Position numbers and translations under genes: made by a program. The notes under the pieces were generated by a model, which saw nothing but the letters and a program-made list of their open reading frames with translations, was not told where the DNA came from and searched no databases. From the NCBI GenBank assembly GCA_025457865.1, contig JALOTP010000012.1, forward strand, positions 1,443 to 65,442: DNA of 64,000 bases. The letters are read 5' to 3'. The stretch comes from Thermoplasmatota archaeon. GTDB taxonomy: Archaea > Thermoplasmatota > Penumbrarchaeia > Penumbrarchaeales > Penumbrarchaeaceae. Positions 1 to 64,000 of this stretch are shown piece by piece (the stretch's first letter is position 1; the number at the start of each line of letters is the position of its first letter).

Positions 1-2193
1 GGCAACCTTTCGGCGGAGGACAGCAAGGGGAGATCGTTGGAGGAAGGAGATTGGATGAGGGGCGGTGACACCATACACCTATTTGGTCTTGCCAGGGCCT
101 ATGGTGACGCGGCCATACCAACATATATCAAACCGCCCGAGATAATCAAGATAGCCATAAAGGACCAGACCGGTGCGGTCTTCCTTTCCCAGAGCGGTCC
201 CGACCTTGATACTATGATCTATGTGGACCCGATATATCGCGAGATGGAGTATAAGCTCCTCTTCATCAATGTGACCAGCACAAACGATAAGTCAGATGCT
301 GCCATAAAGGTCTATTATGAGAACGGTTTCAACATCCTCATAGATTCCGACAATCCGGGTCTGCCGCAGGCGCTACAGGTCCTCCCGGACGGGCTGAGCG
401 ACCAACCGTCGAATTTCGATGATGACAGGCAGGTCTATCTGAAGTTCGATGATGCCCCGGACCAGTCCTCAGGGGTCAATAATTATTACATATCCGTCAA
501 CAGGCCCAAGAAGGATGCAAGGAACCCCATATCCCTCCCCAAGGGAAGCGGGAACATACAGCTGATAGACAACCTTCCCGAGGGCGTGTCGCGGATATAT
601 GTTTGGGCAGAGGACGTCGTGGGGAACACCGGCAACGATATCTTCATTGATGTCATGGTCGACCTTAGCGGTGTCATATTCTCTGACTTCTACCCTGTGA
701 CGGGAGTATGGCTGAGCACATTGAAGCCGACCTGTCAGATATTCATCAACGATACGGCGACGGGAGTGGACCCGTTCACAATAGAGTACGAGGTAGCCAC
801 CACCAAGGTGGGATTGGTTGGTAACTGGATGGCCGTTCAGGATGCCTATCTGCCCGGGACATCGCTTCGTGTCGTCATAAGGCCACTGCTGAAGAACGGC
901 AAGGACAACTGGATAAGGTTCCGCGCGAAGGATGTGGCCGGCAACGGTCCGACGGAGTCCGAGCCATACAATGTGTGGGTCGATGCCGAGGCACCAAAGG
1001 CAAAGCTGACCCAGCCCGATGAGAAGATCTATCATCCTAACCCATATCAGGTAGTGAAGATCCGCATGGATGATGGCCAGTCCGGGATAGATGCCCAGTC
1101 CATTGAGTACAGGCTCACAACAAGGGGACTGACGAAGTGGACCCCTTGGAAGGCCTATAGGGAGGGACTGAACGGAGCGACCATAACCGTAGAGCTCCGA
1201 GAGGTGTTCCGGATGGGTTCCGACAACTATGTTCAGGTAAGGGCCAGGGATGTCATAGGCAACCTTGTGGTCTCTCCCATCTACAATGTGAAGATCAATA
1301 CGATCCCGGTGCTCGTCATAACATCGCCCAATGAGGGGGATGACTATCGTGAGGACCAGGATATCGTGTTCGACGCATCCGGTTCGTATGATGTGGACGG
1401 GGACGGACTGCCGTCCATAACATGGATCGCTAGCGATGGGAAGACCCAGACCCCCATAGGAGAGAACACAGCCCAGGTCATAAGCAACCTCAAGCCTGGG
1501 ATGTGGACCATAACAGTGACCGCCAAGGACAAGGTGGGCAACGAGGTCATGAAGTCCTTCTCCCTTAATGTCATTCCGCAGCCACTACCCCCATCACAGC
1601 TCGATAAAGACCTTGACGGTATGCCGGATTGGTTCGAAAAGAAATTTCAGACCAAGGTCGATGAGAAGGACGAGATGGAGGACCCCGATAATGATGATTT
1701 CGTCAGCCTCTATGAGTATCAGAACCTGACCAATCCTCAGGACCCGAGGAGCCACCCCCCAATATATCTAGAGAACGAAGGTGAGGATGACCTGAGCCCG
1801 TTCTCCAAGACGATGTGGCCGATCTGGGCCCTTCTGGCCATCCTTGTGATTGCCATAATCGTAGTGATGGTCATTGCAAGGTCGAAGCAGGACAGGGCCG
1901 TAAAGAGGATCAAGGCCGTGAGGAACATGAGGAGGATCATGCCAAGTGTCTCTTGGGACCAGATCACCACGACGGCATATATTGCTCCGATGACACAGGG
2001 AGCGATGCTGCCCGGAGCAGCCGGGCCAGCTCTGCCGACGGCCACCCCCATGGTACCGTCCGACAGGACACTGCCGCCGGCCCCCGAGGCCGCTGTTCAG
2101 GCACAGCCCGCAGCAGAACCGGCACCAGCACCCGCTGGAACGTTCCAGGCCGCCCCTGCGCCTATGCAGTACTCTCCGCCTCAGGCCCAGTGA
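1..2193 (+). CDS. Large membrane-anchored extracellular protein, 5'-truncated by window edge (Ig/FN3-like and PKD-like domains, DxDxDG Ca-binding repeats, C-terminal TM helix, Pro/Ala-rich tail)
   Basis: Frame open from base 1; repeated 'RAKDVAGN/RARDVIGN' Ig-like ends; 'FDASGSYDVDGD' PKD-like motif; 'DKDLDGMPD'; hydrophobic 'WPIWALLAILVIAIIVVMVIA'. Confidence 0.8.
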   Translation, partial: GNLSAEDSKGRSLEEGDWMRGGDTIHLFGLARAYGDAAIPTYIKPPEIIKIAIKDQTGAVFLSQSGPDLDTMIYVDPIYREMEYKLLFINVTSTNDKSDAAIKVYYENGFNILIDSDNPGLPQALQVLPDGLSDQPSNFDDDRQVYLKFDDAPDQSSGVNNYYISVNRPKKDARNPISLPKGSGNIQLIDNLPEGVSRIYVWAEDVVGNTGNDIFIDVMVDLSGVIFSDFYPVTGVWLSTLKPTCQIFINDTATGVDPFTIEYEVATTKVGLVGNWMAVQDAYLPGTSLRVVIRPLLKNGKDNWIRFRAKDVAGNGPTESEPYNVWVDAEAPKAKLTQPDEKIYHPNPYQVVKIRMDDGQSGIDAQSIEYRLTTRGLTKWTPWKAYREGLNGATITVELREVFRMGSDNYVQVRARDVIGNLVVSPIYNVKINTIPVLVITSPNEGDDYREDQDIVFDASGSYDVDGDGLPSITWIASDGKTQTPIGENTAQVISNLKPGMWTITVTAKDKVGNEVMKSFSLNVIPQPLPPSQLDKDLDGMPDWFEKKFQTKVDEKDEMEDPDNDDFVSLYEYQNLTNPQDPRSHPPIYLENEGEDDLSPFSKTMWPIWALLAILVIAIIVVMVIARSKQDRAVKRIKAVRNMRRIMPSVSWDQITTTAYIAPMTQGAMLPGAAGPALPTATPMVPSDRTLPPAPEAAVQAQPAAEPAPAPAGTFQAAPAPMQYSPPQAQ

Positions 2194-2209
2194 ACGAAAG
2201 ATCGGCATG

Positions 2210-2237
2210 AAAGGGGCCTTCGGGCCCCTTTTTTTTT
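2210..2237 (+). terminator. Hairpin + oligo-T intrinsic terminator
   Basis: AAAGGGGCC-TTCG-GGCCCC-T9, 16 nt after the stop at 2193. Confidence 0.8.
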
Positions 2238-2297
2238 GTACATTCGATCTGGGTCCTCCATCATCTTTTTATCTCGAGCCTCACCTATGCCCATCCT

Positions 2298-2939
2298 ATG
2301 AAGCTCGCTATCTTCGGCCCCCCCGGTGCGGGGAAGGGTACACAATCCAAGACGGTCAGCATGAAGATGGGCATTCCACAGATATCCACAGGCGACCTGC
2401 TGCGGGCCGAGTCGAAGTCAGGTTCGGAGCTCGGTAAGATGGCAAGGTCCTATATGGATAGGGGCGCATTGGTCCCAGACCAGGTGGTCCTGGGCATGTT
2501 GAAGGACCGCCTACAGAAGGGGGACTGCAAGAATGGTTTCCTTCTCGACGGATTCCCTCGGTCCATCCCCCAAGCCGTGGCCCTGGAGGTCATAACTGAC
2601 CTCGACCTCGTCGTCAACATAGCGGTGGACGAGGAAAGGCTGTTGAAGAGGATAACGGGCAGGCGGATGTGCCAGTGCGGTGCCGCCTATCATGTGGAGG
2701 AGAAGAGGCCCAGGGTCGAGGGCAAATGCGACCTTTGCGGCTCCGCCCTCTATCAGCGGGATGACGATAAGGAAGCGACGGTGAAGAAGAGGATGGACGT
2801 TTACAGGTCCCAGACCGCCCCCTTACTGGAATATTACAGGCAGCGTGGACTTGTGAGGGACGTTGATGGGAACCGGTCCATAGATGAGGTAAGGGAAGGT
2901 GTGATGGGCGCGATAGATGGGGGGGCTCCGTTGAAATGA
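2298..2939 (+). CDS. adk: Adenylate kinase (long form, Zn-binding LID)
   Basis: GPPGAGKGTQ P-loop, ISTGDLLR, LLDGFPR, CQC...CDLC lid, QRDDD. Confidence 0.96.
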   Translation: MKLAIFGPPGAGKGTQSKTVSMKMGIPQISTGDLLRAESKSGSELGKMARSYMDRGALVPDQVVLGMLKDRLQKGDCKNGFLLDGFPRSIPQAVALEVITDLDLVVNIAVDEERLLKRITGRRMCQCGAAYHVEEKRPRVEGKCDLCGSALYQRDDDKEATVKKRMDVYRSQTAPLLEYYRQRGLVRDVDGNRSIDEVREGVMGAIDGGAPLK

Positions 2940-3871
2940 AGGTCCTCATCATAGGCGCCGGAGCCCTTGGCAGCCTCATAGGAGGCCTGCTATCCGGGCA
3001 GCATGAGGTCACCATCCTGGGCAGACCCGAGCAGGTCTGGGTCCTGAACAGGAAGGGGCTGAGGATAGAGGGCGTCACGAAGGGCGAGTTCCATCCAAGG
3101 GCCTCAGAGTTCATATCCAAAGGGGAGAAGTTCGACCTTGTCGTGCTCTGCGTCAAATCATACAACACGGAGATGGCCTTGGAACCCCTCTACCCACTGC
3201 TCGCAGAAGGAACATCCATACTCTCCCTTCAGAACGGCCTTGACAACGAGGAGAAGCTCCTCAAATTCATAGAGGGCAACGGGCTCACTGCCGAAGTGAT
3301 AGGCGGCATCACCTGTCATGGAGTGACCTACAAGGGGCCTGGACTTGTGAAACATGCAGGGACCGGGGAGACCATCATCGGTCATTATGGAGGGACCGCA
3401 CCGAGCAAGGACCAACAGGATTGGGTCCTGAGGATAGCGGGCATGTTCACGGAAGCTGGACTCGAGGTGGGGACGACGACCTGCATAAACAGGGAGCTAT
3501 GGGCAAAGACCGTGATCAATTCCGCCATCAATCCGCTCACTGCCCTGCTTGGGAAGCCCAACGGTGTGATCCTGGAGGATGCGGGGGTCAACGAGACGGC
3601 AAGGGACCTCATAGCCGAGGGTGTGGCCATAGCCAGGCTCCATGGGCAGGACCTGACCGTGGAGGAGACGGTGGAGCGCACGATGAGCGTGGCCCTAAGG
3701 ACCAGCCGCAATGTCTCTTCGATGTACCAGGACATCCGAAGGAAGAGGAGGACCGAGGTGGATTCCATCAACGGGGCCATATGCGCCAAGGCTGAGGAGA
3801 TGGGTGTTAAGGCCCCCCTCAACAGGACCATGGTCCGGCTCATAAAGGCCCTTGAGGAGAAGAACCTATAG
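2936..3871 (+). CDS. panE: 2-dehydropantoate 2-reductase
   Basis: GAGALG Rossmann motif, VKSY, LQNGL, WAKTVINSAINPLTA, SSMYQD, TEVDSING; ATGA overlap with adk. Confidence 0.93.
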   Translation: MKVLIIGAGALGSLIGGLLSGQHEVTILGRPEQVWVLNRKGLRIEGVTKGEFHPRASEFISKGEKFDLVVLCVKSYNTEMALEPLYPLLAEGTSILSLQNGLDNEEKLLKFIEGNGLTAEVIGGITCHGVTYKGPGLVKHAGTGETIIGHYGGTAPSKDQQDWVLRIAGMFTEAGLEVGTTTCINRELWAKTVINSAINPLTALLGKPNGVILEDAGVNETARDLIAEGVAIARLHGQDLTVEETVERTMSVALRTSRNVSSMYQDIRRKRRTEVDSINGAICAKAEEMGVKAPLNRTMVRLIKALEEKNL

Positions 3872-3897
3872 ATAATGGCCGCTCATGGGCCCATCGT

Positions 3898-6102
3898 TCA
3901 AGAGAAGAATGAATCGATCACGGATTCGAGGGGCCTTCCAGGTATGGTCCGAGGGTATGCTTCTGGCGGCAGGAACTTCAGGTACCTCTCATCGGAAAGC
4001 CTCTTCTCCATCATCACTATGACGGAGCGGTCGCTCTCCGACCTGGTGGAGCGGCCAGCCGCCTGGAGCACCCTGTTGACCGCGGGATAGACGTATGCGT
4101 ACTCATCACCCTTGACCGCACCGAACTTGCCACGGTAGAGCCCCCTTAATGCCTTTGTCTCAAGTGTGGGCGGGGCGAATGGAAGCCCTATGACCAGGAC
4201 TCCGGAGAGGAGGTTGTCCTTGTAATCCACCCCTTCCGAGAGTGACCCCCCCATTACGGCCAGTAGAAGGGCCCCACCCCTTTCCTTGGACCTTTCCAGC
4301 TCCCGGATGATGCCATCCTTCTCCTGGCGCCCCATCTGCCTTTCCTCGACGAGCACCTTCTTGGGGCAGCCCCACAGGTTCTTCTTGACCTCGTTCATAA
4401 GCCCGTAGGAGGGAAAGAATGCGGCCACGTTCCCCGGGAACCTTCCTGTCAATGATACGACCCTCTCGCCCGTAACCCTGAACATGTTCTCGTTCCTTGA
4501 TGTGTATGCGGTCGTTACGGACCCATCGAGGAGGACCAACCTGTTCTCCCTCGGGAACGGGGAGGGATAGACCCGCTCCATCCTCCTGTCCCTTGGAACA
4601 CCGAGGACGTCACCGAACATCCCGGGGGGGGAGAGCGTCCCGCTCATGATGATAGATGCCCGGCAGGACCTGAGGACGGGGGCAGAGATGTCCGAGGGGT
4701 CCAGGTCCTTGTATGACAGCCTTAGGGATTCCACGCTCCTGCCGTCCGGGACCTGCAGGAAGAGCAGATGCGACGGTCTGAGCTCGAAAAGGCCCTCGAG
4801 ATGGTCTGAGATCAGTAGCAGCGGGTCCTCGTCCTCGGGCAGGCCGCGCCTCTTGGATGCATCGATGAGGAGGTCCGGTAGGGCCACGGGGTCCAGAGGC
4901 CTATCAAGGGCACCCTCGACAGCGCTCTTAAGCTCCGAAATGAAGGCCTTTTTATCAAGTTCCAGCTCCCAGGGCCCCCTCACGTCCTTTCCGGCCTTAC
5001 CAATGAGCAGGTCCCTAATGGCCGCAAGTGGCAGGGAGAGGGTGGGTGTCCCCCTGACGATATCTATGGCGTCCTGGACGAGCCGAAGGGAGAGGTCGTT
5101 CGATCCCTGAGAGCGGATCCTGTCGGGGAGGTTATGCCCCTCATCGACTATGACCATTATGTCCGAGATATCCTTCCCGATCCCAGAAAGGACCATTGCG
5201 GACAGATCGGAGAAGATGTGGTTGTAATCGCAGATGAGCACGTTCGCTTCCCTGGCGGCCTCAAGTGCGGCCTTATGGGGGCAGACCCTCATCCTCGCGC
5301 TCTCATCGACTATCCAGTTGACATCGTGGACCTCTGAGAGGATGGCCTGGACCAGGGTCCGGGACGGAGTTTTACCGTAAGGGCAGGTCTGGTCCTTCGT
5401 CTGTATCCTGCAGGCGAAGTTGAAGCTCGAGTGCGGGAGGTGCGATATTTCCCTGGGGCACATCGATTGTTTGGATGTCATGTCAACTACCTTGAGGGCC
5501 TTCCTGGTCCTGGCCTTCAACCTCCTCATGGTATCGACCGCTATGGAATGCTGGGACTGTTTTGATGTTAGGAATGTGACAAGTTTTTCCTCCTCTAGGG
5601 CGACCTCCAGGAAGGCCGATAGGGAGGCAGCGGTCTTTCCAAGTCCCGTTGGCACGTTCGCAAGCAGGCATATGCCCTTCTCCGCGGACGTCTTCGCATC
5701 CTGCATGAACTCGCTCTGACCAGGTCTTACCAGATCAAAGGGGAAGAAGTCAGGTGCCTTGAGCACGGCCGTCCGAGCCTCTGCATCCTTGACCTCAGGA
5801 CCCACCTTCATGGACCGGAAGGGGACCGAGTCCTTCCTGTTAGGTGCACATTCTCCCTCGTGCTCACCTTTCCTTCCGTGAACGAACCGCTCTCCGAACC
5901 TGGAGCTCTTAGGGCTCACTCCCCTCTTCAGGGCGAACCTGTCGCAGCCGTCCCTCTGCTCGAGGCCCGTTTGCTCTGTTCTCTGCAGCGGGGTAGAGGC
6001 ACCAGAGTGCGAAGGCCCGCATCTGGGGCAGACCCTTAGGGCCTCACCGCCGGACATGTCGGTCCTCAAGAGGGACCCGCATCTCTCGCAGAAGGGCTTC
6101 AT
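3898..6102 (-). CDS. XPD/Rad3-family Fe-S DNA helicase with N-terminal zinc ribbon
   Basis: RPGQ Q-motif, PTGLGKT, four Fe-S Cys, DEGHNL, SGTLSP, SEGVDY, QAAGR; start chosen at MKPFCERCG (alternative 6141). Confidence 0.9.
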   Translation of the reverse strand: MKPFCERCGSLLRTDMSGGEALRVCPRCGPSHSGASTPLQRTEQTGLEQRDGCDRFALKRGVSPKSSRFGERFVHGRKGEHEGECAPNRKDSVPFRSMKVGPEVKDAEARTAVLKAPDFFPFDLVRPGQSEFMQDAKTSAEKGICLLANVPTGLGKTAASLSAFLEVALEEEKLVTFLTSKQSQHSIAVDTMRRLKARTRKALKVVDMTSKQSMCPREISHLPHSSFNFACRIQTKDQTCPYGKTPSRTLVQAILSEVHDVNWIVDESARMRVCPHKAALEAAREANVLICDYNHIFSDLSAMVLSGIGKDISDIMVIVDEGHNLPDRIRSQGSNDLSLRLVQDAIDIVRGTPTLSLPLAAIRDLLIGKAGKDVRGPWELELDKKAFISELKSAVEGALDRPLDPVALPDLLIDASKRRGLPEDEDPLLLISDHLEGLFELRPSHLLFLQVPDGRSVESLRLSYKDLDPSDISAPVLRSCRASIIMSGTLSPPGMFGDVLGVPRDRRMERVYPSPFPRENRLVLLDGSVTTAYTSRNENMFRVTGERVVSLTGRFPGNVAAFFPSYGLMNEVKKNLWGCPKKVLVEERQMGRQEKDGIIRELERSKERGGALLLAVMGGSLSEGVDYKDNLLSGVLVIGLPFAPPTLETKALRGLYRGKFGAVKGDEYAYVYPAVNRVLQAAGRSTRSESDRSVIVMMEKRLSDERYLKFLPPEAYPRTIPGRPLESVIDSFFS

Positions 6103-6177
6103 GGCAGTGACCACCGTTGCATTCCCACGGACCAGGGGCATCCCTTATTATAGGGGACCGCAGGGAGGGGAACGAAA

Positions 6178-6945
6178 TTACCCGAGGACCTCCAGGTGCA
6201 TCCCGCCCTCTAACCTGTGGATCGACGAGCTGACACCGAAGGCCGTTCTGATGTTCTCGGGCGATAGGACATCCTCAGGAACGCCCATTGACACGACCTT
6301 GCCCTCCTTGAGGAGGATGGCCCTGTCGCAGAACCTCAGGGCCGTGTCAAGGTCATGGAGCACAGCGGCGACCGCAAGTCCCTCACCCCTGCCAAGACGT
6401 CCGAGCGTTCTCATTATCGAGAGCGCGTGTCGGACGTCCAGGCCTCTGGTCGGCTCATCCAGGAGCAGTGCCTGGGTCGATTGGGCAAGGGAGCGGGCTA
6501 GATAGACCAGCCTCCGCTCCCCGCCGCTGAGTTCGGACATCTGTCTCTCCCTCAGCTGGAGTATACCGGCCCTTTCAAGGGCCTCGGTTACGGCAGCGGA
6601 GTGACCGTTCCTGCCGTTGCGCCACACTCCCATCCAGGGATAACGCCCCATCGTTACCACCTCCCCCACCTTGAAATCGAACCCTGGCTCGGTCTCCTGC
6701 GGGACCACAGCGATCCTCCTTGCAACGTCCCTGGCGGGTATGGCCCCTATATCGCATCCATCGAGCTCAACGACCCCCTCGAACGGCTGGATAGAACCAT
6801 AGAGGCATCTGAGGAGCGTGGTCTTCCCAGAACCGTTTGGCCCCATGATGCCCAGGAGCTCCCCTTCACGGACAGAGAGGTCAATTCCGTCCAGGACCGG
6901 GGCGGATCTGGAATAGCCGGCTGTCAGCCCGGAAGCCCTGATCAT
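6178..6945 (-). CDS. Cobalamin/iron-siderophore ABC transporter ATP-binding subunit (BtuD/FecE-like)
   Basis: GPNGSGKTT, LSGGE, LLDEPT, VLHDL; start set by ATGA overlap with the permease. Confidence 0.9.
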   Translation of the reverse strand: MIRASGLTAGYSRSAPVLDGIDLSVREGELLGIMGPNGSGKTTLLRCLYGSIQPFEGVVELDGCDIGAIPARDVARRIAVVPQETEPGFDFKVGEVVTMGRYPWMGVWRNGRNGHSAAVTEALERAGILQLRERQMSELSGGERRLVYLARSLAQSTQALLLDEPTRGLDVRHALSIMRTLGRLGRGEGLAVAAVLHDLDTALRFCDRAILLKEGKVVSMGVPEDVLSPENIRTAFGVSSSIHRLEGGMHLEVLG

Positions 6946-7979
6946 GAGGGAACCCTCCTCTTCACCGATAACAAGTATAGGAAGAAACCGCCGCCCAGTA
7001 CACCCGTGACCATTCCAAGGGGTAGGGCGATCTCCAGGGCTGACCTTGATATCAGATCGCATAGGACCAGGAAAGATGCGCCCAGGAGAGCGGATGCGGG
7101 CAGCAGGGTCCTATTATCGGGCCCAAGCAGTTTCCTCGCCGCATGGGGGACAATAAGTCCCACGAACCCAATCATTCCGCAGAATGGTATGGAAACGGCG
7201 CTGACCAGACAGGAGAGGCCCAGGACCGCCGCCTTGCTCCTCTCCACGTTGACACCCAATCCCCTGGCATCTTCCTCTCCGAAGGAGAGGGCGTTTATGT
7301 CCCTGGAGAAGGTGATCAATAAGACCGTACCAACCAATACGACCGGGGCGACTATTGCCACCTCCTCCCAAAGGGAGTTGGAGCATGAGCCCATCAGGGA
7401 GAATATCAGCTGGGATGGTGTCTCGGAGAACATGTATATCATCACCTGGGTCACGGATGTGAGGGTGGCAGAAACGGCGATGCCGGCTAGGAGGAGGTTG
7501 TTGAGGGGAAGCCGGCCGCCGACCTTTGCAACGGTATATGCCGCTATGACGGCCAACAGAGAGAAGACGAAGCTGAAGAGGGCCCTCAGGGCATAGATGG
7601 GCACACCTTCAAGGTCCCTTGTCAGGATGAGGGCGACGACCCAGCCGAACGCACCCCCGGCGGAGATCCCCAGTATGAAGGGGTCCACCAGCGGGTTCCT
7701 GAACAGTCCCTGCATTGACGCCCCGGACACCGAGAGCCCCGCCCCCACGAACAAAGCCATGGCCGCAACGGGGAGCCTTAACCTCCAGACGACGGTCCCG
7801 ACCCACTGGGGGGGCTCACCGACCAGGGGCCCCAAGAAGGGAATGGGCGAGAGGAGGGCCTTTAGGATGTTCGACAATGGGATATTGACAGGTCCGACCG
7901 CCGTAGCAAGTGCCACTGAGACCAAAAGGAGCAGAAGCAGCCCCGGGAAGATGATCGCACGGCCTACCCTTGCCATCAT
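6942..7979 (-). CDS. Cobalamin/iron-siderophore ABC transporter permease (BtuC/FecCD)
   Basis: QGLFRNPLVDPFILGISAGG, IGFVGLIVPH; ATGA overlap with the binding protein. Confidence 0.92.
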   Translation of the reverse strand: MMARVGRAIIFPGLLLLLLVSVALATAVGPVNIPLSNILKALLSPIPFLGPLVGEPPQWVGTVVWRLRLPVAAMALFVGAGLSVSGASMQGLFRNPLVDPFILGISAGGAFGWVVALILTRDLEGVPIYALRALFSFVFSLLAVIAAYTVAKVGGRLPLNNLLLAGIAVSATLTSVTQVMIYMFSETPSQLIFSLMGSCSNSLWEEVAIVAPVVLVGTVLLITFSRDINALSFGEEDARGLGVNVERSKAAVLGLSCLVSAVSIPFCGMIGFVGLIVPHAARKLLGPDNRTLLPASALLGASFLVLCDLISRSALEIALPLGMVTGVLGGGFFLYLLSVKRRVPS

Positions 7980-8941
7980 CCGCCACCCGTAACGTTCATG
8001 ACCAGTTCGTTGACCAGTTCCAATCCGTCTATGCACCTAGGTCCTGGCCTGTCCAACCAATCCCCCTCCACATCATACGCTCGCCCGTTCTTGACAGCCG
8101 TGATGTCCCTCCATGATGCGTCGTTGAGAATGGTCGATCTCGATGAAGTCGGCCACGTAACGCTCTGTGATGTTACGATGATATCGGGGTCGGACGCGAT
8201 CAAGCGCTCCACGGGGACCTGAACGTACATCCCACCTGTATCGCTCACTGCGTTCATACCGCCGGCCATCACAACCATGTCTCCGGAAAAGGTAGAGCCC
8301 GTGGCGGTCCAGGGGTCCGACGTCCCATCATAGTACACCACATGCAGGACCACAGGTCTCCCGGAAGCATCAATGGCCGCGGCCGCAGATATGACGACAT
8401 CGGCCCTGGCCTTAAGCTCCCCGACCACTTCGTTCGCCTCACTGGATGCTCCGAGCAACCTACCCACGTCCTCTATGTTCTCGAAGACGTCGTTAACGCT
8501 CCTTGGATAGACCCTGTAAACCGGTATGCCCAGTCCCTTGATGCCGTTGTAGGTCTCACCGCTTAGGTCCAGGGTCCTGTCCATGAGGACCAGGTCTGGC
8601 TCGAGGAAGGACAGCCTCTCAAGGTCCGGACCCTGCCAGGTGCTCACGATAAGGATGTCTTCAACTTCCGCCGGATAATTGCATGCACTGTCGCGCCCGC
8701 ATATCCTGTCCCCTCTGCCCAGGAGGAAAACGATCTCCGCTAGGGCCGGGCTGAGGGTCACTATCCTCATAGGCTCATAATGCAGCGTAATCGTGTCGCC
8801 CATGTCGTCCTTGTAACGAACGCCCTCTCCGCCCTCCTTTAGGCATCCTGCGGTTAGGACGGATAGGACCATGGTCGATAGAAGCAGGGATATTACCCCC
8901 ACCTTCATCCATCCTTGTATGGGACGCTTGTACATCTCCAT
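7976..8941 (-). CDS. ABC substrate-binding lipoprotein (BtuF/TroA helical-backbone family)
   Basis: Lipobox LTAGC, RIVTLSPALAEI, AVKNGR, RPGPR; GAGGTGA SD before ATG at 8941. Confidence 0.88.
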   Translation of the reverse strand: MEMYKRPIQGWMKVGVISLLLSTMVLSVLTAGCLKEGGEGVRYKDDMGDTITLHYEPMRIVTLSPALAEIVFLLGRGDRICGRDSACNYPAEVEDILIVSTWQGPDLERLSFLEPDLVLMDRTLDLSGETYNGIKGLGIPVYRVYPRSVNDVFENIEDVGRLLGASSEANEVVGELKARADVVISAAAAIDASGRPVVLHVVYYDGTSDPWTATGSTFSGDMVVMAGGMNAVSDTGGMYVQVPVERLIASDPDIIVTSQSVTWPTSSRSTILNDASWRDITAVKNGRAYDVEGDWLDRPGPRCIDGLELVNELVMNVTGGG

Positions 8942-9060
8942 CGTGTTCACCTCGAGAAGTTCTATTTTATTTGAGCGAAAAACAAGTAAACTTTATTATT
9001 ATCAAGTTCCTTTTAGTCCATAGACCCTATCGGCTATAATACGTTTTTCGAGGCCTGACC

Positions 9061-9882
9061 ATGGAACTTCTAAGGAGAAAGGGACGGACCACAAGGATGC
9101 TCATCCTGCTCAGGGCCGTTCTGGATGCCCCAAGGGACCAGAAGGCCCTCTCCGACTCCCTTGGCATCACCCCTCAGGCTGCTTCGCAATATCTCGGGAT
9201 TATGGAAGGCGAGGGGCTGATGGAAAGGACGAGAAAAGGACCTCGGGCCACAGTCAACGGCGTCGAGCTGCTCCACCGGGAGCTCCTATCACTCAAGGAG
9301 TTCGTGGATACGAGCATAATGGGGTTGGACATCGTTCGCTCGACCGATGCTGTGGCAAGGGGCAGGATACATAAGGGGGACAGATGCGCACTGTTCATGG
9401 AAGATGGCCTGCTCTTCGCTCAGAGCGGGAGGGAAGGCCCCTCCATCGGCAATGCCGAAAAGGATGCCGAAGACGGCTGCATGGTCCCCATCTCGGGGCT
9501 CTCAGGCGTCATGGAGCTCGAACCCGGGTCAATATGGCTCTTGAAGGTCACACCCGCGCGTTCCGGGGGAGAAAGCTTCCGTATCAGTATCAGGGACCTA
9601 CCCGGTCCGAAGGCCGGGAAGCGAGGATCAGGAACGAGGACAGCAGCCCTGGACATGGAGGCCCTAGCCCTTCTCAGACGTAGCGGTCTGAGGTGCGATA
9701 GCGAGCTCCCTCTGCCGGAGGATGTGAGGGCAATGCTGCTCCGGGGCCTTGACGTGATAGCGTTGGGTACCCCGCATTCGATATCAGGTCTCAGGTCCGC
9801 ATTGGGGAACTTGCCTCGCCGGATAGGGGAGGCGGAGGTCGGTCCTCGAAAGGGGGATGATGGACTCCAGAACAAAGGTTAA
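9061..9882 (+). CDS. Archaeal winged-helix transcriptional regulator
   Basis: N-terminal HTH 'QKALSDSLGITPQAASQYL'; divergent from the ABC operon. Confidence 0.7.
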   Translation: MELLRRKGRTTRMLILLRAVLDAPRDQKALSDSLGITPQAASQYLGIMEGEGLMERTRKGPRATVNGVELLHRELLSLKEFVDTSIMGLDIVRSTDAVARGRIHKGDRCALFMEDGLLFAQSGREGPSIGNAEKDAEDGCMVPISGLSGVMELEPGSIWLLKVTPARSGGESFRISIRDLPGPKAGKRGSGTRTAALDMEALALLRRSGLRCDSELPLPEDVRAMLLRGLDVIALGTPHSISGLRSALGNLPRRIGEAEVGPRKGDDGLQNKG

Positions 9883-9906
9883 AAGGGCTCAATCCATCCG
9901 TCTCCC

Positions 9907-11517
9907 ATGGAGCCCTGGGCCGGATATCTGGGAAAGGCAATATTGTACGTTTCACTGCTTTCCCTCCTTATCCCTTTCTCTCCCGCCGTTTCCTCACGGT
10001 CCGCCGAGGTAAGGCATTTTCCGGATATGTTGGCCCTTTACGAGAGCTACAACACCACAACAAGGACGTTCTCCGTACTCTCACCAGGGGATATGATCGA
10101 GGTCACGGACACGGTTTCGACCTCATGGTATAATGAACGGACGGGCATGTCAGAGCTCTATTTCAGGTCCACGGGCACATCCGTTAACGGTCCCAAGCTC
10201 ACCTTCATAGGCCCATATATCTCCGATAGGATCGAGCGAGGCATGAAGGTCAATGTGACAGCGGTGGTCCTGCTAGTGGACGAAGGCAACGGACCGGAAC
10301 ACTTGCTCAGTGCCTCCTCCGAATCGGTGAACATCATAAAGGAGGTCGAGAGGGAGGAGGAGCCCGAGACCATTGATGTCTTTGGGGTCCAGATACCTTT
10401 AAGTGAGATACCTAAGGAGTACAGGACCAACCTCGTCAGGTTCATCATTGTGTTCCTGCTTTGGAGCATAGGGACCGCCATCATTTGGGGCCTATTCCGT
10501 CTCTCCATGAGGATAGCGGCCAAGACGAAGACAGAGCTGGACAAGAAGATAATTCGTATAGTCCGCATCCCGGTCCTTGTAGTGATGCTGCTCTACGGTC
10601 TCATCGTTTCTCTGCGCCAATTGAACCCGCCAGATAACCTGATGATGGTCCTTGACAGGGTCTACAGGTCCGGTCTGATAATCGTAGCCGCATTCGTGAT
10701 CAGCAGGATATTCAAAGAAGTGGTCATAGTCTATCTTCGCATACTGTCGGCAAAGACCGAGACCAAGGCCGATGATGTGCTGGTCCCTGTTGCGGGAAAA
10801 CTGATATCGGTCGTCATCTGGGTAACGGCTGGGATATTGCTCCTTGACTCCTTGGGGGTGGACATCACTGTGTTCGTCGCTGGCTTGGGAATAGCCGGCC
10901 TTGTCATAGCCTTCGCCGCCCAGGATACGCTGTCCAATTTCTTCTCTGGGTTGATGATCATGCTGGACCGCCCCTTCAAGGAGGGCGACTGGATAATGCT
11001 GGACGAAAAGGTCTATCAGGTCAAGGACATCGGATTGCGCTCTACGAGGCTCCATCACACCTTCACCAATCAGCTCTTGACCATACCCAACAACAGGATA
11101 TCGGACTATATGTTCTCGAACCTGTCCGAGCCAGACCAGCTGGGCAGGGTCTCTGTGGAGGTGGGGGTCAGCTATTCCGTCCCTCCCAGGAAGGTTGGCC
11201 AGGTGCTACTGGATGTCGTTGGGTCACACAAGGATATATTCAATGATACCGAACATCAGTCCTTCTACAGATTGAAGACCTTTGCCGATTCCTCCATAAA
11301 CTACATGGTCACGTTCTGGGTCAAGGACCATAACGAACAATGGAGGATCGCGAGCGAGGTGAGGGAGGCCATCTACGACAGGTTCGCTTCCGAGGGCATA
11401 GAGATACCGTTCCCCCAGCGGGTCGTTCATATAAAGCAGGCACCGGCCGAGGTCCAGAGGACCGGCAGGGGGACAGTGGCAAAGGACCCGGCCAGGATGT
11501 CGAACCTCTCACCTTGA
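9907..11517 (+). CDS. mscS: Small-conductance mechanosensitive channel with N-terminal extracellular extension
   Basis: AFAAQDTLSNFFSG, DRPFKEGDWI, IGLRST, IPN, GIEIPFPQR. Confidence 0.9.
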   Translation: MEPWAGYLGKAILYVSLLSLLIPFSPAVSSRSAEVRHFPDMLALYESYNTTTRTFSVLSPGDMIEVTDTVSTSWYNERTGMSELYFRSTGTSVNGPKLTFIGPYISDRIERGMKVNVTAVVLLVDEGNGPEHLLSASSESVNIIKEVEREEEPETIDVFGVQIPLSEIPKEYRTNLVRFIIVFLLWSIGTAIIWGLFRLSMRIAAKTKTELDKKIIRIVRIPVLVVMLLYGLIVSLRQLNPPDNLMMVLDRVYRSGLIIVAAFVISRIFKEVVIVYLRILSAKTETKADDVLVPVAGKLISVVIWVTAGILLLDSLGVDITVFVAGLGIAGLVIAFAAQDTLSNFFSGLMIMLDRPFKEGDWIMLDEKVYQVKDIGLRSTRLHHTFTNQLLTIPNNRISDYMFSNLSEPDQLGRVSVEVGVSYSVPPRKVGQVLLDVVGSHKDIFNDTEHQSFYRLKTFADSSINYMVTFWVKDHNEQWRIASEVREAIYDRFASEGIEIPFPQRVVHIKQAPAEVQRTGRGTVAKDPARMSNLSP

Positions 11518-11531
11518 GCATCTCTTTCCGC

Positions 11532-12137
11532 TCATGGCAGGTTCGACCCTTCCGGTGCGTTGTGGTTGTGCGACCGGTCGGAATACCTCCCCAGAACGAA
11601 GACCTTGAACCAATCGTATTGGGACGTTCCCTGCTCGGCCGTTCCCTTACCTATGACCCTGAGAGAATAGAGCCCAGGTTCGATGCCGTCGAGCTCTCTG
11701 ACGACCTCAGCATAGTCCCCCCCCGATGCTTCAGGGGTGTATCTCCTCTGGGCCAATGTCCTTTTTTCCCCGTTGTCCTCCATCTTAATGAGAATGATGT
11801 CCACATATCGGTCGTCCACAGAAACCAGCATTTGAGTGTCCGGTATGAAATGGACCAAAGCGAAAATGGACAGGTTCGCCCCACCTTCACCTATGTAGAA
11901 GTTGTCAATGCTGTTGTGAACTGCAGGCCCGCCCACGGTTATGTTCTCGTTGTAGAGGGGTCCCGTGAAGTTGTGGCTGACGAGGGCTATATTGCCCTGG
12001 ACGAAGATTATTGGCCTCTCATCGTCGGGAAAGAGCATCCGTCTGGCGGTGTACGTGTCAAAACAACCCGCCGTTGTGGCTAGCATGACCACCGAAACAA
12101 GGGAGGTCATCACGAACAGGGCGTCCTTCCTTTGCAC
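11532..12137 (-). CDS. Hypothetical lipoprotein
   Basis: Signal peptide with lipobox TTAGC. Confidence 0.65.
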   Translation of the reverse strand: MQRKDALFVMTSLVSVVMLATTAGCFDTYTARRMLFPDDERPIIFVQGNIALVSHNFTGPLYNENITVGGPAVHNSIDNFYIGEGGANLSIFALVHFIPDTQMLVSVDDRYVDIILIKMEDNGEKRTLAQRRYTPEASGGDYAEVVRELDGIEPGLYSLRVIGKGTAEQGTSQYDWFKVFVLGRYSDRSHNHNAPEGSNLP

Positions 12138-12176
12138 GGGGGAATAGACGCTCCTGGATTATTAATGGTTATCTCC

Positions 12177-13454
12177 TTACCCGATGACACGTTCGAACAT
12201 GGACCCCTGGCCAAGGGGCATGGTTGCATCCATCCCCATCTTCGAGGTCGTGCCGTCGATGCTGCTGGCGGACGGGTCAAGGGTGGACCCCCTTGCCCCA
12301 TGGACCAAAAGGAGCCCCTTTCCGGCGTTGAACCGCGTGGCAAGGGCCCATTCAAGGGCCACATCATCGAAGATATCGATATCCTGGTCCACAACCAGTA
12401 CCCTTTTCATAGAAGGGTGCCCGGTGAAGGCGGCCATGATGGCGTTCATACCATCCCCCTCCTTCTGTTTATCTATCGAGACGGCCCCATGCAGCCAACA
12501 GCATCCCCCCTCCGTCAATCGTACAGCTCTCACCCTGGGCACCACCTTTCTGACCGATTGGAGGATGGAGGGCTCCTTAGGGAGCCCCATCATCAGGTAA
12601 TGCTCCATCCCGCCCGGTAGTAGGACATGGAAGATAGGGTCATCCCTCATCAGGACCGACCTGACCCTGAAGACCGGTTCTCCCGGGTCAAGGCCGGAAT
12701 CGTCAATGGTCGAAGTTATGTCAACGAAAGGCCCCTCTGGTGCCCTCTCTCCAGTGAACTCGCCCGTGAGCACGATCTCGCTCCCAACAGGGCTCAGGGA
12801 ACCGTGCCCGTCCGCATCGAAGACCTTTAAAGGTTTACCCTCCGAGGCCATGGTCAATGCGGATGCCACATGGAGCTCGTCCTGGCCGAAGGCCATAGAA
12901 CAGGAAGCAGATAGGAGGGAGGCGGTGTCGCAGCCTAAGGATACGGCCGCTCTAAGCGTCCCCCCCCCCCTCTCAGCCTCCTTTAGGAGGGCCATGAGGT
13001 GCCTGGGAACGACCCTGACGGCGAACCGGTCCTTTCCCATGAACATCATCCTGTGGAATGAAAGATTGGACCTGTTCCCGAACGAGGCATGGAAGATGCC
13101 CGAGGTGATGTAAGGTCCACCATCGCTCTTGAAGAACGTGGGTATGGGCAGTGCTGAAAGGGTCGTTCTCGAATAATAGGGAGGTCTATCCACCTTAAGG
13201 GGTGGAACTGGGTCTTCCATGGCCTTGAGGAGGAGTTCGACGAGGTCTGCCCTGTTGGTGGAGAGGGATGAGGCGATCAGGTCCCTGGTCGAAAGGACGT
13301 TCCCTGCCAGTTCGAACCCCGTCTTTCCCTTTGCCCTTGCCACCCAGGGGATGGTTGGGCCCTCCAGGCAGGTCCTAGCGGCCTCCATGTTTGGGTCGAC
13401 AAGCCCCCGGATCCTCCGGGGTCGCGATCTCTTCAAGAACGTCCTGAAATCCAT
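12177..13454 (-). CDS. UbiD-family prFMN-dependent decarboxylase (archaeal type, candidate anhydromevalonate-phosphate decarboxylase)
   Basis: DGGPYIT, SFHR, EGPFVD, GGCCWLH, VVDQDIDIFD, GSTLDPS, KMGMDAT. Confidence 0.85.
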   Translation of the reverse strand: MDFRTFLKRSRPRRIRGLVDPNMEAARTCLEGPTIPWVARAKGKTGFELAGNVLSTRDLIASSLSTNRADLVELLLKAMEDPVPPLKVDRPPYYSRTTLSALPIPTFFKSDGGPYITSGIFHASFGNRSNLSFHRMMFMGKDRFAVRVVPRHLMALLKEAERGGGTLRAAVSLGCDTASLLSASCSMAFGQDELHVASALTMASEGKPLKVFDADGHGSLSPVGSEIVLTGEFTGERAPEGPFVDITSTIDDSGLDPGEPVFRVRSVLMRDDPIFHVLLPGGMEHYLMMGLPKEPSILQSVRKVVPRVRAVRLTEGGCCWLHGAVSIDKQKEGDGMNAIMAAFTGHPSMKRVLVVDQDIDIFDDVALEWALATRFNAGKGLLLVHGARGSTLDPSASSIDGTTSKMGMDATMPLGQGSMFERVIG

Positions 13455-13584
13455 ATGGGACCTCCCGAACCGGTAGTGTACTGCGGTTTGTTAATCTTTT
13501 TGAAGGAAAAGGGGGGTATTTTCCTACTAGAAGGGACCTTCAGAAAGATATTTATTCGAAGTGCCTGTTTGTGCGCCGATTCAT

Positions 13585-13989
13585 ATGGTCCAGAGAACGC
13601 GTCTCCTTCAATGCCCTGGTTGCGAGAAGCAGCTGGAGGACACCAAGCAGCCGAATATCACCTGCAAGTACTGTGGCCACGCATTCAACAGGTCGGATGT
13701 GGTCTTGGAAGATGAGGATTATATCCGGAAGAAGATGATAGTCGATCTGAGGACCGAGATGGACACCTTCAAGCGGTGGAAGCAGGTCTCCACCGGCTTC
13801 ATGGTCGGGAGCTTCGTCCTTACACTGCCCGTCCTCTTCTCCGACCCGTTCGAGCTGTTCCAGGGAATAATGATGGGGCTCTTTATGGTGCTGGGGATAG
13901 TATTCTTCCTCCTGGTTCTCTTCTTCGACAGGAAGTATGCATCCAGCAGGAGCAAGGCCACCGACCTATCATTGAGGAAGAGGTTGTAG
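13585..13989 (+). CDS. Zn-ribbon membrane protein
   Basis: CPGC...CKYC plus two TM segments; start uncertain (13561 or 13585). Confidence 0.65.
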   Translation: MVQRTRLLQCPGCEKQLEDTKQPNITCKYCGHAFNRSDVVLEDEDYIRKKMIVDLRTEMDTFKRWKQVSTGFMVGSFVLTLPVLFSDPFELFQGIMMGLFMVLGIVFFLLVLFFDRKYASSRSKATDLSLRKRL

Positions 13990-14000
13990 GAGGTTATGAT

Positions 14001-17000
14001 ATGAACGGTCAGATAAGAAGGTTCCAAGCGGTCCCGGTCCTACTTATGATGGTGCTATCATCTATGGTTGTGGTCGGTATCCGGGATGATGACGTTCTAG
14101 AAAACCCCCCATCTCGGATAGGGGGCGACCTGTTGGTGAACGGAACGGTCAGGTTCGATGAGAGGACGGGCTCTCCCCAATTCGATGTCGTCAGGTTCGG
14201 GGACAACGGCCGGCTGGAGATAATAAATGTGACCCTGACGGCAGAGCAGATGATATGTGCCGAGGGACTGCTGAACACGAGCCTGGTCATCCTTGGCAAC
14301 GATGTCGATAACGCCATAGTCTCCATAAGGGACGGTCTGATGAGCGTCCGTGCAGATGAGATACTCATCAAGAAAGCATCCATTTCCATCAGGAACGTGA
14401 CGGACCCCAAACCCAACGAACAGGACGGATGGCCTTCGACCTTGTTCCTATTTGGCGAGAAGAAGGACATGGTCATAGAGGACGCCCAGATATCGGTGGA
14501 GGCCGAGCTTGGAGGAAGGGGCACCTCCACCAATGCCGGTGACGGAGGTAAGGCCGATGTATCGATAATAACAGGTCCCGGAAAGAAGCTCGACATCGTG
14601 AGGTCAAGGATAGACCTCAAAGCCGGTGCAGGTGGTGATGCCAGCGGTGTGGGCATCCAATCTGGAAAAGGTGGTGACTCGAAGCTCAGGATCGTCACTT
14701 CCCAGCTATCCATAAGCGGTACGCGTATCACCTCCCGCGGGGGCAATGCAGGTTCGCCTGGCGAGAACTCCGTTGGGAACCGGGGGGGCCAGGCGACGGT
14801 CGATCTCCAATCCAGGGAGACCATCACCATCTTCGATTGCGAGATGGAGGCCGAGAACGGAAGGAATACGGACAAATCACAGCAGGCCGGTTCGAATATG
14901 TTCTTAAGGTCGGAGGAGGGCGCGGTCCTTTGGGATGCTGAAAAGCAGGGAGCGGACAGGACGAACACGCTCTCCAGCCTCAAGGGTTTCACGGTCCAGG
15001 TCGAAGCCGAACTTGGTTCCGAGTTCCATCAGGTCGATGTGGGCGAGAACCCGCCAATACCCTATGGAGGGACCAGGGTCGAGGTCTTCTGGTGGGGATT
15101 CCTCACGGTCACCGACAGTTACGGAACGCCCATAGAGGGCGCGGCCGTGGATTGGATCCAGACCCCCATGTCCACTCTCCCGCCTCCCGTCATCTTTACC
15201 AATGAGAGCGGGATGGCGTTGCTCGAGGTCGTCGGCGTTCGAGATGGTGCCCCTCAGACCTATGTGTTCAGGGCCGAGCTCCCGGAGGGTGCTCAGAACC
15301 TGTCTGACCAGACAAGGTTCGACCAGAACATGAACAGGGAGATAGTGATCAAGGTAACGACCCTTACCCTAAAGCTCCTCCAACCGGATATCAAGAAGAC
15401 CCTGGGAGGCGTGGTCGAGTTCGAGGGTACTGCTACCACCCTTAGCGCCCAGAACATCATGAAGGCCGTGACCCTCTTCGTTGATGACCAGCTCATAGGG
15501 GAAGCCCGTGACCTGTCAACATTGACAGCCCCGGCCCCCCCGGCCTTCTCAGAATGGGCTTTGTCCTGGGATTCGACACAGACCCCCAACGGTCCACATA
15601 CGCTTAAGATCGTGGGAAGGGACAACAAGTACACCGTCACCGTGGTCTACCCCATCTTCCTGAACCAGACGGCCATAAATCACAAGCCTGTCCTCCTGAG
15701 AGTGACAGCGGTCGATTCCATCAACACCACCACCATCGAGACAAGATCGAAGATGACCCTGGAAGTGGACCAGCAGAGGTCCGTCATTAACTTCAGGGCT
15801 GCAGCCTTCGACAGGGATGCCAGGTCCGAATACCTTGGACCGGGGGAAGGCCGCATTATCGATTATGCCGAGGTGAGGCTGGTCTATGTCTTGGACGGCT
15901 CGGTGGCGATGACAAAGCAGATTGTCGTCTCCAAGGACAACAAGGTGAACGAGACGGGTGGTTACGAGTTCTCATTCCAGGTCGATGCCAACAAGAAGCA
16001 GGGTTCGAGCCAGCCCTTCGATGAAGGGCTCTACAGGCTCGAGATCAACGTCAGGGACGATGCCAAGGTCTTCTCAGTGGATTCTTACGTCCAATTCGAC
16101 CTGATTTTCAACTTCTATCCGAAGATGATACTTGTGATCGACCCGCAGAAGAAGAGGGCCGTCGAGGATACCATAGAGGACTATTTCGGTTGGGACGGTC
16201 TTGAGACCCAGAAGAGCGATAGACTATCATTGGTATTCAATGTGACGGAAAGCTACGATTACGATGACCCCCTCCACGCTCAGAAGGGATCATGGAGGAA
16301 CCTGACCTGGAAGGTCCGGGTCGTCCTGGGCAGCAAGGAATGGAGCTCCGTTGATAACGAGAAGGGAATTGCCCAGTTCGAGCATTCTTTCGACCTCAAG
16401 GACGTACAGGACGATACAGTGGGCAAGTTCTACATGTACATCGAGGTGAGGGACTCCGAAGGCCTAATGACCGAAGAGACCTTCCTTCTGAGGATAAAGC
16501 ACATACCTGCAGATGAGCCGTTCAAGATCATCCCCGATCCTTACAATATCGAGTATGGACCACTTTTCGTCCTGTTCCCTGTGCTCTTAGTGATTCTCGT
16601 TCTCGTTTACATCGGGATAGGTATGTTCTTCACCATAAAGGCCAGTTCCGAAGGGAAGAGAAAGCTCGACCTTATCGAGAAGAAGAAGGAGGAGGAGAGG
16701 GCAAAGGGTAAATCAACTATCGAGGACGAGATGTCCACCAGCTATATGAGGTCCTCGAAGAAGTATCTGGAAACTACGGGCGATGCGAAGAGGGGTTCCA
16801 TCATGAAGGACCTCTCCGGTAAGAAGGGACAGCCAGCCGCACCGGCGGCCCAACCGCCCAAGGAACCCGAACCGCCCAAGGATGAGCCGTTGTCCGATGA
16901 TTTCCTGGCCCATCTAGAAGCCCAACCACCGGCCCCGGAGGAAACCGCGGCACCTATGCTCGAAACCTTTGAAGCCGACATACAGCCGATGCCTAAGATA

Positions 17001-17132
17001 GAAGAGGTGGCCGTGGAGGTCGTTCACGAAGGCAAGGGTGAGAAGCAGGCCCCTGAGACCAAGGCTCCACCTGCCCCTTCTGCACCTAGAGCCCCCCCTC
17101 TTCCCCCACCCCCGGTCCCCAAGGTCCGATAA
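14001..17132 (+). CDS. Large membrane-anchored surface protein (Gly-rich beta-solenoid-like region, Ig-like domains, TM, Pro-rich tail)
   Basis: GGAGG SD before ATG at 14001; signal peptide; GGxG repeats; WDSTQTPNGPHTL Big-type motif; C-terminal TM. Confidence 0.8.
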   Translation: MNGQIRRFQAVPVLLMMVLSSMVVVGIRDDDVLENPPSRIGGDLLVNGTVRFDERTGSPQFDVVRFGDNGRLEIINVTLTAEQMICAEGLLNTSLVILGNDVDNAIVSIRDGLMSVRADEILIKKASISIRNVTDPKPNEQDGWPSTLFLFGEKKDMVIEDAQISVEAELGGRGTSTNAGDGGKADVSIITGPGKKLDIVRSRIDLKAGAGGDASGVGIQSGKGGDSKLRIVTSQLSISGTRITSRGGNAGSPGENSVGNRGGQATVDLQSRETITIFDCEMEAENGRNTDKSQQAGSNMFLRSEEGAVLWDAEKQGADRTNTLSSLKGFTVQVEAELGSEFHQVDVGENPPIPYGGTRVEVFWWGFLTVTDSYGTPIEGAAVDWIQTPMSTLPPPVIFTNESGMALLEVVGVRDGAPQTYVFRAELPEGAQNLSDQTRFDQNMNREIVIKVTTLTLKLLQPDIKKTLGGVVEFEGTATTLSAQNIMKAVTLFVDDQLIGEARDLSTLTAPAPPAFSEWALSWDSTQTPNGPHTLKIVGRDNKYTVTVVYPIFLNQTAINHKPVLLRVTAVDSINTTTIETRSKMTLEVDQQRSVINFRAAAFDRDARSEYLGPGEGRIIDYAEVRLVYVLDGSVAMTKQIVVSKDNKVNETGGYEFSFQVDANKKQGSSQPFDEGLYRLEINVRDDAKVFSVDSYVQFDLIFNFYPKMILVIDPQKKRAVEDTIEDYFGWDGLETQKSDRLSLVFNVTESYDYDDPLHAQKGSWRNLTWKVRVVLGSKEWSSVDNEKGIAQFEHSFDLKDVQDDTVGKFYMYIEVRDSEGLMTEETFLLRIKHIPADEPFKIIPDPYNIEYGPLFVLFPVLLVILVLVYIGIGMFFTIKASSEGKRKLDLIEKKKEEERAKGKSTIEDEMSTSYMRSSKKYLETTGDAKRGSIMKDLSGKKGQPAAPAAQPPKEPEPPKDEPLSDDFLAHLEAQPPAPEETAAPMLETFEADIQPMPKIEEVAVEVVHEGKGEKQAPETKAPPAPSAPRAPPLPPPPVPKVR

Positions 17133-17216
17133 TGTTCCAAGATCGGCCTACCAGGTCCCGGCCCCATCCATCCGTCGGGACATGAGGCCCCGCATCAGGG
17201 CAGGAGATGATACCTG

Positions 17217-18329
17217 TTGAACCGAAGCCCTTTCCTTACCGTGATAGTGCCCACCTACAACGAGAAGGAGAACATGGGCCTTTTACTCCCCGCTCTCGCC
17301 GGACCGCTCCGTCAGGACGGCATTCCTTTCGAGGTCCTGGTGATGGACGACAGCTCCCCTGATGGGACAGGGGGTGAGGTAAGGAGATTATCCAAGGACA
17401 TACCTGAGGTACGGGCCATCGTAAGGACGAAGGACCGCGGCCTATCCCCTTCCGTCATCGATGGCTTTTGCGAGGCAAAGGGGGATGTATTGCTGGTCAT
17501 GGATGCTGACCTTTCGCATCCCGTGGAGGCCGTTCCGAAGCTGTATCGTGCAATCGTGGACGGTGGCTCCGATGTGGCCGTCGGAAGCAGGCATGCCAAG
17601 GGGGGCTGCATAGAGGACTGGCCGTTCATGCGCAAGTTCATATCCTGGGGCGCCTCGCTAATGGCCAGGCCCCTCACGTCGTGTTCCGACCCCATGTCAG
17701 GTTTCTTTGCCGTCAGGCGGTCCGTCGTCGAAGGTGCCCCCCTGAGAGCAAAAGGTTACAAGATACTCCTTGAGGTTCTCGTAAAAGGCAATTACTCGAA
17801 GGTGAGCGAGGTCCCCATAACCTTCAGGGACAGGGCCAAGGGCGAGTCCAAGCTTGGGAGCAAGGTCATCATCAACTATCTACAGCACCTTGTCATGCTA
17901 TATCTGCACCCGGGGTCAGCCCCTCCGATCAAGTTCCTTTTCGTCGGTGGGACCGGTTTCCTTCTGGACCTGGGCCTACTCACACTCCTCCTGGGATTAG
18001 TGGGCGATTCGACGACCGAGTATATTGTGTTCCAGTCCATATCATTCGCTGCCGCCGCCAGCTGGAACTTCATATGGAACCGTTACTGGACATTCAACGC
18101 ATCCAAGGGCCGGGCCCTCCGACAGTACATCCGATTCTTCATCGTGGCAGTGTTCGCCTTCGCCGTGAGGTGGCTCCTTGCCAGATACATTGGGGTTGAG
18201 GTTCTCGGCATAGACAGCCAGCCATATTACCAGATCATGACCGTTGGCGTGATAGTGGTCGTTACGGTCATCAATTTCCTTGGTTCCAAGCTCTGGGCCT
18301 TCAAGACCGACCCCGGGCAGCCTAGATAG
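17217..18329 (+). CDS. Dolichol-phosphate mannosyltransferase-like GT2 fused to a GtrA-like membrane domain
   Basis: VPTYNE, DDSSPDGT, MDADLSHP, GSR, DPMSGFF, GESKL; C-terminal 'WNFIWNRYWTF...NFLGSKLWAF'. Confidence 0.9.
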   Translation: MNRSPFLTVIVPTYNEKENMGLLLPALAGPLRQDGIPFEVLVMDDSSPDGTGGEVRRLSKDIPEVRAIVRTKDRGLSPSVIDGFCEAKGDVLLVMDADLSHPVEAVPKLYRAIVDGGSDVAVGSRHAKGGCIEDWPFMRKFISWGASLMARPLTSCSDPMSGFFAVRRSVVEGAPLRAKGYKILLEVLVKGNYSKVSEVPITFRDRAKGESKLGSKVIINYLQHLVMLYLHPGSAPPIKFLFVGGTGFLLDLGLLTLLLGLVGDSTTEYIVFQSISFAAAASWNFIWNRYWTFNASKGRALRQYIRFFIVAVFAFAVRWLLARYIGVEVLGIDSQPYYQIMTVGVIVVVTVINFLGSKLWAFKTDPGQPR

Positions 18330-18360
18330 CTTAATAGTCCCAGAATTGGATATTGTACCC

Positions 18361-19374
18361 ATGACGGGAAGGGCTTTGGCGATATCCCTTGCGCTCCTCT
18401 CTATCATCTCCCTTCCGCAATATCTGGACCCTAGCCCGATCATTGCCGCACCATATGTCCCTCAACAGGTCGTAGATCTCGTCATCATCGAGATAGTGGA
18501 AGAGCTCGTTTCCATGGATGTGTCCGTCGACGGACAGCCATCGATAACGGTCCATTGGTCCGCAACTCTCAGCACGACGCTCGGAAGGCTCGTCGAATCG
18601 GTGGATGTTCATATGACACCCGACCATCCGTCCGAGATAGGGGTGGGTTTATCCATCTACGATTTCACCCTCACACCAGCAGAGCCGACCTTAAAGGGAA
18701 CGGCGAACATAAGCGCGGCGCCAGGGACATCCGCGAGCGCAAGGCCAGTTCTTATCATGGACGCTACAGCAATTGCGCAGCCACGGGGGAACAGCGCGGG
18801 GGTCACGGCGGATTCCCTTGAGGTTGTCATACTCCCTTTCTTCTCGGCAGAGGCCTATTTCTCCGAGACCGCCGTCACCATCAAGGTCGGCGAGAGGAGG
18901 TCATTCGTCCTTCACATCGAGAACAGGGGGAATTCAGCAGGTGATTTCAGTGTCAGCGTAGGAAACTCCCAGGAAATGGCGGATAAGGGATTGGAAGTAT
19001 CCATCTCCGAACCTACGATCACTATCGGTGAGGGTTCGAGCAGGAAGGTCGATATCATCATCAAGGTGAAGGATGGGGCGAAGGTGGGAGGCCACAACCT
19101 GCAGGTCAAGGTAACCCCTGTAGAGGCCATGTCAGGCAACATTGAGGGTTCGGCCCTGATTGCCCTTGATGTCAGGGAAGCTTACATGTCCGCTGTCCAG
19201 GACATACTTGCCAACCCGCTCTATCTCCTGGGCACGTTCGCCCTGGCCGTCATCGTGCTGGGACTTGCCGTCTTTTTGGGGTTCAGGCTCCGGGCTCACT
19301 TGGCCTGGAGAAGGACCCTCAAGAGGATCCGTTCCTCCGGGCATGTTATGGAAGAGGGTCCAAAGGGCCTCTGA
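18361..19374 (+). CDS. Membrane-anchored Ig-like (CARDB/NPCBM-associated type) surface protein
   Basis: Signal peptide, 'IENRGNSAGDF' motif, C-terminal TM. Confidence 0.65.
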   Translation: MTGRALAISLALLSIISLPQYLDPSPIIAAPYVPQQVVDLVIIEIVEELVSMDVSVDGQPSITVHWSATLSTTLGRLVESVDVHMTPDHPSEIGVGLSIYDFTLTPAEPTLKGTANISAAPGTSASARPVLIMDATAIAQPRGNSAGVTADSLEVVILPFFSAEAYFSETAVTIKVGERRSFVLHIENRGNSAGDFSVSVGNSQEMADKGLEVSISEPTITIGEGSSRKVDIIIKVKDGAKVGGHNLQVKVTPVEAMSGNIEGSALIALDVREAYMSAVQDILANPLYLLGTFALAVIVLGLAVFLGFRLRAHLAWRRTLKRIRSSGHVMEEGPKGL

Positions 19375-22300
19375 TCATTCTTCGTCCTCATCGAATTCCT
19401 CAAGGTCCATGGGCTCCTCTTCGAACTGCACCCCGCAGTTGGGGCATGTGCTGGCCTCCATCGAGATAAGCTCACCGCATGCAGAGCAGACGCTCATGCT
19501 CTCAAGGTCCTCAAGGTCTTCGAGGTCCTTGTCGGCCTTCCCCTTGGGCGTTCTCAGGCTATCCTCTTCGAACTCCACCTCAGCGGTATCTATCTGTGGC
19601 GGGGCAGAGCTCGGGAGCTTTATGGTCCCGTTATAGATGAGGTAACCCAGGGCAGCAGCCCCGGCGATGATGACCAATACCATGATGAGGATGATAACCT
19701 GGAGCCATGGGAACGGGTCCTCCGGAAGTTTGGACCTGAACGGGTCGTAGGGATAGGAATCCTTCTTGTTCGGAACACCGTCCCCGTCTATGTCAGGGTC
19801 CCTGTCATCCCCCAGTCCATCAAGGTCCATGTCCCCTGGCAATGCCGGGTTCTTGGTATATGGGTCAGAGGTGTCAGGTATGCCGTCATTGTCATCGTCA
19901 GTGTCCATCCAGATGTATGTGTTCAAGGCATCCCCGTCCGGAAGACCGTCCCTGTCGGTATCGAGCGGATTGGAGAACGGGTTCAGCGGGTCGGAACCGA
20001 GGACCAGCTCCTTCTCATCGAACCACCCGTCGTTGTCATCATCATTATCCGATATGTCCGGGATACCGTCCTTATCGGTATCTATGGGCGTCAATCTGAC
20101 GGAGAGGACATAGGAAGGCCCCTGTTCATTGTCAGAGTCCTCGGGCACTATCTCAACTGAGATGTTCTGGTGGTCCGGGTACCTCCAGTTGGCCTGAGAT
20201 TTATTGAGATCCGGCGTGTCCGTCACCGAGATGGGCAATCCCGACAGGCTCCAGTAATAGGTTGGTCGGACCACATCCCCATCTGGATCGGTCCAGACCA
20301 GGTCCGTGATGTGGATCCGTTCAGTGCTCTCATCCACAACAGATGGCATCAATCTGGCAGATCTGATGGTGGGGGGAGAGTTCCTGACGATGACGGAATC
20401 CGTTACTACATCCGACCTGTCCTCACCGTCGAATGTCCAGGCATTGACCTTGATCTCATCGCCCTTCTTGGTGAAGCGGCTCTCGAGGATAGGGCTGTCT
20501 GGGGCCCCTATGCTCACGAACTCGCTCCCAGACCTCTTCTCCCAGAGGTAGTGGAAGGTAACGGTCCCGCTATCCGGGTCATCCCAAGTTCCGGGTACTA
20601 CCAATAGGTCCTGGTCCGTCCGCGGTGTTCTTGAGGTGAACGTTATGGAGCCAAGTGTCGGTGGGGCGTTCCCCACCCTCACGGGTGCGGACCAGACCGG
20701 CGATCCCAGATCACCATAGTTGAGACCGTGCCAGTCCGCCGGAGTGATGGTGAAGTTCCATACTTGCCCTGAGACAACGTTCGGTATCGCCCTCTGATTG
20801 TCATATTCGGTTATATGGGTCCCATCACGGTACCATTGGATTATCTGGTAGGACGGCTGGGGGTCGTCGGGGTCGATATCGTACCAGTCCCATGATGCGA
20901 TGAGGACATCCCCCGTCCTGGGGGCCGGTGATCCCATCGATGAGGTGATCTTGACATTGGAGACCATTGGGGGGTCGTTCACTGGAATGACCGTCACGGT
21001 CACAGAGGCCAGTAGGGATTTGCCGTGGGGGTCGGTCGCCTTGAGCAGAATGGACCCCTCGCCGTTCCAGTCCTTCTGGAGCGTAACAAAAAGCTTATCG
21101 CCCATCAGATAGGGGGAGATCTGCGGGACCTGCCCGGTGACAGAGAAGCTCAGGTTTCCATTGTCCTTGCCAATATCGGAGAACCATCTGCCAATATCGA
21201 TCGAGCCACCAATGAGACCGCTATCCTCGTAGGCAAGGACGTTATCATCGAAAGAAGCCGTTTTAATAGGTGTCTGGAAACCTTCGAAGGACAGGTGTGT
21301 CCTCATTGTAAGCTCAATGAGCATATCCTCGCTGGAATAGTGGTTGTTGGGGGGGTCCTGACGATCGATGTATGTGACCTGGACAAAGGTGGTCACAAGG
21401 GATGAGTCAACCCCTGTCTGGAACGGTATCAGGGGGTCCCTCACCCGGTAGCTCTCGAACTCTCTACTGAAGAGCGATGGTATCCCCTTCACGATCGTGG
21501 TGATGGCGGGGTCCCCTCTTACGACAATGATATCGAATGGGACATTTCCCCTCTCCTCGTTGAGGACCTCGGCCGTGAGGGTGAACTTGATTATGGCCTC
21601 ACCATCGATCCCGCTCACCTGTATGTCGTAAGGGCTTACCGTAGAATCTATCAATGTGGCCTTCGCATTCTCGAGGTAAATGGGTGCGGGTCTGTTCCCG
21701 GAGAAGGTGCAGTCCCTGATCTCGACGTTCTTCGTCTTGTTGGAGAACAGGTACATACCCCATTTATTGTCAATGAAATGGGTCCCAATTACCTTGAGGT
21801 TCTGGGATACCCCAACCACTTCCATGCCCTTCTGGTTGTTCTTGAAGATGCTGTTGGTGATATTGCCTTTGCCGTCCTTCAGATATAGGGCGGTACCATC
21901 TATCGATTCGAGACTGCTCCCTAAGATCTCGACCTGGCTCCTATCAAGGACCAGGGCTTCCGTACCTCCGCTGACCAGGACCCTGTCAAGCTCTATCCGG
22001 CTGGACCCGACGGCCTTGAACTGGTCCAGGTAGCCCAGATAGCCCCCTTTCACAATAACTTTGGATCCGGTGCCTGACAGGACCGTGAACCTGTCCGTGG
22101 TCCGATAGGGCCTGATGTGGCAGTTTTTGAGGTTCAGGGTCGCAATGGCGTTGACATCTATTACGTTGTTCGTGCCCAAGAGAGAGAGGTTCTCGTTCCT
22201 CAATTTCGGGCTGCTCCCGCTTATCACGTTGATATCGAGGTCGGCCAGGACCCTTCCCTGGAATGTTTCGCTCCCCACCTCGTCATAGTTCGACATGGTC

Positions 22301-25032
22301 CAGAGTACATCGTACTTGGGATCGGCGATCAGGTCACCATTGATGTTAGAATCGACCTTGATGGCCTTCAATCCTACTGGCACCCTTCTGGTAACGCTCT
22401 CGCCTGTGGATAGAAGGATGCCCGAGCCCTGGTTCGACCGAAGGACCATGGTGGTCAAGTTGAAATAGTTCCCAGAGAGGGGGACCGTTCCATCGGAGGT
22501 CACATGGACATGCAGTCCCTCCCCGACGTTCTGGGACCCTTCATAGCTTGTCATTGATAGTGATGCGAGGGATTCGAGCACAGCGCCCGTCCCCTTGTTG
22601 GACGCGCATTTTAGGAATGTGACCGTGAGGCTCCCGCCCACCATGTTCAATCCGTTCAGGGCATTGGACTCGGCCTTGGACTGCTGTGCAGTGGATGTGC
22701 CTTGTATGGTCAGGGCTGCGTTCACCGCATGGATCCCATGGCCAGCCTTACTTGAGCTGAACTCGCTCTGGAGTATTGTCACTGCGGAGCGTGCCTTGAC
22801 ATCCAATCCGTTCATGTCGTTAGATGGGAATCTGCATCCATCGATAGTACCCCTGCAATCGGTGTCAATTACCATCCCCGAGCCCCCATTGCTCAGAACA
22901 TCCGTGTTCTTCATGTTGATGGTCCCATGGTCCGCCAGGAAGATGCCACCGATAGCGTTCAGGTCAATGGTGTTCGTGGAGCCGCTGGTCAGGTTCAGGG
23001 TGGAGTACGGTTGTGTGTAGATACCCCATCCTCCGCAGCTCCGAATGTTCAGACCATTGGCGCTGACCTTCTGAGCGTTCCTCAAGTATAGGCCGTCCAG
23101 GGGTGCGGACTTGATAGTTATGCTTTCCAGCACGACAAATCCATTCGAAGGCCAGTTCGTTATTGCCAGGCCATGACCGGTACCGTCCTGTATCTCCCCC
23201 CTCATCAACTTGAAGGTCGGCGTTACAGATGAGGTGATATCAAGGGTTATGACCCCCATGGAATCGGACCTCACATATCTGTCCGATGACAGAGATTGAA
23301 GGTTGCAGTCCTGGATGTTGATACCCACTATGTACGACAGGGAGGTCCCCTTGAGGTATATACCAGCATTTTTCGGGGCCCCCCTCTTGACCGTTACTTT
23401 AAAGAGATTAAGAGGGGCGGTCAGCGGGTAGGACGAGGGGAGCGTGATGTGCAGACCATACTCCTCGGATTCGGAGTCGAGCCCGTCAACCTTCAGAAGC
23501 CCAGATGATGACCTGACACCATAATGAGTGTCATCTATGTGGATGCCTTTAAGTTCCGTCCATCCTCCGGTGATATCCACGCCATGATCGAACTTGACCG
23601 CAGTATCGTTTATGGTCAGGTTGCGGAAAGTGTTCAATGTCCAATCGTTGCCAAGGCCCGATGATAGAACCCTCAGGCCCGTCCTGGTCTGGGCGGTTCC
23701 CAGCAGTTTTCCCCCGACCCAGCTGATCCCTGAATTAGATATCATTGCAAGGGTCGGGCAGCTATGCTTCACCGTACTAACGCCAATATCGACGTTGGTC
23801 ATGTTGACCGATCCGCTCGATGAGGAATAGAGCAGATAGCTGGTCCCATTGAACACCTTCACCTGGTCGATGAGCAAAGAAGGTGTTGTGACGATATTCT
23901 TCGCCCATGCCCCCATCTTTGCCTCTGTTATTAAGGTGGTCAAGGCAGTTTCCGTCCTTCCCTGCCCGCCTATCAAAGGCATCCCGATGTAGGCACAACC
24001 ATGGCCATTGTCAGGTGCAGTGAACCTCAATCTCATAGGTGTATTGTATGCGGTCCCAGTCAGCGATATCCTGCTGTCGTCTGCATTCACCCATTCGCTG
24101 AAGACCGTATTGCTCTTTGGGAAACCGCTGAAGGACTTCCATGTGCCATCGTTGTACTGGAACGATAGGACCGCCTGGGATGACCTGGAATCCAGGAAAT
24201 GTGGGACCTTGATGTATGGTGATACGTATCCAACGACCGTCCAGTTGAAGGTCAGCTCGACGGTCCCGGACCCCGCATAGTAGATGTTGGAGGTCTGTAG
24301 GTCATAAGGCCTCCAGACCGAATTGTTGAGGACCCTCAGTGCGGTCGTGAACCTACCCCTGAGCTCAACGTTACGGATGACGGAGGGGTCTTGGGACCAG
24401 GTATGGTTCGTATCGATGACGAGCGATGCCCCTGCACCGTTACCGTATACTATGGTATTGGTGAGGATCACGCCGCTTTGAAGTATCCTGACATGGTTGC
24501 TAAGATCGGATATCCATGAAGCATTGATACGCCCCTCGTGGAGCATCATCATCGCCGGGTAGGTCAGGGAGCTGGTTGGCGCAGAGATGTTGGTCCTCTC
24601 TATGTTCAGGGAGCTGCCGTTCAAGGCCTTGATCACGTAACCGAGCCTGGATTTCGATGTGATATTGGAATTGAATTTGGGGGCCGCCTTGGACCCGGTG
24701 ATGTTCACCATGCCACCTTTCTCCACCACAAGTTGCGAACCAGCGTTCTGGAAGTTCAGGGTGCAGTTGATGAACTCGTAGATATCGCCCGATTTGACCC
24801 TGAGGGTAGTGATGTTCACGGTCTTGTCCTTGTAAATTGTTTTTACCCCTGGCGTAGGGGTGGACAGGACCTCCGGTATGGAGGATGTCCCCTCTACCTT
24901 TGCTCCGTCCTCATGACCTATGCTCGATGGAGCCATCACGGGAAGTATTACCACAAGCAGCAGCATGGATATGAAGGTCACCGCCCATGATGGCGTTACT
25001 TTCATTCCTGTTCGAGAAATCTCCTTCATCAT
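19375..25032 (-). CDS. 1885-aa surface protein: right-handed beta-helix, cadherin/Ig-like repeats, TSP3-type Ca-binding repeats, TM, cytoplasmic zinc ribbon
   Basis: Signal peptide; NxxxG PbH1-like repeats; VNDPP/GNAPP/RNSPP domain starts; DTDKDG/DTDRDG/DIDGDG; CSACG...CPNCG after the TM. Confidence 0.85.
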   Translation of the reverse strand: MMKEISRTGMKVTPSWAVTFISMLLLVVILPVMAPSSIGHEDGAKVEGTSSIPEVLSTPTPGVKTIYKDKTVNITTLRVKSGDIYEFINCTLNFQNAGSQLVVEKGGMVNITGSKAAPKFNSNITSKSRLGYVIKALNGSSLNIERTNISAPTSSLTYPAMMMLHEGRINASWISDLSNHVRILQSGVILTNTIVYGNGAGASLVIDTNHTWSQDPSVIRNVELRGRFTTALRVLNNSVWRPYDLQTSNIYYAGSGTVELTFNWTVVGYVSPYIKVPHFLDSRSSQAVLSFQYNDGTWKSFSGFPKSNTVFSEWVNADDSRISLTGTAYNTPMRLRFTAPDNGHGCAYIGMPLIGGQGRTETALTTLITEAKMGAWAKNIVTTPSLLIDQVKVFNGTSYLLYSSSSGSVNMTNVDIGVSTVKHSCPTLAMISNSGISWVGGKLLGTAQTRTGLRVLSSGLGNDWTLNTFRNLTINDTAVKFDHGVDITGGWTELKGIHIDDTHYGVRSSSGLLKVDGLDSESEEYGLHITLPSSYPLTAPLNLFKVTVKRGAPKNAGIYLKGTSLSYIVGINIQDCNLQSLSSDRYVRSDSMGVITLDITSSVTPTFKLMRGEIQDGTGHGLAITNWPSNGFVVLESITIKSAPLDGLYLRNAQKVSANGLNIRSCGGWGIYTQPYSTLNLTSGSTNTIDLNAIGGIFLADHGTINMKNTDVLSNGGSGMVIDTDCRGTIDGCRFPSNDMNGLDVKARSAVTILQSEFSSSKAGHGIHAVNAALTIQGTSTAQQSKAESNALNGLNMVGGSLTVTFLKCASNKGTGAVLESLASLSMTSYEGSQNVGEGLHVHVTSDGTVPLSGNYFNLTTMVLRSNQGSGILLSTGESVTRRVPVGLKAIKVDSNINGDLIADPKYDVLWTMSNYDEVGSETFQGRVLADLDINVISGSSPKLRNENLSLLGTNNVIDVNAIATLNLKNCHIRPYRTTDRFTVLSGTGSKVIVKGGYLGYLDQFKAVGSSRIELDRVLVSGGTEALVLDRSQVEILGSSLESIDGTALYLKDGKGNITNSIFKNNQKGMEVVGVSQNLKVIGTHFIDNKWGMYLFSNKTKNVEIRDCTFSGNRPAPIYLENAKATLIDSTVSPYDIQVSGIDGEAIIKFTLTAEVLNEERGNVPFDIIVVRGDPAITTIVKGIPSLFSREFESYRVRDPLIPFQTGVDSSLVTTFVQVTYIDRQDPPNNHYSSEDMLIELTMRTHLSFEGFQTPIKTASFDDNVLAYEDSGLIGGSIDIGRWFSDIGKDNGNLSFSVTGQVPQISPYLMGDKLFVTLQKDWNGEGSILLKATDPHGKSLLASVTVTVIPVNDPPMVSNVKITSSMGSPAPRTGDVLIASWDWYDIDPDDPQPSYQIIQWYRDGTHITEYDNQRAIPNVVSGQVWNFTITPADWHGLNYGDLGSPVWSAPVRVGNAPPTLGSITFTSRTPRTDQDLLVVPGTWDDPDSGTVTFHYLWEKRSGSEFVSIGAPDSPILESRFTKKGDEIKVNAWTFDGEDRSDVVTDSVIVRNSPPTIRSARLMPSVVDESTERIHITDLVWTDPDGDVVRPTYYWSLSGLPISVTDTPDLNKSQANWRYPDHQNISVEIVPEDSDNEQGPSYVLSVRLTPIDTDKDGIPDISDNDDDNDGWFDEKELVLGSDPLNPFSNPLDTDRDGLPDGDALNTYIWMDTDDDNDGIPDTSDPYTKNPALPGDMDLDGLGDDRDPDIDGDGVPNKKDSYPYDPFRSKLPEDPFPWLQVIILIMVLVIIAGAAALGYLIYNGTIKLPSSAPPQIDTAEVEFEEDSLRTPKGKADKDLEDLEDLESMSVCSACGELISMEASTCPNCGVQFEEEPMDLEEFDEDEE

Positions 25033-25175
25033 CTCGGGCCTCCTTTATCGCTCCTGATACCCCCAGGTAGGGAGTTTAAAAGGCGTTTTCAGCGCATTAT
25101 GAACCTGTTCCTATTTTAATTATGAGGTCCAAAATTATCCTATTAGATAAAATTAAAGTGATAATGGGTAGGTCT

Positions 25176-28100
25176 TCATTTCACCTTTTTGAGGGTCTGC
25201 AAACGGTTATATCGTGGAAGATAGAGACGGTAAACGGAGGTTAGGATGAAGATGGCGGAGTATGCGGAGAAAGCTAGGAGTATCATTATGAGCAAGATGA
25301 ACTCCCTTATGGAAGGGATATTTATCAGGAAGACCGCGGTCATGCCCATGACCATCGTGGCCGTCGCCTCTATGAATGACCATCCCGAGGTCTCTGCCGC
25401 CCAGACCACGCCCTCGATCTGCATGTTCTTCTGACGGATCCTCTCGGTTATGTGTATGGAGAAATCGACCCCTGTTCCTGCTATGATCGAACCGATGAGG
25501 GCTGTGAAGAGGTTCAGGTCACCTGAGAACATATTGTCCTCGGGGCCCCATATCAGCTCACCGAACTGACCGACACCGAAGATAGCGACATACTGCCAGA
25601 AAATGACGAGCGTCACAGGGATCATGGTAATGAGGGCCACCCTCCATGACCTGAAGAACAAGAGCAGTATCAGGAAGATCATTATCCATGCAGTTATCGT
25701 GGATTGGTTAGATTTCTCGACTATGACCTCATTGACCGCAACAAGGACCTTGCCGAATCCCGAGAGGGGTGATGCCGTGACACCACCTCCTTCTTTGGAT
25801 GAGACGATGAAATCCCCTTCAGTGGAAATTGCCCGATCGACATTGTTAACGACCCTCTCGGTATCGATTATGTCCATATTGGGCATGTTCATGTAAACTA
25901 TCGTCTTCGAGTAATCATCATTTACGAGCATTCCCTTGATCTCAATACCAAGGGAATTGTAGAAGATGTTGACTAGAAAGACCTTAAGGTCCTCTTTCAG
26001 GATAGCTTGTGCCCAGGAGCTGTCATCAGGAACGTTGTTCCAAGCAACCCAGAATGATTTCTTAACGACGTTACTTCTTACCCATTGGTCGAACAGCTCG
26101 GCAGCATCTTCTGAGATCTGGGCGGCCCTTATCAAGAGCTCCTGATAATAAGGTGTATTGGTAAAATCAGGGATCTGGACCATTTTCATAATATCCACTA
26201 TTGATACGCCCTGAGCGTTCTTAAGGCCCTCGTCCCCTTCGGTCCCGTTCCCGTTTATGGCCGTCATCAAACGCTCTAGCTTGATGAGCACTGCATTGTC
26301 TTTCATGCTGTCATCGATAGCATCGTGCCTGCCATCCTTATCGATGTCCAAGGAGGGTGATCCCCTCACCAGCATGAGCCCTATCTGGCCCGAACCGAAG
26401 GTATCTGACTGCTCCGCCATCTTCTGGACCACTGGTTCATCCGCGGGGGAGAGCATGATATAGTCCATGTTCGCGGTAACGACCGATAGTCCACCGACCT
26501 CTATGTCGGTCAAAGGAATGGGCGACGGTGGTGAGAGCGCTATCGAGAAGATGGCAAGGATGAGAGCGCCTATGATTATCTTCCTGCTGTGCTTTATCGG
26601 GATCTGCCCTATCCTCTTTGAGACAGGGGACACGGTCTGGCCACCGTCGGCCTTGGGGGATTTCTTATAGTTCAGCCATATCACAAGCGTAGGTGTGATG
26701 AGGATGGTCGTCACATAGCATGCCATGATACCAGTGGACAGCCCGAATCCGAGCACCTGCATCGTAGGCATGTTGACGGTCAGCATGGAACCGAAGCCGA
26801 AAGCGGTGGTGGCCGCGCTCAGGAAGATCGCCCTACCCGTCGTTTTCAGGGCGTATCGGATCCTCATCTCCTTGTCCGGAATAGAGGCGCTCTCTTCGGC
26901 ATATCTGTTGGCAATGTACAGGCCGTAGGCTACTCCGAGCGCTATCAGTATAGGGGCGACCAGTACTACTTGAGGGGTCAGGATGGGAAGGAAGATCCCC
27001 ATCATGCCAAAGGAAACTATCAGTGAGAAGAGTATCGGAAGCAGTGTTATGAGCCATATCTTCAAGGTCCTATGGAAGATGAGGAGGGAGGCACCCACCA
27101 TCAGTAGGGCCCAGGGGAAGACGGTCACCATCTCCCTCATCGTTCTCTGTGAGATCATCCTAGCAAGGGGTGTAGGGCCTGTCAGGGTCATCCTGCAGTG
27201 GACCTCTCCCCGGTCGTACCTCCTTTCCCACTGCTTCGTGGTATCCTTGCTACCCGGCCTCACGCCCGGGTCTACGAAGTAGGGTGCTATCTTATCCTCG
27301 ATATTGGTGATTAGCTTGTCCTGGTCCACCTTCTTGGAGAGCCCCATGAGTATCAGGGCGGAATCGTAGATGCCATCATTGTTGATATCCGCAACAAGGG
27401 ACCCGATCTTCTCAGGTCCTATGGCATTGAAGAACTGGTCGATGAGGTTTTGATCCGTAGGTATGGAATAATTGCCCGTTAACTGGTCAGGCAGAGAGAA
27501 TTGAACCAGTTCCCTGGGCAGCTCATTGAGGAAGGCCACGGAGATGGCATTGGATGCATTGTGCAGCGTCTTAATTAGGGTGGAGATGGAGAAACAGAAG
27601 ATTATCCCATCAACGGACCCTTTATCGGTCTTGTTGAAGTTCAATGCCTCTTCGATATCCGAGATCTCCTTAAGGACAGAATAGTCCGTGATATTGGTCT
27701 CATCCGTTGGATCGTACTTATTCGGGGTTTCTATGAAGATGGTCGCTAGGTCCGTCGACCAATCGACCTTCATCTCGGTAAGTACCTTCTCGGCATCCGA
27801 GCCGAACGGGAGATATACCTCGAAATCCCCCCTGATCTTCTGCTGAAGATTGGGTTTCACATCCTCCCCAGCTAGCTTCTGGGGAAGATAGTCAGGCCCG
27901 ATTATTCCCATATAACCAATAAGAAGGCATACTACGATGGTAATGACAAAAATGGGTCCCCTGAACTTTAAAATCCCCTCCATGAGGGTATCCATGGATT
28001 TTGATCGGAAGATCCTCTCCGAATAATTCTCGCTCTTATCATCTAGCTCCTTGATCCTTCTTCCCGTCTCCCTGAGAAGGATCTTTGCCTTCCTGGTTAT

Positions 28101-28259
28101 CTCTGGTGTCCTATCACCTAGTTCTGTAACGACCTTGTCCAATGTCTCCTCGACATCTGCACCTGTGCTGGGAGCAGGTCCATCGGTCCTCTCTGGTACC
28201 TTTGGTCCTATCCCACCCCTTTGGGGGCCTTTCCTCCTTTCCTCGTCAGACCAGGGCAC
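25176..28259 (-). CDS. RND/MMPL-family membrane transporter
   Basis: Twofold 1+5 TM architecture; LTGPTP, GRAIFLSAATTAFGF, GTGVDFSIHITER. Confidence 0.85.
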   Translation of the reverse strand: MPWSDEERRKGPQRGGIGPKVPERTDGPAPSTGADVEETLDKVVTELGDRTPEITRKAKILLRETGRRIKELDDKSENYSERIFRSKSMDTLMEGILKFRGPIFVITIVVCLLIGYMGIIGPDYLPQKLAGEDVKPNLQQKIRGDFEVYLPFGSDAEKVLTEMKVDWSTDLATIFIETPNKYDPTDETNITDYSVLKEISDIEEALNFNKTDKGSVDGIIFCFSISTLIKTLHNASNAISVAFLNELPRELVQFSLPDQLTGNYSIPTDQNLIDQFFNAIGPEKIGSLVADINNDGIYDSALILMGLSKKVDQDKLITNIEDKIAPYFVDPGVRPGSKDTTKQWERRYDRGEVHCRMTLTGPTPLARMISQRTMREMVTVFPWALLMVGASLLIFHRTLKIWLITLLPILFSLIVSFGMMGIFLPILTPQVVLVAPILIALGVAYGLYIANRYAEESASIPDKEMRIRYALKTTGRAIFLSAATTAFGFGSMLTVNMPTMQVLGFGLSTGIMACYVTTILITPTLVIWLNYKKSPKADGGQTVSPVSKRIGQIPIKHSRKIIIGALILAIFSIALSPPSPIPLTDIEVGGLSVVTANMDYIMLSPADEPVVQKMAEQSDTFGSGQIGLMLVRGSPSLDIDKDGRHDAIDDSMKDNAVLIKLERLMTAINGNGTEGDEGLKNAQGVSIVDIMKMVQIPDFTNTPYYQELLIRAAQISEDAAELFDQWVRSNVVKKSFWVAWNNVPDDSSWAQAILKEDLKVFLVNIFYNSLGIEIKGMLVNDDYSKTIVYMNMPNMDIIDTERVVNNVDRAISTEGDFIVSSKEGGGVTASPLSGFGKVLVAVNEVIVEKSNQSTITAWIMIFLILLLFFRSWRVALITMIPVTLVIFWQYVAIFGVGQFGELIWGPEDNMFSGDLNLFTALIGSIIAGTGVDFSIHITERIRQKNMQIEGVVWAAETSGWSFIEATATMVMGMTAVFLINIPSIREFILLIMILLAFSAYSAIFILTSVYRLYLPRYNRLQTLKKVK

Positions 28260-28353
28260 CTGTCCACCAGCTCCTAGTAGAAATTGATGGGTGTACAGCA
28301 GATAACGGTTTTATATTGTTTTCCTGGGGTAGGGCAGTTCAAAGGTCCGAACA

Positions 28354-28617
28354 TCATTCGACGTTCTTCCTTGCCATGGTGGACAGAACGTAGCCAAGGA
28401 TGATTGAGAGTATCGTACCCAAACCCAGCCCCATCAGGACCCCGTATTCGATCCTGAGCTCAAGGGCATCCGTTGGGAACCTCGTTACATAGATGGCCCC
28501 GATCGAGAAAGGTATAACTGCCATAGCTATCAGGAGGGTGCTGTACAACCACCATGCGGCAGGGCCTAGGACGACCCGCTCTTTGCTATTCGACAGCTTC
28601 TCGGTTTCTGCTGGCAT
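28354..28617 (-). CDS. Small membrane protein
   Basis: Two hydrophobic helices; AT-rich TATA-like element upstream. Confidence 0.6.
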   Translation of the reverse strand: MPAETEKLSNSKERVVLGPAAWWLYSTLLIAMAVIPFSIGAIYVTRFPTDALELRIEYGVLMGLGLGTILSIILGYVLSTMARKNVE

Positions 28618-28734
28618 ATAGATGACCTTGAAGGGCCGGTGGGAGAAAAAGAGGGGGTTTATATATAGTTTCCCCGGTGGAAGGGGTCCTTGTCCCGGAA
28701 TTGGATATAGGGTGGATCGGGTGGGTGGCCCAGC

Positions 28735-28959
28735 TCACATGCAATACCTGCCGCTCTTGAAGAGACTATCGTAGGACATCATGTTACTGTCCATCTCCGG
28801 CTCGGTCTCCTCGTGCGTCTCAAGGTGGTAGAGCATCTCTACAAGGACGTTGACCATCTGCCTCAGTTCCCTGACCTCGGAGCGAAGGTCCTCGATTGAG
28901 CGGAGCAGCTCTTCCCTGTTGGGTTCTTCGTGCCTCTTCTTCTCTACCGAGGGGTCCAT
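28735..28959 (-). CDS. Small coiled-coil hypothetical protein (74 aa)
   Basis: AGGTGA SD before ATG at 28959; heptad 'LRSEVRELRQMVNVL'. Confidence 0.65.
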   Translation of the reverse strand: MDPSVEKKRHEEPNREELLRSIEDLRSEVRELRQMVNVLVEMLYHLETHEETEPEMDSNMMSYDSLFKSGRYCM

Positions 28960-29118
28960 CGTTCTCTCACCTGCAGAAGGTCTTACCTGAGATGACAACA
29001 TACTTACTAAGCAGAGGCGCGTATTTCTACCTTTTGGTACGGGCATTTCAACGATTAGGCATAACCAAAGAATTGACTGCTATCGCTATTAATACCCATT
29101 TCACCATATCATGGGAAC

Positions 29119-29961
29119 ATGAAGGAGATGAATACCCTCTCAGTGGAGCTGGTCCAAAGGAAGCATTGGCGGTTGGAGCTCGAGAGGAACCTGGAAACGG
29201 TGATCGGATCGATACGGGCCTCGACTGCCGATCTGCTCGTGTTCCCGGAGATGTTCCTCACGGGCTACTCCCTGGGTGATGAGGTCTTCGATATGGCCCT
29301 TTCCTTGGAAGATGAGGCCGTGTCAAGGATGAAAGGTGCATCATCCGAGCACGGAAAGCACATAGTTATCGGTCTGCCGTTAAGGTCAGAAGAGGTCAAG
29401 GGGCAGGTGCACAATTCGGCGCTTGTAATATCACCGGATGGTATCATCGGACGCTACGACAAGATGCACCTTGTGGACTTCGGTCCTTTCGAAGAACATG
29501 CGTATTTCACACCTGGCAGGGACCCGTTGATAGTGGATATCCTTGGATGGAAGATAGGGGTGATGATATGTTATGACATCTTCTTCCCCGAACTGACCAG
29601 GTACTATGCCCTAAAAGGCTGCGATGCGGTCATCTGCATCTCGGCGTCCCCTTCAATGACAAGGTATTTTTTCGAGGGGGTCATGACCGCAAGAGCCATC
29701 GAGAACACAATTTACCTTCTGTATTCGAACATGGTTGGCGTTGATGCAAGGATGGATTTCTGGGGGGGTGGGGCTATCATAGGACCAAGGGGAGAGACGG
29801 TCGCAAAAGGCCCCTATTTCGATGAGGCATCCATCATGGGTAGTATTGACCCCGAACTGTTATCGTCCGCAAGAAGGAACAGGCCTACCATCCGGGATGC
29901 CAGGCCTTCTATCTTCAGGGAGCTGGCCCGCATGGATGAGATCCGGGACCAAAACGATTGA
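29119..29961 (+). CDS. Carbon-nitrogen hydrolase (nitrilase superfamily)
   Basis: VFPEM, YDKMHL, ICYDIFFPE (E-K-C triad), RAIEN. Confidence 0.92.
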   Translation: MKEMNTLSVELVQRKHWRLELERNLETVIGSIRASTADLLVFPEMFLTGYSLGDEVFDMALSLEDEAVSRMKGASSEHGKHIVIGLPLRSEEVKGQVHNSALVISPDGIIGRYDKMHLVDFGPFEEHAYFTPGRDPLIVDILGWKIGVMICYDIFFPELTRYYALKGCDAVICISASPSMTRYFFEGVMTARAIENTIYLLYSNMVGVDARMDFWGGGAIIGPRGETVAKGPYFDEASIMGSIDPELLSSARRNRPTIRDARPSIFRELARMDEIRDQND

Positions 29962-29962
29962 T

Positions 29963-30354
29963 GATGGTGCGGGCGCCGGGACATCTGGAGGGTCCAATAA
30001 GTGACGATAAACCAACTCCAGATGTCCAGCTAAAAAGATAGTATCAAAAAATAATACTTTTTAGAGTATTAGATCAATGTCAAGAACCATTTTACGAGAA
30101 CATAGAATGATCGACGAAAGTAAAACGGATGAAAAATCACTTCGTGATTTTCCAAGTCTTTGTCCTATGGGCCAAAGATGGTGCGGGCGCCGGGACATAT
30201 GGAGGGTCCAATAAGTGACGAAAAACCAGCTCCAGATGTCCAGGAAAAATGAAAAATAATTTAAATGCCATTTTTCCGTGTATGATCTATGTAAAGCACC
30301 ATTTTACGAGAACATAGAATGATCGACGAAAGTAAAATGGTGCGGGCGCCGGGA
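29963..30354 (-). repeat. tRNA-Gly-linked tandem units: two extra copies of the tRNA 3'-terminal 17 nt, each with hairpin-rich conserved blocks
   Basis: TGGTGCGGGCGCCGGGA at 29965, 30179 and 30338 (tRNA); 67-nt block 29963-30029 vs 30177-30243 (3 mismatches); 40-nt block 30086-30125 identical to 30298-30337. Confidence 0.93.
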
Positions 30355-30414
30355 TTTGAACCCGAGTTCCTAGCTTGGCAAGCTAAAGTGATGACCAGTC
30401 TACACTACACCCGC
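30338..30414 (-). tRNA. tRNA-Gly(GCC), CCA encoded
   Basis: Reverse complement GCGGGTG...TTAGC-TTGCCAA-GCTAG...GGTTCAAATCC...CGCCCGCACCA folds as a cloverleaf. Confidence 0.97.
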
Positions 30415-30446
30415 ATGGACCGGGGAAGTGGTCAAGGTAGTTCCCG

Positions 30447-30460
30447 TTTAAAAATCTTTC
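30447..30460 (-). promoter_or_regulatory. BRE/TATA promoter of tRNA-Gly
   Basis: GAAAGATTTTTAAA on the minus strand, about 33-45 nt upstream of the tRNA 5' end. Confidence 0.6.
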
Positions 30461-30538
30461 ATAGAGCAAGAAGATGGTCGGCCCTGGTCATGGAAAGAGG
30501 TGAAGGTTTAATGTCCTGTTAGTAACTTAGGTCCTCCC

Positions 30539-31252
30539 ATGATGGCAGATGCCTTCGTGAGCCGGAAGCTGGCTCTCGTAACGGGAGGGTGCAGGAACCT
30601 GGGGCTCGAGATATCCAGGGCGCTATTGTCATGCGGTCACCAGGTGATTGCCACGACCCGGGATGCCAGGACATTTACGGAGCTCGGGGACACCTTGTCG
30701 AAGATCGATGTGATACAAGCGGACGTATCGACAGAAGAAGGGGTGGATAGGACCTTTGAATATATTCGGGGAAAGGACCTACCTATAGGTATCCTTGTCA
30801 ATAACGCATCAAGTTTTCCAAGGGGGCCCTTGTTATCCCTAGATGTTAAAGAGTTCCGTCATGCATACGATAGCACCGTAATGTCCGCGTTCATGTGCAT
30901 AAAAAAAGCGGTCCCTCTGATGAAAGTGGTGGGCTGGGGCAGGGTGATAAACATAGGAATGGCAGGGGCCGACAACGTGAGAGGCTACAGGGATGTCGCA
31001 GCACATGCCTCTGCCAAAACCGCATTATCGGTCCTAACGCTCTCGCTCGCTGCCGAACTCGAGGGTACTGGTTTAACGGTGAATATGGTCAATCCCGGCC
31101 CTATCGAAAGAGCGGGATTGACCTCCAAAGAAAGAGAACGTCTAAGTTCCATATCCCCTGCAGGGAGGTTGACCAGGAGCGGAGATATTGTCGGGCAGGT
31201 CATAGAGATGGTCCAAACAGACATCAATGGGACACTATCCACGGTGCTATGA
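30539..31252 (+). CDS. Short-chain dehydrogenase/reductase
   Basis: TGGCRNLG, LVNNAS, HxxxK in place of YxxxK, VNMVNPG. Confidence 0.85.
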   Translation: MMADAFVSRKLALVTGGCRNLGLEISRALLSCGHQVIATTRDARTFTELGDTLSKIDVIQADVSTEEGVDRTFEYIRGKDLPIGILVNNASSFPRGPLLSLDVKEFRHAYDSTVMSAFMCIKKAVPLMKVVGWGRVINIGMAGADNVRGYRDVAAHASAKTALSVLTLSLAAELEGTGLTVNMVNPGPIERAGLTSKERERLSSISPAGRLTRSGDIVGQVIEMVQTDINGTLSTVL

Positions 31253-31333
31253 AGTCCCGATCACATCAATGGGATGGGATATCCCTTCGTTCGTTCCATT
31301 TTATACATTTTCTTGATAATATTAAAATAATCG

Positions 31334-32257
31334 GTGCATTCTGGACATCCTGTGCTATTGGCCTTGCTGGGCACCCTTGTCGGTCTTGCCCTTCTCATCA
31401 TTGGAGCCAACTTCCTTGTGGACGGAGCGGCAGCTCTGGCCAAGAAGATAGGTATAAGCGGTCATGTGATAGGCCTTACGCTTGTTGCAGCGGCCACATC
31501 ACTTCCAGAGCTTTTCACATCGACCGTAGCAACGTTCAGTGGCGAGTACGATATCGCTGTTGGCAACATAGTCGGTTCGAACGCGGTTAATATCTCCTTG
31601 ATACTTGGGATAGGTATACTCATCCAGCCTATAAGGACCAACAGATCGGCCAAGAGGGATAGTATCTTCATTTTAGGTGTAACGGTCCTGCTCTTCTTCC
31701 TGGCTATCCAGGGTATAGAGTTTTGGGAGGCGTTGATATTCCTTGGCCTTTACATTGGGTATACCATCCTGATCTTCCGGTCCAAGGATATGGCCAAGAT
31801 AGATGTGGAGGTAAAGGAGCGGAAACCCTGGATATTGATTTTGCTCATAATCCTTGGCATAGCCTTCCTGTCAATAGGGTCCCCCCTACTTGTTCGGTCC
31901 GCGGCATCATTGGCCGTAGAGGTTGGGGTCTCGGCAGCGGTCATAGGTTCGACCCTTATCGCGGTCGGAACATCGTTCCCTGAGCTCCTTACCAGTATCA
32001 TGGCGTCGGTGAAAGGACATGAAGGGATAGCGTTCGGCAATGTCTTCGGATCCAATATTTTTAATATTCTAATGATACTAGGAGTCAGTGGTATTATCAG
32101 GCCACTTGTTGTGAACGATTTTTTCATTTTTGCGCTCATACCGGCGCTCATCCTACTCCAACTCCTCGGTTCAATCCTTGCATTTGGTAGGATGGGGAGG
32201 AAGGAAGGTGTCATTCTAATATTGGGTTATGTGATATTCCTAGCGCTAATGTTCTGA
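31334..32257 (+). CDS. Na+/Ca2+ (cation/Ca2+) antiporter, YrbG/NCX family
   Basis: Alpha repeats ATSLPE...GNIVGSN and GTSFPE...GNVFGSN; start codon uncertain. Confidence 0.92.
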   Translation: MHSGHPVLLALLGTLVGLALLIIGANFLVDGAAALAKKIGISGHVIGLTLVAAATSLPELFTSTVATFSGEYDIAVGNIVGSNAVNISLILGIGILIQPIRTNRSAKRDSIFILGVTVLLFFLAIQGIEFWEALIFLGLYIGYTILIFRSKDMAKIDVEVKERKPWILILLIILGIAFLSIGSPLLVRSAASLAVEVGVSAAVIGSTLIAVGTSFPELLTSIMASVKGHEGIAFGNVFGSNIFNILMILGVSGIIRPLVVNDFFIFALIPALILLQLLGSILAFGRMGRKEGVILILGYVIFLALMF

Positions 32258-32264
32258 GGATTGT

Positions 32265-34178
32265 TCAGCCCTCTGCCTTTGTGAGATATTCAGCCTTAGC
32301 CGATAGGGACCATTCGTTCCCCGTGTCCGATTGACGTACGATGATACCTACCAGGCCAGTGATATCGCCTGCCTCGGTACATCTGACCACTACCGTCCAT
32401 TCTCCAGTTTCTGATGGTCCTTCCTCAGACGGGTGATAGCTTATCAGTAGGTTCCCCGAACTGATGGGGCCTGCACTATCGACGGGGGTCGTGGAATTGG
32501 GAGGGAGCAGTTCTATCTCGAAGGAATCCGGCAGGTTCCTCAGACCAGGTCTGACGCTCTCGTCGGTCCATGATAGGGAAACGTTGATGTAGTTCACAGA
32601 TTCCCCCACGACCACTATAGGGACAGAGCTCTCCTGGCCTTCATTGGTGCTGTCCGACAGGGAATAGGTCTGTGAAAGGTATTCCCAGACCACGGTAGGT
32701 TCCTCGGTAGAACCCTCCTCTTCAGGGGGATAGTAGGTGTCGGTCCCCATCATGAACCCAGCAACGATCGATATCGGTATCAGGATGGCAACCAAAAAGG
32801 GCGTGGCCTTGAATGTGAAGACCTTCTCGATCATTGGATAACCCTGCTTGCTCGCCTTGTCCCTGGCCGCGGCCTCCTCGCCCTCCTCCATCGCCTTGAT
32901 CCTGTTCGCCCGCGCTATGACGTCCTGCCCCCAGGATTTATAATAGGTCATGAACCCGATAAGGAGGAGGAACCCTAACGCTACCAAGATACCATAGAAT
33001 AGTTTAGGTCTTTCGAACTGGGTGCCGATCACTGTGTAAAGGATACCAAAGACAAGGGTCCCCAACCATAGACCGCTCATGGATGAGAGGAAATTGGTCC
33101 CCAGGTAGGCAGATACCTTATCTTTCGTTGCGAGTTTGGAAACGAAGGCATAGTAACCCGGTGCCACAAGGAACTCTCCAACCGATGAGATGACGATACC
33201 AATTATCACGAAGGTCCAATTCAATGAAAGACCGAAAAAACCAATGAAAGCCAATCCGATGACATAGAGCAGTACGCCCATCATCACTGCAATAAGTGAT
33301 TCAAGTTTCTCGACCTTCTTAGCTAGATATGGCCCGGCCAGAATGATCGTCAAAGGGTTGGGGATTGCTAGGATCATCACACCGAACCAGCTAGGGACCA
33401 TCTTGAAATTGAACAATGCGGAGGGCAGAGCGTTAAGCGTAGAGGAGTATAAGGCCCAGAATCCCGCTATCAGGAAGACCATCACAAGGAACTTCTTATC
33501 CCTGAAGGCGATGGCGATATTCTTCCTGACATCCTTTACCGTCCTTACATTCCCAGACCTTGGCACCTCCTTGAAAATGGTCAGGAGGATCACCAGATTG
33601 ATGAGGAAGAAGAAGGCCCCGACCCTGAAAACCCACGCATACAAGGATGGGCCGAACAATTTCAGGATCTCCAATGCAACATAGATCATAGGGAAGACCG
33701 CAGCAGCAAGGTTCACGAACCAGTAATAGATGGAATATGCCATGTTCCTCTGGTCCTGGTGGGTGGATTTTGCTATCGTAGCTGAGATAAGGGGCTTGTA
33801 GGACCCTATACCGAAACCTATCATCATGACACCCAGGATGAGCGTCAGCGGACCTGATGCGAATGATAGGAAGAGGTAGGCGAAGAAGAGAACGGTATAT
33901 GCAAAGAACATCTGCTTCTTGAAACCCCATTTCTCGGCCAGGGCACCGCTCAGGATAGGAAGGCCGTACTGTATTGGATACATGAAGATCGTAATGTTCA
34001 CAGCGATCCAGACAGGGACTCCCAGGTTGTATTGCGCATAGTAGACAATTATCGGAACAAAGGTGTAATAGGCCCCCCTCTCCATTAGTTCGAATATCTG
34101 GACGATCCAGAATACCGATTGGAACCCTCTGATCTTCTGTAAGAAGCTCTGCTCTTTCTCGGGTTCCGTCGTATCCAT
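32265..34178 (-). CDS. MFS transporter of POT/peptide-transporter type with extra TM and C-terminal soluble domain
   Basis: ELMERGAYY (ExxER motif), YSIYYWFVN, GEFLVAP. Confidence 0.8.
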   Translation of the reverse strand: MDTTEPEKEQSFLQKIRGFQSVFWIVQIFELMERGAYYTFVPIIVYYAQYNLGVPVWIAVNITIFMYPIQYGLPILSGALAEKWGFKKQMFFAYTVLFFAYLFLSFASGPLTLILGVMMIGFGIGSYKPLISATIAKSTHQDQRNMAYSIYYWFVNLAAAVFPMIYVALEILKLFGPSLYAWVFRVGAFFFLINLVILLTIFKEVPRSGNVRTVKDVRKNIAIAFRDKKFLVMVFLIAGFWALYSSTLNALPSALFNFKMVPSWFGVMILAIPNPLTIILAGPYLAKKVEKLESLIAVMMGVLLYVIGLAFIGFFGLSLNWTFVIIGIVISSVGEFLVAPGYYAFVSKLATKDKVSAYLGTNFLSSMSGLWLGTLVFGILYTVIGTQFERPKLFYGILVALGFLLLIGFMTYYKSWGQDVIARANRIKAMEEGEEAAARDKASKQGYPMIEKVFTFKATPFLVAILIPISIVAGFMMGTDTYYPPEEEGSTEEPTVVWEYLSQTYSLSDSTNEGQESSVPIVVVGESVNYINVSLSWTDESVRPGLRNLPDSFEIELLPPNSTTPVDSAGPISSGNLLISYHPSEEGPSETGEWTVVVRCTEAGDITGLVGIIVRQSDTGNEWSLSAKAEYLTKAEG

Positions 34179-34290
34179 TTAAAAAACCTTGATTTCCCTA
34201 ACCACGACATATTATAAAAAAGTTCAATAAGGGGCATGGATGATTGGACATGGATGAACATGGGCGTTTTTTTTCGATAAGAGGTAGGTC

Positions 34291-35256
34291 ATGCCTTCTA
34301 AGAACAAGACAGGGAGCAGGAAGGAGGCAACCTCCCAAAGGGAGGGCCTGGGCTATGCACTGATAGCCATGACGGTGGTCCTATGGAGCATGATAGAGGT
34401 CATCTCCAAGCTCATACAGGCCGACCTTCACCCCATGACGATCGCCTTCCTCAGGTTCTTCATTGGCGGTCTCTGCCTTATGCCCTTCGCCCTGTTCTAT
34501 GGGAGGTACAACAAATGGAAAGAGCTCGGGGCCAGGGATTGGTTGTCGTTCCTGCTCCTCAGCTTCCTGGGAATATCCCTCACGTTCTCCCTTTTCCATC
34601 TCGCCCTTTACTGGATGGACGCATCCTCCACCGCGGTCATCATTTCGACGGTCCCCATCTTCGCAGCGCCAGCAGCATACTTCTTCCTTGGTGAACGGAT
34701 CAGACCCATAGCCCTGGCCGGTATAGCCCTTGGAGGAGCTGGTGTTTTCATCGTCTATCTGTCCGAATCGAACACGTGGCATTCGGCCCTTGGGACATTG
34801 ATGATGCTTGTCTGCGTCATCGCTTTCACTGTCTATTCGGTACTGATGAAGAGGCTCAATCAGAGGATGGACCCCAGGTTCTCTACCCCGGCCAGTCTCT
34901 GGCTCGGTTCACTGATGATGGCCCCCCTGCTCTTGCTTGAAAAGGCCCCTCTGTATCGACCGCTCCCCCTCCAGCCCTTATTGGTCCTGCTCTTCCTGTC
35001 GGTGTTCGGGGTCGGGGCTTCCTATATGTTCTATTTCATGGGACTGTCCAGGGTCAAAGCCTCCAAGGGAGTCTCGCTGATGTACCTGAAGCCGTTCCTT
35101 GCAGGTTTCTTTGCAGTTCTCCTTCTTCAGGAGGCCATCTCCTTCCAGAGGGCGATATCCATAGTCATCGTAGGCCTGTCCCTCTATCTGATCCTGGAAG
35201 AGGGCAGGGTCAAAGAGCTCATCAAGGGTTGGATGAAGAACAGGTCAGGTCCATGA
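34291..35256 (+). CDS. EamA/DMT-family transporter
   Basis: About 10 TM; AFLRFFIG, FLGER, LLQEAIS. Confidence 0.88.
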   Translation: MPSKNKTGSRKEATSQREGLGYALIAMTVVLWSMIEVISKLIQADLHPMTIAFLRFFIGGLCLMPFALFYGRYNKWKELGARDWLSFLLLSFLGISLTFSLFHLALYWMDASSTAVIISTVPIFAAPAAYFFLGERIRPIALAGIALGGAGVFIVYLSESNTWHSALGTLMMLVCVIAFTVYSVLMKRLNQRMDPRFSTPASLWLGSLMMAPLLLLEKAPLYRPLPLQPLLVLLFLSVFGVGASYMFYFMGLSRVKASKGVSLMYLKPFLAGFFAVLLLQEAISFQRAISIVIVGLSLYLILEEGRVKELIKGWMKNRSGP

Positions 35257-36546
35257 CCTGCGGAAAGAGAGCCCCATCTTCGCAAGCCTTTCAAGGACGG
35301 GTCCATAGATCGCCGGTACTGAGGGTATCATAACACCGGACAGTCCTTTGAGCTCTCCTTTTAGTACCATCTCCGCGGCCAATGCCGCTGGAAGGCCCAC
35401 CGTCCTTGACATGGCGGAGTCCCCATCAGGGATACCTTTGGCTATCAGCGTTGATCTGATAGTGCTCTTCCCTTCGCTACCGGACGTCCCGAACCGATGT
35501 TCTAGGACGATCATGTCCCGTTCTCCTGGAGCATAGTTGAGCTTCGTCTCCAGGAGCACAGAAAGGGCATCGATCCTGCTGCTACCCTCGATGATCGGTA
35601 TATCGGAGAGAAGGCCCAACCATTCCCAGTTGGAAAGGACCCTCCAGTTGTCACGTGTCCTCAATAGCTTCAAGGCCCGCCCCCTTATATCGCCAGGGCC
35701 GGGGGCAAGTCCCTCAAGCAGGCCACGGTAGGTCTTCGCGTTCGCTGGGGAATCGTCGAGCATACCGATATCGTGAAGCCCCTTCCAGGTATCGCACCAA
35801 CCCTTGTTCCTCAGCGTTCCTCTAAGGACGGTCCGTGCTTCTGGTATACCGTAGGTCGCGGCATACGGGACCGAGTCCCTGTTCGGGTAGCCCTCGAACT
35901 CCCCCAACCCCGCTATTGGTACATGGACATAGGACCCGAACAGCTCCCTTCCAGGGACCTCTATGTCCCTGCCGTCTTTCCTGAACCTTGCGCTGTTCCT
36001 GGACGCGAGAACGACACCTCGAGGGCTCCATGAGAATTTGTAGCCCCAAGGGTTGGTATTATGCTCAGGCGACGGCAGACCCCCGCAGTAGGATACGAAC
36101 TCCTGAACGCGGACATCCTTGCTCTTGAGCTCATCGATTATGCTCATGGCCTCCATGTGGTCAATGCCCGGGTCCAGGCCTATCTCGTTCAGGAACAGTA
36201 GCCCTGCGTCCTTTGCCCGCGCATCCATCTCCCTCATTGCGGGGCTTACATAGGAGGTGGTGATCATGTGCTTCCCCTCCTCAAGGCAGGCCCTTGCCAC
36301 CGCAGGATGGTGGGTGTAAGGGAGCAGGGATATGACGACCTCATGGTCCGATACCAGTCCGAGTAGGTCCATCTCATAGGAGATATCAAAGGCCAATGGG
36401 TCGCCTTTAGGATGCCCCTCCACCAATTGAACGGCCTTCTCGACCGTCCTGCTTGCGACCGTGACATCGAAACCTCCGACCTCGAGGAGGTATCTGATCA
36501 GTGGCCTGGCAACTAGTCCGGCTCCCAGCACCAGAACGTTCCTGAT
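35245..36546 (-). CDS. Saccharopine dehydrogenase (glutamate-forming, Lys9/AASS C-terminal type); start codon non-canonical or uncertain
   Basis: VLVLGAG, SLLPY, TTSYVS, EIGLDPGIDHM, SYCGGLP, YKFSWSP, YPNRDS, RGTLR, SAMSRTVG. Confidence 0.9.
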   Translation of the reverse strand: MRNVLVLGAGLVARPLIRYLLEVGGFDVTVASRTVEKAVQLVEGHPKGDPLAFDISYEMDLLGLVSDHEVVISLLPYTHHPAVARACLEEGKHMITTSYVSPAMREMDARAKDAGLLFLNEIGLDPGIDHMEAMSIIDELKSKDVRVQEFVSYCGGLPSPEHNTNPWGYKFSWSPRGVVLASRNSARFRKDGRDIEVPGRELFGSYVHVPIAGLGEFEGYPNRDSVPYAATYGIPEARTVLRGTLRNKGWCDTWKGLHDIGMLDDSPANAKTYRGLLEGLAPGPGDIRGRALKLLRTRDNWRVLSNWEWLGLLSDIPIIEGSSRIDALSVLLETKLNYAPGERDMIVLEHRFGTSGSEGKSTIRSTLIAKGIPDGDSAMSRTVGLPAALAAEMVLKGELKGLSGVMIPSVPAIYGPVLERLAKMGLSFRRSWT

Positions 36547-36550
36547 AATA

Positions 36551-37873
36551 TCACCCCTTCCTTTCCAACGACCTCTCGAGATAACTATATACGGGAGTGA
36601 GCTGGCCATTGTGGACTATGACCGCGTTCTTGATGGGTTTGGGCAACTTCAAAGATGAGAAATCCGTCGAGAGGTCCGTGGCCGCGATGTGGGGGAGGAA
36701 CCCCTTCAATCTGTCCCCGAAGTATTCCGAGGACTCCTCAGGAATCTCGCATGGCAGGTTGTCAACGGCCATGATCACCGGTCCTGACCCTCTCCACCCC
36801 GGAAGGGCAGTATCCTCCCATGGTTCGTAAACATACACGGGGTCCTCCGGGGTCGTCGGTTTGATGGTCGCCTCCACCGCCCCCTCGATATCACAGCTGA
36901 TATCGCCTATGACCCGGAGCTTGGCAGGACGGTGTTCAGAGTAGAGCTCCTTGAGCCGTTCCTTGGTCACCAATCGAGGATATCTTGCGTCCCAATAGAT
37001 GCAGTTCAAGAGCATGGTCATAAAGGGCAGGTACTGGGAGAAACGGGACCTGTATCTCTCCGGGTGGTCATAGTATTCCTTCAGATTGAACGGTTCCGCA
37101 GCATCCACCCTTTCCACCATATCGATCTCATTGAAGACAACTTTGTAAATGTTCTGTCCGGAGTCCTTCCGGTTCTTGAGATTGGGGAGCTCCTGGGGGC
37201 TGACCTCCTTGACCGGTAGGAGGTCGAGAATGTCCTGAACGCCTTTGGAAACGTTGCCTGAACCGGAAATACCGATGACAAAGGGTCTAAGCGTATAGGG
37301 GATGCCGTAGGACACTATCATCCGGCCTATGGACGATATATGCTCGCGGATGTTGTGCAGGTTGCCATACTCGTGGGCCCTCATTATGGACGAGAACGGG
37401 TTCCTCAGTCCTTCCCATTCGAGCCTCCTCCCCAGGGCCCATAGGGAATCCACAACTCCGGCGATACCGGCATGCCAGCCGAAGAAGATGAGCCGCCGGT
37501 TGTTCTCATCCACCACCTTCTCGTAATCGATGAGCGTGCAGCCCAGGTCCATTATCTTCTTCAGCATCCCCATGTTATGGGGCTGCCCCTTGATGGTATG
37601 GGAGAAGAACATGTAGGTCTTGTTGCTCTCCAGCTCGAAGGAAGGTATCTCCTTCACACCGAGGATTATGTCCGCATTGGAGAGGTCCTCGGTAACCGTG
37701 GCCCCAGCTTCTCTGTAGGATGCGTCTGAGAAGACCCTCAGGTCGGACGGTTGCACAATGAACTCGAGCCCGTTATCGTTGATCAGCCTCTGGACCTGGA
37801 CCGGATCGAGAGGGGCCCTCCGCTCCCACCTGTTCTTAGTCTCTCTCCTGATACCCAGTTTGTTCATGGTCAT
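36551..37873 (-). CDS. Lysine-ketoglutarate reductase (AASS N-terminal LKR domain type)
   Basis: WERRAPL, VQPS, GVKE, FFSHTIKGQ, LIDYE, NCIYW, DISCD, AVDNLP. Confidence 0.9.
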   Translation of the reverse strand: MTMNKLGIRRETKNRWERRAPLDPVQVQRLINDNGLEFIVQPSDLRVFSDASYREAGATVTEDLSNADIILGVKEIPSFELESNKTYMFFSHTIKGQPHNMGMLKKIMDLGCTLIDYEKVVDENNRRLIFFGWHAGIAGVVDSLWALGRRLEWEGLRNPFSSIMRAHEYGNLHNIREHISSIGRMIVSYGIPYTLRPFVIGISGSGNVSKGVQDILDLLPVKEVSPQELPNLKNRKDSGQNIYKVVFNEIDMVERVDAAEPFNLKEYYDHPERYRSRFSQYLPFMTMLLNCIYWDARYPRLVTKERLKELYSEHRPAKLRVIGDISCDIEGAVEATIKPTTPEDPVYVYEPWEDTALPGWRGSGPVIMAVDNLPCEIPEESSEYFGDRLKGFLPHIAATDLSTDFSSLKLPKPIKNAVIVHNGQLTPVYSYLERSLERKG

Positions 37874-37930
37874 CCCTGACCGGCAATGGACAACTGGGAT
37901 TATAAGGGCTCTGTATTCTTAGAGCATCCC

Positions 37931-38227
37931 TCATTTCTTATTGTACTTCGGTAGGGTCCCGTGCTTCTTCTTGAACTCGTCCAAGGCTTCCCTCCAGGCA
38001 GTTTCGGCCTCTTCCGGGGTAGCGAAATATTCCACCGAGAAGAACTTTGCACCATCGGCTGGGGTCTCAGCACCGGGTAGATGTTTGAGGAGATGCTTCT
38101 GAACATTCCCCTTCCCCAGGAAGACCGGTTTCTTAAGTTCGTCGGCCAGCCTGTACAGGCCCCATCTCTTCTCGACCTGAGAGACAAACTTCTCCGTATA
38201 GGGGTAGAATGTGAATTCCATTATCAT
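37931..38227 (-). CDS. Small degenerate GIY-YIG-like protein
   Basis: GLYRL...VFLGKG-NVQKHLLKH...LPKYN pattern; start 38227 or 38221. Confidence 0.55.
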   Translation of the reverse strand: MIMEFTFYPYTEKFVSQVEKRWGLYRLADELKKPVFLGKGNVQKHLLKHLPGAETPADGAKFFSVEYFATPEEAETAWREALDEFKKKHGTLPKYNKK

Positions 38228-38288
38228 GTCCACACCCGCGATATCATGGTCGTTCCTCATTTAAAAAGGTTCCGTTGGAGAGGTGGTC

Positions 38289-39317
38289 TCACGTACCTCG
38301 GAGACCGCCCAGAACATGGAACATTCCGACCTTGCTACCAGACCTGGTATCTACGTGGACGTTCCTGAACTTCTCCCCCTTTCCCAGCCCTGGGCCCATA
38401 CCGAGCTCGTCAAGCACATGGTAGGCGAGCGCCGTCACGGCCTGATAGGAGCCATCCTCTACCTTGAGCGATATGCCGAGCCATCTACCACCTACCTCGA
38501 TCGCCATGGATTGAAGCCCCACCGCACCCCCCTTCGAGACCACCCTCCCCGGAAAATCTTCCATGACGGCGGTGTCGAACCGACCGGTACCGGCGACAAG
38601 GTATGGCTCTCCCATCATGGCGTTCCTGATCCGATCGAGATGATTGTGGGTCCTCTGGGAGGAGGGGTTCCCCAACCTTGCGAACATTAGGGCGTATCTG
38701 TCCATGGTCAGAGCATGGTTCGGAAGTCCACAGCCATCGACACCGATGATGATCCGCTCCGGTTCCACGCCGGAGAGGTCTGAGACCGCCGCCGTGACCT
38801 CCGTCTGTGCCGGGTGGTCCATATCAAGATAGGAATCCAGAGGATAGCCCCTGAACCTGGACAGAAGGAGGACCCCCGCATGCTTTCCGGAGCAGTTGTC
38901 GTGTATGGGGGCGAACTTGCCCATGAGCGGTATTGCAGTCTCCTGGTGGAAGGGGGGGTGGCCTCCGCATCTGAGGTATGATTCATCAAGCCCCCCCTTC
39001 TTCAGGATGGACCTGACCAATTCGACATGGGCGGTCTCGCCCGAATGGGACCCCGAGACCACGGCGAGCTCCCTCTCGTTCAGGTCGAAGTGGTCGAAAG
39101 CCCCTGATGTTAGCAAAGGCAGGGCCTGGAAAGGTTTCATGCAGGACCTGCTGAAGGTGAGGTAATTGGGGTTTCCGCTGGAGAAGAGCAGCTCGCCCTT
39201 TTGGTTCACAACTGCGACGTGTGCCCTGTGGACAGCCTCGACCAATCCATTGCGCTCCTCCGCAATGACATGTGAGCCTTTGGCCTGCCGTTTCTTCCTC
39301 AGTTCTTCCAGGAGCAT
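38289..39317 (-). CDS. L-asparaginase II (Rhizobium AnsA-type)
   Basis: RSCMKPFQ, SHSGE, NCSGKH, DGCG, SKGGA, KVEDG. Confidence 0.9.
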   Translation of the reverse strand: MLLEELRKKRQAKGSHVIAEERNGLVEAVHRAHVAVVNQKGELLFSSGNPNYLTFSRSCMKPFQALPLLTSGAFDHFDLNERELAVVSGSHSGETAHVELVRSILKKGGLDESYLRCGGHPPFHQETAIPLMGKFAPIHDNCSGKHAGVLLLSRFRGYPLDSYLDMDHPAQTEVTAAVSDLSGVEPERIIIGVDGCGLPNHALTMDRYALMFARLGNPSSQRTHNHLDRIRNAMMGEPYLVAGTGRFDTAVMEDFPGRVVSKGGAVGLQSMAIEVGGRWLGISLKVEDGSYQAVTALAYHVLDELGMGPGLGKGEKFRNVHVDTRSGSKVGMFHVLGGLRGT

Positions 39318-39383
39318 GCAGGGTCATACGATAGCGCATTTATTAATTTTCCAAACCGATATTGCCAGGACCTAGGGTGCATC

Positions 39384-40577
39384 TCACTTGGACATAGCCC
39401 TTTTAAAGAGCGGTATGGCAACGAAAAGAAGGACGGTCCCGAACCCGAAGAGGATGACCACTTCGGTCAGAATGTCCTGGACCCCCGCTCCCAGCACTAT
39501 GACTTTCCTCATGGCTTGTATGGCATAGGTAAGGGGGAGGGCTTTGGAAGCATACTGCATGTACCAGGGCATCTGCTCTACAGGGAAGAATACCCCCGAA
39601 AGGAACATCATTGGGAACTGGAGCAGCATCATGAACATCTGAGCGGTCTCCTCGTCCGATGCGATTGAGGTTATTGTGATGCCTACCCCGATGAAGCTGA
39701 AAATGCCAAGGAGCAGAAGGCCTATGACAAGCCATAGAGGACCGTTGACCGTGACCCCGAACAGGACTATCGCCAACAGGAGGACTATACCTCCCTGGGT
39801 CATACCTCGGACGCTCTGGGCCAATGTCTTGCCCATGATGATCGAGAACCTGCTCGTCGGAGCGGCAAGGATGCCGTCGAAAGTGCCCGTCTCCTTTTCG
39901 TGCGATATGGCCCTGGGCAGACCTTGCATAACGCTGAACATGACCAACAGCATCATTATCCCTGGAGCCAGGAACTGGAAATAGCTGGGGTTCCCCGGGA
40001 CGGTCCCTTTATTGCTGACCTTGAACGGTGTGACCAGCGCTGAAGATGCATTCTTGTCAAGACCGATCGTCCTATTGACCGTTGACGCAGCCTTCAAAGT
40101 GCCAGTCCTGGATATTGCACTGTCCAATGCTGCCATGACCTGCAATGATATCTGTGGCTTGGATTGGTCGTACAGGACGGTGACAGGTCCCTGTTTGCCC
40201 GAACCTATGTCCTTAGTGAAGTTGTGACCGATTATTACTGCCCCGCTCATCCTCCCCTTGGTGATCAGGTCCCGTGCCTCGCTCTCGGAACCCGTTGTCC
40301 TGAAATCGAAGTAACCCGACCTTTGTCCCATTTCTTCAAGGTCCACTATTAGGGCAACGGATTCGTTCCCGTAGACACCATCGTTAATGTCCTGGTTCAC
40401 CAGGGCGATGGGCATGTCCTTCAATGTGCTGCCAGTTGGAAAGATATACCCTGTGAGGACCATCATGAAGAGAGGGAAGATGATGAGCATTACCAGGAGC
40501 ATCCTGTTCCTTGAGAACTCGAGAAGGTCCTTCTGTGCTATCCAGATCGAGTGTTTCAATAGATGGGCGATCTTCAT
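39384..40577 (-). CDS. ABC-2 exporter permease (DrrB-like)
   Basis: EKETGT, FLSGVFFP, PLTYA; GAGGTGA SD. Confidence 0.9.
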   Translation of the reverse strand: MKIAHLLKHSIWIAQKDLLEFSRNRMLLVMLIIFPLFMMVLTGYIFPTGSTLKDMPIALVNQDINDGVYGNESVALIVDLEEMGQRSGYFDFRTTGSESEARDLITKGRMSGAVIIGHNFTKDIGSGKQGPVTVLYDQSKPQISLQVMAALDSAISRTGTLKAASTVNRTIGLDKNASSALVTPFKVSNKGTVPGNPSYFQFLAPGIMMLLVMFSVMQGLPRAISHEKETGTFDGILAAPTSRFSIIMGKTLAQSVRGMTQGGIVLLLAIVLFGVTVNGPLWLVIGLLLLGIFSFIGVGITITSIASDEETAQMFMMLLQFPMMFLSGVFFPVEQMPWYMQYASKALPLTYAIQAMRKVIVLGAGVQDILTEVVILFGFGTVLLFVAIPLFKRAMSK

Positions 40578-40583
40578 CCGATA

Positions 40584-41621
40584 TCACCTCACCCTGCCGC
40601 TCCCGGACCTTCTCCAGGGCCCATGACCACCCTTCATGGGGACCTTGTCCTTCACCTCATCGACCATGGACCTACCTGTGAAGTGGAGGAACACGTCCTC
40701 AAGGGATGGGCTGGAAACGGACGCGTTCCGCAATCTCAGGCCGTTCTCCCTCACTGCGCTCAGAACCTCTTCGAACGCATTTTCCCTTGAGACCATCACC
40801 TTTACCCGGTTCTCTGTCTGCGCAGCACTTAGGACGGATTCTGCCCTACTCAACCTGTCCGCAGCGTCGGGCGGAGGATCGAAAAGGTCAAGGTCCACGA
40901 TGGTCCGCCCTTTCTCGGTTATCCTCCCCTTTAGCTCAGAGGGGGACCCGATGGCCGCGATCCTGCCCTTGTCGATAAGACCTATGCGGCCGCATAGGAC
41001 ATCTGCTTCGTTCATGATGTGGGTCGTCAGTACGATCGTCAGGCCGTCGGACCTGTTCAACCTCTGTATCAGCTTCCGTATCTCGGTCGTGCTCTGTGGG
41101 TCCAATCCGAGGGTCGGTTCGTCCATGAACACCACCCTGGGTTTTGACACAAGGGAACGGACGACATTTATCCTCTGTCTCATCCCAGTTGAGAACTTGC
41201 CGATCTGTGTATCGGCCCATTTTGTCATGTTCACGATGGTCAAAAGTTCCTCGATGCGATCATCAAGCGCCCTCCTGGGAACGTTATAGAGCCTGCCGAA
41301 GAGCCTGAGGTTCTCCCGAGGGGTCAACCTATCGTACATTATCATCTTCTCGGATACTATACCGACCATCTCCCTGACCTTATGAGGGTCCCTAACGATA
41401 TCATGACCTGCTACCGTTGCCGTGCCGGAAGTGGGCCTGGATAGTGTTGTTAGCATCCTTATTATGGTGGATTTTCCAGCGCCGTTAGGGCCCAATAGAC
41501 CGAATATCTCCCCCTCATTGACACAGAAGTCCACACCATCCACGGCCGTGAAACCACCGAACTTCTTTGTCAGACCTTTCGTCTCGATATTGCAGGAATG
41601 GCCCGGGCTGGTCACTCTCAC
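40584..41621 (-). CDS. ABC exporter ATP-binding protein (DrrA-like)
   Basis: GPNGAGKST, FSTGM, MDEPTLGLDP, PSLEDVF. Confidence 0.92.
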   Translation of the reverse strand: MRVTSPGHSCNIETKGLTKKFGGFTAVDGVDFCVNEGEIFGLLGPNGAGKSTIIRMLTTLSRPTSGTATVAGHDIVRDPHKVREMVGIVSEKMIMYDRLTPRENLRLFGRLYNVPRRALDDRIEELLTIVNMTKWADTQIGKFSTGMRQRINVVRSLVSKPRVVFMDEPTLGLDPQSTTEIRKLIQRLNRSDGLTIVLTTHIMNEADVLCGRIGLIDKGRIAAIGSPSELKGRITEKGRTIVDLDLFDPPPDAADRLSRAESVLSAAQTENRVKVMVSRENAFEEVLSAVRENGLRLRNASVSSPSLEDVFLHFTGRSMVDEVKDKVPMKGGHGPWRRSGSGRVR

Positions 41622-41896
41622 CCCCCCCTTGTCCTAGAACTTTTCATTCCCTGCTTTTTTTCAGACCTCTTGAGGAGGTACTTGACCCGCTTGCCCGTCG
41701 CCTCCATATCCTCCAGGACCCCGGCCAAAGATGAGGCTTTGAATAGGACCATCGAAGGGCCCCCCATCCCATATCTTGACATGACGATGAGCGTGTCACC
41801 GGGTTTTATATCACATTCTTTCCTGATGTTGACAGGTAGGACTATCTGTCCCCTGGAACCGACCGTCGCACTACCTATTATGACGTTCTCGGGCAT
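41618..41896 (-). CDS. AbrB/MazE/SpoVT-family DNA-binding protein
   Basis: VGSRGQIVLPVNIRKECDIKPGDTL; first gene of the ABC operon. Confidence 0.88.
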   Translation of the reverse strand: MPENVIIGSATVGSRGQIVLPVNIRKECDIKPGDTLIVMSRYGMGGPSMVLFKASSLAGVLEDMEATGKRVKYLLKRSEKKQGMKSSRTRGG

Positions 41897-41930
41897 GAAG
41901 GCACCTATGTGCGGTAAGGTCGGTCACTAT

Positions 41931-41972
41931 TTATGCATTATCATACTTATCATACATTTCATATTTTCATTT
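41931..41972 (-). promoter_or_regulatory. Candidate operator of short tandem ATGA-core repeats upstream of the AbrB-ABC operon
   Basis: Minus strand AAATGAAAATATGAAATGTATGATAAGTATGATAATGCATAA; perfect TTATCATAC x2 at 41938-41955. Confidence 0.5.
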
Positions 41973-42080
41973 TTTAAGGGTCGATCCACGAGCGTCCACA
42001 TATGCGAAGGTCAAAGCCCCAACTTTGGTAGGGCCTGATATGGGATGAAGTGGGACAGGACGAGCCTGGGATAGGGTTCG

Positions 42081-43409
42081 TTAAAGGACCATGGTCGGAT
42101 AATTGCCCTTCACGAAGTACATCAGACTGTGTCCGTTCTCCGGACCGATGTAATACTGGTAGGCTATGTTCAGGGCCAGGTCCGGTGTGATGACTATCTC
42201 GAAGAAATCGTGGAGCGCATGGAGGTCCTCTCCCACGTACGTGGGGGTGGGGTCGGCCTTGGTGAAATTGATGGAAGGGGTCTGTGATGCACCGAACGGG
42301 TCCATACCTCCATAGACGTACCATTCGCTCTCGGGAGATATTGGTAAGCCATCTGAAGCATAGAAGGCCACTGCAACGGAGCCGTCGGGACCGGCATTTA
42401 TAGTAGGATAATCGAAGAACGCCTGGAATGGTGTCATGTTCCAGGTCTCCCAGGTCCTGCCGGCATCCAGGCTCCTCCCGATGAAAAGGCTAGTTCCGTT
42501 CTCCACGCCGTTGGTGGCATCGTTCCAGAGGACCCAAACGATACCATCGCCATAGGTGGATACCACAGGGTACTCTCTTCCGGGACCATCCCTGTGGCCT
42601 ATGAGCACGGGATCGTCCCAGTTCCAGGACCTGCCGCCGTCGTCGCTGACGTACATCAATATGTCGGCCGCGGCCCCGACCTCGCTCTCCGATACTATGT
42701 AGACATGGTCCCCGTTCCGGTCTGCATCTATATGGGCCCACCCGTTCCCCGGGACGGGTTCTCCGGCCGTCCAGGTCCTGCCCCCGTTCCCGGACCGGTA
42801 ATACCAGTACCTTCCACCATTGACCTCGACAGCATTGTTGCCAAGATAATGGAGGACACCGGAGGCCTGGGCCGATATCCAAGGCCGGTCATCAAGACCC
42901 GTTGTCTTCTGGACCCTCACGGAGTATTGATAATTTCCCTGGTCCGCCCAGACATGGATGTGGTTGTCCAAAAGGTATGTGTCAACGAAATAGACATAAT
43001 CCCTTCCATCTATGGCGATATCCCCTTCGTCACCCAGGTATGTCTTCCAGAGGTCGCCCCTGAGCCTTGGTTGGGACGGGGAGTCCCATGTGGCCCCCCC
43101 ATCGGTGCTTACGAAGAACCAGGAAGCGGGATAGTCCCAAGAGCTCTTGTCGTCGAGGTTCTTGTGGGCGGTGTAGAAGAGGGCACCGGTCGAGTCGGAT
43201 GCAATACCGGGTTCGTAACCTTGCTTGTTGAAAGCATAGGGTTCTCCGAACTGGACAGCGACAGGCTCGGGAAGGGGCGTTTCATCCTTCCCGTCACCTG
43301 CGGGGGTCGGGCCGCTCGAGACCGCGGTGATGAGGATGATGATCACGACTATAGCTACCACGGCTCCGGCGATCGATATGCCCAGGACGCCCTTTCTCTT
43401 CATGGCCAT
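42081..43409 (-). CDS. Membrane-anchored BNR/Asp-box (sialidase-like) beta-propeller protein
   Basis: STDGGATW, SGNGGRTW, SDDGGRSW, SLDAGRTW; DRPW; N-terminal TM. Confidence 0.85.
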   Translation of the reverse strand: MAMKRKGVLGISIAGAVVAIVVIIILITAVSSGPTPAGDGKDETPLPEPVAVQFGEPYAFNKQGYEPGIASDSTGALFYTAHKNLDDKSSWDYPASWFFVSTDGGATWDSPSQPRLRGDLWKTYLGDEGDIAIDGRDYVYFVDTYLLDNHIHVWADQGNYQYSVRVQKTTGLDDRPWISAQASGVLHYLGNNAVEVNGGRYWYYRSGNGGRTWTAGEPVPGNGWAHIDADRNGDHVYIVSESEVGAAADILMYVSDDGGRSWNWDDPVLIGHRDGPGREYPVVSTYGDGIVWVLWNDATNGVENGTSLFIGRSLDAGRTWETWNMTPFQAFFDYPTINAGPDGSVAVAFYASDGLPISPESEWYVYGGMDPFGASQTPSINFTKADPTPTYVGEDLHALHDFFEIVITPDLALNIAYQYYIGPENGHSLMYFVKGNYPTMVL

Positions 43410-43465
43410 CCTACCTTGATGGTCTCGTGGACTTATAAAGATAGCACTGCTCCCTTTGACCTATG

Positions 43466-44284
43466 TTAGTCCCAGTATCTCCCGGACCCTGTCATCATCT
43501 GCTTGTAGATGGCGAGCGGCCATTGGCCTTCTTTGCCGCCCTTCGTTTTGGGCATCTCCTCCGAATAGATGAAGCAGCTCCGCAGTATCCCCAGAAAGAA
43601 CACTCTCCTCTTGGGAACGAAGATGTTCCGTTTGTTGATGTAGCCGTTCTGGTCTATCATCAGCACCGGGCTGCCGCTCGAGCCGGGGAATATGGACCCG
43701 TCGAGGAGGAACATGGATTTCCCGTTAAAGTCAATGGAGAACGGGGTCGCTGTCGTCCCTTTCCTTACGACCGGTAGATAGTTCACCTTATCATGGACAT
43801 CGTTCGGATAGCCTATGAAATAGACGTCCTCAAGGGCATCTATCATCGTTCTTCTCTGCCTCATTGTCGGTACCAGGTCCTTGGTGAGGGCCTGGACGTA
43901 GGTCCTGTCCCTGTTCTTCCTCAGGAAATCGTAGATGAAGGAGACCGGCATGATCGCGAGGTCGATGTCGTCAGGATGGTGATGCCACCCTTTCCAGACG
44001 TCTTTGACCTTGAGGCTCACCTTGCCTTGAGGGTCGGGGAGGTCCCCGATCCTTGAGTGCAATGTCAGTGTACCCTCGTTCAGTTCGTTCACCACATGGC
44101 TGTTGGACACCAGGAAGAGGTGGTCGACGCCTGCGAAGCGATGGTTGTAGAAGAACGCTGTCCCGCTGACCTTGTCCCCGTCCTCGCTGATGCCGCTCAT
44201 CCGGACAGTGATGTAGAAGAGCCTTTCGAGCAATGAGGGACCTTTGATCATCTTCCCATATCTCCCCGTCCCATCATGACCCAC
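43466..44284 (-). CDS. Trypsin-like serine protease (possibly with damaged C-terminus)
   Basis: Triad motifs VSNSHV, DIDLAI, FPGSSGSPV. Confidence 0.8.
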   Translation of the reverse strand: MGHDGTGRYGKMIKGPSLLERLFYITVRMSGISEDGDKVSGTAFFYNHRFAGVDHLFLVSNSHVVNELNEGTLTLHSRIGDLPDPQGKVSLKVKDVWKGWHHHPDDIDLAIMPVSFIYDFLRKNRDRTYVQALTKDLVPTMRQRRTMIDALEDVYFIGYPNDVHDKVNYLPVVRKGTTATPFSIDFNGKSMFLLDGSIFPGSSGSPVLMIDQNGYINKRNIFVPKRRVFFLGILRSCFIYSEEMPKTKGGKEGQWPLAIYKQMMTGSGRYWD

Positions 44285-44490
44285 TTTTATGTAAATAATA
44301 CTGCCCGCTCCGAACAGCTTGGACCGATAAAAGAGGTTGTATTCGGACCGCTAGGTTGCGGGCGGAGGGATAGGTCAGGGACTGTGGGGATGATGACCGG
44401 AAAAATGTTGACAATTACCCCCGCCTGTCCGACATTTAAATATATTATTAGGAGCAATCCCATTTTGTCTGTTACGTGGGGGAACTAAAC

Positions 44491-44988
44491 ATGAGGGTAA
44501 TGACGATAGTAATAACAATGACATTTGTGTGTCTCGCACTAGCTGGAATGTTGAGCATCGAGGGCGAAGGGGCTAGGACGTGGGAGAGCAAGCACATCTA
44601 TTCCGGCCAGTGGTTGTTTTTCGAGGTCGGAAATCTGGACAAGGGTGTGGAGATAGAATACGGTGTAAAGGTCACCACCCCGGACGAGTCCGTGAACCTG
44701 GCGTTCATGGATTCGACCAACTACGCGGCCTTCTCTTCCAGCGTAGGAGAGACCTTCGTGGGCCAGGACGTCCAGTACCAGGTCAGGAGCAGGGAGGCCA
44801 AATGGACGACCCCGTACCAGCAGCAGTGGTATTTCGTAGCGATATCCGATAGCGGGTACGAGATCGACATCGATTATTATGTCGAGGCCAAGGAGGACTC
44901 GACAGATGTCGCCTGCCTTGGCAGTATATTCGCGGGGGTTTTGATCCTCCTCGCAGTAACCGTAGCGGTCTCCTACCTGAGAAAGTAG
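44491..44988 (+). CDS. Small secreted beta-sandwich protein with C-terminal Cys-TM-basic anchor
   Basis: Signal peptide; tail 'VACLGSIFAGVLILLAVTVAVSYLRK'. Confidence 0.7.
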   Translation: MRVMTIVITMTFVCLALAGMLSIEGEGARTWESKHIYSGQWLFFEVGNLDKGVEIEYGVKVTTPDESVNLAFMDSTNYAAFSSSVGETFVGQDVQYQVRSREAKWTTPYQQQWYFVAISDSGYEIDIDYYVEAKEDSTDVACLGSIFAGVLILLAVTVAVSYLRK

Positions 44989-45051
44989 GTTTCGGTTCAT
45001 TGTTCTGATATTTTAGCGCTAAGTACGTGGGATAATGGGGGTTCGAGAGAT

Positions 45052-46944
45052 ATGCGCGGAGTAGATAAGGGAGATGCGGTTAGAATTGGATTGGTATTCC
45101 TGCTGGTATCTGTCCTGATCACCTCTGGATGCATCCAGGAAGAGAAGGACGATGGGGACAAGAATAAAGGTGGAGGGGGTCAGACCGGGGGGGCGGACAC
45201 GGACAAGGATGGGGTACTCGATGCCACTGATGCTTTCCCTAGCGACCCTGCCGCATCGGTCGACACCGATGGCGACGGACTGCCGAACCAGTGGAACCCC
45301 GGCCAATCGCAATCGAACTCTACGACCGGCCTGACGATAGACCCCTACCCCAACGATCCGAACAACGGGGCGGGTGATGACGATGATGATAATAATACAA
45401 ACAACAACACCTCCGGGGACACTTGGACGTTCATGGTCTATATGAGCGATTGCGACCTGGAGTACTTCGCTCTACTAGATTTCAACGAGATGGAATCCAT
45501 AGGCAGCGGGGACAAGTACAATATCGTCGTACAATTGGACAGATGGGAGAGCGACTCCGAAAGGGATGACCGGTCGAACGGGGACTGGCGGACGGCTAAG
45601 AGGTTCCTGGTGAAAAAGGACGCGAACGCCGAGCTCATAAGCTCGCCGGCGATTTCGGACCAGGGGGAGATAAACTGCGGGGACCCAGCACAGCTGGTTA
45701 GCTTCGTTAAATGGGCTATGACGACCTATCCCGCGGAGCATTACTTCCTTGACCTCTGGGACCATGGTGACGGTATCGAGGGCGTCTGCTGGGACCAGTC
45801 GACCCCGGGTAACGACCAACTAACGATCAAAGAGCTGGGGTCCGCATTGTCACAGATCACGAACAACGGGGCCAAGAAGCTCGACATCATTGGGTTCGAT
45901 GCGTGCCTGATGTCGACCATAGAGGTCGCCTACGAAATGGCGCCGTATTCCAAATACATGATAGCCTCCGAGATAACCGAACCAGGCTCGGGCTGGGATT
46001 ACTCCTTCCTTTCCGCGCTCGCCACGGACCCGACCATAGGCGCGGTCCCGCTCGGTAAGAAGATAGTTGACACCTTCGTGGCACAGAGGACCGAGAACCC
46101 TGCGCAGTCCCATACTTTGAGCCTCCTGGACCAATCCAAGGTCGGAGGTGTGAAGTCAAACCTGGACCAGTTCACGGCCGCGGTCAAGAATGCAAGCGGG
46201 ACAGAGCTGTCGGTCATGAAGCAGGCCAGAGAGAGCGCTCAGCCGATAAAGAAAGGGTCTTCTTCCAACATGGTGGACATATACGATTACCTGACCAAGG
46301 CAAAGACACTTTCCGGGAACGGTAATGTCCAGACAGGTGCGCAGAAGGTCATCGATTCGCTCGGCGGCTTCGTCCTCCACTTCCTGAAGTTCAGCGGGAC
46401 CAATGACCTCAACGTTGACAATGCGCATGGATTGAGCATATACGCCCCAGAGTTCGGTCTGGCCCAGCAGGACGAGTACGCCGACACATCGTTCGAGGAC
46501 GATTCGAGCTGGGACGAGCTCCTGGACGATTACTACAGCGAGTTCCAGGTGGACCAGGTCATATATTTCGTCCCGGCGACATTGATGTACATGACGACCG
46601 ACGGGGACCTGGACGGTGACCAAGATTCGCTCTGGGTACAGTTCGAGATCAACTCCCGGGAGGACTACGTCTACGGATACCTCTCTATTGATGTCTATGA
46701 CGCCCTGGGATATCTCATAGACTACCTCGAGTATAACTTCGTCATAAGCACATACGAGACGATCTCCGTAGAACTGGGGGAGCTCGGGTTCGCACTGGAA
46801 GAGACCGACGGGGAGCCAGGGTATTACCAGATGGTCATCTACATGTGCCTTGGCGACCAGTTCGATATAGACTACATCCAGGACTATGCAGAGACCGACC
46901 TTGTTTGGCTCGAATACTATGAGGGTGGCGGTGGGGGCGGATAG
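45052..46944 (+). CDS. Clostripain-family (C11) cysteine peptidase, lipoprotein with TSP3 repeats
   Basis: Lipobox ITSGC; DTDKDG/DTDGDG; WTFMVYM; WDHGDG (His); FDACLM (Cys); ASE..PG.GWDY; GLSIY. Confidence 0.92.
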   Translation: MRGVDKGDAVRIGLVFLLVSVLITSGCIQEEKDDGDKNKGGGGQTGGADTDKDGVLDATDAFPSDPAASVDTDGDGLPNQWNPGQSQSNSTTGLTIDPYPNDPNNGAGDDDDDNNTNNNTSGDTWTFMVYMSDCDLEYFALLDFNEMESIGSGDKYNIVVQLDRWESDSERDDRSNGDWRTAKRFLVKKDANAELISSPAISDQGEINCGDPAQLVSFVKWAMTTYPAEHYFLDLWDHGDGIEGVCWDQSTPGNDQLTIKELGSALSQITNNGAKKLDIIGFDACLMSTIEVAYEMAPYSKYMIASEITEPGSGWDYSFLSALATDPTIGAVPLGKKIVDTFVAQRTENPAQSHTLSLLDQSKVGGVKSNLDQFTAAVKNASGTELSVMKQARESAQPIKKGSSSNMVDIYDYLTKAKTLSGNGNVQTGAQKVIDSLGGFVLHFLKFSGTNDLNVDNAHGLSIYAPEFGLAQQDEYADTSFEDDSSWDELLDDYYSEFQVDQVIYFVPATLMYMTTDGDLDGDQDSLWVQFEINSREDYVYGYLSIDVYDALGYLIDYLEYNFVISTYETISVELGELGFALEETDGEPGYYQMVIYMCLGDQFDIDYIQDYAETDLVWLEYYEGGGGGG

Positions 46945-46968
46945 GTAATATCGAGAAGTGATAGGATA

Positions 46969-46977
46969 TTTTTTTTT
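46969..46977 (+). terminator. Archaeal oligo-T terminator (T9)
   Basis: T9 run 24 nt after the clostripain stop. Confidence 0.5.
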
Positions 46978-47167
46978 GTCCCGGTCCACTGATAGCCATT
47001 AGGAGCGATCGTTCGCCCATACCGACACCTTATTAAGGTCACTGTTCAATCTATATCAATAGGATGGGGGTGTTGGTCTGAAGGATGTTGGAAAAGGGAA
47101 AATACAAACCAGACAGGAACGGATAGAGAACGCCTCAGAGCTTTTCCTCAAAGCCTTTGACAGGGTC

Positions 47168-48526
47168 ATGAAGATGCGCTCTGTCGAGGAAGACCTTGAC
47201 CGGGCGGCGAACAGTCTCCTTGAACTTGGTGTGCAGCCTTTTCATCTGATACGACCTGTGAGGTCGTTCTGCGAACCTCTGGAGATAGAAGGCGATATAT
47301 CGGATCGGATCGGGTCCCGGCTCTCCCTGATGAGGAAGGTAGGAAGCGGGAACCCTCTTTTCGAGGAAGAGTTCGCAAGAGCGCTCATTTTGGGGGGGAT
47401 GGGCGACCCTCTTTCGAACCCTGCGATCCCCGGGTGCAGGGTTATCAGGGACCGCGAGACACTGATGAGGATGGCATCGCTCGCTAGAGCCATCAGGGCT
47501 CGATCATATGGGACTGGTGATGGTAATGATGCTTTTTTCAGGGAGGACTTCCTCTTCAATGCATTTGTTCGTTCGATGGTCAAGGGTGGGATGGGAGGCC
47601 CTTCCATATCAGAAAGTGCTGATATGATGTACCGCCCCGGCTTCCAAGCTGCACCCATCAGTACGAACTGGTCATACTGGTTCGACTGGCTATATTTCCT
47701 GATGGACCATCCGACCGGGGAGGGGTTCCATGAACCTCCACAATGTATGAACTGCGGTAGATGCCTGGACGATCTGGGGGTCCAAGAATGTCCCGGTTGC
47801 GGGGAGGACCCATGGCAGTGGTGGTTCCAGTGGTTCTACGCAAGGCATGCACCGGAGGATATGACGGAGAGGTCCTGGGACATGTTCCAGCTCCATACCT
47901 ATACGGATGGCAGGGTATTCCACCCCAGGACCGAAGGGTGGATATCGTCCCTGACCCACATACCAGTTCAAGAGGAGGGGCGGTTCAGGCTGGATGTCGT
48001 ATCCAGGGCGGTTGTGATAGCACCCCTCTTGTGGGCACCGCCGGGGGGGATAGTGGACCTTGACATCTGGCACTCGGTGGGGTTCGGTCCCTATCCCGCC
48101 ACATCCATCAGGCACCCTTCCTATAACGATGCCAACGGGATCCCGGTGGAGTTCGCCCATAGGAGCCCGTTCGAGAAGCTGATCATGAGAGGAACGCTGG
48201 ATGCTCGCAGCGGGGAGCATAGCCTCGATATTATGGAAGGAGCTATAAGATACGATGCGACCGACCCTGTCGGACCCGGACGTTCTAAGGTCACCATAGG
48301 ATCCTCCACCATCGATACCGGGGAGATGAGAGATGGGAAGGCTCGGTGGAACGCTCTGACCCCTGTTGTCGAGGGGCCGGGTGTGTTCATAGTGAGGGAG
48401 GAGGTCACCTACATCCTGGAGGACCCCTTGGCATCGGGATACAGGTCGATATTGCCAATTTATACAGGACAACCTGGTGGATGGTTCGAACCATTGTCTT
48501 ATAGGGTGGTAGAGGCCGATCGATGA
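47168..48526 (+). CDS. Hypothetical protein with internal CxxC-CxxC zinc finger and Trp-rich motifs
   Basis: 452-aa ORF; CMNC...CPGC; may start at CTG 47078. Confidence 0.65.
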   Translation: MKMRSVEEDLDRAANSLLELGVQPFHLIRPVRSFCEPLEIEGDISDRIGSRLSLMRKVGSGNPLFEEEFARALILGGMGDPLSNPAIPGCRVIRDRETLMRMASLARAIRARSYGTGDGNDAFFREDFLFNAFVRSMVKGGMGGPSISESADMMYRPGFQAAPISTNWSYWFDWLYFLMDHPTGEGFHEPPQCMNCGRCLDDLGVQECPGCGEDPWQWWFQWFYARHAPEDMTERSWDMFQLHTYTDGRVFHPRTEGWISSLTHIPVQEEGRFRLDVVSRAVVIAPLLWAPPGGIVDLDIWHSVGFGPYPATSIRHPSYNDANGIPVEFAHRSPFEKLIMRGTLDARSGEHSLDIMEGAIRYDATDPVGPGRSKVTIGSSTIDTGEMRDGKARWNALTPVVEGPGVFIVREEVTYILEDPLASGYRSILPIYTGQPGGWFEPLSYRVVEADR

Positions 48527-48536
48527 GGAAGGATCA

Positions 48537-49592
48537 CTAACGCTCCCTTTTGTACCTCTGATAGTGTCTGATGTCCTTCTTCAAGCTTCTCCATCTAGCC
48601 TTTTCAGCCGACGCCGCGGACATGTCTGCCCTCATCCTGGTATGATGCAGCTCCCTCTTCATCTTCTGGTAGCTCTCGTACCTCTCCCTTGAAAGCTCCC
48701 CGTTCTCCAACGCGTTGAGAATTGCGCAGTCAGGTTCTGTAAGGTGCTGACAGTCCTTGAACCTGCAGTTCTCTGAGAGCCCCTGGATGTCCGCGAACGC
48801 ATTGTCTATGTCCTCGTCCTCTGCCCAGAGCTGGAGCTCCCTGATACCAGGATTGTCGATGATCAATGCCCCCGACCTGAGGAGGTACAGCTCCCTTGAT
48901 GTGGTTGTGTGCCTGCCCTTGTCCATATTTCCGACGGAAGAGGTCCTGATCCTCTCCTCTCCAAGGAGCCTATTGATCAACGTTGATTTGCCGGAGCCCG
49001 AGGACCCGAGAAGGCAGATCGTCCTGCCCGGGACCAGAGATTTCTCGACCTCTTCCACCCCGGTTCCGTTCAATGCGCTCATCATCAGGACCGGTATGTT
49101 CCCTGCGATATCGAGGACCGCGCTCATCATAGCGTCCGGGTCCTCAGCGATATCGCATTTGTTGAGGAGGACCAACCCTTCTGCCCCTGATGAGGAGATC
49201 ATCACAAGGTAGCGTTCCAGCCTCCTCAGGTTGAAATCGCCGTCCATTCCCATCATGACGAAGATGGTGTCTATGTTGGCGGCCACAAGCTGTTCGGAGG
49301 TCGCCTTTCCCGGAGCCTTCCTGGATATCCTGGTCCTTCTGGGGAGGACCATGACGATGGAAATGGTGCCCTGGACCTCCTTCAATACGACCCAATCGCC
49401 CACGACCGGAGGTCCTTCAGGCCGGGTCCTCAGTTTGCCGGAATTGTTGGGTATGCGCTCTCCCTTTTCTGTCATCACGTGGGACCGCTTGCCGTCGGAA
49501 CTGAGGACCCTTCCCAGGAAAGTATCTTCTAAAGAAAGAGATGAATAGTGTTGATGTGTGTTCTCATCCAGACCGAACGAACCGAGGAACAT
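48537..49592 (-). CDS. rsgA: Ribosome small subunit-dependent circularly permuted GTPase A
   Basis: VVGDWV, ANID, LNKCD, GSSGSGKSTLIN, GRHTT, DNPG, CRFKDCQHLTEPDC; start 49592 or 49625. Confidence 0.92.
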   Translation of the reverse strand: MFLGSFGLDENTHQHYSSLSLEDTFLGRVLSSDGKRSHVMTEKGERIPNNSGKLRTRPEGPPVVGDWVVLKEVQGTISIVMVLPRRTRISRKAPGKATSEQLVAANIDTIFVMMGMDGDFNLRRLERYLVMISSSGAEGLVLLNKCDIAEDPDAMMSAVLDIAGNIPVLMMSALNGTGVEEVEKSLVPGRTICLLGSSGSGKSTLINRLLGEERIRTSSVGNMDKGRHTTTSRELYLLRSGALIIDNPGIRELQLWAEDEDIDNAFADIQGLSENCRFKDCQHLTEPDCAILNALENGELSRERYESYQKMKRELHHTRMRADMSAASAEKARWRSLKKDIRHYQRYKRER

Positions 49593-49728
49593 ATCATTTC
49601 CTGGCCAGCAGTAAGAGAGATGCATATTTCAACTGTTCGATTCATGGACAATGGAAATGGCGACTGGGTCAAAGGGAAGAGCAGATTTAATAATGGACCT
49701 GACATTTGACCCGCTGCCAACGCACCTT

Positions 49729-49810
49729 GCGAGGGTAGCCAAGTGGTTAACGGCGACAGACTCAAGATCTGTTCCTTAGTGGTTCGTCGGTTCGAATCCG
49801 GCCCCTCGCA
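49729..49810 (+). tRNA. tRNA-Leu(CAA), CCA not encoded
   Basis: GCGAGGG...ACAGA-CTCAAGA-TCTGT, long variable arm, GGTTCGAATCC, CCCTCGC-A; TTTAATA box at about 49686. Confidence 0.97.
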
Positions 49811-49988
49811 TCTCATTTTAATATTATCAAAGAGAGGCCGGATTCGAACCTTGGTTCCTTTGGAACGTTAGCATTGAGAGAGTCAAAAAGTTCCAAAGGT
49901 CTGGAAAATGCCCAAGGCATTTTTCAAAGACGGATCCGGCCCCTCGCATCTCATTTTAATATTATCAAAGAGGGGCCAGTTTCGAATC
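49796..49988 (+). repeat. tRNA-Leu-linked direct repeat (55 nt, period 138) enclosing a two-hairpin insert
   Basis: 49796-49850 vs 49934-49988: first 39 nt identical, 4 mismatches overall; starts with the tRNA 3'-terminal 15 nt. Confidence 0.93.
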
Positions 49989-50002
49989 CCTAAAGAAGAA
50001 TT

Positions 50003-50182
50003 TCATCGTCTTCCAGGAACATATACCGTGGAGACCTGGGTCGTGTAGGTCTTCCCGCCCTCCCTTCTCTGGACATAGGTGATGAACACCCATCCCCCAG
50101 GGACCGATGCCTTGTGGATATGAAGGTCTTCCGGGAGCGTGTCGTCGAACTTTGGTTCTTCGGGTGTCTCAGGGTCCGTCAA
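50003..50182 (-). CDS. 59-aa hypothetical protein (missing from ORF track)
   Basis: AAGGAGG SD, TTG start; MTDPETPEEPKFDDTLPEDLHIHKASVPGGWVFITYVQRREGGKTYTTQVSTVYVPGRR*. Confidence 0.65.
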   Translation of the reverse strand: MTDPETPEEPKFDDTLPEDLHIHKASVPGGWVFITYVQRREGGKTYTTQVSTVYVPGRR

Positions 50183-50391
50183 GTTCGTTCCTCCTTGGTA
50201 TACGATGATGAGCGACTATGTGGTATCTAAAGCATATGGCATCAGGGCGGAACGACCCTAAGGGGTCCATTGGCGTTGCTCCGTCCCAAGCATAGCCTTC
50301 AATACCAGGGGAAAAACCGACCACATCCAGCTTATATATGGGATAATTCGATATTGTATTACTTTATAAAGTGTAAAAGGAGCTGTTTGAT

Positions 50392-53300
50392 ATGGAACAT
50401 AAAAAGACCCTAACGATGATATCATTGTTATTGCTTGTCCTGTCAGGACCCGTTCTTATCAATCCTCAAGAAGGCATTGGGGGGGAGATAGCCCTTGATG
50501 GGAACAAGACGGGTACGATCGTTCCAACGGTCAGCAAGATAGGTCCGCAGTATGGTGGCAGTACTCTCCATGTTGGTTCTGGCCAGACATATTCGAATAT
50601 CCAATCTGCCCTCGATGGTTCGATCGATGGGGACATAATAGTTGTTCATCCCGGGAAATATACAGAGAACGTGGTCGTAGGCAAAGCCGTCCATATCCGG
50701 GGTATGAAGGGTGCCATAATAGAGGGCAGCAATCTCATCGCCATCAGGATAACGACAAGCAACGTAACGGTAACCGGTATGGGCATCAACAACTCCAGCA
50801 ACGGGGTCTTTTCCACCAGTATGGGATTGAACATCTCCGACTGCAACTTCTACCGAAATACCTTGGATGTTCGATTTGAGGTTGTAAACAATACTCTGAC
50901 CAATGACTTTCTTGGTTACCCTCTGGAGCTCATCAACAATACGATAGACCACGCATCCAATTCGAACATGATTGACATCACATTGACCTTAGGATCCAAC
51001 TGGAGACCTGTCAACATAAGCATAGGCTCGGTCATGATATCCAGGAATAGGATAACCAATACATTGAACAGAGGATATGATGTCAGGATCCGAGAGACGT
51101 TTTCCCTGGTCAAGGATGCCAACATTCTGATAGGGGATATCTGGGCATTGAAGAACAATTTCTCGTCCATGGATTACGGGATATCCTTGACTCGGACCTT
51201 GACCGACCTTGAAGATATGGACGTGGGTATAGGCGGTGCATACCTTGAGGGGAACTGGGTGACCAATCCCAGGACACAGGGGATCATGATCACAAATACG
51301 TTCTCCAGATGGACAGGGACCACAAAAGGTGACCTGGGACCTATGGTCGTGAGGGAGAACAGGGTCGTATCCACCTCATTCTCAACATCGGGAGTAACGG
51401 TGAACCCGGTCCAATTCTCCCAATGCACGGGCATGTCCAGCCTTACGATCGGTGACATCGACATCTCCTCGAACATCGTCAATGTCAGTAGCAGGGCTGT
51501 TTACATAAACACCAACCAGCCGATGAACAGTTGCTCCGGGAACGCATCCCTCACAGTTGGAGAGGTCTCTGTTCGGAACAATGATGTCGTATCAAGGGGC
51601 AGCATCGGGGTGAACTATGTATTGACCACATTATCGCTCAATTTCAATTCGACCTCAAGGTTCGGTAATGTAACGTTCTATGGCAACAAGGTCGTTTCAT
51701 CCATCAGCCAGGGAATAACTGTCACGATGACCGATATCACAAGTTCAATGTCAGGCAATGCGGCCTTCGGTCATGGAGGGTTCGAATTCCAGAACAACAG
51801 GATCACATCCAGCAGCTACAGTATCTATTCGACGTTCACAAGGGTGGGAAAGGGCGCATCAGGTTACTCCAAGTTCTCGATGGGCAAGGTTCTGGTCCAG
51901 GGGAACATCCTATCCGGTTCGAACGGCGTAAGGGTCTCCATGAGCGATACCCTGACCAATGGGGATGGGAGGTCGATAGCGGCCTTAGGGGATGTGGAGC
52001 TGCGGTCCAACACCATCAAGAGCACGTCCCAGTCCCTCTACCTCTCGCTTACCAACATGGTGTCGCACATCAAGGGGAACGCTTCGGCAAGTATGGGAAG
52101 GGTCTCCATGGTCGAAAATACCCTTCGATCGAACACAGATGGCATCTATATGACAATCGACACTATATGTTACGACCTGACAGGTGGGACCACATCGGAG
52201 TTCGGCGGATTGGGCGTTGAAGGGAACACGATGAGTACGGTTAACTACGGTGTGAACGCGGTCCGAATGAGGTACCTCGGGGAGAACCTCTATGACAATT
52301 CATCGACCGAAGTTGGTGAGGTCTCGGTCTCGGGGAACGACCTGACGAAAGGGACAGGCATCAATATAGGGATATTCTCATACCTCGGCTTCTACCTGTA
52401 TGGCAATTCCACATTCGACATGGGCGGGCTCAGGGTCAACACCAATAAGGTCAATTCGAGCAGTACCGGGATCTCTCTGGGCCAGTGCAGCTATCTTGGG
52501 AGCAATGTCCACGATAATGCCTCCTCGAGGATCGGTGAAATGAGCATCGACGGGAACGTTGTGAGCTCGAGCGGCATAGGTATCACTATCCCGTCCCCTG
52601 GCATCATAGCCTGCACGCTGTCAGGATACTCGATATCATCGGTCGGCCTCCTATCGGTCGAGGACAATAACGTCACATCGGGTGACATCGGGATAAATGT
52701 CGGGACCTTCGGGCCAGTTGGGACCGAGCTCTACGGATCATCACAGAGCGAGATGGACGGGCTGAGCATATGTGGGAACCATATCATATCTAAGGGCCTA
52801 GGCATCAACCTGGGATCAGCTTACAACCTGGGCAGCTCCCTCTCGGGGATCTCACGTTCGGAGGTCGGGAAGGTCAGGATCTCCGATAACACAGTTACCT
52901 CGAGGTCGCATGGCGTCTATGTTGAAACCTACCAGGAGGTTGGGTCCAATAACGGAGGGCGATCCAATTCGTCCATAGGGGGCCTTGAGATCTCTAGCAA
53001 CACCATCTCTTCGGACGGGTTCGGTGTGTTCACCGGGACGCCCTATATCATGGGATACATGAACACGGACGATTCCTGGACAGAGATAGGCGATATATCG
53101 TTCAGCGGGAACACCATTGTATCGAACGGTACCGGCATATTGGTCGGCTTCATCGGAATGGTCAGCTACCATCTGAGGGGGAACGCGACGGTAAGGGTCG
53201 GCCGCTTCGGTTTCGATGGGAACACGATCTCTTCGAACGCATCCGGCATACATCTCCTGGACGCGATGGAGCTCTCCTACCTCTCCTATGACAACGTCAC

Positions 53301-55836
53301 GACCCATCTGGACGGGCTTACATTGGACGATAATACCATCGATTGCAGGGATTCAGGCATCCTCGTTCCGGAGGTGCGCCTCGGGCTCCAGATGTTCGGG
53401 CGCTCGAGTACAATCGTCCGCCAGATCTCCTCTTCCAGGAATCGGATATCCTCAGGGGGAGGACTATCAATTGGAGTGAATGTTACGGAGATTCAGGGGA
53501 ATTCGAGCTTGTCGATAGGGTCACTTGACCTCGATGGGAACGTCATTGAAGGGTCCGAAGGCAACGGTATAGCACTGGACCTATCGTTCTGGACCCTTGA
53601 GAACAGCACGTTCACCAATGGCCCTCCGAGCATATCTGATAACCGCCTCATCGATGTGAACTGGAGCGCGGTCAGGGTCATGAGGAAGGTGAACATAAGC
53701 GAGGATAGCACATTTACCCTTGGCGAAATGGAACTGGTGCATAACAATATTTCGGGGTGCTCGATCGGGCTGAACCTGACCAGCTGCGGTTATGTGGACG
53801 CCTACCTGAACAATTTCATAGGGAACGGGGCAGACGTCGTCTCCGACGATGGCACCAGCTTCACATGGAACTCCCCAGAGAAGATGTGGTACAGGCATAA
53901 GAATGCGAATCACTCGTACTTTTTAGGGAATTATTGGGACCGTTATTCGGGTCCAGACGCGGACGATAACGGTATCGGCGATGTCCCATACAATACCGAT
54001 TATGGTCTGGACCTATATCCGCTGTCGTCAAATGTCGATGACCACTTTCCGCCGTGGAACGATGTGACACCCCCCTCGGTGACCATCCTTTTCCCTACGA
54101 ACGGCTCCTATCTGAGACATACCGAATTTACTCTCAGTTATTCCATTTCCGACAACCTCCAGGGTTTTCGTGAGATATCGGTAATAGTGGACGGCCACCT
54201 GGTAGGAGGAAGGGCCAATTGGGACCTTTCGGACCCCGATACGGTCATCAGGATGAGCATAATAGCAAGTGAAGGCGTCCATACGATCGAGATTAGAGCG
54301 GTCGATATGGCCGGGAACGAGAACTCGACCTCTTCGACCTTCATGGTGGACATCACCGATCCAATCCTGACACTGGTGTCCCCGCAGGAAGGGGCCTTCC
54401 TGGCCTCAAATGACATCGAACTTGTCTGGGAGGGGAGCGACATCCCTTCCGGATTGGACCGGTTCGAGGTGAGGTTCGGCTCCTGGGAATGGTCGAACAA
54501 GGGCCTTGTTGGGAACCATACCTTTTCGGATGTGGCCGACGGCGAACATACCGTTCAGGTCAGGGTATGGGACAGAGCGGGGAACCAGAGGACCGTCTCA
54601 GCCCGTGTGGTCGTTGATACGATCGCACCCCAGCTCACTATACTTCACCCGGTCCAGGACCATTATTACAATTCATCACGGATAGAGGTCAGTTGGATGG
54701 TGGTGGACATGACGGAGGTCACTTCCGCCCTGGACCTGGACGGTAACGGATTCACCCCCTTGGGGAGCGCAACACAGCATGCTCTCTCAGGGTTGGTGGA
54801 CGGAGAGCATGCATTGACGGTAAGAGTCACGGACGGGTCCCTCAATCGGGTCGAACAACGCGTGTCCTTCACCATTGATACGAAGGGCCCCCAGGCGAGC
54901 GTTCTCTCACCGATTAGGTACGTGAGGTCCTCTGATGTGGTCGTTGTCCTAAAGGCGAACGGGACCGGGTCCCCATTGGGAGCCCTATCGATGAGCTTGA
55001 ACCGGGGTCCATGGACCATCATCGATTCACCCTATGTCGAGAACGATACACTGGAGTTCGACATGTTCGGTCTGGAAGAAGGTGACCATACGGTGTCCTT
55101 CGACCTGCCTGATATGGCCGGGAACCATTGGTACAATACCACCAGGTTCACCATCGATACGATACGACCCACGGTACTTACGGCATCTCCCCTGGGTACC
55201 GGTGTAAGGACGGACTCTTCGATATCGGTCGAGTTCTCCGAGACCATGGACCCGGTGCTCTTCGAGCTAGATATGGATGTCGAGGGGTCATTGGTATGGA
55301 ACGCTCGAGCCATCACATTCGAACCGTATTCGAGATTATCTCCCGACACCGTTCACAGGGTCTATTTGAAAGGAAGTGACCTTGCCGGCAATCCTCTGCT
55401 CCATTCCTGGGAGTTCACGACCGCATCCAAGGGCACCATCATAGGCAGGATACTGGATGAGGGGGGGAAGTCCGTGACGGGAGCCTCGATAGTACTGGAT
55501 ACGGGAGAGACTACGAGAACTGGAATTGACGGTAGGTTCGCGATCGGGGCATCACAAGGGAACAGGACCGTGACGGTGACCTACAAGGGAAAGGTCCTGG
55601 ACATCTTCGAGGTGGATATCACTGCAGGGGTCGAGACCGATGTGGGGGACCGGGTGGTCCAGGTGCCGAAGGGTAACGACCAAAGGGAACGTTCCTGGAC
55701 ATGGCTGGTCATCCTCATCCTGGCAGCCGTTGTTCTGCTGCTGGTCATCCTGTTCCTCTACTTCCTGCTGGTTCGGAAGGGAAAGGAAGGGGTGGAGGAT
55801 TGGGGCATCGATCCTGACGAATGGATCGAAGAGTGA
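50392..55836 (+). CDS. 1814-aa surface protein: NosD/pectin-lyase-like beta-helix, Ig-like (Big) domains, carboxypeptidase-regulatory-like domain, C-terminal TM
   Basis: YSNIQSALD...PGKYTENV cap; GNYWDRY...DLYPL NosD-type end; repeated DxAGN Ig domains; TM 'WLVILILAAVVLLLVILFLYFLL'. Confidence 0.87.
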   Translation: MEHKKTLTMISLLLLVLSGPVLINPQEGIGGEIALDGNKTGTIVPTVSKIGPQYGGSTLHVGSGQTYSNIQSALDGSIDGDIIVVHPGKYTENVVVGKAVHIRGMKGAIIEGSNLIAIRITTSNVTVTGMGINNSSNGVFSTSMGLNISDCNFYRNTLDVRFEVVNNTLTNDFLGYPLELINNTIDHASNSNMIDITLTLGSNWRPVNISIGSVMISRNRITNTLNRGYDVRIRETFSLVKDANILIGDIWALKNNFSSMDYGISLTRTLTDLEDMDVGIGGAYLEGNWVTNPRTQGIMITNTFSRWTGTTKGDLGPMVVRENRVVSTSFSTSGVTVNPVQFSQCTGMSSLTIGDIDISSNIVNVSSRAVYINTNQPMNSCSGNASLTVGEVSVRNNDVVSRGSIGVNYVLTTLSLNFNSTSRFGNVTFYGNKVVSSISQGITVTMTDITSSMSGNAAFGHGGFEFQNNRITSSSYSIYSTFTRVGKGASGYSKFSMGKVLVQGNILSGSNGVRVSMSDTLTNGDGRSIAALGDVELRSNTIKSTSQSLYLSLTNMVSHIKGNASASMGRVSMVENTLRSNTDGIYMTIDTICYDLTGGTTSEFGGLGVEGNTMSTVNYGVNAVRMRYLGENLYDNSSTEVGEVSVSGNDLTKGTGINIGIFSYLGFYLYGNSTFDMGGLRVNTNKVNSSSTGISLGQCSYLGSNVHDNASSRIGEMSIDGNVVSSSGIGITIPSPGIIACTLSGYSISSVGLLSVEDNNVTSGDIGINVGTFGPVGTELYGSSQSEMDGLSICGNHIISKGLGINLGSAYNLGSSLSGISRSEVGKVRISDNTVTSRSHGVYVETYQEVGSNNGGRSNSSIGGLEISSNTISSDGFGVFTGTPYIMGYMNTDDSWTEIGDISFSGNTIVSNGTGILVGFIGMVSYHLRGNATVRVGRFGFDGNTISSNASGIHLLDAMELSYLSYDNVTTHLDGLTLDDNTIDCRDSGILVPEVRLGLQMFGRSSTIVRQISSSRNRISSGGGLSIGVNVTEIQGNSSLSIGSLDLDGNVIEGSEGNGIALDLSFWTLENSTFTNGPPSISDNRLIDVNWSAVRVMRKVNISEDSTFTLGEMELVHNNISGCSIGLNLTSCGYVDAYLNNFIGNGADVVSDDGTSFTWNSPEKMWYRHKNANHSYFLGNYWDRYSGPDADDNGIGDVPYNTDYGLDLYPLSSNVDDHFPPWNDVTPPSVTILFPTNGSYLRHTEFTLSYSISDNLQGFREISVIVDGHLVGGRANWDLSDPDTVIRMSIIASEGVHTIEIRAVDMAGNENSTSSTFMVDITDPILTLVSPQEGAFLASNDIELVWEGSDIPSGLDRFEVRFGSWEWSNKGLVGNHTFSDVADGEHTVQVRVWDRAGNQRTVSARVVVDTIAPQLTILHPVQDHYYNSSRIEVSWMVVDMTEVTSALDLDGNGFTPLGSATQHALSGLVDGEHALTVRVTDGSLNRVEQRVSFTIDTKGPQASVLSPIRYVRSSDVVVVLKANGTGSPLGALSMSLNRGPWTIIDSPYVENDTLEFDMFGLEEGDHTVSFDLPDMAGNHWYNTTRFTIDTIRPTVLTASPLGTGVRTDSSISVEFSETMDPVLFELDMDVEGSLVWNARAITFEPYSRLSPDTVHRVYLKGSDLAGNPLLHSWEFTTASKGTIIGRILDEGGKSVTGASIVLDTGETTRTGIDGRFAIGASQGNRTVTVTYKGKVLDIFEVDITAGVETDVGDRVVQVPKGNDQRERSWTWLVILILAAVVLLLVILFLYFLLVRKGKEGVEDWGIDPDEWIEE

Positions 55837-55880
55837 GCGGTTGTAAATTAAATACGAAAAGCCACATTCTCCTCGATCGA

Positions 55881-57110
55881 ATGAGAAAAAAGGTCTCACA
55901 ACCGTTCAAGTTCGAGCTATTCGACATAAACGGCAAGAGGCTCACTGCGACGAGGGACCTCTTCCGCCGTTACCTGGAGACCGATTGGGAGAAGAAGGAC
56001 AAGAATGTCAAACTGTTCCAGTTCATCCTCCCCTTCGTCCTGGGAGCCGTCATCCTTGCTCTTAGCGTTGGTAGCGTGCTAGTATCTATGGGTTGGCCTA
56101 CAGCGAAGAACCTCCTCAATGTCTGGCTGTTCTATGCGATCCCACTTATGGGCAAGGAGATACTCATCCCGAAGACCATCCTCGGTTCCAACCCCCCACC
56201 CGCGCTCCTCGTGGGTGCCGTCACTTCGCTCATAGACGTCTGCTACTGCCTATTCCTGATCTGGAACTACGACTGGATCAAATCCGTGAAGTACCTCGGC
56301 CCCAAGCTCACGACGGCCGAGGAGAAGGGTAAGGAAAGGGTCGCCAGGTCCAAATGGTTCTCCAAGGCCGCATTCTTAGCTACCACCATGTTCGTTCTCG
56401 TCCCCTTCAAAGGGGCCGGAGGCATCGGAGGGGCGATACTTGGTAGGATAATGGGTTTGAAGCCTTACAAGGTCCTGTTAGCGGTCCTTGTCGGTTCGAT
56501 GGTTGAATCCCTCACCTATGCCTTTCTATCGGAATCGATAAGCCCCATACTGGATAGCTCTCCGCTCTTCGGTTGGCTCAAGACGGTCAATGTCCTCCAG
56601 ATCTTCATGGTCATGGTGATGATAGTCCTGATAATATATGTCATAAGGAACCCGAAAAAGGCAGTGACGAACACGGCAGGGTCATTGACAAAGGTCATGG
56701 ACCTTGCAGAGGAAGGGGTCATCGCCTTCGAGGGATTGAGCGAAAGGACGACCAGGTTCACCCTCATGAGCAATAGGGAGACCATAAGGGAACTGAACCA
56801 GGCGACCGATCTGCTGGTGGATCAGAGAATGGACATCATCACCGCACCGGTGAGGGTCCTTGGACCGCAGGGGGAGCAGCTGGCACTGGCCGTCAAGGAG
56901 AGCGGGAATGACGGCATATCGATTGCCAAAGGAGCGCTCAGAAGGACGGCCGGTAATGGTCTGTCACTATCCGGAAGGTCCTTGAAAAGAGCAGCCAGGA
57001 TAACGGTCGTAGGATTACGGATGGCAAAGGGCGGTGTCAAGAAGGGCGAATACATAGTCCTCTTGGTCGGGGGGCATGTCCATAAGGTCCTGAGGGCGGA
57101 CAGGGACTGA
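55881..57110 (+). CDS. Membrane protein with small-multidrug-export-like core and C-terminal helical extension
   Basis: PLMGKE, WNYD, FVLVPFKGAGGIGGAILGRIMG; start uncertain. Confidence 0.7.
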   Translation: MRKKVSQPFKFELFDINGKRLTATRDLFRRYLETDWEKKDKNVKLFQFILPFVLGAVILALSVGSVLVSMGWPTAKNLLNVWLFYAIPLMGKEILIPKTILGSNPPPALLVGAVTSLIDVCYCLFLIWNYDWIKSVKYLGPKLTTAEEKGKERVARSKWFSKAAFLATTMFVLVPFKGAGGIGGAILGRIMGLKPYKVLLAVLVGSMVESLTYAFLSESISPILDSSPLFGWLKTVNVLQIFMVMVMIVLIIYVIRNPKKAVTNTAGSLTKVMDLAEEGVIAFEGLSERTTRFTLMSNRETIRELNQATDLLVDQRMDIITAPVRVLGPQGEQLALAVKESGNDGISIAKGALRRTAGNGLSLSGRSLKRAARITVVGLRMAKGGVKKGEYIVLLVGGHVHKVLRADRD

Positions 57111-57239
57111 CAATTGAGCATAATTGGCCAATGAATACCATATTGGTAAATTACCCGGTAAAAGAATAAATAATATGCCATCATTATTACTATGAGATCG
57201 AATACGGGAACAGAATGGAACGGGTCAGGTGCGTTCGGG

Positions 57240-59510
57240 ATGGCCGACAAGACAAAGAAGACCGTCAGGAAGCGTGGCTACGGTTTTGGAACGGCCCCGG
57301 TCTTCCTGACCTCCGTCTGCGCTATCATGGGCGCCATAATGTTCTTGAGGTTCGGGTTCGCGCTCGGTCATGTCGGACTTCTCTATGCCCTTCTAATCAT
57401 AGTCCTGGGTCATGCAATAACCATCCCGACAGGCCTTGCCGTTTCCGAGATAGCAACGAACCTCAGGGTGGGGGGAGGGGGCGAATATTACATGATCAGC
57501 CGGTCCTTCGGACCAAGGATAGGGGGCACGATCGGTGTCATGCTATATGCGGCCCAAGCGATCTCGGTCTCTTTCTACATCATTGGTTTCACTGAAGGGG
57601 TGAAGCCACTTGTACCGTTCATCCAGGAACAGCTCTTGGACCGATTGCCCTTCGGCATGGTCTACGACCCGAGGATGATAAGCATCCCCCTGGGTCTGGT
57701 GATGTTCACCATCCTTCTGACAAGGGGGGCGAACATCGGGATAAAGCTCCTCTATGTGATATTCGCCGGAATGATGGCAGGGGTGGCGGTCTTCATGATA
57801 AGCCCCTCCATGGCAGGTGCCCCATCAGGTATCACTGAGACCACGGCGAACCCGCTCCCGTTCATCACGGTCTTTGCCATTGTCTTCCCAGCCTTCACGG
57901 GGATGACGGCAGGGGTCGGACTGTCCGGTGACCTGAAGGACCCTGGAAAATCGATCCCCAAAGGGATAATGATCGCTATAGGCATGGGTTTCTTCGTATA
58001 TCTGGCAATGATCATCAAATTGTATCTTAGCGCACCTACTGAATCACTTGCTTCCAATAATCTGATAATATATGACCTTGCAAAGGGGATAACGCCGAAC
58101 ATCAACCTTGGAGCGGTCATTCTCATTGGCCTCTTCGGCGCTACACTTTCATCAGCAGTGGGCTTTGCCCTCATTGCCCCCAGGACCTTACAGGCTCTGA
58201 GCGGCGACAAGATCATCCCCAACAGGACCATAATGGACTTCCTCAAGTTCGGCCGCGGGAGGGAGAACGAACCTACGAATGCGATGCTCATATCCTCATT
58301 GATAGCGATGGTATTCCTCTTCTTGGGCGACCTGAACGCGGTCGCTCAGATCATCACCATGTTCTTCCTCATCACCTACGGCTCTGTCTGTCTGATATCG
58401 TTCATGGAGCATTTCGCCGGAAACCCCTCTTACAGACCCACGTTCAAGACACGATGGTACATATCGCTGGTCGGTGCGGTCCTCTGCTTCGGTGTGATGT
58501 TCCAGTTCAGCCCCATCTACGCTATCGTCACCCTGCTCATCATGGGGGGCATCTATCTAAGCCTCGGCTACCGCCATAAGAGGTCCAGGTCCTTCGCCAT
58601 AATCTTCCAGGGCGTGATGTTCCAGCTAGCCAGGTTCATGAAGATCAATCTGCAGAGGAGCATGTCAAAACCGGACAAGTTCAACTGGAGGCCGTCCGTC
58701 ATCGCCATAACGACGGATGCCAAGGAGCGCGCCAGTCCCAAGGACGTCCTTCGATGGATATCCCATCATTACGGCTTCGGTACCTTGCTCCATCTGAGCA
58801 TAGGGAAGCTCGACAAGGACACTCTCAAAGCATCCAAGAGGATCGAGAAGGACCTCATCAGGGAGATGAGGATGACCAAGGCGAACTATTCGGTCGCAAC
58901 TCTGGTATCGCCTTCCATGCTGACCGCTGTTGCGCAAACGGTCCAGATATCGGGCATATCCGGTCTTGACAACAACACGATAATGTTCGAGTTCAATCAG
59001 AACAGGACAGAAGAGATCCCTAAGGTAATGGAGGGCATCAGGACCGCAATGGCCGCGAGCTTCAATACCCTGGTCCTGAGGTCCACGGAGCACAATTTCG
59101 GAACGAGGAGGAACATAGACCTGTGGATCATGAAGGACGATTTCAGGAACGTGAACCTGATGATACTCCTTGCCTACATCATCCTGGAACACCAGGAATG
59201 GAGCGAGGCGGATATCACCATCCACACACTGTTCCCGCGGGGGGAGAAGGCACAGCTTGCCAAGAGGGTTAAGATGCTGATCTCCAAAGGGAGATTGCCC
59301 ATATCCGTCAGGTCGGTCCGCTCCTATTCATACGATAGCGAAGAGGAGGTCCGGTCCATAATCAAGAAGTATTCACATGATTCGGACCTTACCATAATGG
59401 GTTTCACGTTAGAGGAGATAGAGAAGGAGGGGTCCGATATCTTCACCAGGTATCCCATAGCGACCGATACTCTCTTCGTATCGGCAGTCCAGGATATCGT
59501 CATAGTATGA
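57240..59510 (+). CDS. Cation-chloride cotransporter (SLC12-like) / APC permease with cytosolic C-terminal domain
   Basis: GAIMFLRFG, SEIATN...GGGEYYMISRSFG, FPAFTGMTAG...SGDLKDP, RPTFK, NWRP; alternative start 57192. Confidence 0.88.
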   Translation: MADKTKKTVRKRGYGFGTAPVFLTSVCAIMGAIMFLRFGFALGHVGLLYALLIIVLGHAITIPTGLAVSEIATNLRVGGGGEYYMISRSFGPRIGGTIGVMLYAAQAISVSFYIIGFTEGVKPLVPFIQEQLLDRLPFGMVYDPRMISIPLGLVMFTILLTRGANIGIKLLYVIFAGMMAGVAVFMISPSMAGAPSGITETTANPLPFITVFAIVFPAFTGMTAGVGLSGDLKDPGKSIPKGIMIAIGMGFFVYLAMIIKLYLSAPTESLASNNLIIYDLAKGITPNINLGAVILIGLFGATLSSAVGFALIAPRTLQALSGDKIIPNRTIMDFLKFGRGRENEPTNAMLISSLIAMVFLFLGDLNAVAQIITMFFLITYGSVCLISFMEHFAGNPSYRPTFKTRWYISLVGAVLCFGVMFQFSPIYAIVTLLIMGGIYLSLGYRHKRSRSFAIIFQGVMFQLARFMKINLQRSMSKPDKFNWRPSVIAITTDAKERASPKDVLRWISHHYGFGTLLHLSIGKLDKDTLKASKRIEKDLIREMRMTKANYSVATLVSPSMLTAVAQTVQISGISGLDNNTIMFEFNQNRTEEIPKVMEGIRTAMAASFNTLVLRSTEHNFGTRRNIDLWIMKDDFRNVNLMILLAYIILEHQEWSEADITIHTLFPRGEKAQLAKRVKMLISKGRLPISVRSVRSYSYDSEEEVRSIIKKYSHDSDLTIMGFTLEEIEKEGSDIFTRYPIATDTLFVSAVQDIVIV

Positions 59511-59638
59511 AGCAAGGTCCCCTCGAAAGTCAATGACGGGAAGGCCGAACGGATTTCCGATGAGATCGGTCGAAATACCCTTTTGTTCGAATACATGGAG
59601 TTCCCCAAAAGACTTAAGAACCTGTCCGCATCATAGTT

Positions 59639-60337
59639 ATGCCCATGAGGTATCATTGGACCTTGGTCTTGGCCCTTTCCATCCTATTCCTCTGCCCCCT
59701 GACCCTGCAGGTCAATTCGGCCGAGAGGAGGAGCGCTGTCGAGGTGATAGACATAGACAGACCTCTGGTCTTCACCATCGATTACGGTGCAGGTGACAGG
59801 ATGGCCCTATCAGCCGCTATCCATGTCACAGGTCCTCCGATATCGGTTTTCCTGATCAAGGGAAAGGCATCGTTCAGGGACTGGGTCCGCAGCGAGGATG
59901 TGGATATCGATGATATCAAAACGGGGAACGCATCCTCGGGAATGAATTCCACCTTCATGGTCGTGACCAATTTCTCAATCATGAACATAACCGAGTTCGA
60001 TCGTTCGATGGACATAGGCAACAGGGACGTTTACTATCTTGTGATCGCCATCCACAGGTATGCCGGAATGCCCGCGGTCGATATCCTCCTTCAGACCTCA
60101 ACAGTTGATTATGATATCACCTGGGAATTCGAAGATAAGGAGGTCCCGCTCTGGCTCCTGCCCCTGGCAATGCTCTTCTTCATAGCCGGGACCGTAATGG
60201 TCGTTTACTACGTCTGGACCAGGATGGCCCGTATTCCCGAACCCCTTGAAGAAGAACCCCGAAGACGGGACTTTGGTGGCCGTGCTGCAACTCGCTCCAA
60301 CAGAGGTCCGATCGGACGCCCACCATCGAAGAGATAG
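59639..60337 (+). CDS. Hypothetical secreted/membrane-anchored protein
   Basis: Signal peptide and C-terminal TM. Confidence 0.65.
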   Translation: MPMRYHWTLVLALSILFLCPLTLQVNSAERRSAVEVIDIDRPLVFTIDYGAGDRMALSAAIHVTGPPISVFLIKGKASFRDWVRSEDVDIDDIKTGNASSGMNSTFMVVTNFSIMNITEFDRSMDIGNRDVYYLVIAIHRYAGMPAVDILLQTSTVDYDITWEFEDKEVPLWLLPLAMLFFIAGTVMVVYYVWTRMARIPEPLEEEPRRRDFGGRAATRSNRGPIGRPPSKR

Positions 60338-60339
60338 GC

Positions 60340-60669
60340 CTATTCCGCCCTCTTCGATTTGTTGATGTAGTTCATCTGCAGGTCCATAAGTGTCCTTCTC
60401 AGGTCCTTTACCAGTTCCTTTCCAAGGTAGGGGGAAAGGGTGTTGAGATTTGCCTCGAAGAGGTCTATGGCAAGTTTGGCCTGCTCCAGGTCGAGCTCGG
60501 GGACCGCCCCGCCGTGGAGAGGTACCAGGCCGAGATGGTGCCATGCTTGGCCAGCATAAAGGGATAGGTTGTAGGTGGCAACATCCTTGACGGAGCTCAG
60601 TGCCTTTAGCAGCGCTTCCTGTTGGTCGGTCTCTGGAACTTCTGGGTCCTGTTCTTCTTCCCCGGTCAT
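60340..60669 (-). CDS. DUF1844-like protein
   Basis: AWHHLG...DLEQAKLAID...LQMNY; GGAGG SD. Confidence 0.75.
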   Translation of the reverse strand: MTGEEEQDPEVPETDQQEALLKALSSVKDVATYNLSLYAGQAWHHLGLVPLHGGAVPELDLEQAKLAIDLFEANLNTLSPYLGKELVKDLRRTLMDLQMNYINKSKRAE

Positions 60670-60698
60670 GGTCGTCCCTCCAATTTAAGCGGTGAATG

Positions 60699-61565
60699 TC
60701 AACTATATCTTAAATCTCTTCTCTTTCGCGCCCTCTCGGTCCCCCAACCATCGTCCTCATCATCGTTCAGCCATTCGACCGTGTTCTTCTTTGAGGGTTT
60801 TTTTTCTGGAATTATGTCCATGGAGCGCACCGTTCCCAGGTCTATCTCGAAATCCTCTTCGTCCTCTTCCTCCTCCCCCCAATCCTCCTCTTCAACGTCC
60901 TCCTCCTCGTCCTCGTCCCAGTTCACACCAGAGGACCGGACCGTCCTCCTGTTGGCATTGGCCTGGGCTTCCTCGGTCATGAACCTTGGTGCTGCCGCCC
61001 CCACGGTCTCTACCTTCCTTGGTCCCCTGCCATCAGGTCTGCTCCGTTCGAATAGTGAAGCCCCGGAAGCTCCGGATCGGGTTTCGAAAGGCCGACCCTT
61101 GGTAACGAAGTCACGGTCCTCGGCAGAGGCCCTGAAATCCGTGATGGGGGCGCCGTTCTCGTCCCGGGGCAGGTCGGTCTGAGGGGTATCAGGGTCTGGG
61201 AAATCGCCCCCTCTCTGGCCGGAGAGGTCCATCTGCTCGAAGGTCTTGATCTGCTCTTCCAGGAACTTTTTCAGGTCCAGTGCCCTCTCGACCTCCTCGC
61301 TGCCGCCAAGGTCCCTCAGGCCCGTTCTCAGCTTTTCCTCCGATATCCTGCCCTCCCTGAAAGCTGTCAGGAGGGTACGTTTCTTCTTCATTATCTTGAG
61401 AGTTTCGGGATCGACCTTCTTCCTGCTAGCATTGGGACTGCCTGGGCCGGCACTTCTTGGGATCGCTTTCCTCGCATGGAAACGCAGCCCGCAGACCGCA
61501 CAGTAATCGAGATTGAAGCCGTTCCTTTCAGAACAGTTGGGGCAAATGTCCGGGTTCGCTCCCAT
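60699..61565 (-). CDS. Hypothetical protein with N-terminal zinc ribbon and acidic disordered tail
   Basis: CPNC...CAVC; E/D-rich tract. Confidence 0.65.
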   Translation of the reverse strand: MGANPDICPNCSERNGFNLDYCAVCGLRFHARKAIPRSAGPGSPNASRKKVDPETLKIMKKKRTLLTAFREGRISEEKLRTGLRDLGGSEEVERALDLKKFLEEQIKTFEQMDLSGQRGGDFPDPDTPQTDLPRDENGAPITDFRASAEDRDFVTKGRPFETRSGASGASLFERSRPDGRGPRKVETVGAAAPRFMTEEAQANANRRTVRSSGVNWDEDEEEDVEEEDWGEEEEDEEDFEIDLGTVRSMDIIPEKKPSKKNTVEWLNDDEDDGWGTERARKRRDLRYS

Positions 61566-61642
61566 CGTGTTCGGATTGATAGGTTTCTATATATATTTTA
61601 AGTGAAGAATCACAAAACAGGCAACGAACCGGCGGGAGGTCC

Positions 61643-62623
61643 CTATTCCTTAGCTGTGGACCTGTCCTGCTGGAACCATCGGAAAGTGGACCTGATGCCT
61701 TCCTTGAGCTCGATAGCTGGCTCCCAGGAGAGCTTCTCCATCGCAAGGCCGATGTCAGCACAGGACCGCAGTATCTCCCCCTTTCTTGCAGGCATGTTCA
61801 CGGTCCTTGGGGGGATGCCCGCGGCCGATGCAACCTCCCTGGTCAGGTCCGATATGGAAGTCTCCTTTCCCGTGCCTATGTTATAGGTCCCGGATGATGG
61901 GCTGGACGCAGCGCAGTAAATGGCCTCTGCGACATCACGGACATGAACGAAGTCCCTGGTCTGACTTCCGTCCCCATAGATGATGAAGGGTTCCGAGGAT
62001 AGGGCCCAGGACATGAACTTGCTTATCACACCGGAATAGGGATTGGATGGGTTCTGCCTTGGTCCGTACACATTGAAGAACCGGAGGGATTTGCACGAGA
62101 GCCCGTACTGGGCGGAATATATCCTCATCAGCTGCTCAGATGAGAGCTTGTTGAGGCCGTAGGGGGAGAGCGGAGCCGTGACCTCGTCCTCCCCGACAGG
62201 TACCTTGGAGGTGTCGCCGAACACCGCGGCGGACGATGAGAAGACCATGTTCTTGGTCCCAGCCCTCAGCGCATGCTCAAGCACGTTCAATGTGCCGAGG
62301 TAATTGACCTCAAGGTCCTCATGGACCTTATCGAAAGATGTGGTGACATCAACCCTTGCGGCAAGATGGACTATTGTGCCGATAGGGGGACCGTCCCCTA
62401 TGGACTGGGGCGTCAGGGCAAGCTCCAAAGGCCTCCTGATATCTCCCTTGATGAATTTGAAAGAGGGGTCATCCATCCATCTTTCCAGGTTCTTCATAGA
62501 ACCAGAGGAGAGATTGTCAAGGACCATGACGGGATGCCCTCGCTCCATGAGAAGGTCCACCAGGTTCGAGCCTATGAACCCGGCCCCACCTGTGACAAGC
62601 ACCATCTCATTGCTCAATGCCAT
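61643..62623 (-). CDS. NAD-dependent epimerase/dehydratase (GalE/WbpP-like)
   Basis: TGGAGFIGS, HLAA, SSSAA, YGLNK, FNVYGPRQ, GDGSQTRDFV; GGAGG SD before ATG at 62623. Confidence 0.92.
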   Translation of the reverse strand: MALSNEMVLVTGGAGFIGSNLVDLLMERGHPVMVLDNLSSGSMKNLERWMDDPSFKFIKGDIRRPLELALTPQSIGDGPPIGTIVHLAARVDVTTSFDKVHEDLEVNYLGTLNVLEHALRAGTKNMVFSSSAAVFGDTSKVPVGEDEVTAPLSPYGLNKLSSEQLMRIYSAQYGLSCKSLRFFNVYGPRQNPSNPYSGVISKFMSWALSSEPFIIYGDGSQTRDFVHVRDVAEAIYCAASSPSSGTYNIGTGKETSISDLTREVASAAGIPPRTVNMPARKGEILRSCADIGLAMEKLSWEPAIELKEGIRSTFRWFQQDRSTAKE

Positions 62624-62705
62624 GGTCAGACCTCCCGATATCTGCCATGGGAATAACAGGCCCGCCATATAAAGACCATACGACCCTGGGAAAGGACATT
62701 GACGG

Positions 62706-63587
62706 TCAGCGGAGGTTATGGCCCCTAACCTTCCGCTTGAAGGTGGGACCCATTCCCATGGCCCGGCCGCGTTTCTCATCGTAAAGCAGAGAGAGGCAGG
62801 TGAAAAGGAACGCGGGTGCAAGGAGCGCAAGGACCATCCCCAGACCGGGGACCATCATCAGGACCATGGCAGCTACTTGGTATAGAAGGCCGAGACCCAG
62901 AGCTTCCCTCCAGTGTTCGGACATGAACTTGATGCTGGTTGACACGGCATCCCACCCATACCTCCCTTCCTTCCAATAGAGGATATACGGAAGATAGTGA
63001 AAAGGCATAACGACGACCCCCAATGCCAAGGACACCAACCAGATCAAGATGTAGTAGAAGAGGAAACCGATGACCGGGAAGATAAGGAGTGGGATGGCTA
63101 TGACAGATACGATCGTGATAGGGACAAGGGTGACAACCAATATGATCACTATCTTAAGGAGCTCCATCTTCATGAAGGACCATCGGTCCTTCCATCCCGT
63201 CTTTATCAGGTCACCGAACTGGTTTTTCCTCCCAGACATGATGTCCAGGACCGCTTTGGAAAGCCCTCCGTTAAGAACACCGTTGACGAAAGACATGACC
63301 ACGATCAGGACCGGAAACAGGACTATGAACACCAGAAGGACCAGGAACGGAAACAGTATGATCGATAGGAAGCCGAATCCGAACGGGCCATCAGATAGTA
63401 GGAAGCCCCCTATAAGGCCTAAGATGGAGAGGACGATCAAAACGCCTATGATGCCCAATATGCCGAAGACCAGTACAGAGCTTACGACCATGGTCGCAAG
63501 GTAATACTCGGCCGAAGGCAGGATGTACTTCCCGAGGTCCCTCTTCCACAGACCGAAGGCTTCTTTGGCTATTTCGTAGGCTCTCAT
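62706..63587 (-). CDS. Polytopic membrane protein of unknown function
   Basis: Highly hydrophobic 293-aa ORF; ATGA overlap with the upstream paralog. Confidence 0.75.
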   Translation of the reverse strand: MRAYEIAKEAFGLWKRDLGKYILPSAEYYLATMVVSSVLVFGILGIIGVLIVLSILGLIGGFLLSDGPFGFGFLSIILFPFLVLLVFIVLFPVLIVVMSFVNGVLNGGLSKAVLDIMSGRKNQFGDLIKTGWKDRWSFMKMELLKIVIILVVTLVPITIVSVIAIPLLIFPVIGFLFYYILIWLVSLALGVVVMPFHYLPYILYWKEGRYGWDAVSTSIKFMSEHWREALGLGLLYQVAAMVLMMVPGLGMVLALLAPAFLFTCLSLLYDEKRGRAMGMGPTFKRKVRGHNLR

Positions 63588-64000
63588 ATCTTTTTCGCCC
63601 CTTTCTTCTCATCGTAGAGGAGCTGAAGGCACGTCATCATGTATGGTGGGCCCAAGATGCCGATGATGATGCCTATTCCGGGTAATAATCTGGAAATGAA
63701 CAGGGCAATGACATACAGGAACCCGAGTCCGAACACCTCGCCCGGGTATCTGAAAGCGAAGGAGAACCCCCCCTTCACTGCCTGCCATCCGTCCCTTCCC
63801 TCGTTCCAGTGGATGATGTGGGGAAGTTGGTTCAAAGGCACAATGAATATCATTAGTAGAAGGACGATCAGGAAAAAGAACAGGTATGCGAAGATGAAAA
63901 GAAATGAGAACAGGGGATCAAGGACCATGAGCAGGATGAACGGAATGAAGAATACCAGCATAGGGATCGCGGCCATCGGAAAGATGACAAGTATCGTAAT
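63584..64000 (-). CDS. Paralog of 62706-63587, 5'-truncated by window edge
   Basis: Frame open to the window end; shared WxEGRxGWxAV and TCLxLLYDEKxG motifs. Confidence 0.75.
   Translation of the reverse strand: MTILVIFPMAAIPMLVFFIPFILLMVLDPLFSFLFIFAYLFFFLIVLLLMIFIVPLNQLPHIIHWNEGRDGWQAVKGGFSFAFRYPGEVFGLGFLYVIALFISRLLPGIGIIIGILGPPYMMTCLQLLYDEKKGAKKI

What the first reader, a model, noticed from the sequence alone, without database searches (positions are those of the whole stretch)
30126..49930. Same covarying two-hairpin mini-module downstream of two unrelated tRNAs, 20 kb apart: candidate tRNA-anchored element system
Seen: in tRNA-sense orientation the Gly locus (minus strand of 30130-30154) reads TGGAAAAT-CAC-GAA-GTG-ATTTTTCA and the Leu locus (49902-49926) reads TGGAAAAT-GCC-CAA-GGC-ATTTTTCA. 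Both are 25 nt with identical 8-nt outer arms and the same G-T wobble, and the inner stem changes are compensatory. Each is preceded 3 nt upstream by a hairpin closed by CTTTGG...CAAAG (30157-30178; 49857-49899). Each lies between duplicated copies of its own tRNA's 3' end. At the Gly locus the module is a clean ~53-nt insertion present in one tandem unit (directly after the duplicated CCA) and absent from the other. Inference: this is a structured, non-autonomous element or RNA signal that is mobilised or maintained specifically at tRNA 3' ends by an enzyme acting in trans. No recombinase is visible in the window. I cannot tell whether it has been described before.
Basis: partly seen in the sequence, partly recalled or inferred. 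Interest (0 to 1): 0.85.

Follow-up and report, generated by a model that had tools for sequence, protein, structure and literature searches.

The report
Hairpin repeat arrays behind archaeal tRNAs
The two matching hairpins are real, but they are small parts of a much larger family of hairpin-rich DNA repeats that trail half of this archaeon's tRNA genes, each repeat ending in a copy of that tRNA's own tail, much like the still unexplained "tRNA-linked repeats" of E. coli.

Summary
Observation confirmed. TGGAAAAT-N9-ATTTTTCA occurs exactly twice in the window (0.02 expected), each time behind a second hairpin and between copies of the tRNA 3' end.

It is not a stand-alone element. In this Thermoplasmatota MAG, 20 of 40 tRNA genes carry a 12-nt or longer copy of their own 3' end (X) within 800 nt downstream. 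Tandem units of 1-4 lie there. Each holds an inverted copy (X'), one to three perfect palindromes and X. One unit type (25 copies here) has three hairpins; 19 of its 27 pairs show compensatory changes. A model of it hits 23 of 23 genomes of the same family.

Stems show no G-T excess (54 G-T against 47 A-C in 2257 cells), which argues for DNA palindromes rather than a selected RNA. Unit type tracks similarity of X. Hairpins are swapped between arrays. Close relatives differ by whole units, and by the 53-nt Gly module.

I found no HUH transposase (0 of 24 genomes). This genome has no Cas1, RT or TnpB, only a XerA-like recombinase. A small integrase sits beside arrays in two relatives.

Best reading: recombination-driven tRNA-linked repeats. 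The scan met this kind before in at least 8 other archaeal genomes. My literature searches found only the E. coli TLRs as a counterpart.

The parts
30338..30414 (-). tRNA-Gly(GCC). Its last 17 nt (30338-30354, TCCCGGCGCCCGCACCA on the tRNA strand) are copy X0 of the repeated tRNA end.
   Evidence: ARAGORN; Rfam 58.1 bits; X copies
30196..30337 (-). Unit U1 body, with three hairpins. Hairpin A: GCACCATTTTAC pairs with GTAAAATGGTGC, so it includes the tRNA end. Then a central A-run/T-run hairpin. Then hairpin B: GGACATCTGGAG/CTCCATATGTCC with a TCGTCAC loop motif.
   Evidence: nhmmer; alignment and RNAalifold; absent in G001, replaced by a different proximal unit in G002; one low-depth contig of run X4 skips exactly 30178-30336
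30179..30195 (-). X1, a 17-nt direct copy of the tRNA-Gly 3' end including CCA
30126..30178 (-). It is inserted between CCA and TTTTAC.
   Evidence: absent at the same junction in G002 and G001; sister copies behind CCA at tRNA-Leu(GAG) and two tRNA-Ser arrays
29982..30125 (-). Unit U2 body (hairpins A, central, B). It is the distal unit, with orthologues in G001 and G002.
29965..29981 (-). X2, the last 17-nt copy of the tRNA-Gly 3' end. It abuts the stop codon of a convergent nitrilase-family gene (29119-29961).
49728..49812 (+). tRNA-Leu(CAA). X0 is 49796-49810. The 39-nt repeat copy 1 is 49796-49834.
49837..49851 (+). X', an inverted copy of the tRNA T-arm (GGCCGGATTCGAACC). It forms a palindrome of about 15-20 bp with the tRNA 3' part.
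   Evidence: DNA fold of 49790-49855 -17.4 kcal/mol, z -5.5
49855..49899 (+). Hairpin h1 (TTCCTTTGGAAC...GTTCCAAAGG), a homologue of hairpin B. Its stem is conserved and its loop varies among G000, G001, G002 and G004.
49902..49926 (+). Hairpin h2, TGGAAAATGCCCAAGGCATTTTTCA: the A-run/T-run hairpin that precedes the X copy
49934..49972 (+). Second copy of the 39-nt repeat (X1 plus trailer), followed by a decayed second X' (GGGCCAGTTTCGAATCC). The locus therefore holds about 1.4 units of a 138-nt tandem repeat.

Best explanation
The hairpin pair is a cassette of a lineage-wide family of tRNA-linked DNA repeats. Behind at least half of the tRNA genes lie 1-4 tandem units. I read them as DNA-level repeats that need no dedicated transposase, and I propose three processes. 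(1) Arrays gain and lose whole units by recombination or replication slippage between the X copies. (2) Single hairpins or hairpin pairs are exchanged between arrays by gene conversion through the conserved flanks (...CCA | TTTTNC..., GCTGG | ... | GGTCCC), most easily between tRNA genes whose 3' ends are alike. (3) Stems are created and kept perfect by intra-strand template switching or palindrome correction, not by selection on an RNA fold. On this reading the 53-nt Gly module is a recently swapped-in cassette. Its closest relatives sit behind CCA at tRNA-Leu(GAG) and tRNA-Ser. The Leu(CAA) module is an old resident unit kept across genera. What is shown: the anatomy, the distribution, the covariation, the lack of G-T bias, the mosaicism, the copy-number differences, and the link between unit type and X. 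What is inferred: the recombination and template-switch mechanism, and any effect on the cell. Possible effects are several T5-T7 tracts and palindromes behind strongly transcribed tRNA genes, and extra att-like tRNA ends that integrases can use.
For: Distribution. There are 25 three-hairpin units, all co-oriented with a tRNA gene. 19 lie within 443 nt 3' of an ARAGORN tRNA. The other 6 lie behind an Rfam-confirmed intron tRNA or on contigs that continue arrays broken at contig ends. 20 of 40 tRNA genes have a direct copy of 12 nt or more of their 3' end within 800 nt downstream, and most of these also have an inverted copy. In 25 of 29 X copies a hairpin ends within 8 nt of X, against 178 of 580 shuffles.
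Structure. 27 consensus pairs, 19 with double compensatory changes.
DNA rather than RNA. In 87 distinct units from G000 and 16 relatives' genomes (all of family f1), the stems hold 2093 Watson-Crick, 54 G-T, 47 A-C and 63 other cells of 2257. If the one terminal pair that carries 33 G-T cells (31 TG + 2 GT) is set aside, G-T is 21 against A-C 46. The A-run/T-run hairpin occurs on either strand relative to the tRNA: 8 co-oriented and 14 opposite of 22.
Turnover. At tRNA-Gly(GCC), G001 has 1 unit, G002 has 2 units and no H, and G000 has 2 units plus H. The distal unit is shared. Each proximal unit looks like a copy of its neighbour with one hairpin replaced. Gly(TCC) has 1 unit in G000 and 3 in G002; Ala(TGC) has 3 and 2.
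Mosaicism. For most units the best match of a segment lies in another array. The best match lies in the unit's own array for 5, 4 and 3 of 14 units (segments A, C, B) in G000, and for 5, 5 and 2 of 11 in G002. All 7 cross-array segment pairs with at least 0.95 identity join tRNA-Ala genes with identical X.
Unit type follows X. Spearman 0.37, and 1 of 5000 label permutations reaches it. Among the 217 pairs of tRNAs for different amino acids rho is 0.29.
No enzyme found..
Precedents. E. coli has 22 tRNA-linked repeats at 10 loci, each ending in 18-19 bp of the upstream gene's 3' end, mostly with no known function (PMC8144298, passages read). Template switching in replication is reported to create and maintain perfect hairpins (PMC8794818; I saw only the search listing and the first lines of the abstract).
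Against: Structure conserved in 23 of 23 genomes of the family, and the Leu(CAA) module kept at the same locus in another genus with conserved stems and free loops, look like purifying selection. Neutral repeats would not obviously show this. A motif T(A/T)TCGTC(R)AT recurs in the loops of hairpins A and B and looks like a protein-binding site. The A-run/T-run hairpin keeps a G opposite the extra T in most copies printed (my reading of the printout, not a scripted count). Pure palindrome correction should erase that asymmetry. Units with similar bodies occur behind tRNAs for different amino acids, so some transfer across different X must happen, and plain homologous recombination explains this poorly. 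The Gly comparison fits addition at the tRNA-proximal end, which is what repeated site-specific integration would give. A small integrase family lies just distal to arrays in two relatives. MAGs often lack plasmids and viruses, so missing enzymes are weak evidence. No direct observation of recombination products exists beyond one contig at depth 2.5.
Confidence: 0.42

Rival explanations
1. Miniature non-autonomous integrative cassettes. Units or hairpin modules are excised and inserted at the tRNA 3' end by a tyrosine integrase supplied in trans by plasmids or viruses that target tRNA genes. X is the att core. The loop motifs and hairpins are arm-type or structure-specific recognition sites, somewhat like integron attC sites.
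For: Every unit is bounded by direct copies of the tRNA end. At tRNA-Gly the distal unit is shared by three genomes while the proximal part differs. A TCGTCRAT motif occurs twice per unit. Unit type follows the X sequence. A small integrase family (242-254 aa; the G002 and G011 members are 63% identical) lies within about 130-250 nt (G002 about 130, G011 about 215) of the most distal X copy at tRNA-Ser(GCT) and tRNA-Val(GAC). Mobile elements are often missing from MAGs.
Against: That integrase is absent from this genome by tblastn. It was found in only 5 of 24 family genomes, while units are in 24 of 24. The other three members show no tRNA next to them. New proximal units carry the resident array's own hairpin A (41 of 41 nt in G000), so they look like local copies with a swapped hairpin rather than imported whole units. 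X' is not explained by simple integration. Circles of 110-170 bp are poor double-stranded substrates. Two unit motifs gave 0 hits in the viral contig collection.
Confidence: 0.26
2. Functional RNA. The units are co-transcribed with the tRNA, as E. coli TLR/rtT RNAs are. The X'-X helix (about 12 bp, the length of an acceptor/T-arm minihelix) and the X copy act as RNase P/RNase Z-type processing signals that release small structured RNAs. Alternatively the T-rich hairpins act as a battery of terminators or insulators behind tRNA genes.
For: Units are strictly co-oriented with the tRNA and adjacent to it. Each X copy is followed by the same T-rich trailer as the tRNA. There is strong covariation and conservation across the family. 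T5-T7 tracts lie on the tRNA strand in most A/T hairpins. In E. coli the repeated 3' end is linked to processing, and three TLRs are sRNAs (PMC8144298). [quoted passage not shown]
Against: There is no excess of G-T over A-C in 2257 stem cells, unlike selected RNA helices. The A/T hairpin is used in both orientations. T5-T7 tracts inside units should stop archaeal RNA polymerase before it reaches X (established knowledge of archaeal termination, recalled, not tested here). There is no Rfam match beyond the tRNAs at E<=1.
Confidence: 0.2
3. REP/BIME-like palindromes, or IS200/IS605-type miniature elements, moved as single strands by a Y1 HUH transposase (RAYT/TnpA).
For: The elements are short imperfect palindromes with a conserved asymmetry that occur in either orientation and in clusters. 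The left hairpin pairs with the target end, which resembles guide-target pairing in IS608 (a resemblance recalled, not tested).
Against: Pfam Y1_Tnp was found in 0 of 24 genomes of the family, 8 of which are at least 90% complete. There is no TnpB in this genome. The distribution is tRNA-anchored, not scattered.
Confidence: 0.04

Closest known systems
tRNA-linked repeats (TLRs) of Escherichia coli, e.g. the 178-bp repeats of the tyrT operon with rtT/RttR RNA (Rfam RF00391) and rrA/rrB/rrF
   Same: Both are non-coding units immediately 3' of tRNA (or rRNA) genes, in the same orientation, one to a few in tandem. Each unit ends in a copy of the 3' end of the gene just upstream (18-19 bp in E. coli, 12-22 nt here). 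They occur at many loci in one genome, and their function is largely unknown (PMC8144298, passages read).
   Different: There is no sequence or structure match to RtT. The archaeal units also carry an inverted copy of the tRNA end and one to three perfect covarying palindromes. They occupy half of the tRNA genes and are shared by a whole family of Thermoplasmatota. Whether they are transcribed is unknown. Whether E. coli TLRs have inverted copies was not checked here.
att-site duplications left by elements that integrate into tRNA gene 3' ends (tyrosine integrases of archaeal and bacterial viruses, plasmids and islands), including tandem integrations
   Same: Direct repeats of the tRNA 3' end bound the inserted DNA and the tRNA stays intact. 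Arrays can be polar. A real integrase gene sits distal to arrays in two relatives.
   Different: Units are 110-215 nt with no genes. There is no integrase in this genome other than a XerA-like one. The units form a structured, conserved family and are not decayed remnants of varied elements.
Integron cassette arrays with folded attC sites
   Same: Both are tandem cassettes, and each carries an imperfect palindrome whose structure is conserved while its sequence varies.
   Different: These cassettes have no ORFs, and no attI or integron integrase context was seen. The only recombinase here scores below both the XerA and the integron-integrase cut-offs (183.9 against 220 bits; 169.2 against 265 bits). 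The palindrome is built from the host tRNA's own end.
REP/BIME elements with RAYT transposases
   Same: Both are clustered short palindromes with a conserved asymmetry, in either orientation.
   Different: No Y1 transposase in 0 of 24 genomes. Location is tRNA-anchored.
[quoted passage not shown]
   Same: It is a conserved hairpin just 3' of about half of the tRNA genes of an archaeon (PMC5217627, passages).
   Different: It is a single short palindrome. No copies of the tRNA end and no tandem units are described.

Membership tests
E. coli-type tRNA-linked repeats (TLR / RtT) | Unit lies immediately 3' of a tRNA or rRNA gene, in the same operon orientation | tested here: met
   All 25 U units are co-oriented with a tRNA. 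19 lie within 443 nt 3' of an ARAGORN tRNA, and the other 6 are explained by an intron tRNA or by contig breaks.
E. coli-type tRNA-linked repeats (TLR / RtT) | The 3' end of each unit is identical to the 3' end of the upstream gene (18-19 bp in E. coli) | tested here: met
   Copies are 12-22 nt. 20 of 40 tRNA genes have a copy of 12 nt or more within 800 nt downstream, and 29 X copies have at most 1 mismatch in 13 nt.
E. coli-type tRNA-linked repeats (TLR / RtT) | One to five units per locus, at several loci per genome | tested here: met
   1-4 units per locus at 20 or more loci.
E. coli-type tRNA-linked repeats (TLR / RtT) | Homology to the RtT covariance model RF00391 | tested here: not met
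   cmscan of window 29000-51000 at E<=1 found only the two tRNAs and a weak sR2 hit.
E. coli-type tRNA-linked repeats (TLR / RtT) | Transcribed with the tRNA and processed out of the primary transcript | not testable with these tools
   No RNA run holds the region.
Miniature or decayed elements integrated by a tRNA-targeting tyrosine integrase | Direct repeats of the tRNA 3' end flank the inserted DNA | tested here: met
Miniature or decayed elements integrated by a tRNA-targeting tyrosine integrase | A cognate integrase is encoded by the element or elsewhere in the genome | tested here: inconclusive
   This genome (89% complete) has only one XerA-like recombinase and no homologue of the small integrase. 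In relatives the small integrase lies beside arrays in 2 of the 5 genomes that have it.
Miniature or decayed elements integrated by a tRNA-targeting tyrosine integrase | Filled and empty sites differ exactly by the element plus one att copy | tested here: inconclusive
   G001 lacks U1, X and H. G002 lacks H only. One X4 contig at depth 2.5 lacks U1. Homologous deletion between X copies gives the same pattern.
REP/BIME-RAYT or IS200/IS605 miniature elements | A Y1 HUH transposase is present in genomes that carry the repeats | tested here: not met
   PF01797 in 0 of 24 genomes of the family.
Casposon or CRISPR-like arrays | Cas1-family integrase; a fixed 14-15-bp target duplication with terminal inverted repeats | tested here: not met
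   No Cas1 in this genome (relatives not searched). Duplications vary from 12 to 39 nt, and no terminal inverted repeats were seen.
Integron cassettes | Integron integrase with attI, and cassettes that usually carry an ORF plus attC | tested here: not met
   Units have no ORFs. The only recombinase scores below the integron-integrase cut-off and is not next to an array in this genome.

The most novel reading that the evidence does not exclude
A lineage-wide, enzyme-driven cassette system anchored on tRNA genes. A structure-reading recombinase would recognise the DNA hairpin formed by a tRNA's 3' end and its inverted copy, and would add, swap or remove small hairpin cassettes at the tRNA-proximal end. 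This would build polar arrays, an integron- or CRISPR-like 'recording' architecture with no genes in the cassettes. It might serve to shield or multiply the tRNA att sites that archaeal viruses and plasmids use.
Probability: 0.15. Interest if true: 0.88.

Novelty: new variant of a known kind. Interest (0 to 1): 0.62.

Why it matters
tRNA-linked repeats have been known in E. coli since 1978 and, for the copies in tRNA operons, are still without a function (PMC8144298, passages read). This work shows an archaeal counterpart that is far more elaborate. It sits behind half of the tRNA genes, has three kinds of covarying palindromes, carries an inverted as well as a direct copy of the tRNA end, and is conserved in every sampled genome of a Thermoplasmatota family. 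It gives a large natural data set (hundreds of units with known orthology) for three questions. How are perfect hairpins born and maintained in DNA? Why do tRNA 3' ends attract duplication and integration? Do such arrays influence tRNA transcription end points or integration by mobile elements? It also warns annotators that repeated partial tRNA ends in archaeal MAGs need not be prophage scars, and that these arrays break assemblies.

Tried and rejected
- RNA evidence: the look-up of sequencing runs listed no RNA holder, so expression could not be examined.
- Read laying gave contigs only. The arrays are fragmented in them. The only relevant joint is one 206-nt contig at depth 2.5.
- Rfam: no family beyond tRNA.
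- Viral contig collection: 0 hits for a hairpin-B motif and for the h2 motif. These are exact-pattern scans, so this is weak.
- Metagenome scan with a 19-nt hairpin-B word: 7 short contigs, with units recognised in 6 of them (none in L089) and a tRNA-Ala directly upstream in 2. None holds an integrase.
- Integrase next to the tRNA-Gly(TCC) array in G007: it is the orthologue (54% identity) of this genome's XerA-like gene, which is not next to an array here. No further X copy lies within 13.7 kb. I take the adjacency as chance.
- The 5-kb extra segment after the Leu(CAA) module in G002 carries an Lrp/AsnC-like gene (my reading of its first residues) and further ORFs that I did not search. It has no integrase hit and no distal X copy, so I did not treat it as an integrated element of this system.
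- ORFs next to arrays in this genome are ordinary genes: nitrilase family, SDR, cation efflux, surface proteins.
- The hairpins on contig C18 lie upstream of an AbiEii toxin-antitoxin gene and are not tRNA-linked.
- Retroviral-type primer-binding-site idea: rejected. X' is complementary to the gene plus its trailer, not to a CCA-tailed mature tRNA (Val-GAC).
- First attempt at the test of X against unit body was out of register and weak (133 of 2000 permutations). It was redone anchored on the T-loop.
- The search for related loci with the small integrase found only 4 close relatives.
- The tRNA-Leu(CAA) locus of G006 could not be placed by my script and was left out.

Full report
**What is in the window**

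tRNA-Gly(GCC) lies at 30338-30414 on the minus strand and tRNA-Leu(CAA) at 49728-49812 on the plus strand (Rfam 58.1 and 57.6 bits). The pattern TGGAAAAT-N9-ATTTTTCA has these two sites only; 0.02 are expected, and 0 of 100 shuffles reach the observed count. Each 25-mer follows, after 2 nt, a second hairpin closed by (T/C)CTTTGG...CAAAG(A/G). As single strands both modules fold into two hairpins far better than shuffles do (z -4.3 and -5.8). At the Gly locus the tRNA-strand order is: tRNA, unit U1, X1, the 53-nt module H, unit U2, X2. X is the 17-nt tRNA end TCCCGGCGCCCGCACCA. At the Leu locus the order is: tRNA, an AT-rich loop, an inverted copy of the T-arm (X', 49837-49851), hairpin h1, hairpin h2, then a second copy of a 39-nt stretch that starts in the T-loop.

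**The module is part of something much larger**

The window is contig C66 of a 2.71-Mb, 108-contig genome, 89% complete. Earlier notes of this scan call it an uncultured Thermoplasmatota archaeon. Relatives' records carry that name.

A genome-wide scan for the hairpin grammar finds 10 places.
- Seven lie in tRNA-linked repeats. Two are in the window. The others are 96 nt 3' of tRNA-Arg(TCG), 26 nt 3' of tRNA-Ser(TGA), one 5' of that same tRNA-Ser, one behind an intron-containing tRNA that Rfam confirms, and one in an array whose X copies equal the end of tRNA-Leu(GAG), which sits at a contig end.
- Three are elsewhere: two on C18 upstream of an AbiEii gene, and one weak site on C93.

The 'tandem units' at the Gly locus belong to a family that I call U. 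Iterated nhmmer finds 25 copies, every one co-oriented with a tRNA gene and 3' of it: Ala x3 genes, Leu x4, Gly x2, Ser x2 and Glu, with 1-3 copies per gene.

Each U unit has three hairpins.
- Hairpin A has a stem built from the tRNA end plus trailer (GCACCATTTTNC) and its complement. It changes with the tRNA: GCGCCA for Ser, GCACT for Leu-TAG.
- The central hairpin is an A-run/T-run hairpin.
- Hairpin B has about 12 bp, with at least five different stem sequences.
A 12-17-nt copy of the tRNA end follows.

RNAalifold on 19 units gives 27 pairs, 19 of them with double compensatory changes. The loops of A and B share a motif T(A/T)TCGTC(R)AT.

Other tRNA genes carry simpler units of the same design. 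These are Trp, Val x2, Arg x2, Met x2, Tyr, Pro, Ile and Leu-CAA. The design is X, an AT loop, X', a spacer, an A-run/T-run hairpin (sometimes preceded by a hairpin-B-like stem), then X.

In all, 20 of 40 tRNA genes have a direct copy of 12 nt or more of their last 25 nt within 800 nt downstream. In 25 of 29 X copies a hairpin ends within 8 nt of X, against 178 of 580 shuffles.

In G002 its loop still carries TTATCGTCAC.

**Relatives**

A covariance model of U (R1) hits 27 of 41 genomes searched, G000 included.
- It hits 23 of 23 other genomes of the same family (7 genera, 4-22 hits each).
- It hits 3 of 17 genomes outside the family.

The Leu(CAA) module sits at the orthologous locus in G001 and G002 (same genus) and in G004 (another genus). 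Stems are conserved and loops are free. The h2 inner stems are GCC/GGC, GCC/GGT, CGG/CCG (with a 19-nt loop) and GCC/GGC. G006 could not be placed.

At tRNA-Gly(GCC), G001 has one unit, the orthologue of U2. G002 has two units and no H. G000 has two units plus H. So H is a clean 53-nt presence/absence difference, and the distal unit is the shared one. H-type modules sit behind CCA at tRNA-Leu(GAG) and tRNA-Ser(TGA) in both G000 and G002. Copy numbers differ at Gly(TCC) (1 against 3) and Ala(TGC) (3 against 2). One low-depth contig of run X4 joins the tRNA directly to H and skips U1. This is weak evidence.

**RNA or DNA**

I aligned 90 units (87 distinct) from G000 and 16 relatives' genomes, all of family f1, to the model. 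The stem cells are 2093 Watson-Crick, 54 G-T, 47 A-C and 63 other, out of 2257. Without one terminal pair that carries 33 G-T cells (31 TG + 2 GT), G-T is 21 against A-C 46. Selected RNA helices tolerate G-U far better than A-C, and these stems do not. This points to palindromes that matter, or arise, at the DNA level.

The A-run/T-run hairpin is an exception in one respect. In most copies printed the T run is one longer than the A run and faces a G (my reading of the printout, not a scripted count). But the same hairpin (GGAAAATGCCC...GGGCATTTTTC) lies on the opposite strand as the central hairpin of U units in G004 and in the Leu(GAG) array. Of 22 such hairpins, 14 are opposite and 8 co-oriented. 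So its polarity belongs to the hairpin and not to tRNA transcription.

**How the arrays change**

New proximal units look like copies of their neighbour with one hairpin replaced.
- In G000, U1 and U2 share hairpin A (41 of 41 nt) and nearly share hairpin B, but have different central hairpins.
- In G002 the two units share A and the central hairpin but differ in B.

For most units the best match of a given segment lies in another array. The best match is in the unit's own array for only 5, 4 and 3 of 14 units (segments A, C, B) in G000, and for 5, 5 and 2 of 11 in G002. All 7 cross-array segment pairs with at least 0.95 identity join tRNA-Ala genes with identical X. Pairs with 0.85-0.90 identity also join Ala with Gly or Leu.

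Across 22 loci, unit-body similarity rises with identity of the 13-nt X (Spearman 0.37; 1 of 5000 label permutations reaches it). Among the 217 pairs of tRNAs for different amino acids rho is 0.29. The loci are not independent, so these figures are descriptive.

**Enzymes**

- This genome has no Y1 HUH transposase, Cas1, reverse transcriptase or TnpB hit.
- It has one tyrosine recombinase, XerA-like, which scores below the curated cut-off.
- Y1 transposases are absent from all 24 family genomes.
- PF00589 hits occur in 16 of 24 genomes; most are XerA-like.
- A small integrase family (five family genomes; the G002 and G011 members are 63% identical) lies just beyond the most distal X copy at tRNA-Ser(GCT) in G002 and at tRNA-Val(GAC) in G011. 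So real integrases do use these sites.
- That integrase is absent from G000, and the other three members show no tRNA nearby.
- Genes next to the arrays in G000 are ordinary.

**Reading**

The closest described thing is the E. coli tRNA-linked repeat family. It has 22 units at ten loci, 1-5 per locus, each ending in 18-19 bp identical to the 3' end of the upstream tRNA or rRNA gene. It has no known function apart from three rRNA-linked members (PMC8144298, passages read). The archaeal arrays share that design but do not match RtT, and they add the inverted copy and the covarying palindromes.

I favour (0.42) DNA-level repeats that propagate in three ways:
- recombination or slippage between X copies;
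- hairpin-scale gene conversion between arrays with similar X;
- template switching, which creates and corrects palindromes. This mechanism is reported to create and maintain perfect hairpins (PMC8794818; I saw only the listing and the first lines of the abstract).

The main rivals are trans-mobilised mini-cassettes of a tRNA-targeting integrase (0.26) and co-transcribed functional RNA or terminator batteries (0.20). Three things fit none of the neutral versions comfortably and keep the bolder readings alive: family-wide conservation, the recurrent loop motif, and the conserved asymmetry of the A/T hairpin.

**Literature and earlier notes**

My searches found no description of such arrays in archaea. 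The nearest item is a single palindrome 3' of M. kandleri tRNA genes (PMC5217627, passages). Casposon papers were seen only as listings. Supplementary files were not consulted.

Earlier notes of this scan describe tRNA-end hairpin repeats in at least 8 other archaeal genomes (Thermoplasmata, DPANN, Micrarchaeia) and named the E. coli repeats as the closest known thing. I used that as a lead and checked it against the paper and against Rfam. None of those notes concerns this DNA.

Noticed in passing
G000 contig C33, about 4715-4840 (locus L004), 5' of tRNA-Ser(TGA): A mirror-image architecture on the 5' side of a tRNA. It has a direct copy of the first ~22 nt of the tRNA, then the hairpin AGGAAAATCCGAAAGGATTTTCC, then an inverted copy of the D-arm region, just upstream of the real gene. 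The repeats can therefore also form at tRNA 5' ends.
   Followed up: partly
G000 contig C18 (locus L001) 1000-1150: An array of alternating hairpins (GGAAAAT-type and ATGTCGAGAC...GTCGAGACAT) that is not near any tRNA. It lies upstream of an AbiEii-type toxin gene (1369-1806) and two AAA_14/DUF4143 ATPase genes.
   Followed up: partly
L040 (G002:C2) 1726-6837, against window ~49960-50000: G002 has about 5 kb more than G000 directly after the tRNA-Leu(CAA) module. It holds an Lrp/AsnC-like ORF (my reading of its first residues), a 241-aa ORF and an 802-aa ORF with hydrophobic stretches that I did not search. The PF00589 search gave no hit there, and there is no distal copy of the tRNA end.
   Followed up: partly
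L047 1128-1799 (G002:C33) and L081 10153-10881 (G011:C12): A small tyrosine integrase family (223 aa or more, and 242 aa; 63% identical) lies just distal to the last tRNA-end copy at tRNA-Ser(GCT) and tRNA-Val(GAC). Both elements run off the contig ends.
   Followed up: partly
L093 and L094, about 130 nt upstream of the integrase gene: A stretch GATCCAGTGCTCCA resembles the 3' end of tRNA-Trp (AATCCCAGTGCTCCCA). It lies between a protein gene and the small integrase and may be a decayed att site.
   Followed up: no
contig ends of G000: C24, C37, C87, C108: Arrays behind tRNA-Glu(TTC) and tRNA-Leu(GAG) are split over contig ends. These repeats evidently break short-read assemblies, so copy numbers in MAGs are lower bounds.
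   Followed up: partly
window 50392-55836 (+): A 1814-aa ORF with several bacterial Ig-like domains (Big_13, Big_5, Big_7) and a CarboxypepD_reg domain starts about 420 nt after the Leu locus.
   Followed up: no
window 33576-33630 (+): A weak match to the C/D-box sRNA family sR2 (20.7 bits against a gathering score of 42, E 0.94). Probably chance.
   Followed up: no

Follow-up and report, generated by a model that had tools for sequence, protein, structure and literature searches.

The tRNA-Gly(GCC) gene of this Thermoplasmatota archaeon is followed, within the window (the whole stretch of DNA analysed, 64,000 nucleotides), by two tandem units that each terminate in an identical copy of the tRNA's last 17 nt. 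Such units form three modular hairpin families (A, B and C) that stand behind 20 or more tRNA loci of the same genome and are conserved across its taxonomic family. We read both Gly units, tentatively and with slightly less than even confidence, as structured RNA modules of a non-coding, tRNA-linked class that occurs throughout the lineage and is transcribed by read-through from the tRNA gene, an analogue of the tRNA-linked repeats (TLRs) of E. coli that is not homologous to them.

Two units behind tRNA-Gly(GCC)

The 64-kb window contains just three copies of the 17-mer TGGTGCGGGCGCCGGGA, at 29965, 30179 and 30338 as the preliminary description had it, and 100 dinucleotide-preserving shuffles contain none, even with one mismatch permitted. 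Since tRNA-Gly(GCC) lies on the minus strand, this 17-mer is the reverse complement of the tRNA 3' end, ...TCCCGGCGCCCGCACCA; read in the sense of the tRNA, the gene is followed by unit 1 and then by unit 2 (Table 1). The two units share a conserved block D1 (76 nt, 92% identity), a second block D2 (70 nt, 86% identity), a stretch of 40 identical nucleotides, and an inverted repeat, GGACATCTGGAG/CTCCAGATGTCC, with 12-nt arms spaced by 25 nt; conserved block, inverted repeat and identical stretch had all been described before and were confirmed. In unit 1, the 5' arm of hairpin H1 consists of the last 12 nt of tRNA-Gly together with the downstream TTTTAC, and the loop contains TCGTCGAT, while the H1 homologue of unit 2 is free-standing. 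Unit 2 also carries a 55-nt insert of two additional hairpins, the first with arms TCTTTG/CAAAGA and the second with arms GAAAAATCAC/GTGATTTTCC, and this insert resembles the hairpins of family C. The carbon-nitrogen hydrolase gene on the far side of the array is convergent with tRNA-Gly, its stop codon abutting the distal tRNA-end copy.

Table 1. Positions, in window coordinates, of the features at the tRNA-Gly(GCC) and tRNA-Leu(CAA) loci
Feature	Position	Strand	Basis
Carbon-nitrogen hydrolase gene (flank, outside the element)	29119..29961	plus	ORF list; Pfam PF00795, E 4.5e-46
Unit 2, distal, 214 nt, family A	29965..30178 (read 30178 to 29965)	minus	alignment row GlyGCC_u2; covariance model R1, 113 bits
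Unit 2, terminal 17-nt copy of tRNA-Gly 3' end	29965-29981		
Unit 2, H3 arms	29979-29990 / 30016-30027		
Unit 2, H2 arms	30030-30037 / 30057-30064		
Unit 2, H1 homologue, arms	30087-30095 / 30120-30128		
Unit 2 insert, second hairpin, arms	30131-30140 / 30144-30153		
Unit 2 insert, first hairpin, arms	30157-30162 / 30173-30178		
40-nt block identical between units	30086-30125 = 30298-30337		
Unit 1, tRNA-proximal, 159 nt, family A	30179..30337 (read 30337 to 30179)	minus	alignment row GlyGCC_u1; covariance model R1, 106.2 bits
Unit 1, terminal 17-nt copy of tRNA-Gly 3' end	30179-30195		
Unit 1, H3 arms	30193-30204 / 30230-30241		
Unit 1, H2 arms	30243-30251 / 30269-30277		
Inverted repeat I3 (H1 at tRNA end), arms	30296-30307 / 30332-30343		
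tRNA-Gly(GCC), CCA encoded	30338..30414	minus	ARAGORN; Rfam RF00005, 58.1 bits
Short-chain dehydrogenase gene (upstream of tRNA-Gly, outside the element)	30539..31252	plus	ORF list; Pfam PF00106, E 4.3e-32
tRNA-Leu(CAA)	49728..49812	plus	ARAGORN
Family C unit behind tRNA-Leu(CAA)	49810..49990	plus	nhmmer C66:51252-51389 = window 49810-49947, E 1.9e-34; sequence reading

Arrays across the tRNA genes of the genome

The preliminary description had treated the array as a peculiarity of one locus, a view that did not survive: it is a genome-wide feature. Inspection of the regions downstream of the other tRNAs, a check proposed there, found that the tRNA's own 13-nt 3' core (at most one mismatch) is repeated within 2.5 kb downstream in 18 of the 37 tRNAs identified by ARAGORN, and upstream in none of the 37; an array is likewise present at the intron-containing tRNA-Ser(GGA), which ARAGORN missed. 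Loci hold one to four or more units of 109–219 nt, without ORFs. Forty-one of 44 nhmmer matches to four unit models lie in tRNA-linked arrays, all on the tRNA strand, an array counting as linked if it begins at a tRNA 3' end or meets a contig end with a known tRNA core; linkage was judged without an ARAGORN run with intron search, which returned only 22 genes. Orphan units that lack a tRNA exist in this genome (C7:340-549) and in another (G050), flanked by tail copies and distant from any tRNA; on C7, where 8.4 kb separate the orphan array from the tRNA-Val array, the intervening genes look ordinary and include no recombinase, so that an island finds no support there. A run of T5 or longer follows 5 of 20 tRNAs with arrays versus 7 of 17 without, which is no clear difference (the Val-GAC row being mis-anchored) and counts against the reading of the units as read-through RNA modules. 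The MAG assembly contains no 5S gene.

A single plan underlies the modules. Each begins just past the tRNA 3' end with a U-rich spacer and a complement of the tRNA tail, comprises two to five hairpins, and ends in a new copy of the T-stem 3' strand, the acceptor 3' strand and the discriminator, with CCA where it is encoded. The complement fits each tRNA: ATGGTGC answers tails in ...GCACCA, ATGGCGC the ...GCGCCA of Ser, and AAGTGC the CCA-less Leu-TAG, and in family B it spans the full 13 nt. One and the same unit body can stand behind tRNAs whose tails differ, and the modules are shuffled. Every hairpin contains a T4–T6 run in its sense strand and, the stem being symmetrical, in its antisense strand as well, placed within the stem and not 3' of it. 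A second tRNA of the window, tRNA-Leu(CAA), is likewise followed by a copy of its 13-nt core and illustrates family C: an AT-rich spacer is followed by the T-arm complement (GGCCGGATTCGAACC), two hairpins, the tRNA-end copy TCCGGCCCCTCGCA and a partial repeat that comprises an incomplete second spacer and anti-T-arm.

Several other descriptions of this layout were tried and rejected. Degenerate duplicates of a whole tRNA would carry a copy of its 5' strand, but the sequence in the Ala units, GTGGACC, has A opposite U70 where the 5' strand of the tRNA has G3, and so complements the 3' strand. Nor does the hairpin of tail and complement resemble a bulge-helix-bulge splicing motif, the one example read by hand (Ile) being a continuous 14-bp helix without bulges. 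Internal unit promoters were dismissed as well: by eye, the AT-rich loops and spacers hold no conserved box at a tRNA-like distance, the box of real tRNAs here lying about 35–45 nt before the mature 5' end.

Stem covariation and signs of selection on RNA

The hairpins are maintained by compensatory change. Across 19 family A units of this genome, which stand behind 11 tRNAs, 16 of 24 pairs show compensatory changes, and 95.8% of cells are paired, a value that 0 of 500 shuffles reach, versus 75.9% after shuffling; with the partner slid, pairing falls to 30–59%. Family A units of other genomes give the same picture (20 of 24 pairs covary; 94.8% of cells paired versus 70.7%), as does family B1 (15 of 23 pairs; 93.8% versus 75.9%). 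Read on the tRNA-sense strand, the stems contain more G·U than A·C, 37:17 in family A and 28:7 in B1, a moderate bias among compared rows that are related. One G·U pair is conserved in eight of nine B1 units, and a C(UUCG)G tetraloop appears in all four B2 units, on two different covarying stems. The array as a whole folds with a z score of -8.12 in the sense orientation and -5.14 in the antisense. Reading the units as RNA modules must reckon with the fact that covariation and conserved loops would also be expected of DNA hairpins recognised by a recombinase.

Conservation and turnover among relatives

Covariance model R1, built for the Gly/Leu/Ala/Ser/Glu type, matches all 23 of the other genomes of the family, spanning seven genera, with 3–21 matches in each. 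A same-strand tRNA precedes the unit at 18 of 19 sampled loci from other genomes, and in a second sample a tRNA stands directly upstream in 9 of 15. The tail copies track each genome's own tRNA even where it differs from that of the present genome (G000), as with Gly-TCC and Glu-TTC. The composition of the arrays turns over fast, even within the genus: at the Gly-GCC locus G000 has two units, its congener G001 one and G002 two, while the Leu-TAA arrays differ among all three, G001 having one extra tRNA-proximal unit. Such turnover would sooner be expected of repeats that are selfish or neutral than of RNA genes that are fixed and, like the orphan units, counts against the interpretation as RNA modules.

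Assembly and copy number in metagenomes

An artefact of assembly, a collapsed or chimeric repeat in the MAG, is one alternative, and two observations point that way: many arrays lie at contig ends (C24/C87, C37/C108, C91/C26), so that the repeats evidently break assembly, and 30041-30164 is without contig cover in both metagenome runs compared, X2 and X3. Against it stand the 23 other genomes with like architecture and a 548-nt contig from X2, an independent sample, which is 100% identical to 30165-30712 and so spans the junctions of unit 1, tRNA and flank; two further X2 contigs cover 29758-30040. We consider an artefact barely credible. In run X3, precisely the 159-nt unit is missing from one contig, in which 30177 is joined to 30337 with 18 nt common at the joint, and another contig retains it, which indicates copy-number polymorphism inside one sample. 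The check on assembly and copy number that had been proposed thus affirmed the arrangement of unit 1, tRNA and flank in one run and revealed a varying number of units in the other. A pattern scan of metagenomes for units matched 13 contigs.

A possible route from tRNA gene to module RNA

Were the units RNA modules, RNA polymerase would read past the weak oligo-T signal behind the tRNA, and the modules would be transcribed in the sense of the tRNA as 3' trailer RNA. Since tail and U-rich spacer at the end of a module are those of the tRNA, the same termination and 3'-end-forming steps would set the module 3' end and free discrete hairpin RNAs. Arrays gain and lose units, an outcome seen directly; the means may be recombination or slippage that involves the repeated tails and H1 blocks, and this may also hold the tail copies to the sequence of the resident tRNA by concerted evolution. 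The CGTC motif conserved in the loops hints at a bound protein, and the tail complement at pairing with read-through precursors. At the RNA level, one library contains an adapter-flanked fragment, 30305-30424, that begins 10 nt ahead of the tRNA and extends 33 nt into its trailer (four mismatches, depth 3.5), its 5' end agreeing with the distance of the TATA box upstream of tRNAs here; this is a weak hint of expression, as the fragment could reflect DNA carry-over. The other contigs of the RNA runs X23 and X24 probably come from other organisms, since they cover the tRNA only and carry mismatches. The proposal in the preliminary description of co-transcribed small RNAs ending in ACCA stands as the best fit to the covarying hairpins, the G·U bias, the UUCG loops and the 33-nt trailer fragment, its transcription and processing remaining putative.

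A bolder version, which we think improbable, holds that the modules yield tRNA-specific 'shadow' RNAs, released by tRNA end-maturation enzymes and presenting cognate acceptor and T-stem sequence: in family B as a 12–13-bp helix matching the acceptor/T stack pair for pair, and in all families as a tRNA-identical 3' tail. Such RNAs would be candidates for isoacceptor-specific decoys or regulators of proteins that recognise tRNA ends, be they synthetases, tRNA-targeting toxins, 3' nucleases or the CCA-adding enzyme. Another possibility is that the built-in complement captures and inactivates read-through precursors. If true, they would constitute a tRNA-by-tRNA regulatory layer that is not known from any domain and offer a testable function for the 45-year-old puzzle of the TLRs.

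Mobile DNA, island scars and transcription punctuation

The main rival to RNA modules is miniature, non-autonomous mobile DNA (cassette-, CIME- or MITE-like) that uses the tRNA 3' end as attachment or duplication site and is served by a recombinase in trans, the hairpins being its DNA or single-stranded DNA recognition structures. The unit-number polymorphism in X3, the differing arrays of congeners, exemplified by the extra unit at tRNA-Leu(TAA) in G001, the like bodies with different tails and shuffled modules, and the orphan units bordered by tail copies with no tRNA nearby would all follow from mobility, as would the start of the identity block at the border of T-loop and T-stem, reportedly one class of tRNA-targeting integrase sites (a point ascribed to Williams, 2002). 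Weighing on the other side, six-frame searches of the whole genome (89% complete) found no Y1 transposase (PF01797) and no TnpB-type domain (PF07282), although the controls matched, no match to reverse transcriptase (PF00078), which a retro- or SINE-like element would need, and a single tyrosine recombinase, on a different contig; no integrase lies beside the Gly array, whose neighbours are the CN-hydrolase and the SDR. Among viral contigs, exact-pattern scans, which miss divergent copies, gave 13 pattern matches of which none was confirmed by covariance model, and a degenerate hairpin pattern had no match; a viral or plasmid origin was rejected on these scans. Units of 109–219 nt without ORFs, oriented invariably as the tRNA, speak against mobility too, the G·U bias and UUCG tetraloop favour RNA, and a transposed unit would carry the wrong tail and complement, whereas nearly all units match their own tRNA. 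We therefore regard mobile DNA as possible but rather unlikely. Growth of the array by repeated insertion, as the preliminary description had suggested, would be compatible with the varying copy number and the differing congener arrays; recombination between tails explains these equally well, and a mobilising enzyme was not found in the search of this genome. Two kindred ideas were also discarded, a TnpB/omega-RNA system with a hairpin scaffold, a 13–17-nt tail as 'guide' and the T-loop as target motif, given that the genome search returned neither TnpB-type domain nor Y1 transposase, and the primer-binding site of a retro-element, given that the complement of CCA-less tRNAs runs into genomic flank and not CCA and that reverse transcriptase had no match.

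Decayed att scars of large, integrase-bearing islands once resident at tRNA-Gly would also explain the duplicated ends, as integrative elements do duplicate tRNA 3' parts, with 44-bp repeats flanking islands of about 9–23 kb (PMC9897764). Ordinary elements appear at other tRNA genes here, with ORFs after tRNA-Pro(TGG) and tRNA-Cys; from sequence reading, the former (C21) is putatively integrase-like and the latter (C36) serine-recombinase-like. At the orthologous locus of G001 and G002, however, nothing but one or two small units separates the tRNA from that same hydrolase gene, so the island whose decay had been named as the refuting scenario is not seen there; the units are, moreover, a conserved covarying family in 23 of 23 sister genomes, free of ORFs and of an adjacent integrase. 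Island scars are already contradicted and, in our estimate, very unlikely. It is also doubtful, to a lesser degree, that the modules are terminators or insulators that keep the strong transcription of the tRNA, and that of the convergent gene, out of neighbouring genes, the tail copies being by-products of duplicating a 'tRNA end plus terminator'. This would make sense of the T4–T6 runs on both strands of every hairpin and of the way the Gly array fills the gap between convergent tRNA and hydrolase, with its abutting stop codon. Archaeal termination, however, is not known to require hairpins, only oligo-T; the T-runs sit within stems, not after them; tRNAs without arrays terminate without modules, T-run strength showing no clear difference; and the CGTC loop motif, the tRNA-fitted complement and the exact conservation of the tail copies are left unexplained. 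In E. coli, a TLR of rrnB is placed between two terminators (PMC8144298), a position that would suit punctuation.

Comparison with known systems

Among known arrangements, the att-site repeats of integrative elements resemble the arrays in placing a direct repeat of the tRNA 3' part, starting near the T-loop, downstream of an intact gene; repeats of this kind left by integrative elements are said to have been described by Reiter in 1989 and Williams in 2002. Here, however, the repeats enclose 109–219 nt of conserved covarying hairpins in tandem, whereas att elements are kilobases long and carry an integrase, and the relatives' orthologous loci hold units conserved across the taxonomic family and no island. 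Among bacterial intergenic hairpin repeats that Y1 transposases mobilise, REP/BIME elements with their RAYT, and the palindromes derived from IS200/IS605, share with the units a short, non-coding, multi-copy, tandem hairpin form with compensatory stem changes, but the units occur only at tRNA 3' flanks, in fixed orientation and fitted to the tRNA; the dispersal at unrelated sites in both orientations that marks MITEs and REP-RAYT systems is unlike the distribution found here, with 41 of 44 unit matches tRNA-linked on the tRNA strand. The tRNA-like 3' modules that RNase P and RNase Z cut (mascRNA and MEN-beta type, Rfam RF01684) offer a further comparison, as family B has a predicted 12–13-bp helix that copies the stacked cognate acceptor and T stems. 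In B1 the acceptor-like helix, closed by the unit's own 5' end, is predicted at 11–13 bp; set against pairing with the upstream tail by flank extension, the upstream partner is favoured in five units, disfavoured in one and tied in six (n=12). Genes for both tRNase Z and RNase P RNA are present in this genome. The archaeal units differ in having neither T-loop nor D-arm, and in family A, to which both Gly units belong, only six tail nucleotides plus the encoded CCA can pair, so that no tRNA-like acceptor end results; in the scanned region RF01684 matched only the real tRNA, below threshold.

An Rfam scan of 28000-32000 with all 4,227 families, at E up to 10, returned the tRNA and two chance-level matches only. 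Rfam includes the rtT family (RF00391); no match to it was found, and we therefore regard the archaeal units as an analogue of the TLRs and not a homologue. In E. coli K-12, as set out in PMC8144298 (citing Egan and Landy 1978 and Rudd 1999), the TLRs include the tyrT/rtT repeats and rrA/rrB/rrF; that paper states that three are produced by terminator read-through, with processing in at least some, and that the TLRs, known since 1978, have no known function. Both sets lie directly downstream of a tRNA gene (in E. coli also an rRNA gene) on the same strand, are non-coding, have one to five units per locus at many loci per genome and a unit of about 150–180 nt, and end each unit in a copy of roughly the last 17–19 nt of the upstream gene (18–19 bp in E. 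coli, 17 nt here). They differ in density, with 10 loci there against about half of the tRNA genes here, and in that the archaeal units, known here from sequence, form three covarying modular hairpin families, each with a tail complement, are conserved across a taxonomic family and have tails that co-evolve with the tRNA. In practice, the arrays interrupt MAG assembly where tRNA genes stand, and an annotator could take them for scars of integration or for incomplete tRNA genes; with dozens of units in each of many genomes, they provide a comparative set for structure, processing sites and binding partners. The TLR layout is thus found in an archaeal lineage, in denser, covarying form, in at least seven genera and with signs of RNA-level selection, suggesting that the phenomenon is general, either a recurrent by-product of tRNA gene ends or a functional class of trailer RNA.

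Repeat units behind tRNA-Gly(GCC)

The preliminary description reported three copies of the 17-mer TGGTGCGGGCGCCGGGA, at 29965, 30179 and 30338, and these are borne out, against 0 matches in 100 shuffles with one mismatch permitted. Because tRNA-Gly(GCC) lies on the minus strand, the 17-mer is the reverse complement of its 3' end, comprising the last T-loop base, the 3' strands of the T stem and acceptor, the discriminator and an encoded CCA. The two units behind the gene each end in this tail, and re-analysis reproduced the features described earlier: a conserved block, 76 nt long and 92% identical between the units, an inverted repeat whose 12-bp arms are 25 nt apart, and the identical 40-nt block. 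Unit 2 carries a 55-nt insert of two additional hairpins, similar to the modules of unit family C, which parts its first hairpin, H1, from the tail. A carbon-nitrogen hydrolase gene converges on the tRNA, and the array occupies the interval up to the hydrolase stop codon; on the opposite flank is a short-chain dehydrogenase gene.

The assembly is corroborated by a contig from an independent metagenome run, 100% identical over unit 1, tRNA and flank. Copy number also proved variable: within metagenome run X3 one contig omits exactly the 159-nt unit and another contains it. The orthologous locus holds two units in the window's own genome (G000), one in its congener G001 and two in a second congener, G002, the lone G001 unit being a recombinant across the repeated H1 block. 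At Leu(TAA), too, the three congeners have arrays unlike in number and content.

Features of the window, other G000 contigs (C6 to C81) and genome G050
Feature	Contig	Position	Strand	Details
tRNA-Gly(GCC)	window	30338-30414	minus	ARAGORN; Rfam 58.1 bits
Unit 1	window	30337->30179	minus (tRNA sense)	159 nt, ends in 17-mer
Unit 2	window	30178->29965	minus (tRNA sense)	214 nt, ends in 17-mer
Metatranscriptome fragment	window	30305-30424		10 nt leader, tRNA, 33 nt trailer
tRNA-Leu(CAA)	window	49728-49812	plus	second tRNA with array; downstream 13-nt core copy
tRNA-Leu(CAA) together with its family C unit	window	49728-49990	plus	
tRNA-Trp(CCA)	C6	~6604-6799		intron ~120 nt
Orphan array piece (L137)	C7	340-549		Val-type tail
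Alternating hairpins	C18	~1000-1150		
tRNA-Pro(TGG)	C21	3933-4008		
tRNA-Pro(TGG)	C81	231-305		
tRNA-Cys	C36	15336-15408		
Family A-like unit (L123)	C31 of G050	~4170-4390		Leu-type tail

Arrays across the genome

The same unit type occurs on ten contigs of G000 (2.7 Mb, 108 contigs, 89% complete), a genome that encodes tRNase Z and an RNase P RNA of archaeal type. A census used as queries the last 13 nt of all 37 tRNAs called by ARAGORN, a core made up of the discriminator and the 3' strands of T stem and acceptor; 18 of the 37 had at least one additional copy of this core (at most one mismatch) within 2.5 kb downstream, and none of the 37 had an upstream copy. The observation made at tRNA-Gly(GCC) is confirmed and extended: tRNA-linked repeats are not confined to a single locus in G000. 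An intron-containing tRNA-Ser(GGA) overlooked by ARAGORN also has an array behind it, and three arrays run across contig ends (Glu, C24 to C87; Leu-GAG, C37 to C108; Met, C91 to C26). Presence of an array is independent of an encoded CCA, which is found in 14 of 37 tRNA genes (7/20 with arrays, 7/17 without). Separately, the tRNA-Trp(CCA) intron shows, by eye, box C/D-like motifs, as in tRNA-Trp introns of other Euryarchaeota.

Of 44 nhmmer matches of the unit-family models, 41 belong to tRNA-linked arrays and share the strand of the tRNA; the other three are two matches to an orphan piece on C7 and a partial hairpin-module match on C18. The orphan piece, with no tRNA in front, comprises one complete 150-nt unit and a truncated 128-nt unit. 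It is on the same strand as the tRNA-Val(GAC) array, 8.4 kb further downstream, and the genes between the two are of surface-protein-like and ABC-transporter type and include no recombinase. On C18, with no nearby tRNA, GGAAAATC...GATTTTCC hairpins, the module of family C units and of the unit 2 insert, alternate in tandem with ATGTCGAGAC...GTCGAGACAT hairpins.

Three families of hairpin chains

All units are chains of hairpins, and three families can be distinguished in G000: A, behind Gly, Leu, Ala, Ser and Glu tRNAs and including both focal units; B, behind Val, Ile, Pro and Met tRNAs, in forms of ~128 nt (B1) and ~150 nt (B2); and C, behind Arg and Leu-CAA tRNAs. A family A unit opens with H1, whose loop contains TCGTCGAT and whose 5' arm, in compact units, consists of ...GCACCA from the tRNA followed by TTTTnC; a conserved linker leads to H2, a stem of variable sequence with an A-run/T-run, and H3, with a stem of 11-12 bp and a conserved loop (TTGG..TCGTC.AT...GGAC), directly adjoins the tail copy.

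Every family also has an AT-rich, U-rich spacer of ~25 nt and, immediately after it, a sequence complementary to a portion of the 3' third of the tRNA in front. This complement covers 6-7 nt and some flank in family A, all 13 nt in B and the T-arm in C. It is matched to its tRNA (ATGGTGC opposite GCACCA, ATGGCGC opposite the Ser end GCGCCA, AAGTGC opposite Leu-TAG, which lacks CCA). In Ala units an A of the complement faces U70, whereas the 5' strand of the tRNA itself has G3 there; the stretch is therefore a genuine 3'-strand complement, and a copy of the tRNA 5' end is ruled out. In family B the predicted pairing has two possible partners, the upstream tail or the unit's own downstream tail. 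Upstream pairing gains 1-6 base pairs into the flank and is better in 5 of 12 units, worse in one and tied in six; downstream pairing would form a 12-13-bp closing helix copying the tRNA acceptor/T stack. Behind tRNA-Leu(CAA), the complement is predicted to pair with the entire T-arm (15 bp) and 4 nt of flank (TCTC/GAGA), so that CCTCGCA, the 7-nt 3' strand of the acceptor, would bulge out; a partial second spacer and complement follow.

Distribution and tail identity

For the 3' module of family A, a covariance model (R1) matched all 23 other genomes of the taxonomic family, spanning seven genera, with 3-21 matches per genome, and at E <=0.001 only 3 of 37 genomes outside it; a family B1 model (R2) matched 15 of the 23 sister genomes and none of 13 genomes from other families of the class. 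Among sampled loci, a same-strand tRNA was detected directly upstream in 18 of 19 for R1 and in 9 of 15 for R2. We inspected the three outside matches and one from a looser threshold: G025 and G029 have diverged units behind tRNA-Gly genes, carrying those tRNAs' own tails; G050, from another family of the phylum, has a single unit between protein-coding genes, with the tail CCCTTCCCCCGCACC on both sides and no tRNA called there by ARAGORN; and the G024 match lies at a contig end. The units therefore probably extend past the taxonomic family in diverged form.

Tail copies track each genome's own tRNA. The Gly-TCC tail reads CCCGACACCTGCA in other genera, against CCCGGCACCTGCA in G000, and the Glu tail varies likewise (CCCGATGGGAGCA versus CCCGACGGGAGCA); for both tRNAs the units carry the resident version.

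Candidate readings: RNA modules or miniature DNA elements

We tentatively read the units as structured trailer-RNA modules: read-through from the tRNA gene would produce them, the copied tail and the U-rich spacer would set their 3' ends, and recombination between repeats would shape the arrays. In a metatranscriptome assembly, one adapter-flanked fragment (4 mismatches, depth 3.5, DNA carry-over possible) covers tRNA-Gly(GCC) with leader and trailer, its 5' end consistent with the spacing of a TATA-like box upstream of G000 tRNAs. The main rival, which seems rather unlikely to us, is that the units are miniature non-autonomous DNA elements with the tRNA tail as attachment or duplication site; the two readings are not mutually exclusive. 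Stem conservation suits both, as covariation by itself does not distinguish RNA from DNA hairpins. Among 19 G000 family A units behind 11 tRNAs, 16 of 24 predicted pairs show two-sided changes and 95.8% of cells are paired. Column shuffles give 75.9%, none of 500 reaching 95.8%, and displacing the partners by 1-3 columns gives 30-59%. Alignments from other genomes, whose fitting to the models somewhat favours the structure, give 20/24 pairs and 94.8% versus 70.7% for family A, and 15/23 and 93.8% versus 75.9% for B1. Other sequence features lean towards a tRNA-sense RNA: on that strand stem G·U outnumbers A·C by 37:17 in family A and 28:7 in B1, one G·U pair is retained in 8 of 9 B1 units, a C(UUCG)G tetraloop is present in all four 150-nt units of family B, on two different covarying stems, and the focal array folds with z -8.12 in sense and -5.14 in antisense.

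As for mobile-element machinery, whole-genome six-frame searches of G000 (89% complete), with controls detected in all four, found no Y1 transposase, TnpB-type domain or reverse transcriptase, and a single tyrosine recombinase, on a contig other than the focal array's. Two pattern scans of viral contigs, checked by covariance model, found no units, and no Rfam family matches them. Nor does the array appear to be the decayed ends of a large integrase-bearing island, a scenario raised in the preliminary description: the orthologous locus in G001 and G002 contains no large island. Ordinary integrative elements do seem to be present elsewhere in G000, behind tRNA-Pro(TGG) on C21 and tRNA-Cys on C36, and these candidates look quite unlike the hairpin-unit arrays. 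The two tRNA-Pro(TGG) copies differ by a single D-loop base and have nearly identical upstream flanks, with an integrase-like ORF behind one and a family B array behind the other; they look like alternative forms of a single locus within the population, one carrying an integrated element and the other lacking it. Behind tRNA-Cys, a very AT-rich stretch precedes an ORF that is serine-recombinase-like by eye, probably an integrated element, and no hairpin units occur there.

Comparison with bacterial tRNA-linked repeats

A full-text search of a limited literature collection found no description of such repeats in archaea. For E. coli, a published account (PMC8144298) describes ten loci with one to five tRNA-linked repeat units each, 22 in all; the repeats were first observed in 1978 and are without known function, and three of them arise by terminator read-through. 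The archaeal units share the layout of the E. coli repeats, but their sequence is unrelated, which makes them analogues of that family rather than members.
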